DNA of 64,000 nt from an uncultured Actinomycetota bacterium (GTDB lineage: Bacteria; Actinomycetota; Actinomycetes; JAFAQI01). Location: assembly GCA_963770565.1 (NCBI GenBank), contig CAVYQE010000010.1, positions 128,001 through 192,000 on the forward strand, read 5' to 3'. This document shows positions 1 through 64,000 of the stretch, piece by piece. The number at the start of each line of letters is the position of its first letter. Position 1 is the first letter of the stretch. A program made the position numbers and the translations under genes. Below the pieces are notes generated by a model. The model saw nothing but the letters and a program-made list of their open reading frames with translations. It had not been told where the DNA came from and searched no databases.

Positions 1-46
1 AAGCGCGCCGCTCCGCGACCGGGCCGGGCGCGCGAGCCGGCCAGGA

Positions 47-1351
47 TCAGCCGTCGGCGAAAGCCCGAATGAGCAGCCCGGTGGCCGGCTTCGGGACGAA
101 CAGGGTGGACTTGCGCGGCATCCGCTCACCGGACGCCGCCACCGCAGCGACGTCCGAGACCGGTGTGGGGTTGAGCAAGAGGGCGATGCCGCCACCAGCC
201 TCGGCAGCCGCGGTCGCGGACGCCACATCGTGGTGGAACTCCACGATGTCCTCGCGATCGTCGAGTCCCCACAGTGTCCCGATCAGGAAACCGTGGGCGA
301 TCGCGACATCGAGCGCACGCCAGGCGGCCGAACGCTCCGACGGCAGTGCCGCGGCCAGTTGGGCCGGATCGGGTTTGGTGAGCAACCACGCCCGGGTGCC
401 GTCGGTGACGACGAAGGCGGCACCGTCCAGCCCGGCCTTCGCGAGCGCGTCCTCGCTCGCCCGCAGCCCGCCGGTGAGCTCGGCCACTTCGAAGCCGGTC
501 GAGGCGAGCTCGATCGCGCGGTCCGGCGCCAGCCCTGGTACGGCGCGATGGATCGCGTGCACCTGCGGGCCGAACGCCGACCCGTCGACGAGGAAGGCCA
601 AGCCGAAGTCCCACGGGCCGGCGCCCGAGCCGTCGGCGTGCCGGACCGCCTGATACTGCAGGTAGGTCGCGTAGCGATGGTGCCCGTCAGCGATGACGGC
701 TCGACGGTCGTGGAGGTCGTCGGCGATCCCGGCCAGCAGCTCGGGGTCGGTAATCGCCCACAGCCGGTGCCGAACCCCGTCAGCGGTCGTGACGTCCACG
801 AGCGGTTCGTCACGATCGACCTCGGCGACCGCGCGCCCGGTCGCACCGCCGCCGTCGTAGACCAGGAAGATCATTTCCAGGTCGGCTTCCGTCGACACCA
901 TGAGGGCCAGCCGGTCGGCGACCGGTCCGGCCATCGTGTTCTCGTGCGGCAGCACGATCGCGTCCTCGGCCGGGGTCAGCGCCACGCCGCCGACCACGCC
1001 GCGCTGCGTGTGGCCGTTGTCGCACTGCTCGTACACGTAGAGGGCGGTCCGCTCGTCCGCCCGCAGCACTCCGGCCGCGCGCCACTGCGCCATCAACGCG
1101 CTCGCGACGGCGTACCGGCTGCCACTGTCCGGCGCGCGGCCCGGCTCGTCCCGCGGAAGCGTCAGCCGCACCACGTTGTGCGGGTCCCGGGCCTCAAGCG
1201 CGCTGCGCTGGGCGTCGTCGATGACGTCGTAGGGCGGCGCGAGCACGTTGGCCAGCGCGACCCGCGTCGGGTCATAGCGGAGCCCGCGAAACGGCGCGAG
1301 GATCAACCCGTCGGGACGGGGCAGCGGGTCGCCCGCATGGCTCGTGTCCAT
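47..1351 (-). CDS. DUF1015 family protein
   Basis: PFRGLRY, APPYDVI, LPHENT, IADGHHRY and C-terminal MPRKSTLFVPKP motifs; start trimmed to ATG at 1351. Confidence 0.85.
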   Translation of the reverse strand: MDTSHAGDPLPRPDGLILAPFRGLRYDPTRVALANVLAPPYDVIDDAQRSALEARDPHNVVRLTLPRDEPGRAPDSGSRYAVASALMAQWRAAGVLRADERTALYVYEQCDNGHTQRGVVGGVALTPAEDAIVLPHENTMAGPVADRLALMVSTEADLEMIFLVYDGGGATGRAVAEVDRDEPLVDVTTADGVRHRLWAITDPELLAGIADDLHDRRAVIADGHHRYATYLQYQAVRHADGSGAGPWDFGLAFLVDGSAFGPQVHAIHRAVPGLAPDRAIELASTGFEVAELTGGLRASEDALAKAGLDGAAFVVTDGTRAWLLTKPDPAQLAAALPSERSAAWRALDVAIAHGFLIGTLWGLDDREDIVEFHHDVASATAAAEAGGGIALLLNPTPVSDVAAVAASGERMPRKSTLFVPKPATGLLIRAFADG

Positions 1352-1460
1352 ATCGGCGATGCTACGGCGAGGCTCGTGGTCCAGCGCCGGCCCGATCGGT
1401 CGGCCGTGGTCCCCGCCCGCGTGGCGAGCAGAGACGCCTCTGCGGAAGGCGGAAGAAGGT

Positions 1461-2537
1461 GTGGTGACGGTGGCCGACCCGGTCGTTCCGCCCGGCCTGG
1501 TCGCCAGCGGCGGTCGCCTCGACAGCCGGCACGACCTCCTGCTGGTCGACCTCGACGGCGTCATCTACCTCGGCGAGGACCCGATTCCGGGCGCCGCCGA
1601 GGCACTCGGCGAGGCACGCCGAGCCGGCCTTCGAGTGATCTTCGTGACCAACAACGCCTCACGGCCGCCCGAAGCGGTGGCCGAAAAGCTGACCGGACTT
1701 GGGGTGTCCGCACAACCCGGCGAGGTCATGACATCGGCCGTCGCAGCAGCCGAAGTCCTCGCTGGCGACCTCGCGCCCGGTGCCGCCGTCCTCGCGGTCG
1801 GCGGGCCTGGGGTCGCCGACGCGCTCAGTGCCGCCGGTCTGCGAGCGGTGAGCAGCGCCGAGGACCGTCCGGCGGCGGTGCTGCAAGGGTTCGGCGCCGA
1901 CGTGGGCTGGCGGGTGCTCGCCGAGGCGAGCATCGCGCTTCGCGCCGGCGCGCGCTGGGTGGCCACCAACGACGACAAGACGCTGCCCTCGCCACGGGGT
2001 CCGCTGCCCGGCAACGGTTCGCTGGTCGCCGCACTGCAGACTGCCACCGGGCTTCGCCCGCAGGTGATCGGGAAGCCCGCACCAGCGCTGTTCGGTGCGG
2101 CCCTGCGGGCCGGCGGCGGCAAACGTCCATTGGTGATCGGCGACCGGCTCGACACCGACATCGCCGGGGCCCGCGTGGCCGGACTGCCCTCGCTGCTCGT
2201 CCTGAGCGGGGTCGCGACCCCGAAGGACCTGCTCGGCGCCGATCCGGCATCGCGACCGAACTACCTCGGGCGCGACCTGCGCGCACTGGGCCTCGGCCAT
2301 CCCGGCGTACGAGTCGAAGGCGGCGTCGCGTTCTGCGGCCGGGCTCGCGCGCACGGCAGCGCCGGCCAGCCGGCCATCGACAATGCAGCGGACTCGGCCG
2401 CCGCGACCTCACCGGACGGGCTCGACGGCCTGCGCGCGCTGTGCGCGCTCGCCTGGTCAGAGGCCGGCGATGACCGCCTGCCGGACGATCGGATCAGCAA
2501 GTACGACGAAGCCCTCCACGGGCTCGGCCTGGACTGA
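1461..2537 (+). CDS. HAD-IIA family hydrolase (NagD-like)
   Basis: DLDGVIY, FVTNNASR, GKPAP, IGDRLDTDI motifs; start uncertain (GTG 1461-1470). Confidence 0.9.
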   Translation: MVTVADPVVPPGLVASGGRLDSRHDLLLVDLDGVIYLGEDPIPGAAEALGEARRAGLRVIFVTNNASRPPEAVAEKLTGLGVSAQPGEVMTSAVAAAEVLAGDLAPGAAVLAVGGPGVADALSAAGLRAVSSAEDRPAAVLQGFGADVGWRVLAEASIALRAGARWVATNDDKTLPSPRGPLPGNGSLVAALQTATGLRPQVIGKPAPALFGAALRAGGGKRPLVIGDRLDTDIAGARVAGLPSLLVLSGVATPKDLLGADPASRPNYLGRDLRALGLGHPGVRVEGGVAFCGRARAHGSAGQPAIDNAADSAAATSPDGLDGLRALCALAWSEAGDDRLPDDRISKYDEALHGLGLD

Positions 2538-2555
2538 CCTCGGCGATCGGGCCGC

Positions 2556-2918
2556 TCAGATCAGGCCGAGGAAGGACCGCAGTCGGAGCATGTCCCGCAT
2601 CGGCGCAGAAACCTGGACCCGCCCTCGCAGCCACGCGGTGAGGAAGTCCTGGCGACCGTCGGCGAGGTCGACGAGATCGTCGCTGTGCACCACGATCCGT
2701 ACGTCGGCCGATCCCTGGGCCGGGTCGGCACTGTCGTGCTGCGTGATGTCATGAACCCCGGTCTCGTCCACCAACGCGCTGAAAGAGACGTGAAGGTCAG
2801 GCACGGTGCACGACACCGACCGGCGCGGCAGGTGCCGGGACCGGCTTTCGGCATCCAGACCGTCCAGCGAGGCGGCGAGACCGTTAAGGGCGGCCCGGCA
2901 CTGCTTAACCGTCGCCAT
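2556..2918 (-). CDS. SCP2 sterol-binding-domain protein
   Basis: MATVKQC...SDDLVDLADGRQDFLTAWLRGRVQVSAPMRDMLRLR; usual position upstream of tlyA in actinobacteria. Confidence 0.75.
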   Translation of the reverse strand: MATVKQCRAALNGLAASLDGLDAESRSRHLPRRSVSCTVPDLHVSFSALVDETGVHDITQHDSADPAQGSADVRIVVHSDDLVDLADGRQDFLTAWLRGRVQVSAPMRDMLRLRSFLGLI

Positions 2919-3006
2919 CTCAGGTGCCGACCGTTGGGCTCGGCATTGGCCACACGGCACGCGACGTTAGCGCACGAGCGCCCGGAGGTCGGATAGCGTC
3001 GCGGCG

Positions 3007-3186
3007 ATGGAGGATCAGGTGGGCATGCCAGAGCAGACCGAGTCGACCGGTGTGACGGCCGCGGACTCCGCGCTCGCACGGCTGCAGGACGTCGAGACGG
3101 CGCCGTTGGAGGAGCACGTCGAGATCTTCGACGATGTCCAGCGGCGGCTGCACGAGGGACTGGCCGAACTCGACGACGAGCAGTGA
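3007..3186 (+). CDS. small acidic hypothetical protein (59 aa, below ORF-track cutoff)
   Basis: Own translation MEDQVGMPEQTESTGVTAADSALARLQDVETAPLEEHVEIFDDVQRRLHEGLAELDDEQ; stop 1 nt before tlyA start; alternative start 3025. Confidence 0.7.
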   Translation: MEDQVGMPEQTESTGVTAADSALARLQDVETAPLEEHVEIFDDVQRRLHEGLAELDDEQ

Positions 3187-3187
3187 C

Positions 3188-3981
<794 letters not shown>

Positions 3982-3985
<4 letters not shown>

Positions 3986-4884
3986 GCCCCACAACGAGCG
4001 AGGAGTCGCGGGCGGTCCTCCTCGTCGCACATGCCCGGCGCCAGTCGGCGATCGACGTCGCCCGCGACCTGTCCCGTCAGCTGTGTGCGGCCGGTGTTTC
4101 GGTCCGGGTGCTGGAGGACGAGGCCGCGATCCTCGACTGCGCGGGCACCTTCACGGTGCCCAGCGGGCCGCAGGCCGCCGAGGGAGCCGAGCTGGTGGTG
4201 GCGCTCGGTGGCGACGGGACGATCCTTCGCGCCGCCGAGCTGGCGCGCTCGAGCGGCACACCGCTGCTCGGGGTGAACCTCGGCCACGTCGGCTTCCTGG
4301 CCGAGGCCGACCCGCTCGCCATCGACGTGACCGCGCAACTGATCCTCTCCCGCGACTACGACGTCGAGGAGCGGCTGGCCCTCGACGTCGCGGTGCGGCG
4401 GGCCGGCGAGATCGTGATCAGCGACTGGGCGCTCAACGACGTCTCGGTGGAGAAAGCCGCTCGCGAGCACGTCATCACGATTGTTCTCGAGATCGATGGC
4501 CGGCCGCTGTCGCGCTGGTCCTGCGACGGGATTGTGTGCGCAACGCCGACCGGGTCGACGGCGTACGCGTTCTCGGCCGGCGGGCCGGTCGTTTGGCCGT
4601 CGGTGCAAGCCTTGCTCGTCGTACCGCTGAGTGCCCACGCCCTGTTCTCCCGCCCGCTGGTCGTGTCGCCGGCGTCCACCGTGGCGATCGAGATGACCGA
4701 CGGTGGCGGGCGTGGCGTGATGTTCTGCGATGGCCGGCGGACGCACGAGGTGCAGACCGGGGACCGGCTCGAGATCGTCCGCAGCGGTACGCCGGTCCGG
4801 CTGGTGCGACTGCGGACGGCACCGTTCACCGACCGCCTGGTGGACCGCTTCCAGCTCCCCGTGCAGGGCTGGAGCGGGCGCTGA
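3982..4884 (+). CDS. nadK: NAD kinase
   Basis: GGDGT, GHVGFL, ALND, TPTGSTAYAFSAGGP; GTGA overlap with tlyA stop. Confidence 0.95.
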
Positions 4885-4964
4885 GCCCGGCGGCGATCGC
4901 CGCCTTCCACAGCCGGCGGCGTGCCTAGCCACCGCTGTCGCTGGGCCACCGTAGGCTCGGCATC

Positions 4965-6707
4965 GTGCTCGTTGAGCTGCGGTTGCGCGGGCTCGGCGCG
5001 ATCGACGACGCCACGCTCGAGCTGGGGCCCGGATTCACCGCGGTGACCGGCGAGACCGGCGCGGGCAAGACGATGCTGCTCACCGGGCTGGCGCTGCTGC
5101 TCGGCGGACGAGCCGACCCCGCCTTAGTGCGGGCCGGTCATCCCCGCGCCGAGATCGAGGGCCGGTTCCGGATCGACCCGGCCGGCCCGGTCGCGGAGGT
5201 GGTGGAGGCCGCCGGGGGCGATCTCGACGGCGACGAGCTGCTGATCGCCCGCACAGTCGCAGCCGACGGCCGGTCCCGAGCCTTCCTCGGTGGCCGCGCC
5301 GTCCCGGCGGCGACGCTCGCTGGGCTCGCCGACGACCTGGTGACCGTGCACGGCCAGGCGGATCAGCGTGGCCTGCTGCGGCCCGGCGTCCAGCGCAGCG
5401 TGCTCGACGCGTACGCCGGCCAGGCCGCGGCCGAGCCGCTCGCGACCTACCGCGCGGCGTTTGCCGAGCTGGCCGCGGTCCGCGCGGAGCTCGACGAGGT
5501 GACCACCCATCGTCGCGAGCGCACGCTCGAGGCTGAGGGGTTGCGTCAGGGGCTGGCCGAGGTCGACGAGGTCGCGCCCGAGCTCGGCGAGGACGACGCG
5601 CTGCGCACCGAGGCGGCCCGGCTCTCGCACGGCGAGGCGCTGCGCACCGCGGCGGGCAGCGCGCACGACGCGCTGACCGGCAACTCGGAGGGCCCGGACG
5701 AACGGGTCGTCCTCGGCCTGCTCGGCTCGGCCCGCCACGATCTTGACGAAGTACGCGGGCACGATCCGGAGCTCGACGCGCTGGCCGGGCGGATCGCGGA
5801 GTCGTCGTACGCGCTGGCCGACGTAGCTGCGGACCTGGCGGCGTACGTCGACCGGCTCGAGACCGATCCGGCCCGGCTGGCAGCGGTCCAGGAACGGCTC
5901 AGCCGCCTGACCGCGTTGACCCGGCGCTATGCCGCCGACATCGGGGGAGTGCAGGCGTGGGCCGCGCAGGCTCGTGAGCGGCTGGCGATGCTCGACGACG
6001 ACGACACCCGGGTCCAGGAGCTGACCGCGCAGCGCGACCAGGTGCTCTCGACCCTCACCGCCGCTGCCTCGGCGGTATCCGACGCCCGGACCGCCGCGGC
6101 CCGCCGGCTCGAGACCGAGGTCTGCGGCGAGCTGGCCGGCCTGGCGATGGCCGATGCCTCCCTGCCGGTGCTGGTCAGCCAGCGCGACGACCCGCACGGC
6201 TTGGCCATTGCCGATCGGCGGGTGGCGTTCGGTCCCTGGGGCGTGGACGAGGTCGAGCTCCAACTGGTCGCGCACGCCGGTGCACCGGTCCGCCCACTGC
6301 ACCGGGGTGCCTCGGGCGGCGAGCTCTCGCGAGTGATGCTCGCGGTCGAGATCGTGCTGGCCGGCGTCGACGGCGTCCCGGCGTTCATCTTCGACGAGGT
6401 CGACGCGGGCGTTGGCGGGCGGGCCGCGATCGAGGTGGGCAAGCGGCTGGCGAGCCTGGCCAGAGGCGCGCAGGTGATCGTGGTGACCCACCTGCCGCAG
6501 GTGGCCGCCTTCGCCGACCGGCACGTGGTCGTGGCGAAGACCGACGCCGGCCTGGTGACATCGACCGCGGTCGACCTCGTCGACGGGCAGGCCCGGCTGC
6601 GCGAGCTGTCCCGCATGCTCGGCGGGCTCGAGGACTCGGCGCTCGCCCACGACCACGCCGAGGAGCTGCTGGCGACTGCCGCCGCGGCGAAATCCAGCCG
6701 GTCATGA
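4965..6707 (+). CDS. recN: DNA repair protein RecN
   Basis: Walker A GETGAGKT, ASGGELSR, FDEVDAGVGG, VTHLPQVAA; TAGGCT just upstream suggests leaderless mRNA. Confidence 0.97.
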   Translation: MLVELRLRGLGAIDDATLELGPGFTAVTGETGAGKTMLLTGLALLLGGRADPALVRAGHPRAEIEGRFRIDPAGPVAEVVEAAGGDLDGDELLIARTVAADGRSRAFLGGRAVPAATLAGLADDLVTVHGQADQRGLLRPGVQRSVLDAYAGQAAAEPLATYRAAFAELAAVRAELDEVTTHRRERTLEAEGLRQGLAEVDEVAPELGEDDALRTEAARLSHGEALRTAAGSAHDALTGNSEGPDERVVLGLLGSARHDLDEVRGHDPELDALAGRIAESSYALADVAADLAAYVDRLETDPARLAAVQERLSRLTALTRRYAADIGGVQAWAAQARERLAMLDDDDTRVQELTAQRDQVLSTLTAAASAVSDARTAAARRLETEVCGELAGLAMADASLPVLVSQRDDPHGLAIADRRVAFGPWGVDEVELQLVAHAGAPVRPLHRGASGGELSRVMLAVEIVLAGVDGVPAFIFDEVDAGVGGRAAIEVGKRLASLARGAQVIVVTHLPQVAAFADRHVVVAKTDAGLVTSTAVDLVDGQARLRELSRMLGGLEDSALAHDHAEELLATAAAAKSSRS

Positions 6708-6764
6708 CGGCGCAGCGACGATGCCAGGCGCCATGACGACCGCGCTCTGGCAGACTTCGAAGCG

Positions 6765-7949
6765 ATGAGGCTTGCCACCCTGAGGCGGACCCGCGCCGGC
6801 GACGATCCGCCGGGCGTGGTCGGGCCCGTGCGCCTCGACCGCCGGACCAAGACTCTGACCCGCCGGCTGCGCCCCGGCGACGTCGCGGTCATCGACCATG
6901 TCGACCTCGACCGGCTGGCCGCGGAAGCCCTGCTGGCCTGCCAGGTCGCGGCCGTCGTCAACGTCGCTCCCAGCGTCTCGGGCCGCTATCCCAACCTCGG
7001 CCCGAGCATCCTCGTCGCCGCCGGCGTACCGCTGATCGACGACGTCGGGCCCGAGGCATTCGGCCAGCTGCGCGAGGGCGACCAGGTGCGGTTGTTCCAG
7101 GACACCGTCTTCGCCCTGGACGGGCGGGTGCTTGCGAAGGGCGCCGAGCAGAGCGTCGAGAGCGTGGCGCTCGCGATGGCCGACGCGCGAGAGGGCCTGT
7201 CCACCCAGCTCGAGGCGTTCGCGTCGAACACGATGGAATACCTCCGGCGCGAACGCGACCTGCTGCTCGACGGCGTCGGTGTGCCCGACATCAAGACCAA
7301 CCTCGAGGGCCGCCACGTCCTGGTCGTGGTCCGCGGCTACACCTACCGCGAGGATCTGGTCGCGCTCCGGCACTACGTCCGCGAATACAAGCCGATGCTG
7401 ATCGGTGTCGACGGCGGCGCGGACGCGCTGCTCGAGCGCGGCCTCAAACCGCACCTGATCGTCGGCGACATGGACTCCGTCAGTGACAGCGCGCTGCGCT
7501 GTGGTGCGGAGGTGGTCGTCCACGCCTACCGCGATGGCACCGCACCGGGCCTGGAGCGGGTGCAGGAGCTCGGGATCACACCGGTCGTGTTCCCGGCGGC
7601 CGGCACGAGCGAGGACGTCGCGCTCCTGTTGGCCGACGACAAGGGTGCCGCGCTGATTGTCGCGGTCGGCACGCACGCGACCCTCGTGGAGTTCCTCGAC
7701 AAGGGCCGGGCCGGGATGGCGAGCACCTTCCTCACCCGGCTGCGGGTCGGCGGCAAGCTGGTCGACGCCAAAGGCGTGAGCCGGCTGTATCGCAGCCGGA
7801 TTCCGGTGACGACCCTGATCCTGCTGGTGCTCGCGACCGCGATCGCGTTCGCGGTCGCGCTGTACGTCACGCCCGGCGGCGCGCTCTACCGGGAATACTT
7901 CGCCACCGACTGGGACCACTTCACCCGTTGGATCCACGGGCTGCTGTGA
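6765..7949 (+). CDS. steA: cytokinetic ring protein SteA
   Basis: RLDRRTK, DHVDLD, SGRYPNLGP, GVDGGADAL, GDMDSVSD, STFLTRLRVG, C-terminal TM; follows recN. Confidence 0.9.
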   Translation: MRLATLRRTRAGDDPPGVVGPVRLDRRTKTLTRRLRPGDVAVIDHVDLDRLAAEALLACQVAAVVNVAPSVSGRYPNLGPSILVAAGVPLIDDVGPEAFGQLREGDQVRLFQDTVFALDGRVLAKGAEQSVESVALAMADAREGLSTQLEAFASNTMEYLRRERDLLLDGVGVPDIKTNLEGRHVLVVVRGYTYREDLVALRHYVREYKPMLIGVDGGADALLERGLKPHLIVGDMDSVSDSALRCGAEVVVHAYRDGTAPGLERVQELGITPVVFPAAGTSEDVALLLADDKGAALIVAVGTHATLVEFLDKGRAGMASTFLTRLRVGGKLVDAKGVSRLYRSRIPVTTLILLVLATAIAFAVALYVTPGGALYREYFATDWDHFTRWIHGLL

Positions 7950-10264
7950 CCGGCTCGGGGGGACGCGCCGCACGTCGGCGCCTGGTGGTGATGCTGTCCG
8001 CGATCGCCGCCGTGACCTGCGCCGTCATCGCTCCTGCGGCCGCGGCGACCCAGACGCCGCCGCACTCGCTGACGCTGACCGGCGGCAAGAGCCCGTTCTA
8101 CGACCTCGACCTGCCGATCGTCGGCGGGGCGCACTACCTCGTGTTCAGCGACCAGCCCTACCCCTACGCGACCCAGACGCTGCGCTTGCGCACCAGCACC
8201 GGTACGACGTCGACCCTCGCCTTCGACCCCTCATCCGAGGAGGAGCCGACCTCTCTCGCAGGGTCCTCGCTGACCGGCGCGGACGACTTCGAGAGCACGC
8301 CGGGGGTCGTACAGAACAACGTCGAGTGGTGGAACCTCGCGAACGGCACCAGCGGCATCCTCGACCTGCCGCGGCCCGACGCCTACCTCGGATCGGCACC
8401 GGACGGGATCCTCGCGATCGGGCCGAGCGGGGTGCTGCAGGACCATCCCGCCACTGGTCAGGCGGCGACCAAGCTGGGCACGCCGTTCCCGAGCGCCCCG
8501 ACCGGCGCCGTGCCGGTCGCCCTCGCTGCCGACGGCGGAGTCGTCCTGTCCGAGTCGGGCGCGTTCGTCTACATGTCGTGGAAGCACCCGGGCACCTTCA
8601 CCGGGCTCGACGTCAAGTCAGCCGGTGACACTGACGCCTTCTGCTCGTCACTCGCGGCCGGCAACGCCGGCTGCGGGGCGACCGACTCGACCGGGCATCC
8701 GCTCATCATTCGCGCGCCGGTCAGCGGCGGCGCGCCGGTCGTCACCCGGCTGGCAAAGTCGGCCTGTCCCGACGAGGTGATCGCCACCGCGTCGGTCACC
8801 GCGTGGGGCGACGGCTGCCTCGGCACGATCGACAGCGTTCCGGGCACCACCGGGTCACCCGTCTCCAGCAGCAAAGCGTTCATCGAGGAAGGCGCGGGTC
8901 TTGCCGGCGCCTACGGCCAACTGATCGCGGCTGTCTCGCCTGGAGGGCGGTTCGCCCTCGACCAGGTCGCGAGCGCGACCGCGACCCGGCATCGAATCGT
9001 CACGCCATGGCGGAGCGCGGTCGTTGCCGCAAACATCGCGCTGTCGCCCGGCCGGATCGCCTACGACGACGACCAGTCTGCTGCCGTGACAACCTGGACG
9101 CGCGTGCTCGGCGGAACGTCAGCCACCGTCACGGCCGGCTCCGCGACCTCCCTCGGACACCCGGGTGCGGGCACCGACATCGATGTCGGCGGCGGTGCTC
9201 ACCTGTCGATCTCGGGTGCCAACACCGCATCCGCCGGCCTGTCGCATTCGCTGAGCATCCGCTCGCCGATCCGCACCACGACCCTGGCCACCAAGTCGGT
9301 GGCCGAGGACGTCGAGATGTCCGGCAACCGGGTCGTGTTCGACACCGGTGCCGGACCGAAGTCGATGCTCTATGACCTGCGTACCGGCGCTCTGACCACG
9401 ATCAGCGGTGCGGTCAGCGCCAGCGTGTGGGGCAACTACCTCGCCATCGCAAAGGCTGACGGTTCGGTCTGGCGTCAGCAACTCGGCGGCCACCATGCGC
9501 CAGTTGAGCTGCGTGCACCGCTGCCGGCCAAGCAGCGGGTGTCATTCTTCGTGCAGGTCTACAGCTTCGGCGACTTCGTTGCCTGGCAGCTCGAGGCCGC
9601 GATCGCCACGCCGCCGTTCCAGGTCTCGCACGACGGCTATCGCAACGCCCGCACGATGGCAGCCGCGCAGTCGATCCCCGACACCTACTTCCCGCGGGCT
9701 GCCACGTCGGACGGCCTGCTCGAACAGCACTACGCGGGCGACCAGGTGACGTACTACCTGCAGCGCTACGGCTCGACGAAGCGGGTCCAGGTGCTGTCGA
9801 CTCCGCAGACCGGCTTGCTGGCCGGCAACCCGAACCAGGTCGCGGTCGACGGCGACCGGATCGCCTGGGTCGACGGCACGAATCACGCCCGGGTCGCCCC
9901 GCTGCCGATCGCGACGAGTCCGGACCCGCCGCGCTTTCTCGGCGATGCACAGGCGCCCAGGACCGCCAAGGCATCGGGCTTGGCCAAGACGCCGTGGCAG
10001 GCGTTCATCCCGCTGTCCGCGGCCCTGACCACCTGCACGGTGACGATCTATGCCGGCTCGACTGCCGTGCGAACGCTGACCTGCGCCAAGTCGGACGCCC
10101 TGCTCGGCGATGCAGCGGTCCGCTGGGACGGCAAGGACTCGGGCGGCCACGCGCTCGGCGCCGGCAGCTACCGATGGCAGTTGAGTGCGGCCAACAGCGA
10201 CGGCACCGCGCTAGCCGCCGATGGCAGTGCCGCGGCGATCCGAGGCCGGATCGTGCTGCACTGA
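7946..10264 (+). CDS. large secreted beta-rich protein with C-terminal FlgD Ig-like domain
   Basis: Signal-peptide-like N-terminus (RRR-hydrophobic-AAAA), S/T/G/A-rich body, C-terminal VRWDGKDSGGHALGAGSYRWQLSA; GTGA overlap with steA stop. Confidence 0.7.
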   Translation: MTGSGGRAARRRLVVMLSAIAAVTCAVIAPAAAATQTPPHSLTLTGGKSPFYDLDLPIVGGAHYLVFSDQPYPYATQTLRLRTSTGTTSTLAFDPSSEEEPTSLAGSSLTGADDFESTPGVVQNNVEWWNLANGTSGILDLPRPDAYLGSAPDGILAIGPSGVLQDHPATGQAATKLGTPFPSAPTGAVPVALAADGGVVLSESGAFVYMSWKHPGTFTGLDVKSAGDTDAFCSSLAAGNAGCGATDSTGHPLIIRAPVSGGAPVVTRLAKSACPDEVIATASVTAWGDGCLGTIDSVPGTTGSPVSSSKAFIEEGAGLAGAYGQLIAAVSPGGRFALDQVASATATRHRIVTPWRSAVVAANIALSPGRIAYDDDQSAAVTTWTRVLGGTSATVTAGSATSLGHPGAGTDIDVGGGAHLSISGANTASAGLSHSLSIRSPIRTTTLATKSVAEDVEMSGNRVVFDTGAGPKSMLYDLRTGALTTISGAVSASVWGNYLAIAKADGSVWRQQLGGHHAPVELRAPLPAKQRVSFFVQVYSFGDFVAWQLEAAIATPPFQVSHDGYRNARTMAAAQSIPDTYFPRAATSDGLLEQHYAGDQVTYYLQRYGSTKRVQVLSTPQTGLLAGNPNQVAVDGDRIAWVDGTNHARVAPLPIATSPDPPRFLGDAQAPRTAKASGLAKTPWQAFIPLSAALTTCTVTIYAGSTAVRTLTCAKSDALLGDAAVRWDGKDSGGHALGAGSYRWQLSAANSDGTALAADGSAAAIRGRIVLH

Positions 10265-10391
10265 GCGCTGGTTTCGCTCCGACCCGCAACCGGCCCGCAG
10301 ATAGGATCCTCGGCGTGGCTGACGGTGAAGAGATCGACGCCGACCGCATCGGTTCATCCGCGTCATCTCCTCCCTGGACAGGACCTGCTCG

Positions 10392-11357
10392 TTGATCGAC
10401 TTCCGCTACCACATCGTCTCGATCGTCGCGGTGTTCCTCGCCCTCGCGCTCGGGTTGTTCCTCGGTAGCACGACGCTGCAGGGCACCGTCACCCGCAACC
10501 TCGACCGCCAGGCAAACCGGGTCACGGGCGAATACAACGGCGAGGTGGCGATCAACGGCCAGCTGACCAAGCAGCTCAAGGCCGAGCAGTCGCTCACCAA
10601 CGACGTCGAACCGTACGCCGTCGCCGATCGGCTCACCGGCGAGGCGGTCGCGGTGGTCAGCGCCCCAGGGGTCGACGGCAACCTGCAGAAGTCGGTAGTC
10701 AACACCCTGCAGCTCGCTGGCGCGACCGTGAGCGCCGACATCTTGCTACAACCGTCGTACATCGACCCGACGCAGGACGCCGAGCTGGGCCAGCTCGCGA
10801 CCGAGCTCGTGCTGCCGAACCACGCGCTGCCGAGCGGCAACGGTGCCACCGAGATGTCGTCGATCCTGGCCAACGTGTTGGCGACCCGTACCGGTCGACA
10901 CTCGGCCGGCCGGACCAAGGTCGACGCCGCGCTGAACGCGCTGTCGGTCGGGAAGTTCATCAGCGTCATCGGCGATCTGCCGACCCGACCGGCCGACATG
11001 GTGGTGCTGCTCCTCGCCGACCCGACGTCGACGTCGTCGGCCACCCTGGTGCAGGCCCAGAACACCGAGCTCATGACCCTCGCCAAAGACTTGCGGGGCG
11101 CATCCAACGCGGCCGTGGTCGCCGGCCCGGACCCGGCCAAGGGCGAGAGCGGCAGTGCGTTGGCCGCCGCGCGCGCCGACCCGGCGCTGACGAAGAACAC
11201 CTCCACTGTCGACTTCGATGTGGTCAAGCCGACCGACCCAGCGGCCGGCCGGATCGCCATCGTCCTGGCACTGTCCAACGCGGAGTCGGGCACGGTCGGG
11301 AACTACGGCCTGGGCGAGTCGAGCCAGGTGTTGCCCACCGCGTCCGCCTCGCCGTGA
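10392..11357 (+). CDS. steB: SteB / MctB (DUF3186) membrane protein
   Basis: Diagnostic N-terminus MIDFRYHIVSIVAVFLALALG; STVD and GNYG near C-terminus. Confidence 0.88.
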   Translation: MIDFRYHIVSIVAVFLALALGLFLGSTTLQGTVTRNLDRQANRVTGEYNGEVAINGQLTKQLKAEQSLTNDVEPYAVADRLTGEAVAVVSAPGVDGNLQKSVVNTLQLAGATVSADILLQPSYIDPTQDAELGQLATELVLPNHALPSGNGATEMSSILANVLATRTGRHSAGRTKVDAALNALSVGKFISVIGDLPTRPADMVVLLLADPTSTSSATLVQAQNTELMTLAKDLRGASNAAVVAGPDPAKGESGSALAAARADPALTKNTSTVDFDVVKPTDPAAGRIAIVLALSNAESGTVGNYGLGESSQVLPTASASP

Positions 11358-12187
11358 GGCGTCGTCGCGGCACGGCGCGCGCAGTCGTGGCCGGAGCCCT
11401 GACGGCGGCTACGGTCCACGTCGCCTGGGCGGAACTGCAGCGACGAGCCGACGACGAGTCGTCGGCCAGCGATCGATGGATCCGCACCAACTACCGGGAC
11501 CGCCGGGTGAGCATGTTGCTGGGCCCGGCGGTCGGCGTCGGGGCCCTCGCCGGGCTGGCCGCCGCGGTGCCGTCCACCCGCCGGGCGGCGCTGCTGGCGG
11601 TGGCGGGCGCCGCGGTCATCGGCGGATACGACGACCTGTACGGCGACCGGCACGCGCGGGGACTCGGCGGGCACGCCCGGGCCCTGCAACACGGCGAGAT
11701 CACCACCGGCATGGTCAAGTTGGTGACCCTGACCGGCACCGCCGCTATCGCGGCCAAGGTCCGCTACCGAAACCCGGTCGACATCGCGATCGGGACGGCC
11801 CTGGTCGCGGGCGGAGCCAACCTGGTCAACCTGTTCGACCTGCGACCTGGGCGGGCGGTCAAGGTCACCGCCGCGGCCGCCGCGTTGTTGAGCCGGGCCG
11901 GTAGCCGCGAGACCCGAGCGGTCGCCGCGGTCGCGGCCGGTGCCGCGCTGGCGGCCCTGCCGGACGACCTCGGCGAGCGAGCGATGCTGGGGGACTGCGG
12001 CGCCGGGACCCTCGGCGCACTGCTCGGGTGGGCGGCGGGGATGTCCGGCCCGCGCGCCCGGCGGGCGGCGCTGGCGGCCGGCGTCGTCGCACTAACGGTC
12101 GCGAGCGAGCGGGTCAGCTTCACCGACGTCATCGAGCGGCATCGCACGCTCCGCACCCTTGACCTGGTCGGCCGGCAGCGGCCATGA
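11354..12187 (+). CDS. MraY/WecA-like (glycosyl transferase family 4) membrane phosphotransferase
   Basis: GGYDDLYG, ANLVNLFDLRPGRAVK, MLGDCGAGTLG motifs; multi-TM. Confidence 0.7.
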   Translation: MRRRRGTARAVVAGALTAATVHVAWAELQRRADDESSASDRWIRTNYRDRRVSMLLGPAVGVGALAGLAAAVPSTRRAALLAVAGAAVIGGYDDLYGDRHARGLGGHARALQHGEITTGMVKLVTLTGTAAIAAKVRYRNPVDIAIGTALVAGGANLVNLFDLRPGRAVKVTAAAAALLSRAGSRETRAVAAVAAGAALAALPDDLGERAMLGDCGAGTLGALLGWAAGMSGPRARRAALAAGVVALTVASERVSFTDVIERHRTLRTLDLVGRQRP

Positions 12188-13815
12188 GCACGCCGCCAGC
12201 CGCGGCTCGCCCGGCGCCGGCGCCGGACATCGCCCGGGCGGCCGTGATGATCGCGTGCGTCACGATCGGCGCCCGGCTGGCCGGCTTCGCCCGGGTGATC
12301 GTCTTCGCCCGGATCGTCGGACCGAGCTGTCTCGGCGACACGTACTTCACCGCCAACACGGTGCCCAACATCATCTTCGATATCGTCGCCGGCGGCGCGC
12401 TGTCGAGCCTCGTCGTACCGGTCCTCGCCGGGCCGGCCGCGGCGGGCGAGCGAAGCGTCGTTGATCGGACCACCTCGGCGCTGCTGACCTGGGCGGCCAC
12501 GATCCTGGTGCCGATCATGGTGCTCGGCATCCTGATCACCCGCCCGCTGATCCGGGTTCTCGTCGGCAGCGGTCATCCGGGCTGCTCGGCCGCCGCCGAG
12601 GTGGCGGTGGGAGCTCGGATGCTCGAGGTCTTCATGCCGCAGGTCGTGTTGTACGGCGTCGCGGTCGTGCTGATCGGCGTCCTGCAGGCACACCGGCGCT
12701 TCGCCGGCCCGGCCCTCGGGCCACTCATCTCCAGCCTGGTCGTGATCGCGGCGTATGCGGGGTTCGGCATCGTGGCCGCGCACGAGGAGACCCGCTTGGT
12801 GACCCTGACCCACGGTCACGAGCTGATCCTGTCGGTCGGCACGACGCTGGGCGTCGTCGCGCTGGTCCTGACCCTGCTGATCCCGGCCTGGCGAACCGGA
12901 CTGCGGTTGCACCCGACATATCGATTCCCGCCCGGCGTGGCCGGCACGATCCGGGCGATGGCGATCTCAGGCGCGGTCGTGGTGGGGAGCTCCGACCTCG
13001 CAACCGCGGTCGTCCTGCGCCTGACCAACTCCCGTGGCACCGACGGCAGCGTCGTGCTCTACAACCTGGCGTGGACCGTGTTCACCGTGCCCTGGGCGGT
13101 CGCGGCGGTGCCGCTCGCAACGAGCGCGTTCCCGGGGCTTACGGCCAACTGGCAGCGCGGCGACCGGGAGGCGTACTCGACGACGACGGCACGCGCCGCG
13201 CGGGCCATCCTGGTCGTCGTGGCGGCAACTGCGGCGGTGATGGCGGCCGCCGCCGGGCCGGTCGCTCGTGTGGTCGTGCTCGACGCGCCCGGCCACGTCG
13301 CGCCCACGGTGCTCGCCCGCGGTCTCGCCACCCTCGCGCCCGGGTTGCTCGGCTACGCGTTGGTGGCGCTGCTCTCCCGCGCGCTCTACGCCCAGGGCAA
13401 CGCGCGCACCCCGGCGCTCGCCGTACTGGTCGGTTGGATCGTCGCGATCGCCTTCGACATCGTGCTCGCCGTGACCATGCCGGCGAGCTGGACCGTTGCG
13501 GCGGTCGGGATCGGCACCTCGATCGGAGTCACGGTCAGCGGGGTCTGGCTGTTGGTCGCGCTCGAGCGGTCGGCCGGCGCCGCCGCATTGAGCGGGCTGG
13601 CCAGGGCCGGTACGGCGGCGATCACCGGCGGCCTGCTCGGTGCGGGCGGCGGGCTCCTGCTGGCCCGTTCCTTTCCGGCGAAGGGGGTGGCGGCCGACCT
13701 GGCTGTCATCGTCGGCGTCGCCGCCGTCGCCCTCGTCGTACACACCATCGTGGTTGCGACGATCGATCGTCGTACCGTTCGGATGATCGTCGACCGGGGG
13801 CTGCGCCGTGCCTGA
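12184..13815 (+). CDS. MurJ/MviN-like lipid flippase
   Basis: ARLAGFAR, ANTVPNIIFDIVAGGALSS, FMPQVVLYG, TSAFP, RALYA; many TM segments. Confidence 0.85.
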   Translation: MSTPPAAARPAPAPDIARAAVMIACVTIGARLAGFARVIVFARIVGPSCLGDTYFTANTVPNIIFDIVAGGALSSLVVPVLAGPAAAGERSVVDRTTSALLTWAATILVPIMVLGILITRPLIRVLVGSGHPGCSAAAEVAVGARMLEVFMPQVVLYGVAVVLIGVLQAHRRFAGPALGPLISSLVVIAAYAGFGIVAAHEETRLVTLTHGHELILSVGTTLGVVALVLTLLIPAWRTGLRLHPTYRFPPGVAGTIRAMAISGAVVVGSSDLATAVVLRLTNSRGTDGSVVLYNLAWTVFTVPWAVAAVPLATSAFPGLTANWQRGDREAYSTTTARAARAILVVVAATAAVMAAAAGPVARVVVLDAPGHVAPTVLARGLATLAPGLLGYALVALLSRALYAQGNARTPALAVLVGWIVAIAFDIVLAVTMPASWTVAAVGIGTSIGVTVSGVWLLVALERSAGAAALSGLARAGTAAITGGLLGAGGGLLLARSFPAKGVAADLAVIVGVAAVALVVHTIVVATIDRRTVRMIVDRGLRRA

Positions 13816-14944
13816 CGAACCGGGCGAGCCCACCGTCGAGGTCGGCAACCTCCTGCTGGTGCTGGCTCAAAGCGACGGCGGGATCGGCCGCCACGTCCGC
13901 GCGCTCGCCAGTGGGCTTCCGGCCCGCGGGGTCCGGGTGACCGTCTGCGCCCCGCCCGCGACGATTGCCACGCTTGCTCTCGACCAGCTCGACGTGCCGG
14001 TCGTCGCAGCTCCGATCGGTCATCCAGGCCCGGTCGCCCTCCGGGCGGCCCGCCGGGTGCTACGGCGTCTCGCCGAGGACACCGACATCGTCCACGCGCA
14101 CGGGTTGCGCGCCGGTGCGGCCTGCGTCGCCTTCACCCGGAACACGCCACTGGTCGTGACGTGGCACAACGCACCGCTCGGTGGCCGGCCCTGGCGGGCC
14201 GCTCACTCGGGACTCGCCCGCTACGTGGCCGGCTCGACCGACCTCACCCTGGCCGCCTCCGACGATCTCGCCGACGCCGCTCGTGCGGCCGGGGCCTTGC
14301 AGGTCCGATCCGCGTTTGTCGCCGCCCCGCTGCTGCCCGCCCCGCGCCGTGGGCGGATCGAGCTCCGGGCTGAGCTCGGCCTGGCCGACCGGCCGATCGT
14401 CGTCGGCATCGGACGGCTGCACCGGCAGAAGCGCTGGGACGTCCTCGTCGACGCCGCAGCCGGATGGAGCGGCGCGGACTGGGTCGGTTCGGGTCATCCG
14501 CCGTACGTCGTCATCGCCGGCGAGGGCCCGGAGCGGGGCGCGTTGAGCGCGCAGATCGCCACCCGGCAGGCACCAGTGCGCCTGCTCGGCTATCGCAGCG
14601 ATGTGTCCGAGCTGCTCGCCGCGGCCGACGTGGCCGCGCTGCCCAGCGAATGGGAGGCGCGCGCACTGGTCGCCCAGGAAGCCCTCCGGGCCGGCGTACC
14701 GCTGGTGACCACCCGGGCCGGCGGGCTGGCGACATTAGTCAAGGGCGCTGCCGTGATCGTGCCGGTCGGCGACGCCGAAGCGCTCCGGGAGGCGATCGAG
14801 ACGGTGTTGACCGATGACCAGCGCCGCAACGCACTTGTCGCGGCGGGGCTGGCGCGGTCCCGGGGCTGGCCGGACGAGGACGCGGCCCTCGACGAGCTGG
14901 TGGGCAACTACCGCGACCTGCTACGGCGGATCAGCCTCCAATGA
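13808..14944 (+). CDS. GT4 family glycosyltransferase
   Basis: GGIGRHV, HAHGLRAG, TWHN, GRLHRQK, PSEWEARALVAQEALRAGVP. Confidence 0.88.
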   Translation: MPDEPGEPTVEVGNLLLVLAQSDGGIGRHVRALASGLPARGVRVTVCAPPATIATLALDQLDVPVVAAPIGHPGPVALRAARRVLRRLAEDTDIVHAHGLRAGAACVAFTRNTPLVVTWHNAPLGGRPWRAAHSGLARYVAGSTDLTLAASDDLADAARAAGALQVRSAFVAAPLLPAPRRGRIELRAELGLADRPIVVGIGRLHRQKRWDVLVDAAAGWSGADWVGSGHPPYVVIAGEGPERGALSAQIATRQAPVRLLGYRSDVSELLAAADVAALPSEWEARALVAQEALRAGVPLVTTRAGGLATLVKGAAVIVPVGDAEALREAIETVLTDDQRRNALVAAGLARSRGWPDEDAALDELVGNYRDLLRRISLQ

Positions 14945-14999
14945 CCGGCGATCGGAGGATCGCACCGGTGTGGCGGACCCGCCGACCGGCCAGCGGTGT

Positions 15000-16841
<1,842 letters not shown>

Positions 16842-16877
16842 GCGCCGTCACGTCCATGACATCGGCTGGGTAGCGAT

Positions 16878-17540
16878 ATGAGCAGAATCCGTGACGAAGC
16901 CTCCTCGGCGTACCCGGTCCGCCACTCGAGCGTCGAGTTCCGGTCCGGGCGGGTGATCGACGTCCGCACTGACGAGGTCGCGATGCCCGGCGGCACCACC
17001 GCGCTTCGCGACGTGGTCGTCCACCCCGGGGCGGTCGGGGTGATCGCCCTCGACGACGCGGGCCGGGTATTGCTGCTCCAGCAGTATCGGCATCCGGTCC
17101 GGCAGCTGCTCTGGGAGCCGCCGGCCGGGCTGCTGGACGAGCCGGGGGAGGACCCGCTGGCCGCAGCCAAGCGCGAGCTATACGAAGAGGCGCACCTCGA
17201 GGCCGATCGATGGGAAGTCCTGATCGACGCATTCACCTCGCCGGGGATCTCGGACGAGGCGGTCCGGATCTACCTCGCCCGCGACGTCCGGCCGGCGAGC
17301 GGCCCGCGATTCGTCGGCCGGCACGAAGAGGCCGACATGCCGGTTGAGTGGGTTCCGCTGGACGCCGCGGTGCAGGCCGCCCAGAGCGGCCGGCTGCACA
17401 ACCCGCTCGCGGTGATGGGGATCCTGGCCGCCTCGCTGGCGGCGCGTGAGGCATTTGCGGACCTTCGCCCCGCCGATTCCGATTGGCCCGAGGCCTCGAC
17501 CTTCACGGGTTCGGCCGGTCAGCCACCGGCCCCGCACTAA
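16878..17540 (+). CDS. NUDIX hydrolase (ADP-ribose pyrophosphatase-like)
   Basis: HPGAV, QYRHPV, Nudix box PAGLLD...AAKRELYEEA, TSPG. Confidence 0.92.
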   Translation: MSRIRDEASSAYPVRHSSVEFRSGRVIDVRTDEVAMPGGTTALRDVVVHPGAVGVIALDDAGRVLLLQQYRHPVRQLLWEPPAGLLDEPGEDPLAAAKRELYEEAHLEADRWEVLIDAFTSPGISDEAVRIYLARDVRPASGPRFVGRHEEADMPVEWVPLDAAVQAAQSGRLHNPLAVMGILAASLAAREAFADLRPADSDWPEASTFTGSAGQPPAPH

Positions 17541-17603
17541 GATTCCCGACCGGAACGAGTTTCCGCCGGCAACGACGCCGGCGGTCATCGAAAGGTGCAG
17601 GCC

Positions 17604-18719
17604 GTGTTGGTGGGGATTCCCAGTGAGGTCAAGGACAACGAGTTTCGGGTGGCCATCACGCCGTCCGGCGTACACGAGCTCGTGACGCACGGTCATGACG
17701 TCGTCATCGAACGCGGGGCCGGGGTCGGGTCGTCCATCCCGGACGACGACTTCGTTGCGGCCGGCGCAAAGATGCTGCCCACGGCCGACGACGTCTGGGG
17801 CGAAGCGGACCTGATCTGCAAGGTGAAGGAGCCGGTCGGCGAGGAGTACAACCGGATGCGGGCCGACCAGGTGCTGTTCACCTACCTTCATCTCGCCGCC
17901 AGTGAGCCCTGCACGACCGCACTGATCAAGTCGGGCACGACCGCGATCGCCTACGAGACCGTCCAGCTGGCCGACGGATCACTGCCGTTGCTAGCGCCGA
18001 TGAGCGAAGTGGCCGGCCGGATGGCGCCGCAGGTCGGTGCGCACCACCTCCAGCGCGACGGGGGCGGTCGGGGCGTCCTGATGGGGGGAGTGTCCGGCAC
18101 GTACGCCGCCAAGGTCGTCGTCCTCGGCGCCGGAGTGTCCGGTATGAACGCCGCGGCGATCGCCCTCGGCATGCAAGCCGAGGTCCTCGTGCTCGATCGC
18201 AACATCGAGAAGCTCCGGCAGGCCGACCGGATCTATCAAGGCCACCTGCAGACCGTTGCGTCCAACGCCTACGAGGTCGAGCGGGCCTGCATCGACGCCG
18301 ACCTGGTGATCGGCGCCGTACTGGTCGCCGGCGCCAAGGCCCCGACCCTGGTCAGCGACGAGCTCGTGGCGCGGATGAAGCCGGGCGCGGTGCTCGTCGA
18401 CATCGCCGTCGACCAGGGTGGTTGCTTCGAGTCGACCCGGCCGACGACCCACTCGAACCCGACCTTCAAGGTCCACGACGCGGTCTTCTACTGCGTGGCG
18501 AACATGCCCGGTGCGGTGCCGCACACCTCGACCTACGCCTTGACGAACGTGACCTTGCCCTACGTCGAGCGGATCGCCGGGCTGGGCTGGCAGGAGGCGG
18601 TCCGGCGCGACCCGGCGCTGGCGGCCGGGGTCAACGTGGTCAACGGCGACGTGGTCTGCGAGCCGGTGGCCGAGGCGCATGGCCTGGTCTATCGGCCGCT
18701 GGCCGAGGTGCTCGCCTGA
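17604..18719 (+). CDS. ald: alanine dehydrogenase
   Basis: [51 protein letters not shown]; RBS AAAGGT upstream. Confidence 0.97.
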
Positions 18720-18751
18720 CCAGCGCTCGGGACGCCGCCGCGGTCGATCGG

Positions 18752-19672
18752 GTGATCCGTGGCTACCTGGACCATCTCGCGGTCGAGCGGGGGTTGAGTC
18801 AAAACACACTGAATTCGTATCGTCGCGATCTTCGGAGGTATACCGACTACCTCGCATCGAGCGGGGTCGAGCGGATCGACGAGGTGTCCGAGTCGGAGGT
18901 GAACGGCTTTGTCGCCTCGCTCCGGAGCGGGTCTCCCGATCACCCGCCGCTACGGGCCTCCTCGGCCGCCCGAGCGGTCGTTGCGGTTCGCGGTCTGCAT
19001 CGGTTCGCCTTGCGCGAGGGGCTGTGCCCGACCGACCCGGCGGCGGCGGTGCGGCCGCCGACCCCGCCCCGCCGGCTGCCGCGGGCCCTTCCGCTCGACG
19101 ACGTGCTGGCCATGATCGAGGCAGCGGGCTTCGACGGAACCCCGAAGGCGCTGCGGGACCAGGCGCTGCTCGAGTTCCTGTACGGCACCGGCGCGCGGGT
19201 CGGCGAGGCGGTCGCGCTCGACGTCGACGATCTCGACCTCGATCGGGGGACGGTTCTGCTGCACGGAAAGGGCGGCAAGGACCGGGTCGTGCCGGTCGGT
19301 GGCTTTGCCCGCACGGCGGTCTCGGCCTACCTGGTCCGCGGCCGCCCCGCGTTCGCGACCGCAGGCCCGGCCGGGCGTGGAGCGAGTCCCGGGTTGTTCC
19401 TCAATTCCCGCGGCGGCCGGCTCTCGCGGCAGAGCGCCTGGACGATCCTGCGCACGAGCGCCGAGCGGGCGGGCCTGCGGGTGCAGGTCGGGCCGCACAC
19501 CCTGCGGCACTCCTTCGCGACCCATCTGCTCGACGGCGGAGCCGACGTACGGGTCGTTCAGGAGCTGCTCGGGCACGCGTCGGTGACCACTACGCAGGTC
19601 TACACGCTGGTCACGGTCGACCGGTTGCGCGAGGTCTACACGACCTCGCATCCGCGGGCGCGATCGAGCTGA
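18752..19672 (+). CDS. xerD: tyrosine recombinase XerD
   Basis: [53 protein letters not shown]; conserved NUDIX-ald-xerD-parA context; start may be up to 18716. Confidence 0.93.
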
Positions 19673-19799
19673 TTCACGCTCGATTTCCCGCTGCCGGTTG
19701 CCAAACCGGGCCGGTCGGCACTACGTTTCCGACTCGCCGCAACAACTAGCTTCAGCGAGAAGTCGCGGAATCATTGTGGCGCTTTCTCGAGAGGACGAT

Positions 19800-20672
19800 A
19801 TGTCGACAACTGCCGAGCGGACCCGGGCGCCGCGCGAGATCGGTCCGACCGGGCGGCCGCGTCCCCGACTGCGCGATCCCAAGCCGCTGCACGAGCACGG
19901 CCCGGCAAAGATCATCGCGCTGTGCAACCAGAAGGGCGGGGTCGGCAAGACGACGACCGCGATCAACCTCGGCGCGGCCCTCACCGAGTTCGGCCGCCGG
20001 GTGTTGCTGGTCGACTTCGACCCGCAGGGCGCCCTGTCCGTCGGACTCGGGGTCAATCCGCACGAGCTTGACCTGACGATCTACAACGCGCTGATGGAAC
20101 GCAACGTCAGCGCCGACGACATCCTGATCAAGACCAACAGCGGGATGGATCTGCTGCCCAGCAACATCGACCTGTCTGCCGCCGAGGTCCAGCTGGTCGG
20201 GGAGGTCGCTCGCGAGCAGTCGCTGAAGCGGGTGCTCGCGCCGATGGTCGAGGACTACGACGTCATGCTGATCGACTGCCAGCCGTCACTGGGGTTGCTG
20301 ACGATCAACGCCCTGACCGCGGCGGACGGCGTAATCATCCCGTTGGAGTGTGAATACTTTTCGCTCCGGGGCGTCGCACTGTTAATCCAAACTATAGAGA
20401 AGGTCAGCGAGCGGCTTAACCCTCAACTTCAACTTGAGGGGATTCTGGCCACCATGTACGACGCGCGCACCCTGCATGGCCGCGAGGTGCTCAGCCGGGT
20501 CGTCCAGGCGTTCGGTCCCAAGGTCTTCCACACTGTGGTCAATCGAACCGTCCGCTTCCCCGAGACGACTGTCGCGGGGGAGCCGATCACCACGTTCGCC
20601 TCGTCCTCACCGGGCGCGGCCGCCTACCGCGACCTGGCCCGAGAGGTGGTGGCGCGATGCCTCGCCGGGTGA
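19800..20672 (+). CDS. ParA/Soj-family ATPase (non-origin paralogue)
   Basis: NQKGGVGKTT, DFDPQG, DCQPSLG, RTVRFPET. Confidence 0.93.
   Translation: MSTTAERTRAPREIGPTGRPRPRLRDPKPLHEHGPAKIIALCNQKGGVGKTTTAINLGAALTEFGRRVLLVDFDPQGALSVGLGVNPHELDLTIYNALMERNVSADDILIKTNSGMDLLPSNIDLSAAEVQLVGEVAREQSLKRVLAPMVEDYDVMLIDCQPSLGLLTINALTAADGVIIPLECEYFSLRGVALLIQTIEKVSERLNPQLQLEGILATMYDARTLHGREVLSRVVQAFGPKVFHTVVNRTVRFPETTVAGEPITTFASSSPGAAAYRDLAREVVARCLAG
20422..20438. promoter_or_regulatory. 17-bp palindromic motif CTCAAC-TTCAA-CTTGAG inside the parA-like gene
   Basis: Read directly; in an AT-rich patch; same geometry as the other copies. Confidence 0.6.
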
Positions 20673-21037
20673 TCCTTCCGGGCGCCGACGAGCTGTTCCG
20701 CTCGACCGGCTCGGTGCAGCGCGCGCACGAGACCGATGGGCCGGAGCCGGCATCGGCGGGCGCAGGCGCGGTGTCCACCGAGGCACCGGCCCGCACGACC
20801 AGGCCGTCCGGGCCGCGCCATCCGAGCGGGCGGCAGCGCCACGAGGAGAAGATCACGGTCTACGTCTCGCCGAGCGAGCTGGTCGACCTCGAGCACGCCC
20901 GCCTGGTGCTTCGGGCCGACCATTCGCTGGCGGTCGACCGGGGCCGGATCGTGCGCGAGGCCCTCGCCGTCGTCCTGGCCGATCTCGAGTCGAAGGGCGA
21001 ACAAAGCATCTTGGTCCGCCGGCTCCGGGCCCGCTGA
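20657..21037 (+). CDS. small ParA-associated protein, possible ribbon-helix-helix DNA binder
   Basis: LPGADELF N-terminus, disordered linker, HEEKITVYVS...VDRGRIVREA C-terminal domain; overlaps parA stop. Confidence 0.7.
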   Translation: MPRRVILPGADELFRSTGSVQRAHETDGPEPASAGAGAVSTEAPARTTRPSGPRHPSGRQRHEEKITVYVSPSELVDLEHARLVLRADHSLAVDRGRIVREALAVVLADLESKGEQSILVRRLRAR

Positions 21038-21064
21038 CGTCCCGGGCAACGGGACGCGCTCGCC

Positions 21065-21721
21065 ATGCTCTTTGCGTTACGTCAACCTGCGACCCTGCTC
21101 GGCCTTGTCCTGGGCTTCGGGATCGGCAGTTTCCTGCGGGTGGGGGCGCAGCAGCTCTATCTCGGCGGGCGCCGGGCGGCCCGGTCGGTCCGGTCCAGCC
21201 GGATCTGGCTCGACCCCTTCGGTCTGGTCGCCGCCCTGTTGGCGGGCCCCGGTTGGTCGACCCGACCGACCTTGCGGCACGGCAAGTCCGGCCAGGTCTG
21301 GACGGTAGTGGTGATCGCGGTCGCGGTACACGCCGTACTGGCTGCGATCGGTCTGGCGGGATACCTCGCGGCCGGCGGCGTACGGCTGGCCTTTCCGTTC
21401 ATCTCGACCATCAGCGTGCTGCACGGCACCCAGGGCATCGCGTCGAGCTTCGGCCAGCGGGTCGCCCTCGGGTTCGGCGTGGAGAACCTGGCCTGCGGGC
21501 TGCTCGCCCTGGTGCCCATCCCGCCGCTTGAGCTCGGCGTCGCGCTGTGGTCGACGCTTCCGCGCAGCCCGGGCTCGCGTCGGCTGGCCTACCGGGTGCT
21601 CGAGGAGCAGTGGGGGATCGTCGTGTTGCTGGTGTTGCTCGTGATACCGCTGGCCGGGGAGTCGCCGGCCCTCCTGCAACTGGTGGGCGGAGTCGGCGAC
21701 CGGATACTGCACGCGCTCTGA
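21065..21721 (+). CDS. site-2 protease (M50)-like membrane protein, apparently lacking catalytic motifs
   Basis: LDPFG, GPGW and LVPIPPLE resemble M50 motifs but no HExxH. Confidence 0.6.
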   Translation: MLFALRQPATLLGLVLGFGIGSFLRVGAQQLYLGGRRAARSVRSSRIWLDPFGLVAALLAGPGWSTRPTLRHGKSGQVWTVVVIAVAVHAVLAAIGLAGYLAAGGVRLAFPFISTISVLHGTQGIASSFGQRVALGFGVENLACGLLALVPIPPLELGVALWSTLPRSPGSRRLAYRVLEEQWGIVVLLVLLVIPLAGESPALLQLVGGVGDRILHAL

Positions 21722-21792
21722 ACCGGGCTGAGCCGGCCGGGAGTGCGGCGAGCCGACCCGGCCAGGCAGCGGGCCTGGGCTACCGTCGAGCG

Positions 21793-22656
21793 GTGCTCCT
21801 CACTGACGATCCGGCCACGCCCGGCGGCCCCGTACCGGCGGATGACGAGTCGACGTCGCGCGCAGCGTTCCACGTCCATCTGGACGTGTTCGACGGGCCG
21901 TTCGACCTGCTGCTGAGCCTGATCGCCAAGCGACGGCTGGACGTCACGCTGGTCGCGATTGCACAGGTCACCGACGACTTCCTGGCTCACCTCCGGCTTC
22001 GACCCGATGACTGGGATCTCGACCAGGCGAGTGAGTTCCTGGTCGTGGCCGCCACCCTGCTTGATCTGAAGGTAGCCCGGTTGCTGCCCTCGGCCGAGGT
22101 CGACGAGGAGGACCTCGCGCTGCTGGAGGCACGGGATCTCCTGTTCGCCCGCCTGCTGCAGTACCGCGCCTACAAGCAGGTCGCCGGGTGGTTCGTCGAG
22201 ATGCTGGAGTCGGCCGGTCGCCGCTACCCCCGGACCGCCGGACTGGAAGCCGCCTTCCTGGCGCTGCTGCCCGATGTCGAGCTCGGGGTCGACGCCGAAG
22301 AATTCGCCTCCCTCGCGGCTCGCGCATCGGCGCCCCGGCCGCTGCCGGTCGTCGATGTCGCGCACATCCACGCTCCGGTGGTCAGCGTGCAGGAGCAGGC
22401 CGCGATCATGGCGACCCGGCTTCGACAGATCGGCGCCGGGACGTTCCGGTCCCTGACATCGGACTGCGTCGACACGATGGTTGTGGTGGTTCGCTTTCTG
22501 GCCCTCCTCGAGCTCTATCGCGAGGGCGCAGTCGCGTTCGATCAACTCGTGCCCTTCGGTGAGCTGCATGTTCGCTGGGTCGCCGGCGACGACGTCACCT
22601 CGCTCGTCACCTCGGACGTCGACGAGTCCTACGACACGGTGGCGACCGATGACTGA
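21793..22656 (+). CDS. scpA: segregation and condensation protein A
   Basis: FDGPFDLLLSLI, EFLVVAATLLDLK, RFLALLELY; TACCGT at 21781 suggests leaderless GTG start. Confidence 0.93.
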   Translation: MLLTDDPATPGGPVPADDESTSRAAFHVHLDVFDGPFDLLLSLIAKRRLDVTLVAIAQVTDDFLAHLRLRPDDWDLDQASEFLVVAATLLDLKVARLLPSAEVDEEDLALLEARDLLFARLLQYRAYKQVAGWFVEMLESAGRRYPRTAGLEAAFLALLPDVELGVDAEEFASLAARASAPRPLPVVDVAHIHAPVVSVQEQAAIMATRLRQIGAGTFRSLTSDCVDTMVVVVRFLALLELYREGAVAFDQLVPFGELHVRWVAGDDVTSLVTSDVDESYDTVATDD

Positions 22657-23242
22657 CGACCTGATCGTGGTGCCTGACGACAACGAACCGGTGATCCTGC
22701 CCGATCTCCGGGCCGGCCTGGAAGCGGTGCTGCTCGTCATCGAGGAACCGGTCGACGAAGTGACCCTCGCCCAAGTGGTCGAACGGCCGCGCGAGGAGGT
22801 CCGCGCGATGCTCCAGGAGCTTGCCGCCGACTACGACGCGACCGGGCGAGGCTTCGAACTACGCGAGGTAGCGGGCGGCTGGCGGCTCTATACCCGCGCC
22901 TCGTGCGCGCCGTACGTCGAACGGTTCGTCCGCGAAGGACACAACGCCCGGATCAGCCAGGCAGCGCTCGAGACCCTCGCGGTCGTGGCCTACCGACAGC
23001 CGACGACCCGCTCGCGGATCGCCGCGGTCCGCGGGGTCAACGTCGATGCGGTCATGCGCACGTTGGTTACCCGCGGCCTCATCGCCGAGGTCGGCATCGA
23101 ACGCGAGTCCGGTGCGATCCTGTACGCCACTACCGATCACTTCCTCGATCGGCTCGGCCTGGCCTCGCTCGAGGACCTGCCCGAGATCGCCCTCTACCTG
23201 CCGGATCACTCCGCACTTGACGACGATGCCGCCACTGGCTGA
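22649..23242 (+). CDS. scpB: SMC-Scp complex subunit ScpB
   Basis: LEAVLLV, GFELREVAGGWR, SQAALETLAVVAYRQP, FLDRLGLASLEDLP. Confidence 0.95.
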   Translation: MTDDLIVVPDDNEPVILPDLRAGLEAVLLVIEEPVDEVTLAQVVERPREEVRAMLQELAADYDATGRGFELREVAGGWRLYTRASCAPYVERFVREGHNARISQAALETLAVVAYRQPTTRSRIAAVRGVNVDAVMRTLVTRGLIAEVGIERESGAILYATTDHFLDRLGLASLEDLPEIALYLPDHSALDDDAATG

Positions 23243-23984
23243 GCACGAAACCGAGACCGCGGCGCAGGGGACCCGGCTGCAGAAGGTGCTGGCGGCGGCT
23301 GGCTTCGGCAGCAGGCGGGCCTGCGAGGCGCTGATCTCGGCCGGCCGGGTGCAGGTCAACGGGCAGACCGCTCGGCTCGGCGCCAGGGTCGACCCCCAGC
23401 ACGACCTGATCGCCCTCGACGGCGCTCAGGTTCCCACCCGCGAGGGCCTGGTCTATCTCGCGACGAACAAGCCTCGCGGCATGCTCTCGACGATGTCCGA
23501 CGAGCGCGGCCGGCCGTGCATTGGCGACCTGGTGGGCGACATGTCGACCCGGCTGCACCATGTGGGACGTCTCGACGCCGACAGCGAAGGGCTGCTCCTG
23601 GTCACGAACGACGGGGCGCTGTCGCATCGGCTGATGCACCCGTCGTTCGAGGTCACCAAGACCTACCTGGTCGAGGTCGAAGGGGTGGTGCCCCGGTCGG
23701 TCACCCGGCAGCTTCGAGCCGGTGTCGAGCTCGAGGACGGCCCGGTCGCGGTGACCGACGTCGACGTCATCGATGCCACGCCGAACCGCAGTGTGCTCGA
23801 GGTGAGCCTGCATGAGGGGCGTAAGCACGTCGTGCGGCGGCTGTTCGAGGAGGTCGGCTATCCGGTGTCCCGCCTGGTGCGGGTGTCGGTGGGCCCGATC
23901 CGGCTGGGCGCACTGAAACCCGGTGGTCGGCGGCACCTGCAACCGGGCGAGGTCCAGGCGCTGTATCGCGCAGTCGGTTTATAG
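23226..23984 (+). CDS. rluB: rRNA pseudouridine synthase (RluB-like)
   Basis: RLQKVLAAAGFGSRR S4, NKPRG, HVGRLDADSEGLLL, EGRKHVVRR. Confidence 0.92.
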   Translation: MPPLAEHETETAAQGTRLQKVLAAAGFGSRRACEALISAGRVQVNGQTARLGARVDPQHDLIALDGAQVPTREGLVYLATNKPRGMLSTMSDERGRPCIGDLVGDMSTRLHHVGRLDADSEGLLLVTNDGALSHRLMHPSFEVTKTYLVEVEGVVPRSVTRQLRAGVELEDGPVAVTDVDVIDATPNRSVLEVSLHEGRKHVVRRLFEEVGYPVSRLVRVSVGPIRLGALKPGGRRHLQPGEVQALYRAVGL

Positions 23985-24019
23985 ACTTATTTCCGAGTAG
24001 ATAAAGGGGAGGTGCGGGC

Positions 24020-24385
24020 ATGGCGGTTCGCGCGCTGCGTGGCGCCACCCAGGTCGAGGCCGACGAGCGGGGCGCCGTCATCGCCGCGACCGCGGAGCTG
24101 GTCGAGGCGGTTCTCGCCCGCAATGGGCTCACGCATGACGCGCTGATCAGCATCATCTTCACGACCACGCCCGATCTGGTTTCGGAGTTCCCGGCGTACG
24201 CCGCCCGCACCATCGGCATCACCGACGTGCCGTTTCTGTGTGCCTCGGAGATCGGAGTTCCCGGCGCGATGGAGCGAGTGATCAGGCTGCTCGCCCTGGT
24301 CGAGGCCGACTTCGGCCGGGCCGACGCCCGGCACGTCTACTTGCACGGGGCGGCCGCGCTTCGCACCGACCTGCCGCGCGACTGA
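24020..24385 (+). CDS. aroH: AroH-class chorismate mutase
   Basis: VRALRGATQV, FTTTPDL, FPAYAAR, HVYLHGAAALRTDL; strong SD GGAGG. Confidence 0.93.
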   Translation: MAVRALRGATQVEADERGAVIAATAELVEAVLARNGLTHDALISIIFTTTPDLVSEFPAYAARTIGITDVPFLCASEIGVPGAMERVIRLLALVEADFGRADARHVYLHGAAALRTDLPRD

Positions 24386-24386
24386 G

Positions 24387-25493
24387 GTGGCCGGGATGGG
24401 GGAGCCGGGGCGGCTGTTGGTGGTCGGATCGGGCCTGATCGGTACGTCGATCGCGCTGGCCGCCCAATCCGCGGGCTACCAAGTCTGGCTGGATGACTCC
24501 GACCCCGACCGGTTGTCGATGGCGGTGTCGATCGGCGCGGGGACCCGGGTGACTCCGGATGCCGGCCGGTTCGACCTTGCGGTGGTCGCGGTGCCGCCTG
24601 CATCGGTGGCCGCGGTCGTCGAGAAGCTGATCGTCTCTGACCTGGCTGCGAGTGTCACCCATGTTGCAAGCTCCCAGCTTCAGCCTCAAGTGGAGGTCGA
24701 GAGAGTGCTGCCGCAGTGCGCTCAGTTCGTCGGGAGCCATCCCGTTGCCGGTCGGGAGCGGAGCGGACCGCACCACGCCACCCCGGATCTCTTCGCTCAG
24801 CGGCCCTGGATCGTGTGCCCGACCGCGCACTCCAGCCACGCGGCAACCACTGCGGTCATCGAGCTGGCGACCAGGTGCGGGGCGGTCGTGACGGTCATGC
24901 CGGCGGCTGCGCACGACGCACTGATCGCCCAGCTGTCTCATGCGCCGCAGCTGGTCGCCTCGGCACTTGCGGGATCGCTACTCGGGCTCGAGCGAGGTGA
25001 GGCGGCACTTGCGGGCAACGGCCTTCGGGACACCTCGCGGCTGGCCGACAGCGACGCCGGCCTCTGGGCCGAGATCATCTCGGCCAACTCCGCGCCGGTC
25101 GCCGCAGCCCTGCACGCGGTGGTCGAGCCGCTCAACGACCTGATCGCGGTCCTCGAGAAAGGCTCGCCGGACGCGACCGCTAGCGCGGTCCACACACTGA
25201 TCACGCGTGGTCGCCACGGACGTGACCTGCTCGCCGGCAAGCACGGGCAGGCGGCTGTGCGCTGGGCCACCGTCGCCGTCGTCGTACCGGACGAGCCGGG
25301 CGCGCTGGCCCGTCTGCTGGTGGACGCCGCCGACGCCGCGGTCAACGTCGAGGACATCCGGGTGGACCATTCACCGGGGCAGCCACTCGGAATCGTCGAG
25401 CTCGACGTAGCACCGGATCGCCATGACTCGCTCGCCGAAGCCCTGGTTCGGCGCGGCTGGGCCGCCACCGCCAGCCCGCCCGCGGCCGACTGA
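24387..25493 (+). CDS. tyrA: prephenate dehydrogenase with C-terminal ACT domain
   Basis: GSGLIGTS, GSHPVAGRERSG, SHAPQL, LRDTSRLA, PDEPGALARL...VNVEDIRVDHS. Confidence 0.92.
   Translation: MAGMGEPGRLLVVGSGLIGTSIALAAQSAGYQVWLDDSDPDRLSMAVSIGAGTRVTPDAGRFDLAVVAVPPASVAAVVEKLIVSDLAASVTHVASSQLQPQVEVERVLPQCAQFVGSHPVAGRERSGPHHATPDLFAQRPWIVCPTAHSSHAATTAVIELATRCGAVVTVMPAAAHDALIAQLSHAPQLVASALAGSLLGLERGEAALAGNGLRDTSRLADSDAGLWAEIISANSAPVAAALHAVVEPLNDLIAVLEKGSPDATASAVHTLITRGRHGRDLLAGKHGQAAVRWATVAVVVPDEPGALARLLVDAADAAVNVEDIRVDHSPGQPLGIVELDVAPDRHDSLAEALVRRGWAATASPPAAD
24685..24701. promoter_or_regulatory. 17-bp motif CTCAAG-TGGAG-GTCGAG inside tyrA
   Basis: Read directly; local codon usage atypical. Confidence 0.5.
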
Positions 25494-25605
25494 CGCTCCC
25501 GCGGTCGTGGCACCCACGCCCAGGCACGCCCGACCCGGCTAGGCTCGGCGCGTGCCCGCGGCAAGCAAGGTGTGCGCCAAGCAGGGGTGAGGTCGAGGAG
25601 GATCG

Positions 25606-26289
25606 GTGCAGCGGCGAGATCTGGTCGTTGCGATCGACGGACCTTCCGGGTCGGGCAAGTCCACGGTCGCGCGTGAGGTCGCCAGCGCCCTGCACCTGCG
25701 CTATCTCGACACCGGCGCGATGTATCGCGCCGTGACCTGGCTGGCGCTGCAGCGAGGAGTCGCCCTTAGTGCCGCCGACCAGCTCGCTGAGCTGGCCGGC
25801 ACCGCCACGCTGACGGTGACGACGGACCCCGCGACACCTGCCATCGTCGCGAACGGCACCGACGTGACTGTAGAGGTCCGGAGCCCAGCAGTGACTGCCG
25901 CGGTCAGTGCCGTCAGCGCCGTACCAGGGGTTCGGGCCGCGATGGTGTCCCGGCAGCGGGAGATCATCGGCGCCGGCGGGATCGTGGTCGAAGGGCGGGA
26001 CATCGGCTCCACCGTGGCGCCCGATGCCGACGTGAAGGTCTTCCTGACCGCGGATCAGGCCACCCGGGCGCTGCGTCGGGCCCGCCAGGACGGGATCGCC
26101 GAGGTGCCGATTGCGCTCGAGTCCACCGAGGCCGACCTTCGGCGGCGGGACGCCGCCGACAGCACTCGGGTCGCATCGCCGCTCAAGCAGGCGCCGGACG
26201 CACTCGTCCTCGACTCCTCGGGGCTCGACATCGACCGGGTGGTGGCGATCATCGTCGAGCGGGCGCAGGCAACGGCGGTGCCGCGATGA
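25606..26289 (+). CDS. cmk: cytidylate kinase
   Basis: AIDGPSGSGKST, YLDTGAMYRA, VEGRDIG, RRDAADS. Confidence 0.96.
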   Translation: MQRRDLVVAIDGPSGSGKSTVAREVASALHLRYLDTGAMYRAVTWLALQRGVALSAADQLAELAGTATLTVTTDPATPAIVANGTDVTVEVRSPAVTAAVSAVSAVPGVRAAMVSRQREIIGAGGIVVEGRDIGSTVAPDADVKVFLTADQATRALRRARQDGIAEVPIALESTEADLRRRDAADSTRVASPLKQAPDALVLDSSGLDIDRVVAIIVERAQATAVPR

Positions 26290-26966
26290 CGAACCTGCTG
26301 GCCCCGGCCAGCAGGCAGCGCAGACGCGACGACCCCACCCGGGAGTCGATCCCGTTGACGACAGCTCGACGCGTGGCGAGGATTCTCCTCAAGCTCATCT
26401 TTAGGTTGAGGATTAGAGGCACTCAAAACCTGCCGTCGAGCGGGCCCGTCCTGCTGGCCGGCAACCACTCCGGCTTCCTGGACGGGCCGATCGTGATGAT
26501 CATGCTGCCCAGGCCCTCGGCGTTCCTGGTGAAGAGCGAGATCTTCAAGGGCCCACTGCGTTTTGTGCTGACATTCGCCCGGCAGATCCCGATCCACCGG
26601 GGCACCCCGGACCGGACCGCGCTGCGCCGCGGGCTCGCCGTGCTGGCCGGCGGTGGTGTGCTCGGGGTGTTCCCGGAAGGGACTCGTGGAAGCGGTGATC
26701 TGGCCACGATCCAGCACGGAATCGGCTATCTCGCCCTCAACGCCCAGTGTCCAGTGGTACCGGTGTTGTGCAAGGGAACTCATGAGGCGTTGCCGAAGGG
26801 CAAGGTGATACCGCGCTGGCGGGCACCGATCGAGGTGGTCTTCGGCCCGGCCTTCATGCTGGACATCCCAGGCGACGTGCGCACCCGCGCGACGATCGCG
26901 GCGGCGGCCGAGCAGGTGCGGGCACACCTGCTCGAGCTCCTCGAGGCCGAGCGGCGCTCGCCATGA
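26286..26966 (+). CDS. lysophospholipid acyltransferase (PlsC-like)
   Basis: NHSGFLD (HX4D), FPEGTR, PVVPV. Confidence 0.92.
26388..26410. promoter_or_regulatory. two overlapping 17-bp motifs (CTCAAG-CTCAT-CTTTAG; CTCATC-TTTAG-GTTGAG) inside the acyltransferase gene
   Basis: Read directly; conspicuous AT-rich patch. Confidence 0.55.
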
Positions 26967-28306
26967 CCGGCGGTGCGGCCGCGCTGCCGGTGGTGGCCGT
27001 CATCGGGCGCCCCAACGTCGGCAAGTCGACGCTGGTGAACCGCGTTCTCGGGCGGCGTGAGGCCGTCGTCGAGGACGTTCCGGGCGTGACCCGGGATCGG
27101 GTGGCGTACGAAACCGAGTGGGCCGGGCGGGCCTTCACGGTGCTAGACACCGGGGGATGGCAGCCGGATGCGCGCGGGCTGGCTGCGCGGGTGGCGGCCG
27201 CCGCCGAGCTCGCGGTCGAGGCCGCTGACGTCGTGGTGCTGGTCGTCGACGCAACGGTTGGGATCACTGAGGTCGACGCGGCCGTGAGCCGGGTGCTGCA
27301 GCGCTCCGGGCGGCCGATCCTCCTCGCCGCCAACAAAGTCGACTCGGCGAAGGCCGAGCCGGAGATCGCCGCGTTGTGGAGACTCGGCGTAGGCCCCCCG
27401 CTTCCGGTCAGTGCTCTGCACGGCCGGGGGAGCGGGGACCTGCTCGACGCCATCGTCGCCGTACTACCCGACGTCGCAGCACCGCTTCCCGACCAGGACG
27501 GCCCGCGCCGAGTCGCCCTGATCGGGCGCCCGAACGTCGGCAAGTCCAGCCTGCTCAACCAGCTGGTCGGCTCGGACCGTGCGCTGGTCGACGCGGAAGC
27601 AGGCACCACCCGCGACCCGGTCGACGCGGTGGTCGATATCGATGGAACGATATGGCGCTTTGTCGACACTGCAGGCCTCCGCAAGCGGGTGCACGAAGCG
27701 ACCGGTGCCGAGTACTACTCGAGCCTGCGGACTTCAGCGGCGATCGACGCGGCCGAGGTCGTGCTGCTTCTGCTCGATGCGTCGGAGTCGATCAGCGACC
27801 AGGACCTGCGGGTCGCCGACAAGGTCGTCGAGGCCGGTCGGGCGCTCGTCGTCGCCATGAACAAGTGGGACCTGGTCGACGATGACCGCCGTGAGCAGCT
27901 CGACCGTGAGCTCGACCGCGACTTCGGCCGGTTCAGCTGGGCGACCCGGCTGAACATCTCCGCCCGGACCGCGCGAGGGGTCAAGCGGATCGCCCCGGCC
28001 CTGGAGGCGGCGTTGGACTCCTGGCAGACCCGGGTGCCGACGGGGGAGTTGAACGCGTACCTCGCGAGCGTCGTCGGCGCTACGCCACCGCCGGTGCGCG
28101 GTGGGAAGCAGCCCAAGATCATGTTCGCGACCCAGCCCGGAGTCGAGCCCCCGAGGTTCGTGCTGTTCACGTCGGGCCCGCTCGAGGCGTCGTACCGACG
28201 GTTCCTCGAGCGCCGCCTGCGCGAGCGCTACGGCTTCGCGGGCTCGCCCATCGATCTGGCCGTCAAAGCCCGCGAGAAGACGAAGCGAACCGCCCGCAGT
28301 CGGTGA
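26963..28306 (+). CDS. der: ribosome biogenesis GTPase Der (EngA)
   Basis: Two G domains (GRPNVGKS twice, DTGG/DTAG, NKVD/NKWD) plus KH-like C-terminus. Confidence 0.97.
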
Positions 28307-28383
28307 ACCGCGCGCCTCGTCGCTGCGTGCTCCGTATCGGCGGCGCAGCCGCGCCCTTGACCCACCGATGAACGGGGCAGCTC

Positions 28384-29235
28384 GTGAGAAACCGCAGCAC
28401 GCTCGGAGCGTCATTTCTGCTCAGCGCCGCCCTGGTGGCGGCCGCCGGCTCGTTGCCCGCGCAGGCCAGCGCGCACTCGAGGGTCCATCACAAGGGGATC
28501 GAGATCTCGACGGTCAAGACCTCGAAGTTCGGCCGGGTCGTATCGAACCAGAAGGGCCGGGTGATGTACCTCTACAGCAAGGACGGCCACAAGGTCTCGC
28601 ACTGCAACGGCGCCTGCGCCGGCGCCTGGCCAAAGGTCACCAGCAGGTTCAAGCCGCGGGCCGAGAACGGCATCAGTGCGAAACATCTGGCCCGGACGAA
28701 GAAGGGTCAGGTCACCTACTACGGCCACCCGCTGTACTACTTCGCCACCGGCACCAAGCCCGGCAACACCAGCGGCGAGAACGTGGCCGGGTTTTTCGTG
28801 GTCTCGCCCCACGGCACGGCGGTCAAGCCAAAGACCAAGAAGCCGACTGGCCCGACCGGCCCGGCCGAGGTCACCACGGGCACCATCTCCACCAACACCG
28901 TTCTGACCACCAGCAAGGGCTTCACCCTTTATGCGTTGACGAACCCCAACGAGAAGACGTCGTACTACTGCACCGCGTCCTGCCTTGGGGTCTGGAAGCC
29001 GTTGCTCACCAAGGGTGCACCGACCGCAGCGGGCAGCGCGATGGGGTCATTGCTGAGCTCGGTCAACCGGTCCGGCGTCGGTGACCAGGTCACCTACAAC
29101 GGCTATCCGCTCTACACCTACACCGGCGATACGGCGGCCGGGCAGGACGACGGAGAAGCGCTCTTCGGGCCCTACTACCCTTATTCCACGCAGTACTGGT
29201 ACGACCTCAAGCCGGACGGTACCTTCATCCTCTAA
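28384..29235 (+). CDS. secreted protein with Y-X4-D repeats (COG4315 / Lipoprotein_15-like)
   Basis: Signal peptide; repeated GxxxYxYxxD, CxGACxxxWP and QVTYxGxPLY units. Confidence 0.85.
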   Translation: MRNRSTLGASFLLSAALVAAAGSLPAQASAHSRVHHKGIEISTVKTSKFGRVVSNQKGRVMYLYSKDGHKVSHCNGACAGAWPKVTSRFKPRAENGISAKHLARTKKGQVTYYGHPLYYFATGTKPGNTSGENVAGFFVVSPHGTAVKPKTKKPTGPTGPAEVTTGTISTNTVLTTSKGFTLYALTNPNEKTSYYCTASCLGVWKPLLTKGAPTAAGSAMGSLLSSVNRSGVGDQVTYNGYPLYTYTGDTAAGQDDGEALFGPYYPYSTQYWYDLKPDGTFIL

Positions 29236-29249
29236 GGCCGGCCGATGAC

Positions 29250-29300
29250 CTTGACGGAGAGGGCGTTCGGAACCCCCTCCTCAGCGCCCTCTCCGTCAAG
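29250..29300. terminator. 16-bp inverted repeat, probable terminator between convergent genes
   Basis: CTTGACGGAGAGGGCG / CGCCCTCTCCGTCAAG starting 15 nt after the stop. Confidence 0.7.
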
Positions 29301-29564
29301 CTTCCGGCCGGTCGAACTCCTCACTCGATCGACTCAACGGGCCCTTGCCGAGAACTTGATCCGCCATCCGGGTGAATCTCCGCACGACGCTCCGATCGGC
29401 GGCCCGCCGTCCCTACGATCGAACGCATGCTGCCGAGCCCACGGCGCAGTGTGCTGGTTGGTCACGCGGTCCGGTTCTGCTGGCAGTTCGTGGCCAACTC
29501 AGCGCTGCTGATCGCCTTCCACCAGTTCATCCTGACCAGCCCGCACTAGCCACGCATTCGCCCG

Positions 29565-30443
29565 TCAGGCTCGCTGGCAGTACACGTTCGCGTGGGTCGT
29601 GCGGCCGTGCCGAACGGTGACCTTGTGCAGCGCGTTGCACGTTCCCTCGCGGCCGTCGATGACGAACTGCGGAGTATGCCCCGCGAACCGGTAGGTGCCG
29701 GCCGGCGCGACGATGCTGAACCTTCCGTTCGGCCCGACCGCGACGATGGAAACCCGTCCGTGCAGGCCGGTCAGAGAGACCACGCCGCGCTGGGTCGCCA
29801 CCGGCGCTCCCGACGGACCGCCGACCGCGAGGAAGCGCCCGACCACCCGCCCGTCACCGCGCGGCACGTCGCGAATGAGCCGCGGGCACTGCGGGGGCAG
29901 ATTGTCCCAGGTCGCCTGAGAGCCGGTCGCGCCGTCGACGATGACTGCGATCCGGAAGTAGGCAACGTGCTGCGGTTGCACAACGTGATAGCCGGCCGGC
30001 GGCGATGGCAACGGCACACACGGTGGCACCGGGATCTGTGCCGTGGACGACCGGTAGATCGCGACCCACGCCAGCCGCCATTCCCGGAAGACCGTGTCCG
30101 CGCTACCCGCGGCCGACCGGGCGAACGGCGCGCGGACCCGGCCGTAGCCGAACGTGATGAGGTCGTTCAGCTGGGCGCCGGTGGGCCAGTTCGCTGGGTG
30201 CTGCACATCGTGGCGGGCCGTGGTCGCGGACACGGTCGGGTGCTGACCCGGAGTCGGCGGGACCGCGAGGAACGGGTTGCTCGCCGACCCGTAGAAGTAG
30301 CCGCTGGTCAGCGGACCGGCGACCGGCGTACCGCCGCCGGATGGGCCGGTCGTCGACCCCGTCACGGCGTGCTGCGTCGTACAGCCGGCAAGCGCCGCGA
30401 GGGCAAGCAGACCAAGCCCGAGGCTGCGCCGACGAGTGGTCAT
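29565..30443 (-). CDS. hypothetical lipoprotein with C-terminal carboxypeptidase-regulatory-like beta domain
   Basis: MTTRRRSLGLGLLALAALAGC lipobox; GRFSIVAPAGTYRF; paired Cys; upstream part of the listed ORF overlaps the tRNA and is excluded. Confidence 0.65.
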   Translation of the reverse strand: MTTRRRSLGLGLLALAALAGCTTQHAVTGSTTGPSGGGTPVAGPLTSGYFYGSASNPFLAVPPTPGQHPTVSATTARHDVQHPANWPTGAQLNDLITFGYGRVRAPFARSAAGSADTVFREWRLAWVAIYRSSTAQIPVPPCVPLPSPPAGYHVVQPQHVAYFRIAVIVDGATGSQATWDNLPPQCPRLIRDVPRGDGRVVGRFLAVGGPSGAPVATQRGVVSLTGLHGRVSIVAVGPNGRFSIVAPAGTYRFAGHTPQFVIDGREGTCNALHKVTVRHGRTTHANVYCQRA

Positions 30444-30508
30444 CACACCTGTTCGACGCGGCTCGAATGTCAACGGTTTCAGGCCAAATGAATCAACAAT
30501 CGCGTCGG

Positions 30509-30582
<74 letters not shown>

Positions 30583-30639
30583 CTGCCGGCGCAGTCTAGT
30601 GCCCGGGCGCTCGCCGGCCGCTGCCTAGACTCCGCCCCA

Positions 30640-31227
30640 ATGACGGAGTCGGAGTCGTCAATCAGCGATCGGGTGTGGACCGTCCCGAACGCACTGTCGG
30701 CGTTGCGCTTGTTCGGCGTACCGCTGTTCCTATGGCTCGCCCTCGGACCCAAGGCAGACGGCTGGGCGGTGATCGTCCTGATGGTGGGCGGGTTCACCGA
30801 CTACCTCGACGGCAAGATCGCCCGCCGGTTCAACCTGACGTCGCGACTCGGCGCGATGTTGGACCCGGCGGCCGACCGGCTCTACATCCTCGCGACGCTG
30901 GTCGCGCTGACTGTGCGGGGGATCGTCCCGATCTGGCTGTCGGCAGGCATCGTCGGGCGCGACCTGGTGCTGGCCGGCGGACTCCTGGTGCTGCGGCGGC
31001 ACGGGCATCCGCCACCGGAGGTCACCTGGCTCGGCAAGGCGGCAACTCTCAACCTGCTGTACGCGTTCCCGCTCCTGTTGCTGTCGGTCGGGCCGGACAC
31101 GTTCGACCACATCGTCCGGCCGCTGGCCTGGACCTTCACCGTGTGGGGGACCTGGCTGTATGTCTGGTCGGGCTGGCAGTACCTCGTGGACGAGCGTCGC
31201 CTGATCGCGGGTCCGCCGGCTCGCTAG
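30640..31227 (+). CDS. CDP-alcohol phosphatidyltransferase
   Basis: TVPNALSALR, DYLDGKIARR...LGAMLDPAAD signature. Confidence 0.93.
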   Translation: MTESESSISDRVWTVPNALSALRLFGVPLFLWLALGPKADGWAVIVLMVGGFTDYLDGKIARRFNLTSRLGAMLDPAADRLYILATLVALTVRGIVPIWLSAGIVGRDLVLAGGLLVLRRHGHPPPEVTWLGKAATLNLLYAFPLLLLSVGPDTFDHIVRPLAWTFTVWGTWLYVWSGWQYLVDERRLIAGPPAR

Positions 31228-31432
31228 CCGCACCGATCTCCGTTTCAGCACACAACGCTCGTCGTGGCGAGGGTGATGTGTGGCTGGGCGTCCGATTTGG
31301 CGTGGGTTAGGGCCGGCGTGTGTGCTGAAGCGGGCGGGGCAGGGCGCCTTGCGGTCGGCTTCGGCGGCTCGTTACGCTCGCCCGACCGCACCCGCGAGCA
31401 CCGAGCGCCATGCCGACACCAGGAGTGACCAC

Positions 31433-31819
31433 GTGGTTCCGCAGGATCTCAGCTACACCGCCGAGCACGAGTGGGCCCGCGACCAGGGTGACGGCACTAT
31501 CCAAGTCGGGATCACCGACTTCGCCCAGGACGCGCTGGGCGACGTGGTGTTCGTGTCGCTGCCCGCGCTCGGCACCCAGGTCACCGCGGGCCAGGTGCTC
31601 GGCGAGGTCGAGTCGACCAAGAGCGTGTCCGAGATCTACGCGCCCTTCGATGGCGAGGTGGTGGCGCGCAACGACGAGCTCGAGGCCCGGCCCGAGCTGC
31701 TCAACTCCGATGCGTACGGCGAGGGCTGGATCGTCGCGATCCGCCCGCCTGCGGACCGCGGGTTCCCCGAGCTGCTCGACGCGGCCGCCTACGAAGCGCT
31801 GATCGCCACCGACTCCTGA
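31433..31819 (+). CDS. gcvH: glycine cleavage system H protein
   Basis: YTAEHEW, VGITDFAQDALGD, lipoyl site ESTKSVS, NSDAYGEGW; SD AGGAG. Confidence 0.96.
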   Translation: MVPQDLSYTAEHEWARDQGDGTIQVGITDFAQDALGDVVFVSLPALGTQVTAGQVLGEVESTKSVSEIYAPFDGEVVARNDELEARPELLNSDAYGEGWIVAIRPPADRGFPELLDAAAYEALIATDS

Positions 31820-31871
31820 GATCGGGCCCGGTTGACCTGCGTTGCACCCGACGTCTAGCGTGCGGTTCTAC

Positions 31872-31888
31872 CTACACCTGTGGTTGAG
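31872..31888. promoter_or_regulatory. 17-bp motif CTACAC-CTGTG-GTTGAG upstream of the garA-ftsR operon
   Basis: Read directly; placed like an autoregulatory operator. Confidence 0.5.
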
Positions 31889-31941
31889 GCTTTCGGGTCC
31901 CTGACCGCATCCATAACGTCAGGATCAGGACAATCGAGCTC

Positions 31942-32451
31942 ATGGCCAGCGTGTTTTGCGAGAACTGCGGTCACCAGAACCCGGCCGACAGCCACTTCTG
32001 TGCCCGGTGTGGCGCCGCGCTGAGCCAGCCGGCCGAGGAGCCGACCAGCAGCGACCAGACCTCCACGATCTCCCTCGCCGGGCTGGACGTCGACGACCAC
32101 GACGACCTTGCCGAAGACCTGCTCGGGGAGAGCCTGCCGGCCGGTTTCGCGCTGCTCGTCGTTCAGCGCGGCCCGAACGCCGGCAGCCGATTCCTGCTCG
32201 ACAAGGAGCTCACGACCGCGGGGCGCCACCCGGACAGCGACATCTTCCTCGACGACGTGACGGTCTCCCGGAGGCACGCGGAGTTCACCCGGACCGAGGA
32301 CGGCTTCGTGGTCTCCGATGTCGGCAGCCTCAACGGCACCTATCTCAACCGTGAGCGGATCGAGCGCGCCCTGGTCCGCAACGGCGACGAGGTCCAGGTC
32401 GGCAAATTCCGTCTGCTGTTCTTCACCAGCCTCCCCGGGGCCACGTCATGA
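31942..32451 (+). CDS. garA: FHA-domain protein GarA/OdhI-like with N-terminal zinc ribbon
   Basis: CENC...CARC ribbon, DQTSTI, GRHPDSDIFLDDVTVSRRHA, GSLNGTY. Confidence 0.88.
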   Translation: MASVFCENCGHQNPADSHFCARCGAALSQPAEEPTSSDQTSTISLAGLDVDDHDDLAEDLLGESLPAGFALLVVQRGPNAGSRFLLDKELTTAGRHPDSDIFLDDVTVSRRHAEFTRTEDGFVVSDVGSLNGTYLNRERIERALVRNGDEVQVGKFRLLFFTSLPGATS

Positions 32452-32479
32452 ACGTGCTGTTCGCCTGCCGGGGCCATCG

Positions 32480-33220
32480 ATGAGCGCCGCGAGCAACGCC
32501 TCTCACGCGTTCATGAGCATCGGGGAGGTCCTCGGCCAGCTGCGGGCCGAGTTCCCCGACGTCACGATCTCCAAGATCCGCTTCCTCGAGTCCGAGGGTC
32601 TGGTCGAGCCGGCCCGCACCTCCTCGGGCTATCGCAAGTTCTCCCGGGACGACGTCGGCCGGCTGCGCTACGTCCTTGCTGCGCAGCGCGACAACTACCT
32701 GCCGTTGCGAGTCATCAAAGGGCACCTCGAGGCGATCGACCGCGGCCTGCAACCCGCGGCCAACAGTCAGCTCACCCCGCAGGTGCCGCGGGCCCGGGCC
32801 GAGAGTGACGGGCTGCCCGACGCGGACGACTTCATGCCGGAGGCATCTGAGCTAAGACTGTCGCGCCAGGAGCTCCTCGATGCCGCCGACATCGACGGCG
32901 AGCTGCTGAGCCAGATCGAGGGTTTCGGCCTCGTCACGCCCGGCCCGAGCGGCCACTACGACGGAGACGCGCTGGTGATCGTCAAGACGGTCGCGGAGAT
33001 GAGCCGGTTCGGGTTGGAACCTCGCCATCTCCGGTCGTTCCGCACGACTGCCGAGCGCGAAATCGGCCTGGTCGAGCAGGTGGTGTCGCCCCTCGTCCGG
33101 CAGCGAAACCCCGAGGCACGGGGCCGTGCGGACGAAGTCGCACGCGAGTTGGCCAGCCTGTCGGTGCGGCTGCACACGACCCTGGTCCGCTCCGGCCTGC
33201 GCCCGCAACTGCGGGGATAG
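32480..33220 (+). CDS. ftsR: MerR-family regulator, FtsR/Rv1828-like
   Basis: MSIGEVL...EFPDVTISKIRFLESEGL...RTSSGYRKF; directly downstream of garA as in Corynebacterium and Mycobacterium. Confidence 0.8.
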   Translation: MSAASNASHAFMSIGEVLGQLRAEFPDVTISKIRFLESEGLVEPARTSSGYRKFSRDDVGRLRYVLAAQRDNYLPLRVIKGHLEAIDRGLQPAANSQLTPQVPRARAESDGLPDADDFMPEASELRLSRQELLDAADIDGELLSQIEGFGLVTPGPSGHYDGDALVIVKTVAEMSRFGLEPRHLRSFRTTAEREIGLVEQVVSPLVRQRNPEARGRADEVARELASLSVRLHTTLVRSGLRPQLRG

Positions 33221-33309
33221 CCGGGCGGGCCCCGATTCGGCCCATACCGACCACCCGCGGCCCGGTGTAGTTTCTGAAGGAGGAGTCGGAGCGCGGAGCG
33301 GAGTCAGTG

Positions 33310-33783
33310 GTGAACGAGCTCACGGTGGTCGGGGTCCGGGTCGAGCTCCCGTCGAATCAACCCATCGTCCTGCTCAAAGAGGCCGCGGGGGACCGTTACT
33401 TACCGATCTGGATCGGGGCGGTCGAAGCCACCGCCATCGCCTTCGCCCAACAGGGCATCGTCCCGGCCCGTCCGCTCACCCATGACCTGCTCAAGGACAT
33501 CCTGCAGGCGGTCGGCGCCAGTCTTGACGCCGTGATGATCACTGAGCTTCGGGACGGCGTGTACTACGCGGACCTGCGCTTCGGCGACGGGACCTCGGTC
33601 TCGGCCCGCCCCTCGGATGCGATCGCGCTGGCGATCCGCGCCGGCACGGTCATCTACGCCGAAGAAGCGGTGCTCGACGCCGCCGGGATCACCATCCCGG
33701 ACGAGCAAGAGTCCGAGGTCGAGCGCTTCCGGGAGTTCCTGGACCAGATATCTCCCGAGGATTTTGAGACGGACGCCCCATAG
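33310..33783 (+). CDS. bifunctional nuclease family protein (DUF151)
   Basis: RYLPIWIGAVEA, RPLTHDL, SARPSDAIALA. Confidence 0.92.
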   Translation: MNELTVVGVRVELPSNQPIVLLKEAAGDRYLPIWIGAVEATAIAFAQQGIVPARPLTHDLLKDILQAVGASLDAVMITELRDGVYYADLRFGDGTSVSARPSDAIALAIRAGTVIYAEEAVLDAAGITIPDEQESEVERFREFLDQISPEDFETDAP

Positions 33784-33788
33784 GTAGT

Positions 33789-33805
33789 CTCAACTATGGG
33801 TTGAG
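33789..33805. promoter_or_regulatory. perfect palindrome CTCAAC-TATGG-GTTGAG
   Basis: Extends to TCTCAAC/GTTGAGA; just upstream of a sigmaA-like promoter. Confidence 0.7.
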
Positions 33806-33829
33806 AATAAGGACGCGCCGACCGAAGGA

Positions 33830-33858
33830 TTGACGGAGACACTCGGCGTGCCTAGCGT
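33830..33858 (+). promoter_or_regulatory. sigmaA-type promoter for the second MerR gene
   Basis: TTGACG-N17-TAGCGT. Confidence 0.6.
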
Positions 33859-33928
33859 CTCCCCGGTAATTCCAACCGTGGTGTTTGCGGCTGGCATGAG
33901 CAGTTCTCGGGCTTGGTCGGAGGCATGA

Positions 33929-34480
33929 GTGGCGAACGACGGCACACGAGGCACGCAGGGAGCATTGTTCGGCCGCGAGCAGGTCGGGGGCGACCCGATC
34001 GGATATCGCGGCCCTACGGCGTGCTCAGCCGCCGGGATCAGCTACCGCCAGCTCGACTACTGGGCCCGCACCGCGCTGGTCGAGCCGTCCGTCCGTCCCG
34101 CGAGCGGGTCCGGGAGCCAGCGGTTGTATTCCTTCCGCGACATCCTGACCCTCAAGGTTGTCAAGCGCCTGCTCGACACCGGCGTCTCGCTACCGAACAT
34201 CCGCCTCGCGGTCGCCCACCTGCGCGAGCGCGGAGACGAGGATCTCACCGGGATCACGCTGATGAGCGACGGAACGACGGTCTACGCCTGTACGTCGCCG
34301 GATGAGGTCATCGACCTGGTGCAGGGCGGCCAGGGCGTGTTCGGGATCGCCGTCGGCCGGGTCGTGACTGAAGTCGAGGGCCGGCTCGCCGAGCTGCCCT
34401 CCGAGCGGGCCGAGCCCGACCCGAACGCGACCACGAGCGACGAGCTTGCGGCGCGCCGCAAGCGCCGCAGCACCGCGTAG
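33929..34480 (+). CDS. MerR-family regulator, Rv1830-like
   Basis: GYRGPTACSAAGISYRQLDYWART, GSGSQRLYSFRD, GGQGVFGIA. Confidence 0.9.
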   Translation: MANDGTRGTQGALFGREQVGGDPIGYRGPTACSAAGISYRQLDYWARTALVEPSVRPASGSGSQRLYSFRDILTLKVVKRLLDTGVSLPNIRLAVAHLRERGDEDLTGITLMSDGTTVYACTSPDEVIDLVQGGQGVFGIAVGRVVTEVEGRLAELPSERAEPDPNATTSDELAARRKRRSTA

Positions 34481-34518
34481 TCGCAGACTTCGCTGCTAGC
34501 GTCGGGGTGTCTGATCAC

Positions 34519-34720
34519 CCCGCACGGGAGAGACCTCGGCACGCCAGTCCGAGGCGCCGAAGGAGCAACCTCCCCGGAACCTCTCAGGCAGACGGACCGC
34601 GCGGGCAGGGCACTCTGGAGAGCAGGCGCACCATGCGCCTCACCGACGGGGCAAGCCCGTGACTTGGCGTTGTCAGAGCGCCGGTTCGGGTGACACTCTC
34701 AGGTTCCGGTGACAGAGGGG
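34519..34720 (+). promoter_or_regulatory. tandem glycine riboswitch
   Basis: Two aptamers GGAGA...CCGAAGGAGCAA...CTCTCAGG and CTCTGGAGA...CCGACGGGGCAA...CTCTCAGG...GACAGAG upstream of gcvP. Confidence 0.93.
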
Positions 34721-34763
34721 GAGCCAGCGCCACGCCGCCCGGCGTGCGGCCCCGGAGGCTCTC

Positions 34764-37601
34764 ATGACCCCCGACTCGACGGCTCGTTTCGCCGATCGTC
34801 ACATCGGCCCGTCACCCGACGAGCAGGCCAAGATGCTCGCCGTCGTCGGGCATGGATCGCTGCACGACCTGGCCGCCGCCGCCCTTCCGGAATCGATCCT
34901 CAGCACCCAGGCGCTCGCGGTCCCGCCGGCCGGCTCCGAGGCGGAGATCCTCGCCGAGCTCCGGGACCGGGCCGCCCAGAACCGCCTCGTCACGTCGATG
35001 ATCGGGCTCGGCTGGCACGACACGATCACCCCGCCCGTCCTGCTTCGCGGCATCCTCGAGGACCCGGGTTGGTACACCGCCTACACGCCCTACCAACCCG
35101 AGATCTCCCAGGGCCGGCTCGAGGCATTGCTCAACTTCCAGACCCTGGTTTCGGACCTGACCGGGCTGCCGGTGGCGGGGGCCTCGTTGCTCGATGAGTC
35201 GACAGCAGCAGCTGAGGCTATGTCGTTGTGCCGACGTAGCTCTAAGTCGACAAGTAACCGCTTCATTGTCGACTCGGGTTGTCATCCGCACACGCTCGGC
35301 GTGCTCCACACCCGCGCTCAGCCGATCGGGCTCGAGCTGGTCGTCGCGGACCTCAGTGACGAGGTTCCGGACGGCGATTTCTTCGGCATTCTGGTCGCAT
35401 ATCCGGGCTCGACCGGGGCGGTCTTCGGACTGGACCCCGTGGTCACCGCGGCCCACGAGCATGGCGCCTTGGTCGCGGTCACGACCGACCTGCTGGCCCT
35501 GACCCTGCTCCGGTCACCAGGGGAGTGGGGAGCCGACATCGCGGTCGGCTCGGCCCAGCGGCTCGGCGTCCCGCTCGGGTTCGGCGGTCCGCACGCCGGC
35601 TTCATGGCGGTGCGCGCCGGTCTCGAGCGCGGCCTGCCCGGCCGGCTGGTCGGGGTCAGCGTCGACGCCGACGGCGCACCCGCCTACCGCCTCGCCCTGC
35701 AGACCCGCGAGCAGCACATCCGCCGGGAAAAGGCCACCAGCAACATCTGCACCGCCCAGGTCCTACTCGCCGTCGTCGCCGCCTGCTACGCCGCCTACCA
35801 CGGCCCCGCTGGCCTGACCGCGATCGCGACCCGGATCCACGGCCACGCGGCCCGGCTTGCTGCCGCGCTTCGCGCCGGGGGCATCGAGGTGCCGGCCGAC
35901 GTGGTGTTCGACACGGTCGCCGTCGCCGTCCCGGGTCGCGCGGACGAGGTCGTGGCAGCCGCGCTGACCGGCGGGATCAACCTGCGGAGGATCGACGCCG
36001 ACAGGGTCGGGGTCAGCTGCGACGAGTGCACGACGACCGACCACGTCACGGCGGTCCTCGCCGCGTTCGGCGTACCGGAGGTGCCGTCGGGGGACGCCGG
36101 CTCGATCCCGGCTGAGCTGCGCCGGACGACGCCGTTCCTGACCCACCCGGTCTTCTCGGCGCACCACTCCGAGACCGAGATGATGCGCTACCTGCGCCGG
36201 CTCTCCGACCGCGACCTGGCGCTCGACCGGTCGATGATCCCGCTCGGCTCGTGCACGATGAAGCTCAACGCCGCGGCCGAGATGGAGCCGATCACCTGGC
36301 CTGAGTTCGCCGGGATCCATCCGTTCGCACCGCTCGACCAGGCCGCCGGGCACCTCGCGATCATCCACGACCTCGAGCAGTGGTTGGCCACGATCACCGG
36401 GTACGACGCGGTGTCGCTGCAGCCCAACGCCGGGTCACAAGGCGAGTTCGCCGGCTTGCTGGCAATCCGGGCCTACCACCGCGATCGGGGCGCTACCGAG
36501 CGCGACGTCTGCCTGATCCCGTCCTCGGCGCACGGCACCAACGCGGCCAGCGCGGCGATGGCGGGGATGCGGGTCGTGGTGGTCGAGTGCGACGACGCCG
36601 GCAACGTCAGCCTCGACGACCTTCGCACGAAGATCGCCACTCACCACGACCGGCTCGCGGCCATCATGGTCACCTACCCGTCCACCCACGGCGTCTTCGA
36701 GTCGGGCATCACCGAGCTGTGCGGGCTGGTTCACGACGCGGGCGGCCAGGTATACGTCGACGGCGCCAACCTCAACGCGCTGGTCGGCCTCTCGAAGCCC
36801 GGCCAGTTCGGCGCCGACGTGTCGCATCTGAACCTGCACAAGACGTTCTGCATCCCGCACGGCGGTGGCGGTCCCGGCGTCGGCCCAGTGGCCGTCCGGG
36901 ACCACCTCGCGCCGTACCTGCCCAACCACCCGCTCGTGCCGTCCGCCGGCCCGGCGACCGGCATCGGCCCGGTCTCGGGTGCGCCGTGGGGCTCGGCCGG
37001 CATCCTGCCGATTCCGTGGGCCTACATCCGGCTGATGGGCCCGGACGGACTCACCGAGGCCACCGAGGTCGCCCTGCTCTCGGCCAACTACATCGCCCGG
37101 CGGCTATCCGCGCACTACCCGGTTCTCTACACCGGCCGCGGCGGACTGGTCGCGCATGAGTGCATCGTCGACGTCCGCCCGATCACCAAGGCGACCGGTG
37201 TCACCGTCGAGGACATCGCGAAGCGGCTGATCGACTACGGCTTCCACGCGCCGACCATGTCGTTCCCGGTGGCCGGCACGCTCATGATCGAGCCGACCGA
37301 GTCGGAGGGCCTCGCCGAGCTCGACCGGTTCTGCGACGCGATGATCGACATCCGCGCGGAGATCGAGCGGGTCGGGTCAGGGGAGTGGCCCGCCGACGAC
37401 AACCCGCTGCACAACGCGCCGCACACCGCGGCCTTCCTACTCCGCGAGTGGACCTCGCCGTATGGCCGGGAGCTGGCGGCGTACCCGCAGCGACGGCTGC
37501 GCCAGGACAAGTACTGGCCACCGGTACGACGGATCGATCAGGGTTACGGCGACCGCCACCTCACCTGCAGCTGCCCGCCGATCGAGGCCTACGCCGAGTA
37601 G
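34764..37601 (+). CDS. gcvP: glycine dehydrogenase (decarboxylating)
   Basis: [60 protein letters not shown]. Confidence 0.98.
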
Positions 37602-37613
37602 GGAGTGCGGCCC

Positions 37614-37820
37614 TCAGGCGGCGGAGACGCTGGCGAGGAACTGGGCCCGGCGCTGCGGCTCGATCACGCGGCCGTCGGGAAGCAGGTCACCCTCGTCGTC
37701 GAAGGTCACGACGCCGTTGCACAGCAGGCTCCAGCCCTGCTCCGGGTGGCTCGAGATCACCCGGGCTGCGTCGCGATCGACGGCATCCGAGGATGGGCAA
37801 GCCGGCCGGTGTCGGCACAT
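37614..37820 (-). CDS. DUF5999-like small protein
   Basis: MCRHRPACPSSDAVDRDAARVISSHPEQGWSLLCNGVVTFDDEGDLLPDG; typically found after gcvP. Confidence 0.85.
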   Translation of the reverse strand: MCRHRPACPSSDAVDRDAARVISSHPEQGWSLLCNGVVTFDDEGDLLPDGRVIEPQRRAQFLASVSAA

Positions 37821-37988
37821 CGGGTGCCTCCGCTTCGAGTCGTATGCCGGCAACGGGCGATGCCGACACTTCAATCTTCGGCGGAACACCCGGGTGTCCC
37901 GATAGGGAGTGTTGACCAAATGTGGATGGCTAGTTGGGGGCGAAAGGCTGTGCGGGATGGACCAAAGGTCGCTACTCCGTTTGCGACA

Positions 37989-38912
37989 ATGCCGCACGTG
38001 GACACGCTGAGAACGCCCGACGAACGATTCGCCGCCACCGATGCCTTCCCGTACGAGCCGGACTACGTCGAGGTCAGCGACGGCGACGGTGGCCGGCTGC
38101 GGATGGCGACGTACTCGGCCGGGCCGGCCGACGGGGAAGTGGTCCTGCTGCTGCACGGCGAACCGAGCTGGTCCTACCTCTACCGGCATGTCATGGCCAG
38201 GCTCGCCGAAAGGGGGATCCGGAGCGTCGCGCTCGACCTGGTCGGGTTCGGCCGCTCCGACAAGCCGGTGGACGTCGCCGACCACAGCTACGCCCGGCAC
38301 GTCGAGTGGACCCGGGCCGCGGTCGTCGACCAGCTCGGCCTGTCCGGCGTCACAGTGGTCGGCCAGGACTGGGGTGGTCTGATCGGGCTGCGGATAGCCA
38401 CCGAGAATCCGGCGCTCGCGGCGCGGATCGTCGCCGCCAACACTGGCCTGCCCACGGGTGACCAGGCGATGCCGGACGTCTGGCTGATGTTCCGCCAGGC
38501 GGTCGAGACGGCCGAAGTGCTCGACATCGGGAGGTTCGTCGCCTCCGGCTGCCGGAAGGGCCTCAACGACCACGACCGGGCCGCCTACGACGCTCCCTTC
38601 GCCGAGGAGGCCGCAAAGGCCGGGCCGCGCGCCATGCCGGGCCTGGTGCCGACCGGTCCGGACGATCCGGCGTCCGCAGCGAACCGTACGGCGTGGCAGC
38701 GGCTGACCGAGTGGGATCGGCCGTTCCTGGTGGCCTTCAGCGACGGTGACCCGATCACCGGCGGGATGGCCGGGATCTTCCGGTCGGTGGTGCCGACCGC
38801 TGCAGACGAGCCCGAGGTGGTGCTGGCCGGCGGCGGACACTTCCTCCAGGAGGACTGCGGAGCGGAGTTAGCCGACGCGATCGCCGACTTCATCGAACGG
38901 CACCCCGTCTAG
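37989..38912 (+). CDS. haloalkane dehalogenase (alpha/beta hydrolase)
   Basis: LRTPDERF, HGEPSWSYLY, GFGRSDKP, nucleophile elbow GQDWGG, GHFLQED. Confidence 0.92.
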   Translation: MPHVDTLRTPDERFAATDAFPYEPDYVEVSDGDGGRLRMATYSAGPADGEVVLLLHGEPSWSYLYRHVMARLAERGIRSVALDLVGFGRSDKPVDVADHSYARHVEWTRAAVVDQLGLSGVTVVGQDWGGLIGLRIATENPALAARIVAANTGLPTGDQAMPDVWLMFRQAVETAEVLDIGRFVASGCRKGLNDHDRAAYDAPFAEEAAKAGPRAMPGLVPTGPDDPASAANRTAWQRLTEWDRPFLVAFSDGDPITGGMAGIFRSVVPTAADEPEVVLAGGGHFLQEDCGAELADAIADFIERHPV

Positions 38913-38953
38913 CTCCGCTCTGGTTGATGCTCGGGGCGTCGATCACTCGCGAC

Positions 38954-39748
38954 CTAGCGGGCCGGTAGGTGCCCGGAGACGATCGTTAGGAGCGTCGCGT
39001 GCACCTCGTGGTCGGAGGCCACGATGGCGCCGGCGCCGGTGTGAAGCGGTTGGCCCCGAAGATCCGTGATCACACAGCCCGCGGCACGGGTGAGCGCGAG
39101 ACCGGCCGTGAAGTGAACACTGCCGCGGAGATCGCCGTCTGTGACGTAGGCAGCGCGTCGGCCCACCGCGACCCAGGCAACAGGCAGCGTCGTCGACGAG
39201 ACCCTCAGACCGAACGCTGCGCGCAGTGCGTGGTCGGCCAGGAGCTGGGGACCGAGAAACCCCCCATCCGCGGGCCCGTCGATGTTGATGTCGACCAACC
39301 TCGAGTCACTCGAGGGCACGGCCGGCGAGTCCATGCCGGCTCGACGCACCCAGGCCGACACTCCGTCCGTCCAGAAGGTCTCCCGGGACAGCGGTTGCAC
39401 AACGGCCGCCGCAACCGTCTCATCGTGGTCCACCAGCGCGACGTTGACCGAGAAGAGCGGCGTCTGTGCCGCAAAGTTCACCGTGCCGCAGAGCGGGTCC
39501 ACCAACCATCGTCGAGCCGCAGGGGAGTCGCCGGTCGAGCCGTACTCCTCGCCCTCAACCGCGTCGGCCGGCCGGGCCGCTCGGATCGTCTCGACAATCT
39601 GCCGCTCGGCTTCCAGGTCGGCATCGGTCGCGAAATCCGTTGGCGACTTGTCGTGTCGCACCAGGATGCCGCCGTACTTCGCCAGGACGACGGACGCGCC
39701 CGCCTCGGCGGCGCTGATCGCAATCTCCGGGTCCGATGCCTCGGCAAC
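38954..39748 (-). CDS. inositol monophosphatase family protein
   Basis: DFATDADLEAE, GEE, WLVDPLCGTVNF, AAGCVITDLRG; start uncertain. Confidence 0.85.
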   Translation of the reverse strand, partial: VAEASDPEIAISAAEAGASVVLAKYGGILVRHDKSPTDFATDADLEAERQIVETIRAARPADAVEGEEYGSTGDSPAARRWLVDPLCGTVNFAAQTPLFSVNVALVDHDETVAAAVVQPLSRETFWTDGVSAWVRRAGMDSPAVPSSDSRLVDINIDGPADGGFLGPQLLADHALRAAFGLRVSSTTLPVAWVAVGRRAAYVTDGDLRGSVHFTAGLALTRAAGCVITDLRGQPLHTGAGAIVASDHEVHATLLTIVSGHLPAR

Positions 39749-39848
39749 ACTGGGATGATCCACCTGTCCATCCAACCGTTGCCGGTCGATTAGGCGGTTC
39801 GGGGGGCCGTGGTCGGGGGATCCGATCACCCCAGGGTCAATCTGGACT

Positions 39849-39876
39849 ACTTGACATAATGTCCATTATCGGCGAT
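39849..39876 (-). other. chromosomal dif site (XerC/XerD recombination site)
   Basis: Minus strand ATCGCCGATAA-TGGACA-TTATGTCAAGT: 11-6-11 layout, XerD arm close to E. coli TTATGTTAAAT; intergenic; gene strand bias flips here. Confidence 0.88.
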
Positions 39877-39976
39877 CTAGTAATCTGGGCCTGCGCGGAC
39901 GAACCGCACTTCTGACCGAACCGGCGGGTCACGTCGCGCGTCTTATCTATTGACGGGCGGACCCAACCGCTTCGTG

Positions 39977-40004
39977 GGAATCCACGAACCACCTAGTGGC
40001 GTTG
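39977..40004 (+). promoter_or_regulatory. SigR/SigH-type promoter upstream of rbpA
   Basis: GGAAT-N19-GTTG; rbpA is a known sigmaR target in Streptomyces. Confidence 0.6.
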
Positions 40005-40038
40005 CACTGCGTAGACGCCGACAACGCCAGGAGGCGAC

Positions 40039-40383
40039 ATGGCTGATCGAGTTCTGCGCGGCAGCCGGCTCGGCACGACGAGTTACGAGACGGACCGCAA
40101 TACGGACCTTGCGCCGCGGCGCGAGGTCGTCTACGACTGCCTGAACGGGCACGAGACTCGGATGCCGATGGCGGTGGACGCCGAGCTTCCGGCTACCTGG
40201 GAGTGCCGCACCTGCGGTGCGACCGCTCAGCTTCGCGACGGCGAGGTGCCGGCGCAGCGAGCCGGCAAGCCGGTCCGCACCCACTGGGACATGCTGCTCG
40301 AGCGGCGCTCGCTCGACGACCTGGAAGACGTGCTCAACGAGCGGCTGGCCGAGCTCCGGCCGCGGCCGCGCAAGTCCGCCTGA
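40039..40383 (+). CDS. rbpA: RNA polymerase-binding protein RbpA
   Basis: LRGSRLG..SYETDR, C-x2-GH...WECxxCG, RTHWDMLLERRS; SD AGGAGG. Confidence 0.97.
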   Translation: MADRVLRGSRLGTTSYETDRNTDLAPRREVVYDCLNGHETRMPMAVDAELPATWECRTCGATAQLRDGEVPAQRAGKPVRTHWDMLLERRSLDDLEDVLNERLAELRPRPRKSA

Positions 40384-40415
40384 CCCACCGACCCCCGGAT
40401 TGAGCGGTGGTGGCC

Positions 40416-42002
40416 CTACTGGGTCGCCACCGCTCGATTCGTCTCAGGGGTCGAGTAGAGGTCGAGACCTGGTTTCGCTTGTCCGGCATGACGTCGTACC
40501 AAGCCGAGGACAACGGCAAGCAGGCCCAGTGCGCTGAGGATCCACTCCGGCCAGGGGCCGACCCGGTCCGCGATCGTCAGCGGGTCGCGCAGCGGCAGCC
40601 GCCGATCGAGATACGCCGGGGCAAACACCGGCGTTCTGGCCAGGACCTTGCCGTTCGGCGCGATCATCGCGCTCACCCCACTGGTCGCCGCCACGACCAC
40701 CGCGCGGCCGTGCTCGACCGCGCGAAGCCGGGAGATCGCCAGCTGCTGTGCCGTCTCCCCGCCGTTGCCGCTGTCGCCGACGTGCTCGTACGAGGCGTTG
40801 TTGGTCTGCACCACCAGCAGCCGGCCACCGCCGGTGATCGACTGGCGGACCACCGCGTCGTCGGCGATCTCGAAGCAGATCGTGTCACCGATCGAGGTGC
40901 CGTCGATCGCGAGCACGCCCGGCCGATGGCCGGGCACGAAATCCTTCGCGATCAGCTTGAACTTCGGGAACAACCGGGTCAGCACGCCGCGAAACGGCAG
41001 GTACTCCCCGAACGGCACGAGGTGGCGCTTGATGTAGATCTGGCCCGGCCCGGTCGTCGGTGACCACACGAAGCCGGCGTTCTGGACATGGGTCGGGCCG
41101 GGTCCGTCGAGGACGGCGCCCACCAGGATCGGGACGCCGACCGCGGCGGCCGCAGTGTCGATCTCCGAGCGCGACTCGGCGTCCACCCTGGGGTCGAGGT
41201 CATCGGAGTTCTCCGGCCAGATCACGAAGTCCGGCCGCGGCGCCGCGCCGGCCGCGATCTGCCCGGCCAGCACCTCGGTCTCGGCCAGGTGGTTGGCCGT
41301 GACCGCGTGCCGCTGGGCGAAGGCGTCGAGCCCGAGCCGCGGCACATTTCCCTGCACGGCCGCCACCACCACTGACGACGGTGCTCCCCCGCGCGACGTG
41401 CCGCCGGTCGGCAGCTGGATCGCCAGCGGCGCAAGGACCACGACGGCGATCCCGGCCACCGCGGCCACGCTGCGGATCGACAGCCGGACGTTCACCGCCA
41501 GGTAGGCCAGCGCTCCCCCGCCGAGCGCCACCGCGAAGGTCACCAGCGGCGCTCCGCCCAGGGCCGCGAGCCGGACCAGCGGGCCGCCGGCCTGACCGAA
41601 CGCCAGCCGGCCCCAGGGGAAGCCGTCGAAGGGCACCCGGTCCCGCAGGAACTCCTGGCCGACCCAGACCAGCGCGCTCGTCAGCGGCCACCACCGGCCC
41701 CGGAGCACGGCCCGAAGTGCGGGGGCCAGCCCGAGGAACCACAGCGACTCGATCACCGCCAAGCCGAACCAGGCATCCAGGCCATAACCGCGCAGGAAGC
41801 TCAACAGGGGCACCCACAGGCCCAGCCCGAACAGGTAGCCGTACATCGCGGTCGAGCGCCAGCTCGGCGCCCCCCGGAGCGTGAGTGCGAGCCCGGCAAC
41901 CCCGACGATCCCCGCCGGCCACCAGCCGAGCGGAGGGAACGAGGTCCAGACGGCGAGGCCCGAGAGCAGGGCGGCGCCACACCGGGGAATGTGTCGGATC
42001 AC
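40416..42002 (-). CDS. lnt: apolipoprotein N-acyltransferase
   Basis: GFPWGRL, VQGNV, IWPENS, KRHLVPFGEY, ICFE, QTNNASY, RAVEHGR. Confidence 0.95.
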   Translation of the reverse strand: MIRHIPRCGAALLSGLAVWTSFPPLGWWPAGIVGVAGLALTLRGAPSWRSTAMYGYLFGLGLWVPLLSFLRGYGLDAWFGLAVIESLWFLGLAPALRAVLRGRWWPLTSALVWVGQEFLRDRVPFDGFPWGRLAFGQAGGPLVRLAALGGAPLVTFAVALGGGALAYLAVNVRLSIRSVAAVAGIAVVVLAPLAIQLPTGGTSRGGAPSSVVVAAVQGNVPRLGLDAFAQRHAVTANHLAETEVLAGQIAAGAAPRPDFVIWPENSDDLDPRVDAESRSEIDTAAAAVGVPILVGAVLDGPGPTHVQNAGFVWSPTTGPGQIYIKRHLVPFGEYLPFRGVLTRLFPKFKLIAKDFVPGHRPGVLAIDGTSIGDTICFEIADDAVVRQSITGGGRLLVVQTNNASYEHVGDSGNGGETAQQLAISRLRAVEHGRAVVVAATSGVSAMIAPNGKVLARTPVFAPAYLDRRLPLRDPLTIADRVGPWPEWILSALGLLAVVLGLVRRHAGQAKPGLDLYSTPETNRAVATQ

Positions 42003-42077
42003 TACCGATCGGACGGTATCAATCGGGCCGCCCGGAACGGGTCACAACCGGATCACGTCGCCGTCACGCCAGGCGCG

Positions 42078-42326
42078 AGAAAGGCCCGGGTGCCCTTCGG
42101 ACCGCCGCGATGGCGACCGGCCGTCGCCGTGGCGGCGTTGTCTACTGGGCACCCGGGCCACTCCCGAGTAGCCGCACCACGCCCGGGGTGCCTCAGCGCC
42201 GACGGGCCGTCGACCAACTGGACCTGGCACCTGCTCGGCGCCGCGGGTGCACGCGGACTGCCGACCGGCCAGCTGGGTTCTCCGGTGTCGGACCGAGGAC
42301 GCTCGGGCGTCCCTGTGGTGGACGCC
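42078..42326 (-). ncRNA. putative structured non-coding RNA (~250 nt), family not recognised
   Basis: Promoter TTGACA-N19-TAGTTT (42361-42331); 5' hairpin GGCGTCC/GGACGCC; 3' 13-bp stem 42083-42095/42147-42159 enclosing a second stem, followed by TTTCTC. Confidence 0.55.
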
Positions 42327-42369
42327 AGGCAAACTAGCGGTATCCCCCGGGAGGCTGTCAACCGCCCTC

Positions 42370-42401
42370 TGACCTGCGGAAACGCACGAAGCCGCAGGTC
42401 A
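42370..42401. repeat. 10-bp inverted repeat TGACCTGCGG/CCGCAGGTCA
   Basis: Read directly; intergenic hairpin. Confidence 0.6.
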
Positions 42402-42568
42402 ACGCCATGATCGATGATCATCAAAACCTTGGGCCCAACCTGATCGGAGCAACGCCGGCACCCGCCCGGGTCGGAGGCCGGCCGCTGCACCCGCGACCGG
42501 TCGCTCCGCGGCCGACTCGACCGTACGACGAGCCGAGGCCCAGTCAGTCCGCTTGTATGCTCCTTGAT

Positions 42569-42585
42569 CTCAACCTAAGGTCGAG
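42569..42585. promoter_or_regulatory. 17-bp motif CTCAAC-CTAAG-GTCGAG
   Basis: Read directly; just past the lrp stop; extends to TCTCAAC/GTCGAGA. Confidence 0.6.
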
Positions 42586-42589
42586 AGTG

Positions 42590-43030
42590 TTAAAGCGCGA
42601 GCGGCCGATCTTCGTAAGGCGTGGAAAGCACCACTGTGGTCCGGGTGGACACGTTGGCGGCCGCGCGGATCTCCTGCAGGAGCAGCTCGAGGTCGGCCGG
42701 TGAGCCGGTCCGCACCTTCAGGATGTAGCTCTCCTCCCCCGCAACGCTGTAGCAAGCCTCGATCGCACCGAGATGGGAGAGCCGGTCGGGAGCGTCGTCA
42801 GGCGCGCTGGGGTCGATCGGCTTGATCGAGACGAAGGCGGTCAGCGCCAGGCCGAGTGCGACCGGGTCGGCGATCGTGCGATAGCCGCGCAGCACCCCAC
42901 GCTGCTCGAGCCGGCGTACCCGTTGGTGCACAGCGGAGACCGAAAGCCCGGTTTCCCGGGACAAATCGGTAAAACTTCGGCGGCCGTCCTGGCTCAACAG
43001 CCGGACAATTGCGCGGTCGACGTCCTCCAC
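42590..43030 (-). CDS. Lrp/AsnC family regulator
   Basis: DRAIVRLLSQDGRRSFTDL...SAVHQRVRRLE, CYSVAGEESYILKV. Confidence 0.95.
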   Translation of the reverse strand: MEDVDRAIVRLLSQDGRRSFTDLSRETGLSVSAVHQRVRRLEQRGVLRGYRTIADPVALGLALTAFVSIKPIDPSAPDDAPDRLSHLGAIEACYSVAGEESYILKVRTGSPADLELLLQEIRAAANVSTRTTVVLSTPYEDRPLAL

Positions 43031-43429
43031 GAACGCAAACCTTAGGGCATCAACGCGCGAAGCTTGCGAAATTTACGTTGACGGGTACGGCGGGGACGCC
43101 ACGCTGCCCACCATCCTCGAATGAACGAGGATGAACGAGGCGTGCCCCGCCGACCTGTCCAGGACCGTGCGCATTGAGTGCTCCCGCCCACAGGGCTGTT
43201 ACGCCCACCGGCCGGGTCGGTCTCGCCACTCACTCCCCGAGCAACCTAGGCGACCGTTTGTCTCCGTGCCCCCGGCGCGCGTAAACGCGCCAAGCGCCGG
43301 TGAGGGCCGCTCGGATCACCGTGTCCCGTATGTCCCCAGCGGTTGCTGGTGACAACTACCGATTCGACCGCTCCGTCCGACGGCTTGAGTCGGCGTGCGG
43401 GTGAGCGCGAATCGGCTAGTGATGGGGAC

Positions 43430-43983
43430 CTAGCTGCGGCCCGGTGGCCCGGGAGCGATCTCGCCACGGCCGGCCTGCTGGATGTCGGCCGGCAGGGTCA
43501 CCCCGCTTCGGGCCGCGATCGCCTCCAGCTTGGTCCGCCAGATGACGATCGCCAGCCGCTGGGCGTCCTGGGTGTTCGGGAGGTTGTCGAAGTCGCCCTC
43601 GGTCAGGTCCGACGCGAGCGTGGCAAGGTAGCTGTCCTCGTAGAAGTAGGTCTGGGCGTACGGGGCGTTGATCGTCTTCAGCTGGCGGTTCGAGGGCTCG
43701 ATCTCCTGCATCTGCAGCGAGTAGCCGGCAAAGGTCTGCTCGAGCGCTCCCATCCGGGCCGAGGCCTGCGCCGGGGTGATCCGGTTGTCGTGATAGGCGT
43801 CAAGGATCGGGTCCGCACCGTTCAGCAGGGTGTTGACCGGCAACCGCACCTTCTCGACCGCGGCGAGATAGCTGTGGACATCGGCCGCCGGCACTTTGTG
43901 GTTGCCGCCACCGCAGCCCGCAGCGGCGAGCATGCTCAGGCCGGCCCCGCCGCGGCACCGACGGCCCGCAGGCCCCGCTTCAC
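43430..43983 (-). CDS. hypothetical lipoprotein; signal peptide appears frameshifted
   Basis: ORF 43430-43933 begins MLAAAGC (lipobox without n-region); GTG at 43983 gives VKRGLRAVGAAAG in another frame. Confidence 0.6.
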
Positions 43984-43987
43984 CTGG

Positions 43988-44425
43988 TCAGCCGGTCCGG
44001 GATCTCCTGATCACCCACGCGGTGATCAGGAGCAGGACCGTCGCGGCGATCTCGACAGTCAATGCCCAGTTCGAGTCGCTGGTGGTGTACGGGTCGTGCC
44101 AGCCGAACAGTCCGGCCGAGCGGTAGTGCGAGATCAGGAAGCCGATGAAGGTGCCCGCCATCAGCGCTGCTCCGCCGAGCACGGTCAGGATGTGACGGGT
44201 CGCGAGGATCGCGATCGCGACCACCAGGCAGCCGATGACCTGCAAGAGGAACAGGTCGTTGATGTGCCCGACCGTGAGGTGGCGATACGGACCGCGCCAC
44301 AGGTGGAAATGGATTTCGCCGGAGATCAAGATGAGTGCGGCGTCGACGATGCACAGCGCCCAGATCACCAGGCTGCTTGTAGCGCTGGCCTGACGCCGGC
44401 TGGTCAGCTCGGGTGAGGTGGTCAT
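43988..44425 (-). CDS. hypothetical 4-TM membrane protein
   Basis: MTTSPEL...IHFHLW...LFLLQ...GLFGW; ATGA overlap with upstream desaturase. Confidence 0.7.
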   Translation of the reverse strand: MTTSPELTSRRQASATSSLVIWALCIVDAALILISGEIHFHLWRGPYRHLTVGHINDLFLLQVIGCLVVAIAILATRHILTVLGGAALMAGTFIGFLISHYRSAGLFGWHDPYTTSDSNWALTVEIAATVLLLITAWVIRRSRTG

Positions 44426-45378
44426 GACTGAACTCCCTGCTCGGTAGTAAACGGTTGGATTAGTTGACGGATAAAGGTGCGCGAGAGCTGTGGACGATCG
44501 GCGGCCTGCTCGACCGGGATCGGCCGACCGGCCAGTCCGGTCGGAGCGACCTGGGTGCCGGGCAACGGGTCGATCGCGCGCCCGGTCATGCGGTCCCAGA
44601 CCGCGAACACGGTGCCCATGTTGAGGTCGAGCCGACCGGTCGGCGCATGGTGCAGCCGGTGGTACGCCGGGCTTACGAAGACCTTCCCGAGGCGCCCGTA
44701 GCTCCAAGGGACGTTGGCGTGCGGCAAAGCGCCGAAACATGCGTAGGCAGTGAGCACTGCAGCCGGCGTCGCTGCGTTGGACGCCAGCGCGAGCACCGGG
44801 ATCGCCGAGATCACGAAGCTCACGTGCACCAACGGATGAGTGCGGAAAGTGCTGAGAATGCTCAGTTCTTCCTGCGGGTGATGCACCGCGTGCAGTCGCC
44901 ACAACGAGCCGACCTTGTGGTTGGCCAGATGCGCAAGCCAGTCGACCGCATCGATGGCGATAACCGCAATCGCGATGTAGCACCAGTGCGGCACCGACGA
45001 GAACCGAGGCAGGACGAGCCACGGTGCGCTCCGCACCAACACCGAGGAGAGGCCGGTGCCGATCAAGATGATCAGCCGTACGACGAGCAACGCGTGGGCC
45101 AGCATGTAGCCGACGTCGAGCAGGTGTCCACGGGCCAGCAGGTGATGCCGTTCGGCGGGAACAACCTGTTCGATCAGGAAGACCACCAGGACGAAGCCGA
45201 GAACGACCGGACCGGCGAGCTCGACCTGGCCGGAATGGATCGAGCGCAGCGGGCCATAACCCTGCAACGCCGACCAGCCGCGCCAGGCCAGCACGGCCGT
45301 CACGGCGGAGATCGCCAGCGTGGGAAGGGCGATCTGGCGCTCAACTTCACGGCGCGACAGGACTGCGGTAATCGTCAT
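44422..45378 (-). CDS. sterol desaturase / fatty acid hydroxylase family protein
   Basis: His boxes HLANH, HAVHH, FRTHP, HAN, YHRLHH; WDRMTG. Confidence 0.9.
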   Translation of the reverse strand: MTITAVLSRREVERQIALPTLAISAVTAVLAWRGWSALQGYGPLRSIHSGQVELAGPVVLGFVLVVFLIEQVVPAERHHLLARGHLLDVGYMLAHALLVVRLIILIGTGLSSVLVRSAPWLVLPRFSSVPHWCYIAIAVIAIDAVDWLAHLANHKVGSLWRLHAVHHPQEELSILSTFRTHPLVHVSFVISAIPVLALASNAATPAAVLTAYACFGALPHANVPWSYGRLGKVFVSPAYHRLHHAPTGRLDLNMGTVFAVWDRMTGRAIDPLPGTQVAPTGLAGRPIPVEQAADRPQLSRTFIRQLIQPFTTEQGVQS

Positions 45379-45557
45379 CGCAATCCCTCCGGCGCCTGTT
45401 GATGGCCGGCTCGCTTCGGCGAGCCACGCCCAATGACACGGACCGATGGTGTGTGCTGGTTCAGTGACCAACGGCACGACCGCACCGGCATCGCAGCCGT
45501 CCAGTTCCTCCGGCGGGAGCTACGGCTACTAGGCCGCCCCTCGCCCCGACTCGCTGA

Positions 45558-46724
45558 CTAGCGTCGCGATCCTTGACCGCTCCGCGCGGTCAGATGGCGG
45601 CTGATCACGAGGCGCTGGATCTGGTTGGTGCCCTCGAAGATCTGCATGACCTTCGCCTCGCGCAGGTAGCGCTCCACCGGGTATTCGGTGGTGTATCCGT
45701 AGCCGCCGAACAGCTGCACCGCATCGATCGTGGTCTTCATCGCGGCATCCGTGGCGAACAGTTTGGCCATTGCGGCTTGAGCGCCGAAGCTCTGACCGAG
45801 GTCGCGGCGACGAGCTGCGGCGAGATACATCGAACGGGCGGCTTCGATCCCGGTCGCCATGTCGGCCAGCATGAAGCTGACGCCCTGGAACTCGACCACC
45901 GGCTTGCCGAACTGCTCGCGCTCGGTGACCCAGGCAACCGCCGCGTCAAGCGCCGCTTGCGCCAGCCCGGTCGCGATCGCCGCGATACCGAGCCGGCCGT
46001 TGTCGAGTGCGGTCAGCGCGATTCGCATCCCCGCGCCTTCGTCGCCGATCAACCGGTCGGCTTCGACATGTACGCCGTCGAGTGCGATCGATGCGGTCGG
46101 CGATGACCACAGGCCCATTTTCCGTTCGGGCTGTTGGGGATTCAGCCCCTCCGTCGCCGCGTCGACGAGGAACGCCGAGACCCCCTTTGAGCCGTCGTCA
46201 GACGTCCGGCAGAACGTCACGTAGTAGTCGGCAACCCCACCGTGGGTCACCCAGGCCTTGGTGCCGTCGAGGAGGTAGCCATCATCGACCCGGGTCGCTC
46301 TGGTGCGAAGCGACGCCGCATCGGACCCGGACTGCGCCTCACTCAGGCAGTAGGCGCCGAGCAACTCGCCGCCGACGAGGTCCGGCAGCCAGCACTCGCG
46401 CTGCGCGTCGGTGCCGAACGCGACCAACGGGAAGCAGGACATCGTGTGCACACTGACCGCAAGGGCAACTGCAGCCCAGGTCGCCGCGAGCTCCTCCAGC
46501 ACCTGCAGATAGACCTCGTACGGCTGCGCACCGCCCCCGAACTCCTCGGCATAGGGCAGGCCCAGCAGGCCGGCCCGGCCCAGCATCCGCACCAGCTCGC
46601 GGGGAAACTCCTTGCGGGACTCGAAATCCGCGATCTGGGGCGCAAGCTCGGTCCTGGCCAGGTCGCCGACCAGGTCGAGGAGGTCACGGGCCTCCTCGGA
46701 CGGCAGGACTCGGTCGACCACCAT
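45558..46724 (-). CDS. acyl-CoA dehydrogenase
   Basis: YCLSEAQSGSDA, GTKAWVT, REQFGKP, QLFGGYGY, QIFEGTNQIQR. Confidence 0.95.
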   Translation of the reverse strand: MVVDRVLPSEEARDLLDLVGDLARTELAPQIADFESRKEFPRELVRMLGRAGLLGLPYAEEFGGGAQPYEVYLQVLEELAATWAAVALAVSVHTMSCFPLVAFGTDAQRECWLPDLVGGELLGAYCLSEAQSGSDAASLRTRATRVDDGYLLDGTKAWVTHGGVADYYVTFCRTSDDGSKGVSAFLVDAATEGLNPQQPERKMGLWSSPTASIALDGVHVEADRLIGDEGAGMRIALTALDNGRLGIAAIATGLAQAALDAAVAWVTEREQFGKPVVEFQGVSFMLADMATGIEAARSMYLAAARRRDLGQSFGAQAAMAKLFATDAAMKTTIDAVQLFGGYGYTTEYPVERYLREAKVMQIFEGTNQIQRLVISRHLTARSGQGSRR

Positions 46725-46735
46725 GGCGCGACGCC

Positions 46736-47866
46736 TCAGCCGTCGAGCATGACGAGGTCGCGGTCGATCGTGTCGAGCCGCTCGACGCCGTCCTCGGTCA
46801 CCACGACGATGTCCTCGATCCGAGCGCCGTGCCGGCCCGACGCGTAGATGCCCGGCTCGATCGAGAAGCACATGCCCGGCACCAGCGCCGTGTCGTTTCC
46901 GGCCACGATGTAGGGATCCTCGTGCTCCTCGAGCCCGATTCCGTGCCCGGTGCGGTGGATGAACCACTCGCCGAAACCGGCGCCGGCAATCACGTCCCGA
47001 GCCGCCGCGTCGACCTCCTGCGCGGTCACGCCGGGACGCACGCTCGCACACGACGCCTGCTGAGCCTCGAGCAGTACGGCGTAGTAGTCGGCGTACTCGG
47101 CTGGCGGGCGGCCGCCGGCGACGTAGTTCCTCGTGCAGTCCGAGCAGTAGCCGTCCGGGAGCGCGCCGCCGATGTCGACCACCACGGGGTCGCCGGCCTC
47201 GATCACGCGGTCGGAAAGCTGGTGGTGAGGGCTCGCACCGTTCGGGCCGGAGCCGACGATCACGAAGTTCACCGCCGTGTGCCCTTCGGCGATGATCGCG
47301 TCCGCAATGTCACGGCCGACCTCTGCTTCGGTGCGCCCGGGGCGCAGCCACTCCGCCATCCGCCGGTGAACCCGGTCGATGGCCTGACCGGCTCGGCGCA
47401 GCGAGTCGACCTCGTCCGGCTGCTTGCGCAGTCGCAGCGGCCGCAGCACCGCACCGGCCGCCACCTGGTCCGCTTGCGGCATCACGTCGCGGAACCGCAG
47501 CACCTGCTCGGCCCACATCCGGTCGGCCAGCCCGACCGTCCGGGCCGGGCGCCCGAGCGCGTCGGCGATCACCCGGGCCGCAATCGCAAAGGCGTCATCG
47601 GTCTCTTCGTGACTGAGGATCCGGACGCTCTCACCCGCCCCGCTGGCGATCGCCGCGGGCTGCTCGAGGCGTGGGACCAGCAAGGTCGGCTCGCCACCGG
47701 CGGGCACGATCAGGCAGGTCAGCCGCTCGAGCGGGAGCGCGGCGTACCCGACCAGATAGCGCAAGTCCGCGCTCGGGGTAACGATGAGCGCGTCGATCCC
47801 GGCCTCGCTAGTCGCTGAGGCCACGGCCGACAGTCGAGTGGCGTGAGTGGTGGTCGTAGCGGTCAC
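46736..47866 (-). CDS. M24 family Xaa-Pro peptidase
   Basis: SGPNGASPHH, DIGG...GYCSDCTR, HRTGHGIGLEEHE, SIEPGIY, RIED. Confidence 0.93.
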   Translation of the reverse strand: MTATTTTHATRLSAVASATSEAGIDALIVTPSADLRYLVGYAALPLERLTCLIVPAGGEPTLLVPRLEQPAAIASGAGESVRILSHEETDDAFAIAARVIADALGRPARTVGLADRMWAEQVLRFRDVMPQADQVAAGAVLRPLRLRKQPDEVDSLRRAGQAIDRVHRRMAEWLRPGRTEAEVGRDIADAIIAEGHTAVNFVIVGSGPNGASPHHQLSDRVIEAGDPVVVDIGGALPDGYCSDCTRNYVAGGRPPAEYADYYAVLLEAQQASCASVRPGVTAQEVDAAARDVIAGAGFGEWFIHRTGHGIGLEEHEDPYIVAGNDTALVPGMCFSIEPGIYASGRHGARIEDIVVVTEDGVERLDTIDRDLVMLDG

Positions 47867-47912
47867 GAGGTCAGGCTATCGAGGCGAGCGGTACGCCGGA
47901 GCGCGGGCGCGA

Positions 47913-48170
47913 TCAGCCGGCCGACCGAGATCCGATGATCTGGCGCTTGGCCCGCCAGGACATGATCGCCAGCAGGGACAGACCCGACATCACCGAACCG
48001 ACCGAGCAGAACGACCCTACGGACAGCACCGACCCGAACGACCCGATCGAGCCGATCGACAGCGCCGACCCCACCGACCCGATCGACAGCACCGATCCGC
48101 GCGAACCGATCGAAAGGTATGAGCCCTCCGAGCGGATCGACCATCGCGACGTCGCGAGCTCGTCACTCAC
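47913..48170 (-). CDS. small Ser-periodic repeat protein (SIGS repeats)
   Basis: SYLSIGSRGSVLSIGSVGSALSIGSIGSFGSVLSVGS; fills the gap between peptidase and exonuclease. Confidence 0.6.
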   Translation of the reverse strand: MSDELATSRWSIRSEGSYLSIGSRGSVLSIGSVGSALSIGSIGSFGSVLSVGSFCSVGSVMSGLSLLAIMSWRAKRQIIGSRSAG

Positions 48171-48263
48171 CAGGCCGACAATGACGTGCGCGGGTCACGG
48201 ACGCAACACCTCGCGGCGACACGAGCCGCGCAGCCGTCCCTGCGGGGTGGCAAGGTAGGAATC

Positions 48264-49181
48264 ATGCTGCTGCTGCTCGACACCGCTTCGCTGTACTTCC
48301 GCGCCTTCTACGGCGTACCGGACTCGATGACCGCGCCGGACGGTACGCCGGTCAACGCCGTCCGCGGCCTGCTCGACTACATCGCGCGGCTGGTCGACGA
48401 CCGCAAGCCGACCCGGCTCGTGGCCGCGATGGACGAGAACTGGCGGCCGGAATGGCGAGTCGCGGCGATTTCGACGTACAAGTCGCATCGAGTGGCCACC
48501 GAGGGAGCGCCCGGCGAGGAGGAGGTGCCGGACACCCTGACCCCGCAGGTGCCGATCATCTGGGCGGTCCTGGACGCGATCGGGATTGCCCGGCTCGGGT
48601 GGCCGGACCACGAGGCGGACGACGTCATCGGCACGCTCGCCACCCGCGCCGAGGGTCCGGTCGAGATCGTCACCGGTGACCGCGACCTGTTCCAGCTCGT
48701 CGATGACAGCGCCCCGGTCCGGATCGTGTACGTCGTCAAGGGGGTCGGCAACCGGGAGATCATCGACGAGTCCGAGGTGGCTCGGCGCTACGGCATCCCG
48801 GGTCGCGCGTATGCGGACTTCGCGACCCTGCGCGGCGACCCCTCCGACGGGCTGCCCGGGGTGCCGGGGGTCGGCGACAAGACCGCGGCCGCGCTGATCA
48901 GCCAGTTCGGCTCGGTCGCCGGCGTGGTCAGCGCTGCCCAAGGATCGGCCGAAGGGTTCCCGAAGGGCGCCCAGGCCAAGGTGCTCTCAGCGCTGGACTA
49001 CCTGAGCCGGGCCCTCGACGTGGTCCGCGTGGCTCGCGACCTCCCGCTGCCCGAGATCGACGACCGACTGCCGGCCGGCCCGCGTGATCCGGACGCGCTG
49101 GAGGACCTGGTCGAGCGCTGGGGGCTCGGCAGCTCGGTCAAGCGAGTGCTGACCTCGCTGGCTCAGGTCAGGCCTGAGTAG
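48264..49181 (+). CDS. 5'-3' exonuclease (FEN-like, stand-alone)
   Basis: LLDTASLYFRAFYG, YKSHR, EADDVIG, TGDRDLFQL, GDPSDGLPGVPGVGDKTA. Confidence 0.93.
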   Translation: MLLLLDTASLYFRAFYGVPDSMTAPDGTPVNAVRGLLDYIARLVDDRKPTRLVAAMDENWRPEWRVAAISTYKSHRVATEGAPGEEEVPDTLTPQVPIIWAVLDAIGIARLGWPDHEADDVIGTLATRAEGPVEIVTGDRDLFQLVDDSAPVRIVYVVKGVGNREIIDESEVARRYGIPGRAYADFATLRGDPSDGLPGVPGVGDKTAAALISQFGSVAGVVSAAQGSAEGFPKGAQAKVLSALDYLSRALDVVRVARDLPLPEIDDRLPAGPRDPDALEDLVERWGLGSSVKRVLTSLAQVRPE

Positions 49182-51898
49182 GCCACCACGCCACGTCGCA
49201 GGGCGGCGACCGCATGCCGTGCGGTCGAGCGCACTGGCGAGTCCTCAGGCGCAGCCACCCCGATCTGGTCGAGCAGGTCGATCAGCTGCTTCACACAGCG
49301 GACGAAGTCGCCGGGCGCCATCGCGGTGTCGAGCAACACGGCGTCGAGCGGGTGGCCCTTGGCCCACCGCCAGGCCAGCCAGGCGAAGCCCGGATCCGGC
49401 TCACGGAGGAACTCGAGGCCGACGTCGCCCTCGACCTGGTGCAGGCGCTCCCAGCACACCGCCAACGCCCTCAGTGCCTCACGGCAGGCTCCCGGCGGCA
49501 ACTTGGGGGTGGGGTCGTCGTCGCGCCGGGCCTCATAGACCAGCGACGACACCACCGCGGCAAGCTCGGCCGGCTCCAGTTGGTCCCACGCCCCGGTGCG
49601 CAAGGACTCGGCCACGACCAGGTCAGACTCGGAGTACAGCCGGGCCAGCGACTGCCCGGCGGGCGTGATCGCGTCGCCGTCGAGGTAACGCAACCGCTCG
49701 AGCACGTCACAGACCTTGTCGAAGGTCCGGCCGAGGGTGCCCGTACGGCTATGCACGCGCCGCTCGAGTGCATCGGTGTCGCGCCGCAGCCGGTCGTACC
49801 GCTCGGCCCAACGGGCGTGGCTCTCGCGGTCGGAGCAGCCGTGGCAGGGATGCTGGCGGATCGCGGCCCGGAGCCGGGCGATCTCGAGGTCGTCCGCTGC
49901 GGCCGCACGCTGCTTCGCCTGCTCACCGGTTCGCGGATCGAGGTCGAGGTTACGCAGGCTCGACACCAGGTCACGCCGTGCCTGCGGTGAGCGCGCATTG
50001 AAGTTACGCGGCACCTTGACCCGGCCGAGCGGGGTGACCGGTGAGGTGAAATCGGAGGCAGCAAGCCGCTTGAGCTGCCGGTCCATCGTCACGACCACCG
50101 GGCGCGGCGCGCCGGCGTCCGAGCCGGCGTCCGGGTCGATGACGATCGCCATCCCGGTCCGGCGCCCACCCGGGAGGTTGATCACGTCGCCGATCGCCAG
50201 GGCTTCCAACGACTCCGCGGTCGCGAGCCGGCGCTGGCCGGACCGCTCGCGGGCCAGCTCGGCCTCCCGATCCGAGAGCGACCGGCGCAGGGCGGCGTAC
50301 TCGGTGAAGTCGCCGAGGTGGCAGGACATCGCCTCGGTGTAGCCCTCGAGCGCCTCCAGGTTGCGCCGGACCTGCCGGCCGAGACCCACCACCGCGCGGT
50401 CGGCCTGGAACTGCGCGAACGACGACTCGAGGAGAGCCCGCGACGCGGCCCGGCCGATGTCGCCGACCAGGTTGACCGCCATGTTGTACGACGGGCGAAA
50501 GCTCGACCGCAACGGATAGGTACGAGTCGAGGCAAGGCTGGCGACGTGTCGAGGGTCCAGGCCGGCAGTCCACAGCACGACGCCGTGGCCCTCGACGTCG
50601 ATGCCGCGCCGACCGGCCCGGCCGGTGAGCTGGGTGTACTCCCCCGGGGTCAGGTCGACGTGCGCCTCGCCGTTCCACTTGACCAGGGACTCGAGCATCA
50701 CGCTTCGAGCCGGCATATTGATCCCGAGGGCGAGGGTCTCGGTCGCGAACACGACCTGCACAAGTCCCTCGACGAACAACTCCTCGACGATCTCCTTGAA
50801 GACGGGCAGCATGCCGGCGTGGTGTGCCGCGACCCCGCGCTCGAGCCCGTCGAGGAACTCTTCGTATCCCAGGACCGCGAGATCCTCGTCCGGGATCAAC
50901 GCAGATCGTTGCTCGACCACGGTGCGGATTCGTTGCCGTTCCTCGGGTTCGGTCAACCACAGCCCGGCGTGCAAGCACTGGCGCACGGCGGCGTCGCATC
51001 CGGCCCGGCTGAAGATGAAGACGATCACCGGCAGCAGACCCGCGTGGTCGAGGATCGACACCACGTCCGCGCGCCGAGGCACGTCGATCCGGCTCCGGGG
51101 CCGACGGCCACCGCGCTGCGGGCGCCGGTCGCCGTGGATTCGCGCGAACCTGGCCTCTTCCGCGGCCAGCCGGGTCAGCTGTGGGTTGACCACCGGTTGG
51201 TCTCCCGGTGCCACCCGCTCAGGCGGAGCGACGAACAGGTCGTGCAGCTGGCTCCCGACCAGCACCGACTGCCACAACGGAACCGGCCGGTGCTCTTCGA
51301 CGATCACCGTCGTGTCGCCGCGCACTTCCTGGAGCCACTCGCCGAACTCCTCGGCGTTGCTGACCGTCGCCGACAGCGAGACCAGCTTGACGTTCTCGGG
51401 AAGGTGGATGATCACCTCCTCCCAGACCGCGCCGCGGAACCGGTCGGCCAGGTAGTGGACCTCGTCCATCACGACGGTCGAGAGCCCGACCAGCGCGGGT
51501 GAGCCGGCGTACAGCATGTTGCGGAGCACCTCGGTGGTCATCACGACCACGTCGGCATCACCGTTGATCGAGTTGTCACCGGTCAGCAGCCCGACCCGGT
51601 CCGCACCGTAGCGATCGGTGAGGTCGTGGAACTTCTGGTTGGACAGCGCCTTGATCGGCGTGGTGTAAAAGCACTTGCCGCCCGCCCGCAACGCCAGATG
51701 CACCGCGAACTCGCCGACCACGGTCTTGCCGGCACCGGTGGGTGCCGCGACCAATACGCCGTGCCCGCCCTCGAGCGCCTCGCACGCGGTTCGCTGGAAG
51801 TCGTCGAGCTCGAAGTCGTAGCCCGAAGCGAAGTCGGTCAGAGCCGGGTAGTCGTTGCGGCGGCGTGCCGCGGCGTACCGCTCCGCGGGACTTGCCAT
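49163..51898 (-). CDS. helY: Ski2-like DEAD/DEAH helicase HelY
   Basis: APTGAGKT, TPIKALSNQK, DEVH, SAT, ATETLALGINMPA, QLTGRAGRRG, DSHCT-type C-terminus. Confidence 0.93.
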   Translation of the reverse strand: MASPAERYAAARRRNDYPALTDFASGYDFELDDFQRTACEALEGGHGVLVAAPTGAGKTVVGEFAVHLALRAGGKCFYTTPIKALSNQKFHDLTDRYGADRVGLLTGDNSINGDADVVVMTTEVLRNMLYAGSPALVGLSTVVMDEVHYLADRFRGAVWEEVIIHLPENVKLVSLSATVSNAEEFGEWLQEVRGDTTVIVEEHRPVPLWQSVLVGSQLHDLFVAPPERVAPGDQPVVNPQLTRLAAEEARFARIHGDRRPQRGGRRPRSRIDVPRRADVVSILDHAGLLPVIVFIFSRAGCDAAVRQCLHAGLWLTEPEERQRIRTVVEQRSALIPDEDLAVLGYEEFLDGLERGVAAHHAGMLPVFKEIVEELFVEGLVQVVFATETLALGINMPARSVMLESLVKWNGEAHVDLTPGEYTQLTGRAGRRGIDVEGHGVVLWTAGLDPRHVASLASTRTYPLRSSFRPSYNMAVNLVGDIGRAASRALLESSFAQFQADRAVVGLGRQVRRNLEALEGYTEAMSCHLGDFTEYAALRRSLSDREAELARERSGQRRLATAESLEALAIGDVINLPGGRRTGMAIVIDPDAGSDAGAPRPVVVTMDRQLKRLAASDFTSPVTPLGRVKVPRNFNARSPQARRDLVSSLRNLDLDPRTGEQAKQRAAAADDLEIARLRAAIRQHPCHGCSDRESHARWAERYDRLRRDTDALERRVHSRTGTLGRTFDKVCDVLERLRYLDGDAITPAGQSLARLYSESDLVVAESLRTGAWDQLEPAELAAVVSSLVYEARRDDDPTPKLPPGACREALRALAVCWERLHQVEGDVGLEFLREPDPGFAWLAWRWAKGHPLDAVLLDTAMAPGDFVRCVKQLIDLLDQIGVAAPEDSPVRSTARHAVAALRRGVVAYSGLT

Positions 51899-51933
51899 GA
51901 GTCCAGACTAGGTGGGGCCACCTCGGCCGCCCA

Positions 51934-52833
51934 CTAGGCGAGGATCCGCACTGCTCCTGGGACGCACTCGCAGGTCACCGGCAGGTTGGCGAGGAACTCC
52001 CCATCCGCGTACGCCGTGACCCCCTCACCCTCGACCGTCACGACCTTGGCCCGCAGCGTCGTCACTGCCGGGTGGGTGACGTGGGTGCCCTTGAAGACCT
52101 TCGGGAAGGTCTTCAAGAACTCCGGCTTGCTCACCGGACCGAGCACGGTGATGTCGAGCAGGCCGTCGGCGACGTCGGCGTCGGGGCAGACCAGCATGCC
52201 GGCGCCGTAGGACTTGGCGTTGCCGACCGCGACCAGCATCGCTTCGGTCTCCCACGGCTCGCCGCCGTCGATGGTCAGCCGGAACGGCAAGGGCTTGAAG
52301 ACCCGGAGCTCGGCCAGGATCGCCAGGTTGTAGCGCATCCGGCCGCGCGGCCATGACAGCCGGTTGGCGCGGTCGTTGACCCGGGAGTCGAACCCGGCGC
52401 CGAGCACGCAGCCGAACCACTTGTCGCCGACCCGGACCGCGTCCATCGGCCAGGCGCCGTGGTTCATCAGGCGGTCGGCAATGATGGCGGTCGCAGCAAC
52501 CGGGTCCTTCACCGGCAGCTTCAGCGTTGCGGCCAGGTCGTTGCCGGTGCCGGCCGGCACGATGCCGAGCGGTGTGTCGGTGCCGGCGACGGCGTTGAGC
52601 GCCAGGTGCGCCATCCCGTCGCCCCCGAGCGCGACGACCGCGTCGACCCCGTCCGCCACCGCCCGCCGGGCCAGTGCGACCGCGTCCGCGGCGTCGTGAC
52701 CGATCAGGATGCTGACGTTCGCGCCCGCCTCGGTCAGCCGGCTGGCCACGCTCGCGACCACCCTGGTGGCGCGGCCCTTGCCCGCGGTCGGGTTGACCAG
52801 CAGCGCGACATCAGCGCTCGCCCCGTTGCTCAC
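51934..52833 (-). CDS. diacylglycerol/lipid kinase family protein
   Basis: NPTAGKG, GGDG, PAGTGND, YGAGMLVCP, ADGE. Confidence 0.92.
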   Translation of the reverse strand: MSNGASADVALLVNPTAGKGRATRVVASVASRLTEAGANVSILIGHDAADAVALARRAVADGVDAVVALGGDGMAHLALNAVAGTDTPLGIVPAGTGNDLAATLKLPVKDPVAATAIIADRLMNHGAWPMDAVRVGDKWFGCVLGAGFDSRVNDRANRLSWPRGRMRYNLAILAELRVFKPLPFRLTIDGGEPWETEAMLVAVGNAKSYGAGMLVCPDADVADGLLDITVLGPVSKPEFLKTFPKVFKGTHVTHPAVTTLRAKVVTVEGEGVTAYADGEFLANLPVTCECVPGAVRILA

Positions 52834-52846
52834 CGCCGAGCACCGG

Positions 52847-53701
52847 TCACGGAATGGCCGGTTCGTCGTCGATCGGGGCGAGCTCGTCGTCGGAGAGGTC
52901 CGGGTAGATCGTCGACGGGCGGCGCGCCACCCGCCGGTCATGCAGGGTCGCGATCCCGACCGCGACCCCGTAGAGAAGGCACATCGGGACCGCCAGTGCC
53001 ATCATCGTGAACGGGTCCTGGCTGGGCGTCGCGACCGCGGCAAAGACGAAGATCAACATGATCGCGCCGCGGGTCCACCGCCGCAGCCGGGCCGCGGACA
53101 CCACGCCAACCAGGTTGAGCATCACGACGACGAGCGGCATCTCGAAGGAGACCGAGAAGATCAGCACCATGGCAACGACGAAGGCGAGATAGCTGTCGAA
53201 GGTCAACAGCGACGTCAGCCCGCCGGTGGCATAACCGAGCAAGAAGTGCAGACCCTTCTCAAGGGTTAGATAGGCGAACGCCGAGCCCATCGCGAACAGC
53301 AGCACGGATGCAGAGACGAACGAGGTGGCCCAACGCTTCTCGTGGTTGTAGAGGCCGGGGGTGATGAACTTCCACAGTTGATACAGCCAGATCGGCGACG
53401 CGGCCAGGACTCCGGCGTACAGCGAGACTTTCAGTGTGATCCGGAACGGGTCGAGGACACCGCTCGCGTACAGCGTGCACTTGTCGGGGTTCAGGCGGTA
53501 GCTGACCGGCAGCCGGCAGTACGGGTGGGTGAGCAAGTGCATGAGGCGCGCGTGGAACAGATAGGCCACGATCGTCGTGACGATGATCGCGAGGATTGAG
53601 ATGATGACCCGCCGGCGCAGTTCGTACAGATGCTCGGCCAAAGACATCCGGCCGTCGGGCGACCGATCAGGGTGCGCCCGCGCGGGGCGCGGCATCTTCA
53701 C
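52847..53701 (-). CDS. tatC: twin-arginine translocase subunit TatC
   Basis: MSLAEHLYELRRR, YQLWKFITPGLY, FEMP, ATPSQDPFTM. Confidence 0.96.
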   Translation of the reverse strand: MKMPRPARAHPDRSPDGRMSLAEHLYELRRRVIISILAIIVTTIVAYLFHARLMHLLTHPYCRLPVSYRLNPDKCTLYASGVLDPFRITLKVSLYAGVLAASPIWLYQLWKFITPGLYNHEKRWATSFVSASVLLFAMGSAFAYLTLEKGLHFLLGYATGGLTSLLTFDSYLAFVVAMVLIFSVSFEMPLVVVMLNLVGVVSAARLRRWTRGAIMLIFVFAAVATPSQDPFTMMALAVPMCLLYGVAVGIATLHDRRVARRPSTIYPDLSDDELAPIDDEPAIP

Positions 53702-53737
53702 CGGCGTGACCTGCGGGCCGCGCGACGTCGGCCGCGA

Positions 53738-54028
53738 CTATGGCGCAGGCGTCTGGTCGCCTGAGGCGACCGGCTGCGGCGGAGCCTCGGCGACAACGGG
53801 CGCAGCCGGAGGGGCAACCGGCGCCACCGGGGCCACTGGCAAGGCCGCCTGCTGGACGGCCTGGGTGTTGGCGGTGCCGTCGTCGTCGTGCAGGTCCTTC
53901 AGCTCGGTCTTGAGGATTCGTGCGGAGCGACCAAGCGAACGCGCGGCGTCAGGGAGCTTCTTCGCCCCGAACAGCAGCACGAACACAGCGGCCACGATCA
54001 GCAAGTGCCACGGCCCGAACTCGCCCAT
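53738..54028 (-). CDS. tatA: twin-arginine translocase subunit TatA
   Basis: MGEFGPWH...[23 protein letters not shown]. Confidence 0.95.
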
Positions 54029-54076
54029 GAGAGTTCCTCTCGCTCGACGTTCCAAGTCTACTTCGTGCGGGGGCTC

Positions 54077-54256
54077 TCAGCGGTTCGGAGGAGTGATCCT
54101 CGACAACTCGTCCGTTACCGCCGCAATCTTCGCCCCCGCCGCGCTCACCTCGCGGCCGAACTGCCGGACCTGGCGCCATAGCCGGAGCGCACACCCGGCG
54201 AGCACGGCCAGCCCGGCGACGCCGATGACGACGTAGAAGGCGATCCAGGCGGCCAC
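54077..54256 (-). CDS. small single-pass membrane protein (59 aa, below ORF-track cutoff)
   Basis: Own translation MAAWIAFYVVIGVAGLAVLAGCALRLWRQVRQFGREVSAAGAKIAAVTDELSRITPPNR; TAGACT just upstream (leaderless). Confidence 0.7.
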   Translation of the reverse strand: MAAWIAFYVVIGVAGLAVLAGCALRLWRQVRQFGREVSAAGAKIAAVTDELSRITPPNR

Positions 54257-54297
54257 GCGGGCAGTCTAGGGGCCCGGCAGAGGGGGTGTGGCGCCGC

Positions 54298-54630
54298 TCA
54301 GCGGTGCGCGGGCATGGTGGCGCGGGCGGCGAGCATGTCGTCCCGGCCGAGCTGGAGCACGAAGTCCAGCAGGTCGTCGTAGGTCAGGTCCGGGCCCGGC
54401 TTGGGCTCGAGCGCCTCGGCGGGCACCTCCCACACCTCCGCGCGGACTCCGCCCGACATCAGCAACGACACGATGTGGTCGTCAGCCGGCTTGCGGATGG
54501 ACTCTTCGCACTCGGGGCAGGTGAAGGAGTAGTACGACAGCGGACCGTGACTGCACACCCGCAGCGCGATGTCGCCGCTGGTGAGTTCCACCTCACCGCA
54601 GCTGGGGCAAGAAGCCTTGATGGTGGTCAC
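54298..54630 (-). CDS. hypothetical zinc-ribbon protein
   Basis: CPSC and CPEC pairs; LTYDDLLDF C-terminus; SD GGAGG. Confidence 0.75.
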   Translation of the reverse strand: MTTIKASCPSCGEVELTSGDIALRVCSHGPLSYYSFTCPECEESIRKPADDHIVSLLMSGGVRAEVWEVPAEALEPKPGPDLTYDDLLDFVLQLGRDDMLAARATMPAHR

Positions 54631-54719
54631 GGCTACCGTCCCTCCGGGTCCGCGTCACGCAGGGCTCGTGACGTAGGACTTCCTTCGGCATGTGACCGGC
54701 TTGGCTTGAAGGCCGTTTG

Positions 54720-55686
54720 CTACACCTGTTGCTCCACCTGATAGCCCGAAAGTGTCGTAATTGCGACATCGTGGACGTCCTGTGCGAGGTCGGCAGGTTC
54801 GGTAATCCGTCCCCGGCCGGCCAGGCCGAGCGCCAGCCGCCGCAGCCAGGCCTCGTCCCGCACCCGGAGCCGGACGATCAAGCCGCCGTCGCCGCGCTCG
54901 GCGACCTCCTCGCACGGGTAGTAGTCGGCGAACCAGCGCACCGGCGGGTCCAGCGAGAAGGTCACCAGCCGGTCGTCGAGAGGCCGGCGTGAACAGCCCC
55001 GCGTCGAGCGCGCGTTTGCGGGTCTCGTCGGGGACGTCGACTCCGACGTCGAGCACGGCGATCTCCAGCACCCGGTCGAGCCGGAAGGTGCGCAGGTCGT
55101 CGACGAGGTAGCACCAGCCGGCCAAGTAGGCCCGCCCGTCGGTCGTGAACAGCCGGAGCGGGTCCACGTCCCGTTCGGTGGCCTCGTCGCGGGCCGGCAC
55201 CCAGTAGCGCAACCGCAGCCGCCGAGCGCGCGCCAGCGCGTCGGCGGCGGTCGCTACCACCTGGGCGTCACTGTCGCTCGACGGCGCCGCTACCACCCGA
55301 TCGGTCGCCGCAGTGCCGCCGGCCGCGCTCTCGAGCTTGGCCAGGGCGCGGTCGATCGCGGTCCGCTCGACGATCCCCGGCTCCTCGGACAGCACCCGCA
55401 GGGCGGTCACGAGCGCGAGCGCCTCCTCCGAGGTCAGGCGCAGCGGGCGAGCGATCTCGTCGGCGTTGCTGAGCGTCACCCGGTCGCCCTGCCAGGTGAC
55501 GTCGATCAGGTCCCCCGGCCCGTAGCCGGGCAGGCCGCACATCCAGAGCAGGTTCAGGTCGGCCCGTAGTTGCTGCTCGGTGACGTCGAACTCCCGCGCC
55601 ACCTCGGCCACCGGAGTCCCCGGGTGGGCGAGCAGCCAGGGCACCACCGCGAGCAGGCGGGGCAGGTGGTCAGTCGCGCCGCTCAT
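54720..55686 (-). pseudogene. pafC: WYL-domain regulator PafC, frameshifted near 54980 (mutation or sequencing error)
   Basis: RLLAVVPWL, CGLPGYGPGDLID, WYL core RTFRLDRV; the expected C-terminal domain (RWFADYYP...WLRRLALGL) is in another frame, 54720-54965. Confidence 0.8.
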
Positions 55687-56642
55687 GCCGGCTCCGCGAT
55701 CAGGGCCTGCAACCGGCGTACGACGGCCTCCCGCGCCTCGGCCGGCGACAAGACGATCGCGTCCGCGCCGTACCCGAGGACCTGGTCGGCGAGCCGCTGC
55801 GCGTCCGGGTAGGGCACCGAGAGGATGTCCCAGCCGTCGCCGCCGTCGACCTCCTCGACCGCCTGGCGGCGCAGGCCGATCGCCCGGTCATGTCGGACCT
55901 TGACCCGGGCCAGCACGGTCGGGGCCGCGGTGTCACTCTCCGACACGAGCGCGGTCAGGTCGATGCCCTCCGGCACCGTGACCACACCGGCCGGGCCCTC
56001 TGCATGCGGCTCGGTGGTCATCCGCGAGAGCCGGAAGACCCGCGGCGCCGCCCGGTCGACGTCGTGACCGACGAGGTACCACCGGCCGTGCCACCACACC
56101 ACGCCCCAGGGCTCGACCTGGCGGGTCTGGGCCTCGGTGTCAGAGGCGCCGCGATACTCGAAGTGCACCCGGCGACCGGTCCGCATCGCTTCGTCGACCG
56201 CCGGCAGCCCGCTGCTGACCGCGCCCACCCCGGGCTGCAGACCTTCCGGCAGCGGGGTGATCTCGACCCCGGCCGCCTCGAGCTTGCGCAGTGCGCGGGT
56301 GACCGGGCCGCCGAGCGCCGCCGACGACCAGACCCGGGCAGCCAGCCCGACCGCGGCCGCCTCGTCGGGCTCGAGCGTCACATCGGGCAGGGCGTAGTCG
56401 TTGCGGGCGATCCGGTAGCCGACCTCGTCCTCCCACCCGTGGAGTGACCCGGTCTCGAGCGGGATGCCGAGGTCGCGCAGGTCTTCCTTGTCGCGCTCGA
56501 ACATCCGCTTGAAGGCCTCGTCGGAGGCGGCGTCGCCGTACCCGGGGATGGTCTCCCGGAGCCGCTCCGCGCTGATGAACGAGCGCGTGTGGAGCAGGCA
56601 GATCACCAGATTGATCAGCCGCTCGGTCCGCTCTGCCGCCAT
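55683..56642 (-). CDS. pafB: WYL-domain regulator PafB
   Basis: RTERLINLVICLL, AFKRMFERDKEDLRDLGIP, RQVEPWG, WYLVGHD, FRLSR. Confidence 0.93.
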   Translation of the reverse strand: MAAERTERLINLVICLLHTRSFISAERLRETIPGYGDAASDEAFKRMFERDKEDLRDLGIPLETGSLHGWEDEVGYRIARNDYALPDVTLEPDEAAAVGLAARVWSSAALGGPVTRALRKLEAAGVEITPLPEGLQPGVGAVSSGLPAVDEAMRTGRRVHFEYRGASDTEAQTRQVEPWGVVWWHGRWYLVGHDVDRAAPRVFRLSRMTTEPHAEGPAGVVTVPEGIDLTALVSESDTAAPTVLARVKVRHDRAIGLRRQAVEEVDGGDGWDILSVPYPDAQRLADQVLGYGADAIVLSPAEAREAVVRRLQALIAEPA

Positions 56643-56719
56643 GGCCGACGACGCTACCCCGCGCGCGTGGCCGCCCGGCGTGACCACCGCCGAGTGTCGG
56701 CAGCGTAGGGTCGCGATCC

Positions 56720-57787
56720 GTGATCCGGTGGCGGGACGGTCGGGTGGTCGAGGTGACCGCGCGGCGGACCGGCGCGGTCGAGTTGCGGGTGTCGACCGCC
56801 GAGGGCGAGCTGGCCGCGCTCGCCTACCCGGAGCTGGTTGGCGACCCGGCGCCCGGCGACCGAGTGCTGCTCAACACCACCGCGGTGTCACTGGATCTCG
56901 GCACCGGCGGGTTCGCGCTGGTGGTCGCGATCCCCGATCGGCTACCGACCGACCGCGACGAGCCGGGTCACATCGTCAAGGCCCGCTACACCCCGCTCCA
57001 GGCCACCGTCCTGGCCGTCGACGAGCAGGACTCCCCCCATCACGAGATCCTGCGCGACGCCGACGACCTCGCCGGGCTGCCGGTGGTCGTCGCGGACCTG
57101 CACTCCGCACTGCCGGCGATCATCGCCGGGCTGCGGATGGACGGCCGGTCGCCGCGCGTCGTCTACGTGATGACCGACGGCGGCGCGCTGCCGCTCGGGC
57201 TGTCCCGGTCGGTCGACGGGCTGCGCAGCGCGGGCTGGCTGGATGCGTGCGTGACGGTCGGCCAGGCGTACGGCGGCGACGTCGAGGCGGTCACGCCGCA
57301 CACCGGGCTGTTGGCCGCTCGACTCGTGCTGGGCGCGGACGTCGCGATCGTGACGCAGGGGCCTGGCAATCTCGGGACCGGCACCCGATGGGGCTTCAGC
57401 GGAGTGGCGAGCGGCGAGGCGATCAACGCGGTCGCCGCCTTGGGTGGGCGCCCGGTCGCCGCACTGCGGCTCAGCGAGGTCGACCCTCGAGAGCGTCATC
57501 GCGGCGTGTCCCATCACTCGCTGACGTCACTCGGGCGGGTCGCGCTCGCGCCGGCCGAGATCGCGGTGCCGCATCTCGGCTCGGACTTCGGGGCCCAGGT
57601 GCGCGGGGACGCCGCGGCGCTGTCTCCCCCGCATCGGCTGGTCGACGTCGATGTCGACGGCGTGCTCGGGGCGCTCGAAGGGTCACCGGTGCCGCTGTCG
57701 AGCATGGGTCGAACGCTCAGCGACGATCCGTCGTACTTCGTCGGTTGTGCGGTCGCCGGCCGGCACGCCGCAACGCTCCTGCCATAG
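56720..57787 (+). CDS. DUF3866 family protein
   Basis: MIRWRDG, NTTAVSLDLGTGG, GHIVKARYTPLQ, DLHSAL, QGPGNLGTGT, GVSHHS. Confidence 0.85.
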   Translation: MIRWRDGRVVEVTARRTGAVELRVSTAEGELAALAYPELVGDPAPGDRVLLNTTAVSLDLGTGGFALVVAIPDRLPTDRDEPGHIVKARYTPLQATVLAVDEQDSPHHEILRDADDLAGLPVVVADLHSALPAIIAGLRMDGRSPRVVYVMTDGGALPLGLSRSVDGLRSAGWLDACVTVGQAYGGDVEAVTPHTGLLAARLVLGADVAIVTQGPGNLGTGTRWGFSGVASGEAINAVAALGGRPVAALRLSEVDPRERHRGVSHHSLTSLGRVALAPAEIAVPHLGSDFGAQVRGDAAALSPPHRLVDVDVDGVLGALEGSPVPLSSMGRTLSDDPSYFVGCAVAGRHAATLLP

Positions 57788-57818
57788 CCCCACCAATGGG
57801 CCATCCGTATGTCGCGGG

Positions 57819-59177
57819 CTACATGCTCGCGATCAGCTTTTCGACCCGGTCGTCGACGGAGCGGAATGGGTCCTTGCACAGAACGGTGCGCTGCGCCTGG
57901 TCGTTGAGCTTGAGGTGCACCCAGTCGACGGTGAAGTCGCGGCGCTTCTCCTGCGCCCGACCGATGAAGTCGCCGCGCAGCCGGGCCCTCGTGGTCTGCG
58001 GCGGCACCGACTTGGCCTCGAAGATCTTCAGGTCGGTGGTGACCCGCTCGACCGCGTTGCGGCGCTCGAGCAGGTAGTACAGGCCCCGTCGGCGGCTCAC
58101 GTCGTGGTAGGCGAGGTCGAGCTGCGCGACCCGGGGCGAGGAGAGCTGGAGGTTGTGCTTCTCGCGATACCGCTCGATCAGCTGGTACTTCATCACCCAG
58201 TCGATCTCGCGCTCGACCAGGCTCAGGTCACCCGTGTCGACCGCCTTCAAGGTGCGTTCCCACAGCTCGAGCACCCGGTTGGTCGTGGCGTCGCCACCGC
58301 GGCGTTGCACGAAGTCGCGGGCCTTGACGAAGTACTCCTGCTGGATGTCGAGGGCGCTTGCTTCACGGCTGTTGGCGAGCTTGACGGTCCGCCGACCGGT
58401 CACGTCGTGGCTGACCTCGCGGATCGCGCGGATCGCGTTCTCGAGAGTCAGGTCGCGCATCACGACGCCGGCTTCAATCATCCGTAGGACCAGATCGGTC
58501 GTCCCGACCTTGAGCAAGGTCGTTGCCTCGGACATGTTGCTGTCGCCGACGATGACGTGGAGGCGGCGGAACCGCTCGGCGTCGGCGTGCGGCTCGTCTC
58601 GGGTGTTGATGATCGGCCGGCTGCGCGTGGTCGCCGAGGAGACGCCCTCCCAGATGTGCTCGGCCCGCTGGCTGACGCAGTAGACCGCACCGCGCGGGGT
58701 CAGCAGCACCTTGCCGGCGCCGCAGATGATCTGACGGGTCACCAGGAACGGGATCAGTACGTCGGCCAGCCGGCTGAACTCGCCGTGCCGGCCGACCAGG
58801 TAGTTCTCGTGACAGCCATAGGAGTTGCCGGCCGAGTCGGTGTTGTTTTTGAACAGGTAGATGTCGCCGGCGATGCCTTCCTCGCGCAGCCGCCGCTCGG
58901 CGTCCATCAGCAGGCCTTCGAGGGTCCGCTCCCCCGCCTTGTCGTGCGTGACGAGCTCGACGATGTCGTCGCACTCGGGCGTCGCGTACTCCGGGTGGGA
59001 GCCGACGTCGAGATAGAGCCGGGCGCCGTTCTTCAGGAAGACGTTGCTGCTGCGTCCCCACGAGACGACCCGGCGGAACAGGTAGCGGGCGACCTCGTCC
59101 GGCGAGAGCCGGCGCTGGCCACGGAAGGTGCACGTGACGCCGTACTCGTTCTCCAGGCCGAAGATCCGCCGGTCCAC
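57819..59177 (-). CDS. pafA: Pup-protein ligase
   Basis: [53 protein letters not shown]. Confidence 0.97.
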
Positions 59178-59234
59178 CAGGTCAGACTATGGTCCGCGCG
59201 GCCAACTGCCCCGCATCTGCGCACAACGGACCCG

Positions 59235-59942
59235 TCACTGCGCCGTCAGCAGTGGCTCCACCTGCGCGTCGGTGAGCCGGCGGAAGGTACGCCGCGGCCG
59301 GTTGCGCTCCAGCACCGCCACCTCGAGTTGGGTGGCCGGAATCGTGCGCGCGGCCTCGCCCTCCGCGTCAGCGGCCACGATCGAGGTCACCGCGAGCCGA
59401 AGGCCTTCGCCGAGCGGGATGTCGTCCCGATGCCCCTCGCGCATGGCGGTGCCGATCGCCTCGGCCGAGCCACCCATCACGACGAGCCCGTGCTCGTCGG
59501 CGACGCTGCCGTCGTAGGTCAGCCGGTAGAGCTGGTCCTCGGCGACCGTCTCACCGACCTCGGCGACGGTGATCTCGACCTCGAACGGCTTCTCGCCGGC
59601 GCTGGAGAAGATCGTCCCGAGGATCTGCGCGTAGGTGTTGGCGAGTGCCCGGCCGGTGACATCGCGCCGGTCGTAGGAGTAGCCCCGCAGGTCGGCCATC
59701 CGGACGCCGGCCACCCGCAGATTCTCGAACTCGTTGTATTTGCCGACCGCGGCGAACGCGATCCGGTCGTAGATCTCGGAGATCTTGTGCAGCGCGCTCG
59801 ACGGGTTCTCGGCCACGAACAGGATGCCGTCCGCGTAGGTCATGACCAGCACGGCCCGACCCCGAGCAGTGCCTTTTCGGGCGTAGTCCGCCCGGTCCTT
59901 CATGATCTGCTCGGGCGAGACATAGCCGAAGGGCATCGTCAC
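59235..59942 (-). CDS. prcA: proteasome alpha subunit
   Basis: [42 protein letters not shown]. Confidence 0.96.
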
Positions 59943-59996
59943 GTGCTCAGACTGCCTTTCTCGTCGTGAGGGCTCGGGTCCGGTCGGTCACCCTTG

Positions 59997-60851
59997 TCAC
60001 CGCATCGGGGCTTGCGGGCCGCCGGGGCTGGTCATCCGTTCGGCGACCACCTGCTCGGTTGTCGCAGCCACCTCGTCCTCGGACAGCTTGCGGAAGCCGT
60101 CTGCAGTGACGGAGGTGATCACCGGGTAGATCCGCCGGGTGAGGTCCGGCCCGCCGGTGGCGCTGTCGTCGTCGGCCGCGTCGTAGAGGGCATGCACACA
60201 GGCGAGTACGGCGTCGGCCTCGCCGAAGTCGTCGCGGAACAGCTTCTTCAGCGAGCCGCGGGCAAAAACACTGCCGGAGCCGACCGAGTAGAAACTGTGT
60301 TCCTCGTAGCGCCCACCGGTGACGTCGTAGGAGAAGATCCGGCCGGCCTCCGCCGGGCTCTCGGCCTCCAGGTCGTAACCCGCGAACAGCGGGACGACCG
60401 CGAGTCCCTGCATCGCCATCGGCAGGTTGTTGCGGATCAACAGCGAGAGCCGGTTCGCCTTGCCTTCCAGGCTGAGCGTGACGCCCTCGATCTTCTCGTA
60501 GTGCTCGAGCTCCACCTGGAACAACCGGACCAGCTCGACGGCCACTCCGGCGGTGCCGGCGATGCCGACCGCAGAGAACTCGTCGGCCTGGAAGACCTTC
60601 TCGATGTCGCGCTGGGCAATCAGGTTTCCCATCGTGGCCCGCCGGTCGCCGGCCAGGATCACCCCGGAGGTGTGGGTGATCCCCACGATGGTCGTGCCGT
60701 GCGGCGCGTCGACCATGACCGGGCCCGGGTTGGCCTGCGCCCGCTTGCCGGGCAATAGGTCGGGGGCATGGTCGGCCAGGAAGTCGCTGAACGAGCTGTT
60801 GCCCGCGGCGAAGAACGCCGCCGGCAGCGCCGCATTGTTGGAGATGTCCAC
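59997..60851 (-). CDS. prcB: proteasome beta subunit
   Basis: Propeptide SSFSDFL, cleavage site [26 protein letters not shown]. Confidence 0.96.
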
Positions 60852-60913
60852 GCCGTCAGCCTGTCACGACCGGGACCGGATTGCGCGTAGGGGTTCGCTG
60901 AAGGGCGAACGAG

Positions 60914-61576
60914 TCAAGCCGCGTGCGCCGAGCCGAAGCAGACCTCGATTACCACGCCGGGCGGCACCCGATACTCCTCGACGACGAACGGCGGCTCACT
61001 CTGGCGCCAGCGGATCAGGTAGTCGCCCAGGTTTCGGAGCACCTCGACGTCGTCCCGGACGTTGCCAAGCGCCTGATTGCAGTTGAAGCAGAGCATGCCG
61101 CGTACCGCTCCGCTCGCGTGGTCGTGATCGACGTGCTCCGGGTCCGGCCTCCTGCAGCCGGCACACCGTCCGCCCTGCTCCGCCAACATCCGATCCACAT
61201 CAACCAGCCCGATCCCATACCTCCGCCGAAGGTGACGCTCGCGGGTGCTCCCGTGGTTCTTGATGACATTCTTTCGGCAGCGGATGTTGTGGCAGGGCAG
61301 GCAATAGCGCCCGTAACCCCCTCGGCCGCTTCGATTGTGCGGGAAGTCAGCGAACGGCTTGATGGTCTCGCAGTCAGGGCACCATCGATGGCCCGGCGGA
61401 ATCACCCGACGAGGTTTCACGGGTCGACCCTGCGCCTCTCGCGACTTGTGACGAGATCGCATCGACCGCACGTTCATGCAGTCGCGGCAATAACTGGACC
61501 GGCCGTCTCGGCGATCCTTGGCCGGTGGAAAGTCTCCGAGCGGCTTCAACGCCTTGCAATCCCTGCACAGCTTCAT
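60914..61576 (-). CDS. endonuclease VII (HNH-type) domain protein with two N-terminal zinc fingers
   Basis: CRDC...CRDC and CPDC...CLPC; QGGRCAGC...HVDHDH...VRGMLCFNCNQALG. Confidence 0.88.
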   Translation of the reverse strand: MKLCRDCKALKPLGDFPPAKDRRDGRSSYCRDCMNVRSMRSRHKSREAQGRPVKPRRVIPPGHRWCPDCETIKPFADFPHNRSGRGGYGRYCLPCHNIRCRKNVIKNHGSTRERHLRRRYGIGLVDVDRMLAEQGGRCAGCRRPDPEHVDHDHASGAVRGMLCFNCNQALGNVRDDVEVLRNLGDYLIRWRQSEPPFVVEEYRVPPGVVIEVCFGSAHAA

Positions 61577-61616
61577 GGTCCCCCGTGTGGTCGAAAACCT
61601 AAACAGACATTAGAGG

Positions 61617-61826
61617 CTATTCCCCTCCTTTCTGGACGTAGCCCCTAACGAACTCTTCTGCGTTTGCTTCTAGGACATTGTCGATTTCGTCCAGGATGTC
61701 GTCGACGTCGTCGGTCAGTGCCTCGTGTCGTTCCTGCAGGTCAGAGGTGGACGCGTCCTCGACCTCTTCCGCCTCGCTCGTGCGCTTGGTCGCACGCTGC
61801 TGGCCGCCGTCATCACGGGTCGCCAT
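61617..61826 (-). CDS. pup: prokaryotic ubiquitin-like protein Pup (C-terminal GGE)
   Basis: DDILDEIDNVLEANAEEFVRGYVQKGGE; SD GGAGG. Confidence 0.96.
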   Translation of the reverse strand: MATRDDGGQQRATKRTSEAEEVEDASTSDLQERHEALTDDVDDILDEIDNVLEANAEEFVRGYVQKGGE

Positions 61827-61913
61827 GGAGCACCTCCGGTTGCGTCTTGATGCCCTGACGGTACCCGCCCGATCCCACGATTTGCCTGCTTTGCGCACGA
61901 CGGCGCGAGGGAG

Positions 61914-63449
61914 CTACCGGGCGTTGGTGATCTCGTCGACGAGCGCGGCTGCGGTGTCGCAGCGTTCGAGCAACTCGTCGACATGCGCCTTCGTGCCCCG
62001 CAGCGGCTCGAGCATCGGCACCCGCTGCAGCGACTCGCGGCCGACATCGAAGATGACCGAGTCCCACGACGCAGCGGCCACGTCGGCGGCGAACTTCGAC
62101 AGGCAGCGACCGCGGAAGTAGGCCCGGGTGTCCTCGGGCGGCTCAGTCACCGCGCGGACGATCTCGGCGTCGGTCAGCAGCCGCTGCATGGATCCGCGGG
62201 CGACCAGCCGGTTGTAGAGGCCCTTGTCCGGGCGGACGTCGCTGTACTGCAGGTCGACCAGGTGCAACTTCGGGGCGCTCCAGTCGAGGCCTTCGCGGTC
62301 TCGGTATCCCTGCAGGAGCGAGAGCTTCGCGACCCAGTCCAGCTCGTTGGCGAGCAGCATCGGATCGTCGGCCAGCCTGACCAGCACGTGCTCCCATCGC
62401 GACAGAACGTCGAGGGTCTGGTCGTCGGCGTCCGCGCCGTACCGGTCCTCGACGAACTTACGGGCCTGCTCGAGGAACTCCGCCTGCACCTGCAAGCCGG
62501 TCAACGTGCGGCCGTCGCGCATCGACACGGTGTGTCGGAGGGTCGGATCGTGGGAGATTCCCCGAAGCGCGGTGACTGGCGCGTCGATGCCCAGGTCGAC
62601 GTCGTTGTCGGCGAACCAGCGGTCCTCGATCATCGACAGGATCAGCGAGGTCGTGCCGAGCTTGAGGTACGTCGAGATCTCGCTCATGTTCGCGTCGCCG
62701 ATGATCACGTGCAGCCGGCGATAGCGCTCGGGATCGGCGTGCGGCTCGTCGCGGGTGTTGATGATCGGCCGCTTCAGGGTCGTCTCGAGACCGACCTCGA
62801 CCTCGAAGAAGTCGGCCCGCTGCGAGATCTGAAACCCGTGCTGATGGCCGTCCTGGCCGATTCCGACCCGGCCGGCGCCACACACGATCTGCCGGGTGAC
62901 GAAGAACGGGGTGAGGTAGCGGACGATGTCGCCAAAGGGCGTCTGGCGGCGCATCAGGTAGTTCTCGTGCGACCCGTACGACGCGCCCTTGTTGTCGGTG
63001 TTGTTCTTGTAGAGCTGGATCCGGCCGGCGCCGGGAATCTGCGCGGCGTACTCCGACGCCGTCACCATCACCAGCTCCCCCGCCTTGTCCCACGCCACGC
63101 CGTCGCGGGGGTTAGTGACCTCGGGGCTGGAGTACTCCGGATGTGCGTGGTCGACGTACAGGCGAGCGCCGTTGGTCAGGATGACGTTGGCCAGCCCGAC
63201 CTCGTCGTCGGGCAACACGTCCGCGGCTTCGTTCGCCACGGTCGGGCCGACGTCGAAGCCGCGCGCGTCGCGCAGCGGTGACTCCTCCTCGAAGTCCCAG
63301 CGCGGGCTACGGTCGCGCGACGACCCGGTTGTCGCGTTCAGGTAGCCGTTGACGATCTGGCTCGACGCGAGCATGTGGTTGGCCGCCGACTGCCCGGGCA
63401 CCGAGATGCCGTACTCGGTCTCCGTACCCATGACGCGGCGAACGGTCAT
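61914..63449 (-). CDS. dop: depupylase/deamidase Dop
   Basis: [50 protein letters not shown]. Confidence 0.96.
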
Positions 63450-63520
63450 GACACCAGCCTAGGCGTCCTTACCGGCAAGGCCGGACAGGCTGACGACGGA
63501 ATCGGGCGTGGTCGTGCCGA

Positions 63521-63679
63521 TGGCAAGGCCGCAGGGAGCGCCGCGTGCTGAAGCACGCAAGCGACCGAGAACGCCGCCAACGGTGCGACCGCGCCCGTGA
63601 ACGGTGTCAGGTTGTGTGGCTGGCAAGGCCGCAGGGAGCGCCGCGTGCTGAAGCACGCAAGCGAGCGAGAACGCCGCCA
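63521..63679. repeat. two 59-bp direct repeats (63521-63579, 63621-63679), REP-like
   Basis: TGGCAAGGCCGCAGGGAGCGCCGCGTGCTGAAGCACGCAAGCGA(C/G)CGAGAACGCCGCCA, one mismatch, internal hairpin GCGTGCT/AGCACGC. Confidence 0.85.
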
Positions 63680-63698
63680 GGCGCGCAACCTGGCGCCG

Positions 63699-64000
63699 TT
63701 ACAGGTATTGGCCGGTGTTGGCGACCGTATCGATCGACCGGCCGGACTCGTCGCCCTGCTTGCCGGTGATGAGCGTACGGATGTAGACGATCCGCTCGCC
63801 CTTCTTTCCGGAGATCCGCGCCCAGTCGTCGGGGTTGGTCGTGTTGGGCAGGTCCTCGTTCTCCTTGAACTCATCGACACATGCGGTGAGCAGATGGCTG
63901 ACCCGCAGGCCCTTCTGGCCTGACGACAGGAAGTCCTTGATCGCCATCTTCTTCGCGCGCGCGACGATGTTCTCGATCATGGCGCCGGAGTTGAAGTCCT
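63699..64000 (-). CDS. arc: proteasome ATPase ARC/Mpa (3' end only)
   Basis: [38 protein letters not shown]-terminal GQYL. Confidence 0.95.

Follow-up and report, generated by a model that had tools for sequence, protein, structure and literature searches.

The 17-bp palindrome CTCAAS-N5-STYGAG, which recurs around a dif-like site in the 64,000-nucleotide stretch analysed here (the window; contig CAVYQE010000010.1, positions 128,001 to 192,000, of an uncultured Actinomycetota bacterium), appears to be an operator of the MerR-family regulator FtsR, and its copies are best read as a local FtsR regulon that is conserved and includes autorepression, an explanation that we consider probable. The FtsR identity of the motif, as judged from its sequence, is well supported. 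The evidence comprises the identity with a published site type, the concentration in the genome, the selection at the DNA level, the positional conservation and the promoter geometry read from the sequence.

The exact motif is found at four separate positions of the window (20422, 24685, 33789 and 42569) and yields, both strands counted, six matches against 0.04 expected; none of 100 dinucleotide shuffles of the window reached six, which confirms the recurrence across 20422-42585 described in the initial annotation. The copies at 26388 and 26394 deviate by one mismatch each and that at 31872 by two. Genome-wide, the exact motif has six sites, four of them in the window, whereas the symmetric form with up to one mismatch has 31 in 4.43 Mb, six of which lie between 20422 and 42569. 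Of 30 palindromes matched in composition, those having 20-32 matches in the genome placed at most four within 25 kb, compared with six for the FtsR-type palindrome.

The palindrome makes up the central part of the 25-bp FtsR box, AACCCTCAACC-N3-GGTTGAGGGTT, i.e. the binding-site type given for C. glutamicum FtsR in the accessible part of the original report (PMC6683498). [quoted passage not shown] The resemblance to an FtsR site noted initially is thus borne out by the C. glutamicum site as well as by the equivalog match of the FtsR protein given below. A matrix trained on 86 boxes from 80 foreign actinomycete loci, with no other input, was run over the 4.43-Mb genome: the six main window sites (20.6-29.0 bits) are among the seven best, the remaining one (rank 3) being the ftsZ promoter, so that six of the seven best genomic boxes fall inside 22 kb (binomial 1e-13). 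With the two promoter boxes having orthologues in the training set removed, four of the five best are still in the window (binomial 3e-9). By a consensus matrix derived from the C. glutamicum site alone, the box upstream of ftsZ (C11:978150, at ~138 bp from the start codon) ranks first in the genome and the window holds five of the 12 best (binomial 5e-7). The initial prediction, a maximum close to dif together with a site at ftsZ, agrees with this outcome, the boxes being clustered rather than uniform along the chromosome. It should be pointed out that the intragenic boxes of the parA-like gene (rank 1) and plsC (rank 2) outscore the ftsZ box with the foreign-trained matrix, which is unusual for incidental regulation and counts against a regulon.

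With the same matrix, the earlier statement that the first 18 kb contain no good copy holds, because all window sites below 20418 score less than 9 bits. The weaker copies listed at 18782, 33752 and 40450 were not recovered: the best scores are 5.1 bits in 18700-19700 and 4.2 bits near 40450, and 33752 is neither within two mismatches of the motif nor at 9 bits. The fourth, 61599, corresponds to a marginal box-like site (61595..61619, no strand) in the Pup ligase/proteasome intergenic region, scoring 12.5 bits with the foreign-trained and 17.0 with the consensus matrix.

The gene order garA/odhI, ftsR, bifunctional nuclease, second MerR, a synteny described in the accessible part of the C. glutamicum study (PMC6683498), is present here. 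The FHA protein gene garA (31942-32451, plus strand; Pfam FHA) is followed by ftsR (32480-33220, plus), whose product has a MerR helix-turn-helix at its N-terminus (Pfam MerR and MerR_1) and matches the NCBIfam equivalog NF050798 TF_FtsR_Actino with 290.4 bits (cut-off 150, E 1.2e-86) and, in its C-terminal half (residues 124-244), the Rv1828 structure PDB 5YDC (E 1.6e-29). The second MerR-family gene (33929..34480, plus; Pfam MerR_1) occupies by synteny the position of Rv1830/McdR. The gene assignments made at first for these three, as well as for the ParA-type ATPase (19698-20672), the prephenate dehydrogenase tyrA (24387-25493), the acyltransferase plsC (26286-26966) and the Lrp/AsnC regulator (42590-43030, minus), proved correct. 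A different binder—the second MerR, an McdR-like or an HspR-type protein, with boxes merely FtsR-like—could be favoured by the two MerR genes in the cluster, by the likeness that half-sites of MerR-family proteins can have, and by the HspR repeat, which contains TTGAG/CTCAA. In that repeat, however, the half-sites stand in the opposite order and with different spacing. The published McdR/Rv1830 motif, AATnACA-N4-TGTnATT, also differs from the box and is absent from the window even with two mismatches allowed, the same matrix selects the ftsZ promoter, a validated type of FtsR target, and the box matches the site of the published FtsR gel-shift assay (PMC6683498, accessible part). The second MerR is therefore unlikely to bind the boxes, and another binder of any kind seems quite improbable.

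Strong boxes are not confined to promoters. The one in the parA-like gene (20418..20442, no strand; AACCCTCAACTTCAACTTGAGGGGA; codons ~241-249; rank 1, 29.0 bits) is a perfect 17-bp palindrome, its codons CTT, CCT, CAA, CTT, CAA, CTT and ATT each accounting for 3-14% of the usage of their amino acid; its score was reached in 8/4000 synonymous recodings and a site with no mismatch in 0/4000. The box recurs at matching codons in G004, G005, G009, G010, G019 and L090, and its pattern occurs once per genome in 41 of 301 genomes of the class; G013 encodes nearly the same peptide with common codons and has no box. The tyrA box (24681..24705, no strand; codons ~99-107; rank 7, 20.6 bits) has a score reached at that position by 3/4000 recodings, with boxes at residues ~100-105 in G004, G005, G009, G019, G240, G105, G238, G082, G107 and G256. 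In plsC, a double box (26384..26414, no strand; codons ~33-43) consists of copies offset by 6 bp, that at 26390 having rank 2 and 27.3 bits, a score reached in 0/4000 recodings, and the overlapping one 16.4 bits with the foreign-trained matrix; it is retained in G004 (25.9 bits) and G005 (18.6 bits), whereas G009, G010, G013 and G014 have common codons there and no box. The intragenic copies, noted initially for their A/T-rich codons, do sit on rare codons, the sites lie far above the synonymous-recoding expectation, and the codon positions are conserved in other genera and families. The intragenic boxes are under selection at the DNA level, against codon preference.

An origin by chance, or as an incidental effect of the protein sequence and the codon usage, has practically no probability. 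The ParA peptide NPQL.LEG does bias its position (mean recoded score 11.8 bits), but the positional conservation across genomes speaks against such an origin, which was rejected on the four exact sites against 0.04 expected matches, the recoding results and the genome ranking. It is also very improbable that the intragenic palindromes act as mRNA hairpins, i.e. processing or pausing signals, rather than as DNA sites: as RNA, two boxes, in parA and next to lrp, fold more favourably than their shuffles (z -2.13 and -3.94), but the other four of the six do not (z -0.29, -0.27, +0.67 and -1.38), several predicted folds leave the palindrome arms unused, and the half-site sequence is conserved rather than the pairing, the identical sequence being found in promoter DNA.

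Concerning the boxes between genes, the garA-ftsR promoter (31832..31892, plus) comprises, with hexamers read from the sequence, TTGACC-N18-TAGCGT at 31832-31861, 6 nt and the FtsR box 31868-31892 (rank 5, 23.6 bits); this promoter-then-box layout is repeated in 10/11 other genomes displayed. In the promoter of the second MerR gene, hereafter mcdR-like (33785..33858, plus), the layout as read from the sequence is reversed, the box 33785-33809 (rank 6, 21.1 bits) being followed after 20 nt by TTGACG-N17-TAGCGT at 33830-33858; a TTGAC hexamer stands ~20 nt after the box in 8/14 genomes displayed. The sixth box (42565..42589, no strand; rank 4, 23.7 bits) separates lrp from the unnamed gene 42053-42490 and the lnt operon (minus), lies ~80 bp ahead of the start codon at 42490 and has orthologues in G004, G005 and G019. 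In the 80 foreign loci (1.34 Mb), the matrix gave 92 matches against eight for a reversed control, 26 of them in the bin of the garA promoter, 0-1000 bp upstream of ftsR, and 55 in that of the mcdR promoter, 1000-1999 bp after the ftsR start. These two promoter boxes are common to nearly all lineages and keep an ordinary operator geometry across families.

For a local FtsR regulon, FtsR dimers most likely bind all six boxes; for this organism, we infer from the features above the binding itself, whether FtsR activates or represses, and whatever the intragenic boxes bring about. Since the garA-ftsR box begins 6 nt past the promoter hexamers, bound FtsR would cover the transcription start and so act as a repressor of the operon that encodes it. 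In the mcdR-like promoter, the box centre lies ~68 nt upstream of the presumed start, comparable to the site at -73 in the FtsR-activated C. glutamicum ftsZ promoter (PMC6683498, accessible part), and FtsR therefore probably controls this second division regulator. The boxes in the parA-like gene, tyrA and plsC and upstream of the lnt operon most likely influence transcription along the long block of co-directional genes parA-scpA-scpB-rluB-tyrA-cmk-plsC-der, perhaps by blocking the polymerase or by serving internal or antisense promoters as operators. Several features count against a regulon. The tyrA box is ~910 bp from the next start codon and the plsC box ~560 bp from der, which is far for promoter operators, and promoter-like hexamers were not seen next to either. 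The geometry between box and hexamer is not uniform, an antisense TANNNT being present 21 nt from the parA box in just 19/30 loci.

Nine genomes from four further families contain 42 boxes against two control matches, at matching positions: parA residue ~246, the scpB-rluB junction, tyrA residue ~101 and the garA and mcdR promoters. The boxes stay with their genes through changes in gene order. In the complete genome G019, the lrp/lnt and garA/parA boxes are ~100 kb apart with their gene contexts retained; two acI-type genomes have an inverted parA, with the box between the divergent genes parA and scpA; L076 carries it immediately upstream of parA. Most lineages retain just the two promoter boxes near ftsR. 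Lineage-specific gains in the same block include the plsC box of the source genome (G000), G004 and G005, boxes inside lnt and in the gcvH/pgsA intergenic region of G019, and one inside pgsA of L105; that boxes were gained inside this block and not elsewhere also counts against a regulon.

The dif-like site beside rbpA (39851..39872, minus; CCGATAATGGACATTATGTCAA), which has one mismatch to a degenerate dif pattern, occurs once in the genome, at the turn of the cumulative GC skew from rising to falling on contig C10, and at the equivalent place in 7/10 relatives examined. In 15 of the 80 foreign loci, from several orders, a dif-like site follows 4.6-10 kb beyond the ftsR start. In G019, 3/4 perfect palindromes and 7/36 one-mismatch matches fall on either side of dif in a 114-kb segment that includes it (binomial 4e-5 and 1e-5, respectively).

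These data, together with the six of the seven best boxes lying in 22 kb that include dif, would also suit a role in which FtsR on dense high-affinity boxes marks the dif-proximal DNA besides regulating promoters. Such an array might link the terminus physically to the machinery of division or segregation in a ZapT- or MatP-like manner, or be centromere-like for the orphan ParA-type ATPase; alternatively, it might be a decoy cluster whose copy number, doubling only at terminus replication, times free FtsR and thereby ftsZ transcription. The selection on intragenic boxes far from start codons and the new boxes that keep appearing within the block agree with it; so does a C. glutamicum ftsR deletion phenotype which, in the accessible part of the source, exceeds what ftsZ expression alone explains. 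Against it, there are only six boxes over 22 kb and no macrodomain, any partner is putative, most lineages hold only the two near-universal boxes, which have classic operator layouts, and boxes move together with genes. Moreover, families f26, f32, f40 and f41 have the array with no dif-like site, by the criteria used, in the 40 kb covered, and the fourth perfect box of G019 is elsewhere, adjoining a parA/parB-like pair. Some evidence thus points away from the terminus-organising role proposed initially, and we regard an array of this kind as doubtful. For a local regulon, the clustering would follow because the conserved FtsR targets, ftsZ excepted, neighbour ftsR in an old gene block, which in this lineage probably also holds dif.

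Among the known systems, MatP/matS of enterobacteria is similar in having palindromic sites concentrated around dif, matS numbering about two dozen sites over roughly 800 kb, but the protein fold and the scale differ: the strong boxes extend over 22 kb in G000 and over 114 kb in G019 rather than hundreds of kb, although the G000 assembly consists of 11 contigs and weak sites might spread wider than 22 kb. Neither MatP (PF06303; E. coli control matched) nor ZapA (PF05164) family matches were found in G000 (94.9% complete), which likewise counts against an array. In parS/ParB clusters and Ter sites with tus/rtp, few high-affinity sites, some intragenic, lie within tens of kb of a landmark, and the gene of the binding protein is adjacent and autoregulated through one of the sites. 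The FtsR boxes share the few clustered strong sites and the adjacent gene, but their presumed binder is not related to ParB, Tus or RTP and, being symmetric, they are without the polarity of Ter sites; FtsR is not known to arrest replication forks or to act with a partner. ZapT of Caulobacter crescentus is a precedent for an array as a division-linked MerR-family protein with terminus-biased binding mostly in ORFs; in the accessible text (PMC7188993), it has 10 sites over ~0.9 Mb, no consensus motif and low in vitro specificity, is encoded with ihfA, the ihfA operon being the authors' homologue criterion, and acts with ZapA and ZauP. Here, in contrast, the consensus is sharp, six boxes lie in 22 kb, and ftsR follows garA and is not in an ihfA operon.

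The closest system remains FtsR itself (Cg1631/Rv1828/SCO1383), the MerR-type ftsZ activator, with which the family, the gene context, the 25-bp box and the ftsZ-upstream box are shared. As far as the accessible parts of the reports go, published FtsR targets are dispersed promoter sites or ftsZ alone (bioRxiv 10.64898/2026.06.06.730586), whereas here the strongest boxes adjoin ftsR itself, three of them in coding sequence. The nine strongest C. glutamicum peaks published (PMC6683498) are dispersed, which also weighs against an array, and none is at odhI-ftsR or in the genes of the window block, a point against a regulon too; the regulon therefore differs by lineage, or weaker peaks exist. No description of FtsR autorepression or of control of the mcdR-like gene was found in the accessible parts of the literature searched, and the layouts seen here would imply both: that FtsR represses its own operon and that it controls the mcdR-like gene.

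The genome of the source actinomycete (G000) is an assembly of 4.43 Mb in 11 contigs with 69% G+C, of which the window covers C10:128001-192000, its nearest named relatives being metagenome genomes labelled Frankiaceae or Mycobacteriales. A well-known conserved gene block occupies 17-44 kb of the window: the alanine dehydrogenase gene is followed by that of a ParA-type ATPase (19698-20672), two unnamed genes, scpA, scpB, rluB and the chorismate mutase gene, then by tyrA (24387-25493), cmk and an acyltransferase gene (26286-26966). The genes der, a lipoprotein gene, tRNA-Pro, pgsA and gcvH lie between the latter and garA (31942-32451), after which come the MerR regulator FtsR (32480-33220), a gene for a bifunctional-nuclease-domain protein, a second MerR regulator (33929-34480), a tandem glycine riboswitch, gcvP and the genes for a hydrolase and an inositol monophosphatase. 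Further on are rbpA (40039-40383), lnt on the minus strand, an unnamed gene and, also on the minus strand, an Lrp/AsnC regulator (42590-43030). The glycine aptamers (34515-34719, plus strand) stand ahead of gcvP, which is the expected arrangement, and a match to a c-di-GMP-II-GAG riboswitch variant (43206-43335, minus strand; 48.4 bits against a gathering score of 40) sits directly upstream of the Lrp/AsnC gene. The two conserved genes between the ATPase gene and scpA (20657-21037 and 21065-21721) have no match in Pfam or NCBIfam; the first shares 16 nt with the ATPase gene at its stop codon and stays behind that gene even where the pair is inverted. By synteny, the ATPase may be PldP. A complex prediction of FtsR with the ATPase (alignments A1 and A2) scored zero in both runs and gives no verdict. 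PldP has been linked to Tat dynamics, not to DNA, in the available part of a recent preprint (bioRxiv 10.1101/2025.07.02.662783).

The initial annotation had described a 17-bp palindrome, CTCAAS-N5-STYGAG, recurring through this block. Exact copies are indeed present at 20422, 24685, 33789 and 42569, against 0.04 expected by chance, while the copies reported at 26388 and 26394 carry one mismatch each and that at 31872 carries two. The whole of G000 holds six exact sites, four of them in the window, and 31 sites of the symmetric form with at most one mismatch (six in the window). Since the pattern had been fitted to the window, the ranking was repeated with two matrices independent of it. The first, the symmetrised site of the C. 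glutamicum ftsZ promoter as given in the available part of PMC6683498, placed the region upstream of ftsZ at rank 1 and five of its 12 best sites in the window. The second, derived from 86 boxes (the predicted 25-bp FtsR box, with the palindrome as its core) in 80 loci of other actinomycetes, ranked over the 4.43 Mb, in this order, the boxes inside parA (29.0 bits) and inside the acyltransferase gene (27.3), upstream of ftsZ (25.7), in the lrp/lnt interval (23.7), in the promoters of garA (23.6) and the second MerR gene (21.1), and inside tyrA (20.6), followed by one site, present twice in the assembly, of 20.3 bits and by others of 19.2 and 17.5 bits. The genome-wide scan that had been proposed thus returned at its top the six boxes of the window together with the ftsZ site; three weaker copies suggested earlier (18782, 33752 and 40450) are not boxes under this matrix, and a fourth (61599) is marginal. 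Six of the seven best boxes lie within 0.5% of the genome (binomial probability about 1e-13), as do four of five (about 3e-9) once the two promoter boxes with orthologues in the matrix are removed.

It should be mentioned that plain counts of matches to CCTCAACC-N3-GGTTGAGG were drowned in G+C-rich chance matches and in a repeat family of contig C1, so log-odds matrices were used instead, and that the relatives' ftsZ-promoter boxes, considered as an independent training set, were set aside as weak palindromes with overlapping half-sites and an ambiguous alignment. The C1 repeat family has the ends CATTAGCCGG.GGTTGAGG and CCTCAACC.CCGGCT.ATG, paired about 154 bp apart in many places (e.g. 7898/8052, 145477/145631 and 164061/164215), and looks like a small mobile element. 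The stretch C9:1-3000 duplicates part of C2:9000-13000 in reverse, so that one box-like site is counted twice. As a check for avoidance, composition-matched palindromes were found to have from 1 to 202 matches each in G000, the box having 31; two of these palindromes, AACTCS-N5-SGAGTT (55 one-mismatch matches, at most five within 25 kb) and ATCACS-N5-SGTGAT (202 matches), may be further repeated signals.

Concerning the protein that would bind, the box is of the published FtsR site type, and ftsZ is found by the same matrix. The first MerR protein is FtsR according to the NCBI curated equivalog model (290 bits against a cut-off of 150), its C-terminal half matching the solved Rv1828 domain (5YDC). 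The second corresponds by position to McdR/Rv1830, whose motif, AATnACA-N4-TGTnATT in the available part of PMC9040748, differs from the box and has no match within the window. In the same part, that paper points to a conserved 'region_1', left unexplained, which precedes the WhiB2 site in the mcdR promoters of mycobacteria; Rv1828 is not mentioned there.

The layouts of the promoter boxes point to ordinary regulation. Ahead of garA, a TTGACC-N18-TAGCGT promoter stops 6 nt before the box, which therefore spans roughly +1 to +25, and this succession recurs in ten of the 11 other genomes displayed; it would suit a repressor acting on its own operon, so that autorepression by FtsR is probable. 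For the second MerR gene, the box comes first, followed after about 20 nt by TTGACG-N17-TAGCGT; its centre thus falls at about -68, not far from the -73 of the site in the FtsR-activated ftsZ promoter (PMC6683498, available part). A TTGAC hexamer is found at the matching distance in eight of the 14 genomes displayed, and this promoter carries the most widely conserved box of all; FtsR is probably linked here to a second regulator of division, essential and of the McdR/ResR type. The box at 42565 stands upstream of the unnamed gene that precedes lnt, at a distance of about 80 bp. Two acI-type genomes have an inverted parA, with the box in the divergent parA/scpA intergenic region, and in one further genome it stands just upstream of parA; these placements tie the parA box to the expression of parA and scpAB. 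Promoter layouts and boxes near starts thus favour transcriptional roles, the intragenic boxes acting perhaps as roadblocks within the long co-directional gene block or, alternatively, as operators of internal or antisense promoters in it, and on these sequence features we regard such roles throughout as reasonably probable.

The intragenic boxes are written against the codon usage of their genes. In the window, CTG or CTC makes up 86% of the leucine codons and CAG 86% of the glutamine codons, whereas the parA box reads CTT AAC CCT CAA CTT CAA CTT GAG GGG ATT, that in tyrA CTT CAG CCT CAA ... AGA, and that in the acyltransferase gene AGG ATT ... TTT AGG TTG AGG ATT AGA. When each gene was recoded synonymously 4000 times with the codon usage of the window, the observed score was matched at the same place by eight recoded versions of parA, three of tyrA and none of the acyltransferase gene, and a perfect 17-mer appeared anywhere in recoded parA in none of the 4000. 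A natural control is offered by the relative G013, which encodes nearly the same peptide through CCC GAC CTG GAG CTG, without the parA box. Folding of the RNA was better than in shuffled sequences at only two of the six boxes, so that a hairpin function fails to explain the set.

Among the ten relatives with syntenic DNA fetched, the box near parA residue 246 is kept with the same rare codons in G004, G005, G009, G010 and G019, that near tyrA residue 101 in G004, G005, G009 and G019, and that of the lrp/lnt interval in G004, G005 and G019; the garA and second-MerR promoter boxes recur at the same places, and the one near acyltransferase residue 39, seen in G000, is shared only with G004 and G005. 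At a threshold giving 17 matches in the whole of G000, the stretches fetched contain ten boxes in G019 (80 kb), eight in G010, seven in G005, six in G004, five in G008 (16.7 kb), four in G009, two each in G014 and G013, one in G018 and none in G015. Across the class, 41 of the 301 genomes sampled have precisely one copy of the parA-box pattern AAYCCTCAACTNNANNTNGA (among them family f1 8/12, f7 4/6, f21 9/14, f26 4/12), and several large families have none, the reversed control having no match among the rows listed; the ParA peptide context is the same in 29 of the 30 loci returned. Nine genomes of the families f26, f32, f40 and f41 yielded 42 boxes against two control matches, located near parA 246, at the scpB-rluB junction, near tyrA 101 (six of the nine) and in the garA and second-MerR promoters. 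The junction box, which follows the scpB stop codon and precedes the rluB start codon, is present in eight of the nine (L152, L157, L159, L160, L162, L164, L165 and L168) and also in G019 and G010; it has been lost in G000, where the best score is -4.7. In the 80 diverse loci centred on ftsR, 92 matches were found against eight for the reversed motif, 26 of them 0-1000 bp upstream of ftsR and 55 lying 1000-1999 bp after its start. Since related genomes are not independent, such counts overstate the number of independent events. The boxes in the ATPase gene, in tyrA and at the scpB-rluB junction are deeply conserved, in spite of codon bias, across at least ten families and, judged by sequence, the array of predicted FtsR operators is real and under selection.

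Overlapping pairs of boxes, shifted by exactly 6 bp against each other to give four tandem half-sites, were seen repeatedly: in the window (26384-26414), G004 (L018:9145/9151 and L019:8612/8618), G014 (L008:1318/1324) and G019 (C1:4389698/4389704); two dimers bound at such an offset would lie on opposite sides of the helix. Families f1 and f21 conserve, as DNA, another stretch of rare codons (20376-20399; GCA CTG TTA ATC CAA ACT ATA GAG) situated upstream of the box inside parA. Read on the minus strand, it contains TATAGT at 21 nt from the edge of the box, possibly an antisense promoter. The search for one box-to-hexamer geometry shared by the boxes was unsuccessful: a TANNNT hexamer 21 nt away from the box suits the garA side and, on the minus strand, the parA box, but only 19 of 30 parA loci have it.

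The proposed FtsR regulon would account for the promoter boxes, but not for the intragenic ones or for the tie to dif. The tyrA and acyltransferase boxes lie 560-910 bp from the next start codon, with no recognisable promoter found adjoining them, and a scan of 18000-37900 for sigma-70 and terminator consensus gave one promoter-like site against 0.7 expected, none at a box. Transcriptional roles likewise leave unexplained that intragenic boxes are the strongest in the genome and that lineage-specific ones arose inside the same block and not elsewhere, namely the acyltransferase box, those inside lnt and between gcvH and pgsA in G019, and one inside pgsA in L105. G000 has a single dif-like site (CCGATAATGGACATTATGTCAA on the minus strand, 39851-39872), flanked by the phosphatase gene and rbpA, at the place where the cumulative G-C on contig C10 switches from rising to falling. 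In the complete genome G019, the lrp/lnt boxes have been separated from the garA/parA boxes by a rearrangement and lie about 100 kb from them, on the other side of dif (4,416,053); three of the four perfect palindromes and seven of the 36 one-mismatch matches are still concentrated within the 114 kb spanning both groups and dif. Moreover, 15 of the 80 foreign loci, from several taxonomic orders, have a dif-like site at 4.6-10 kb from ftsR, as do seven of the ten close relatives examined. The unexplained intragenic boxes, the block-confined gains, the clustering in G019 and this proximity keep alive a regional role of the boxes, as landmark, tether, decoy or fork-pause sites, which we nonetheless consider unlikely: in most lineages the boxes are limited to the two at promoters, no recognisable dif accompanies the array of families f26, f32, f40 and f41 within the 40 kb fetched, the nine strongest FtsR peaks of C. 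glutamicum are dispersed (PMC6683498, available part), and no member of the MatP or ZapA families was found in G000. The fourth perfect palindrome of G019 also lies elsewhere, beside a parA/parB-like pair; this site (C1:1,500,957; L038:9945-9975), far from dif and between convergent genes, is a perfect 25-bp consensus box.

In the fullest form of this reading, which is doubtful, FtsR would be bifunctional, activating ftsZ and, as dimers on the conserved array of very strong boxes beside dif, providing a sequence-defined landmark of the replication terminus in these actinomycetes. The machinery of division or segregation, with the orphan ParA-type ATPase (the strongest box lies in its gene) as one component, could use this landmark as a handle; the landmark could instead serve as a decoy cluster signalling the completion of replication to the ftsZ promoter; or, by analogy with Tus and RTP, it could consist of fork-pausing sites beside the autoregulated gene of their binding protein. 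If true, this would be the first described terminus-marking system of Actinobacteria, with a sharp, searchable motif. The nearest functional precedent is ZapT, which differs in gene context, partners and scale and, in the available part of PMC7188993, has no motif.

The FtsR protein and its motif are already known. In the parts available of the FtsR, McdR and Streptomyces DAP-seq literature, covering PMC6683498 and bioRxiv 10.64898/2026.06.06.730586, the supplements of which may list weaker odhI, cg1633 and parA-like peaks, no description was found of a dense conserved array beside ftsR, of deeply conserved boxes inside coding sequence, of the FtsR autorepression proposed here, or of a link from FtsR to McdR. 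It is uncommon for transcription-factor sites inside genes to keep to the same codons from one family to another. To our knowledge, no activator of ftsZ transcription other than FtsR has been described in Actinobacteria. The leads obtained are the refined 25-bp box, the probable garA-ftsR autorepression loop, the probable connection of FtsR to the McdR/ResR-type regulator and the conserved boxes in the ATPase gene, in tyrA and at the scpB-rluB junction. With the intragenic boxes and their link to dif, the coupling of termination, segregation and division in actinomycetes becomes testable through synonymous mutants of the boxes.
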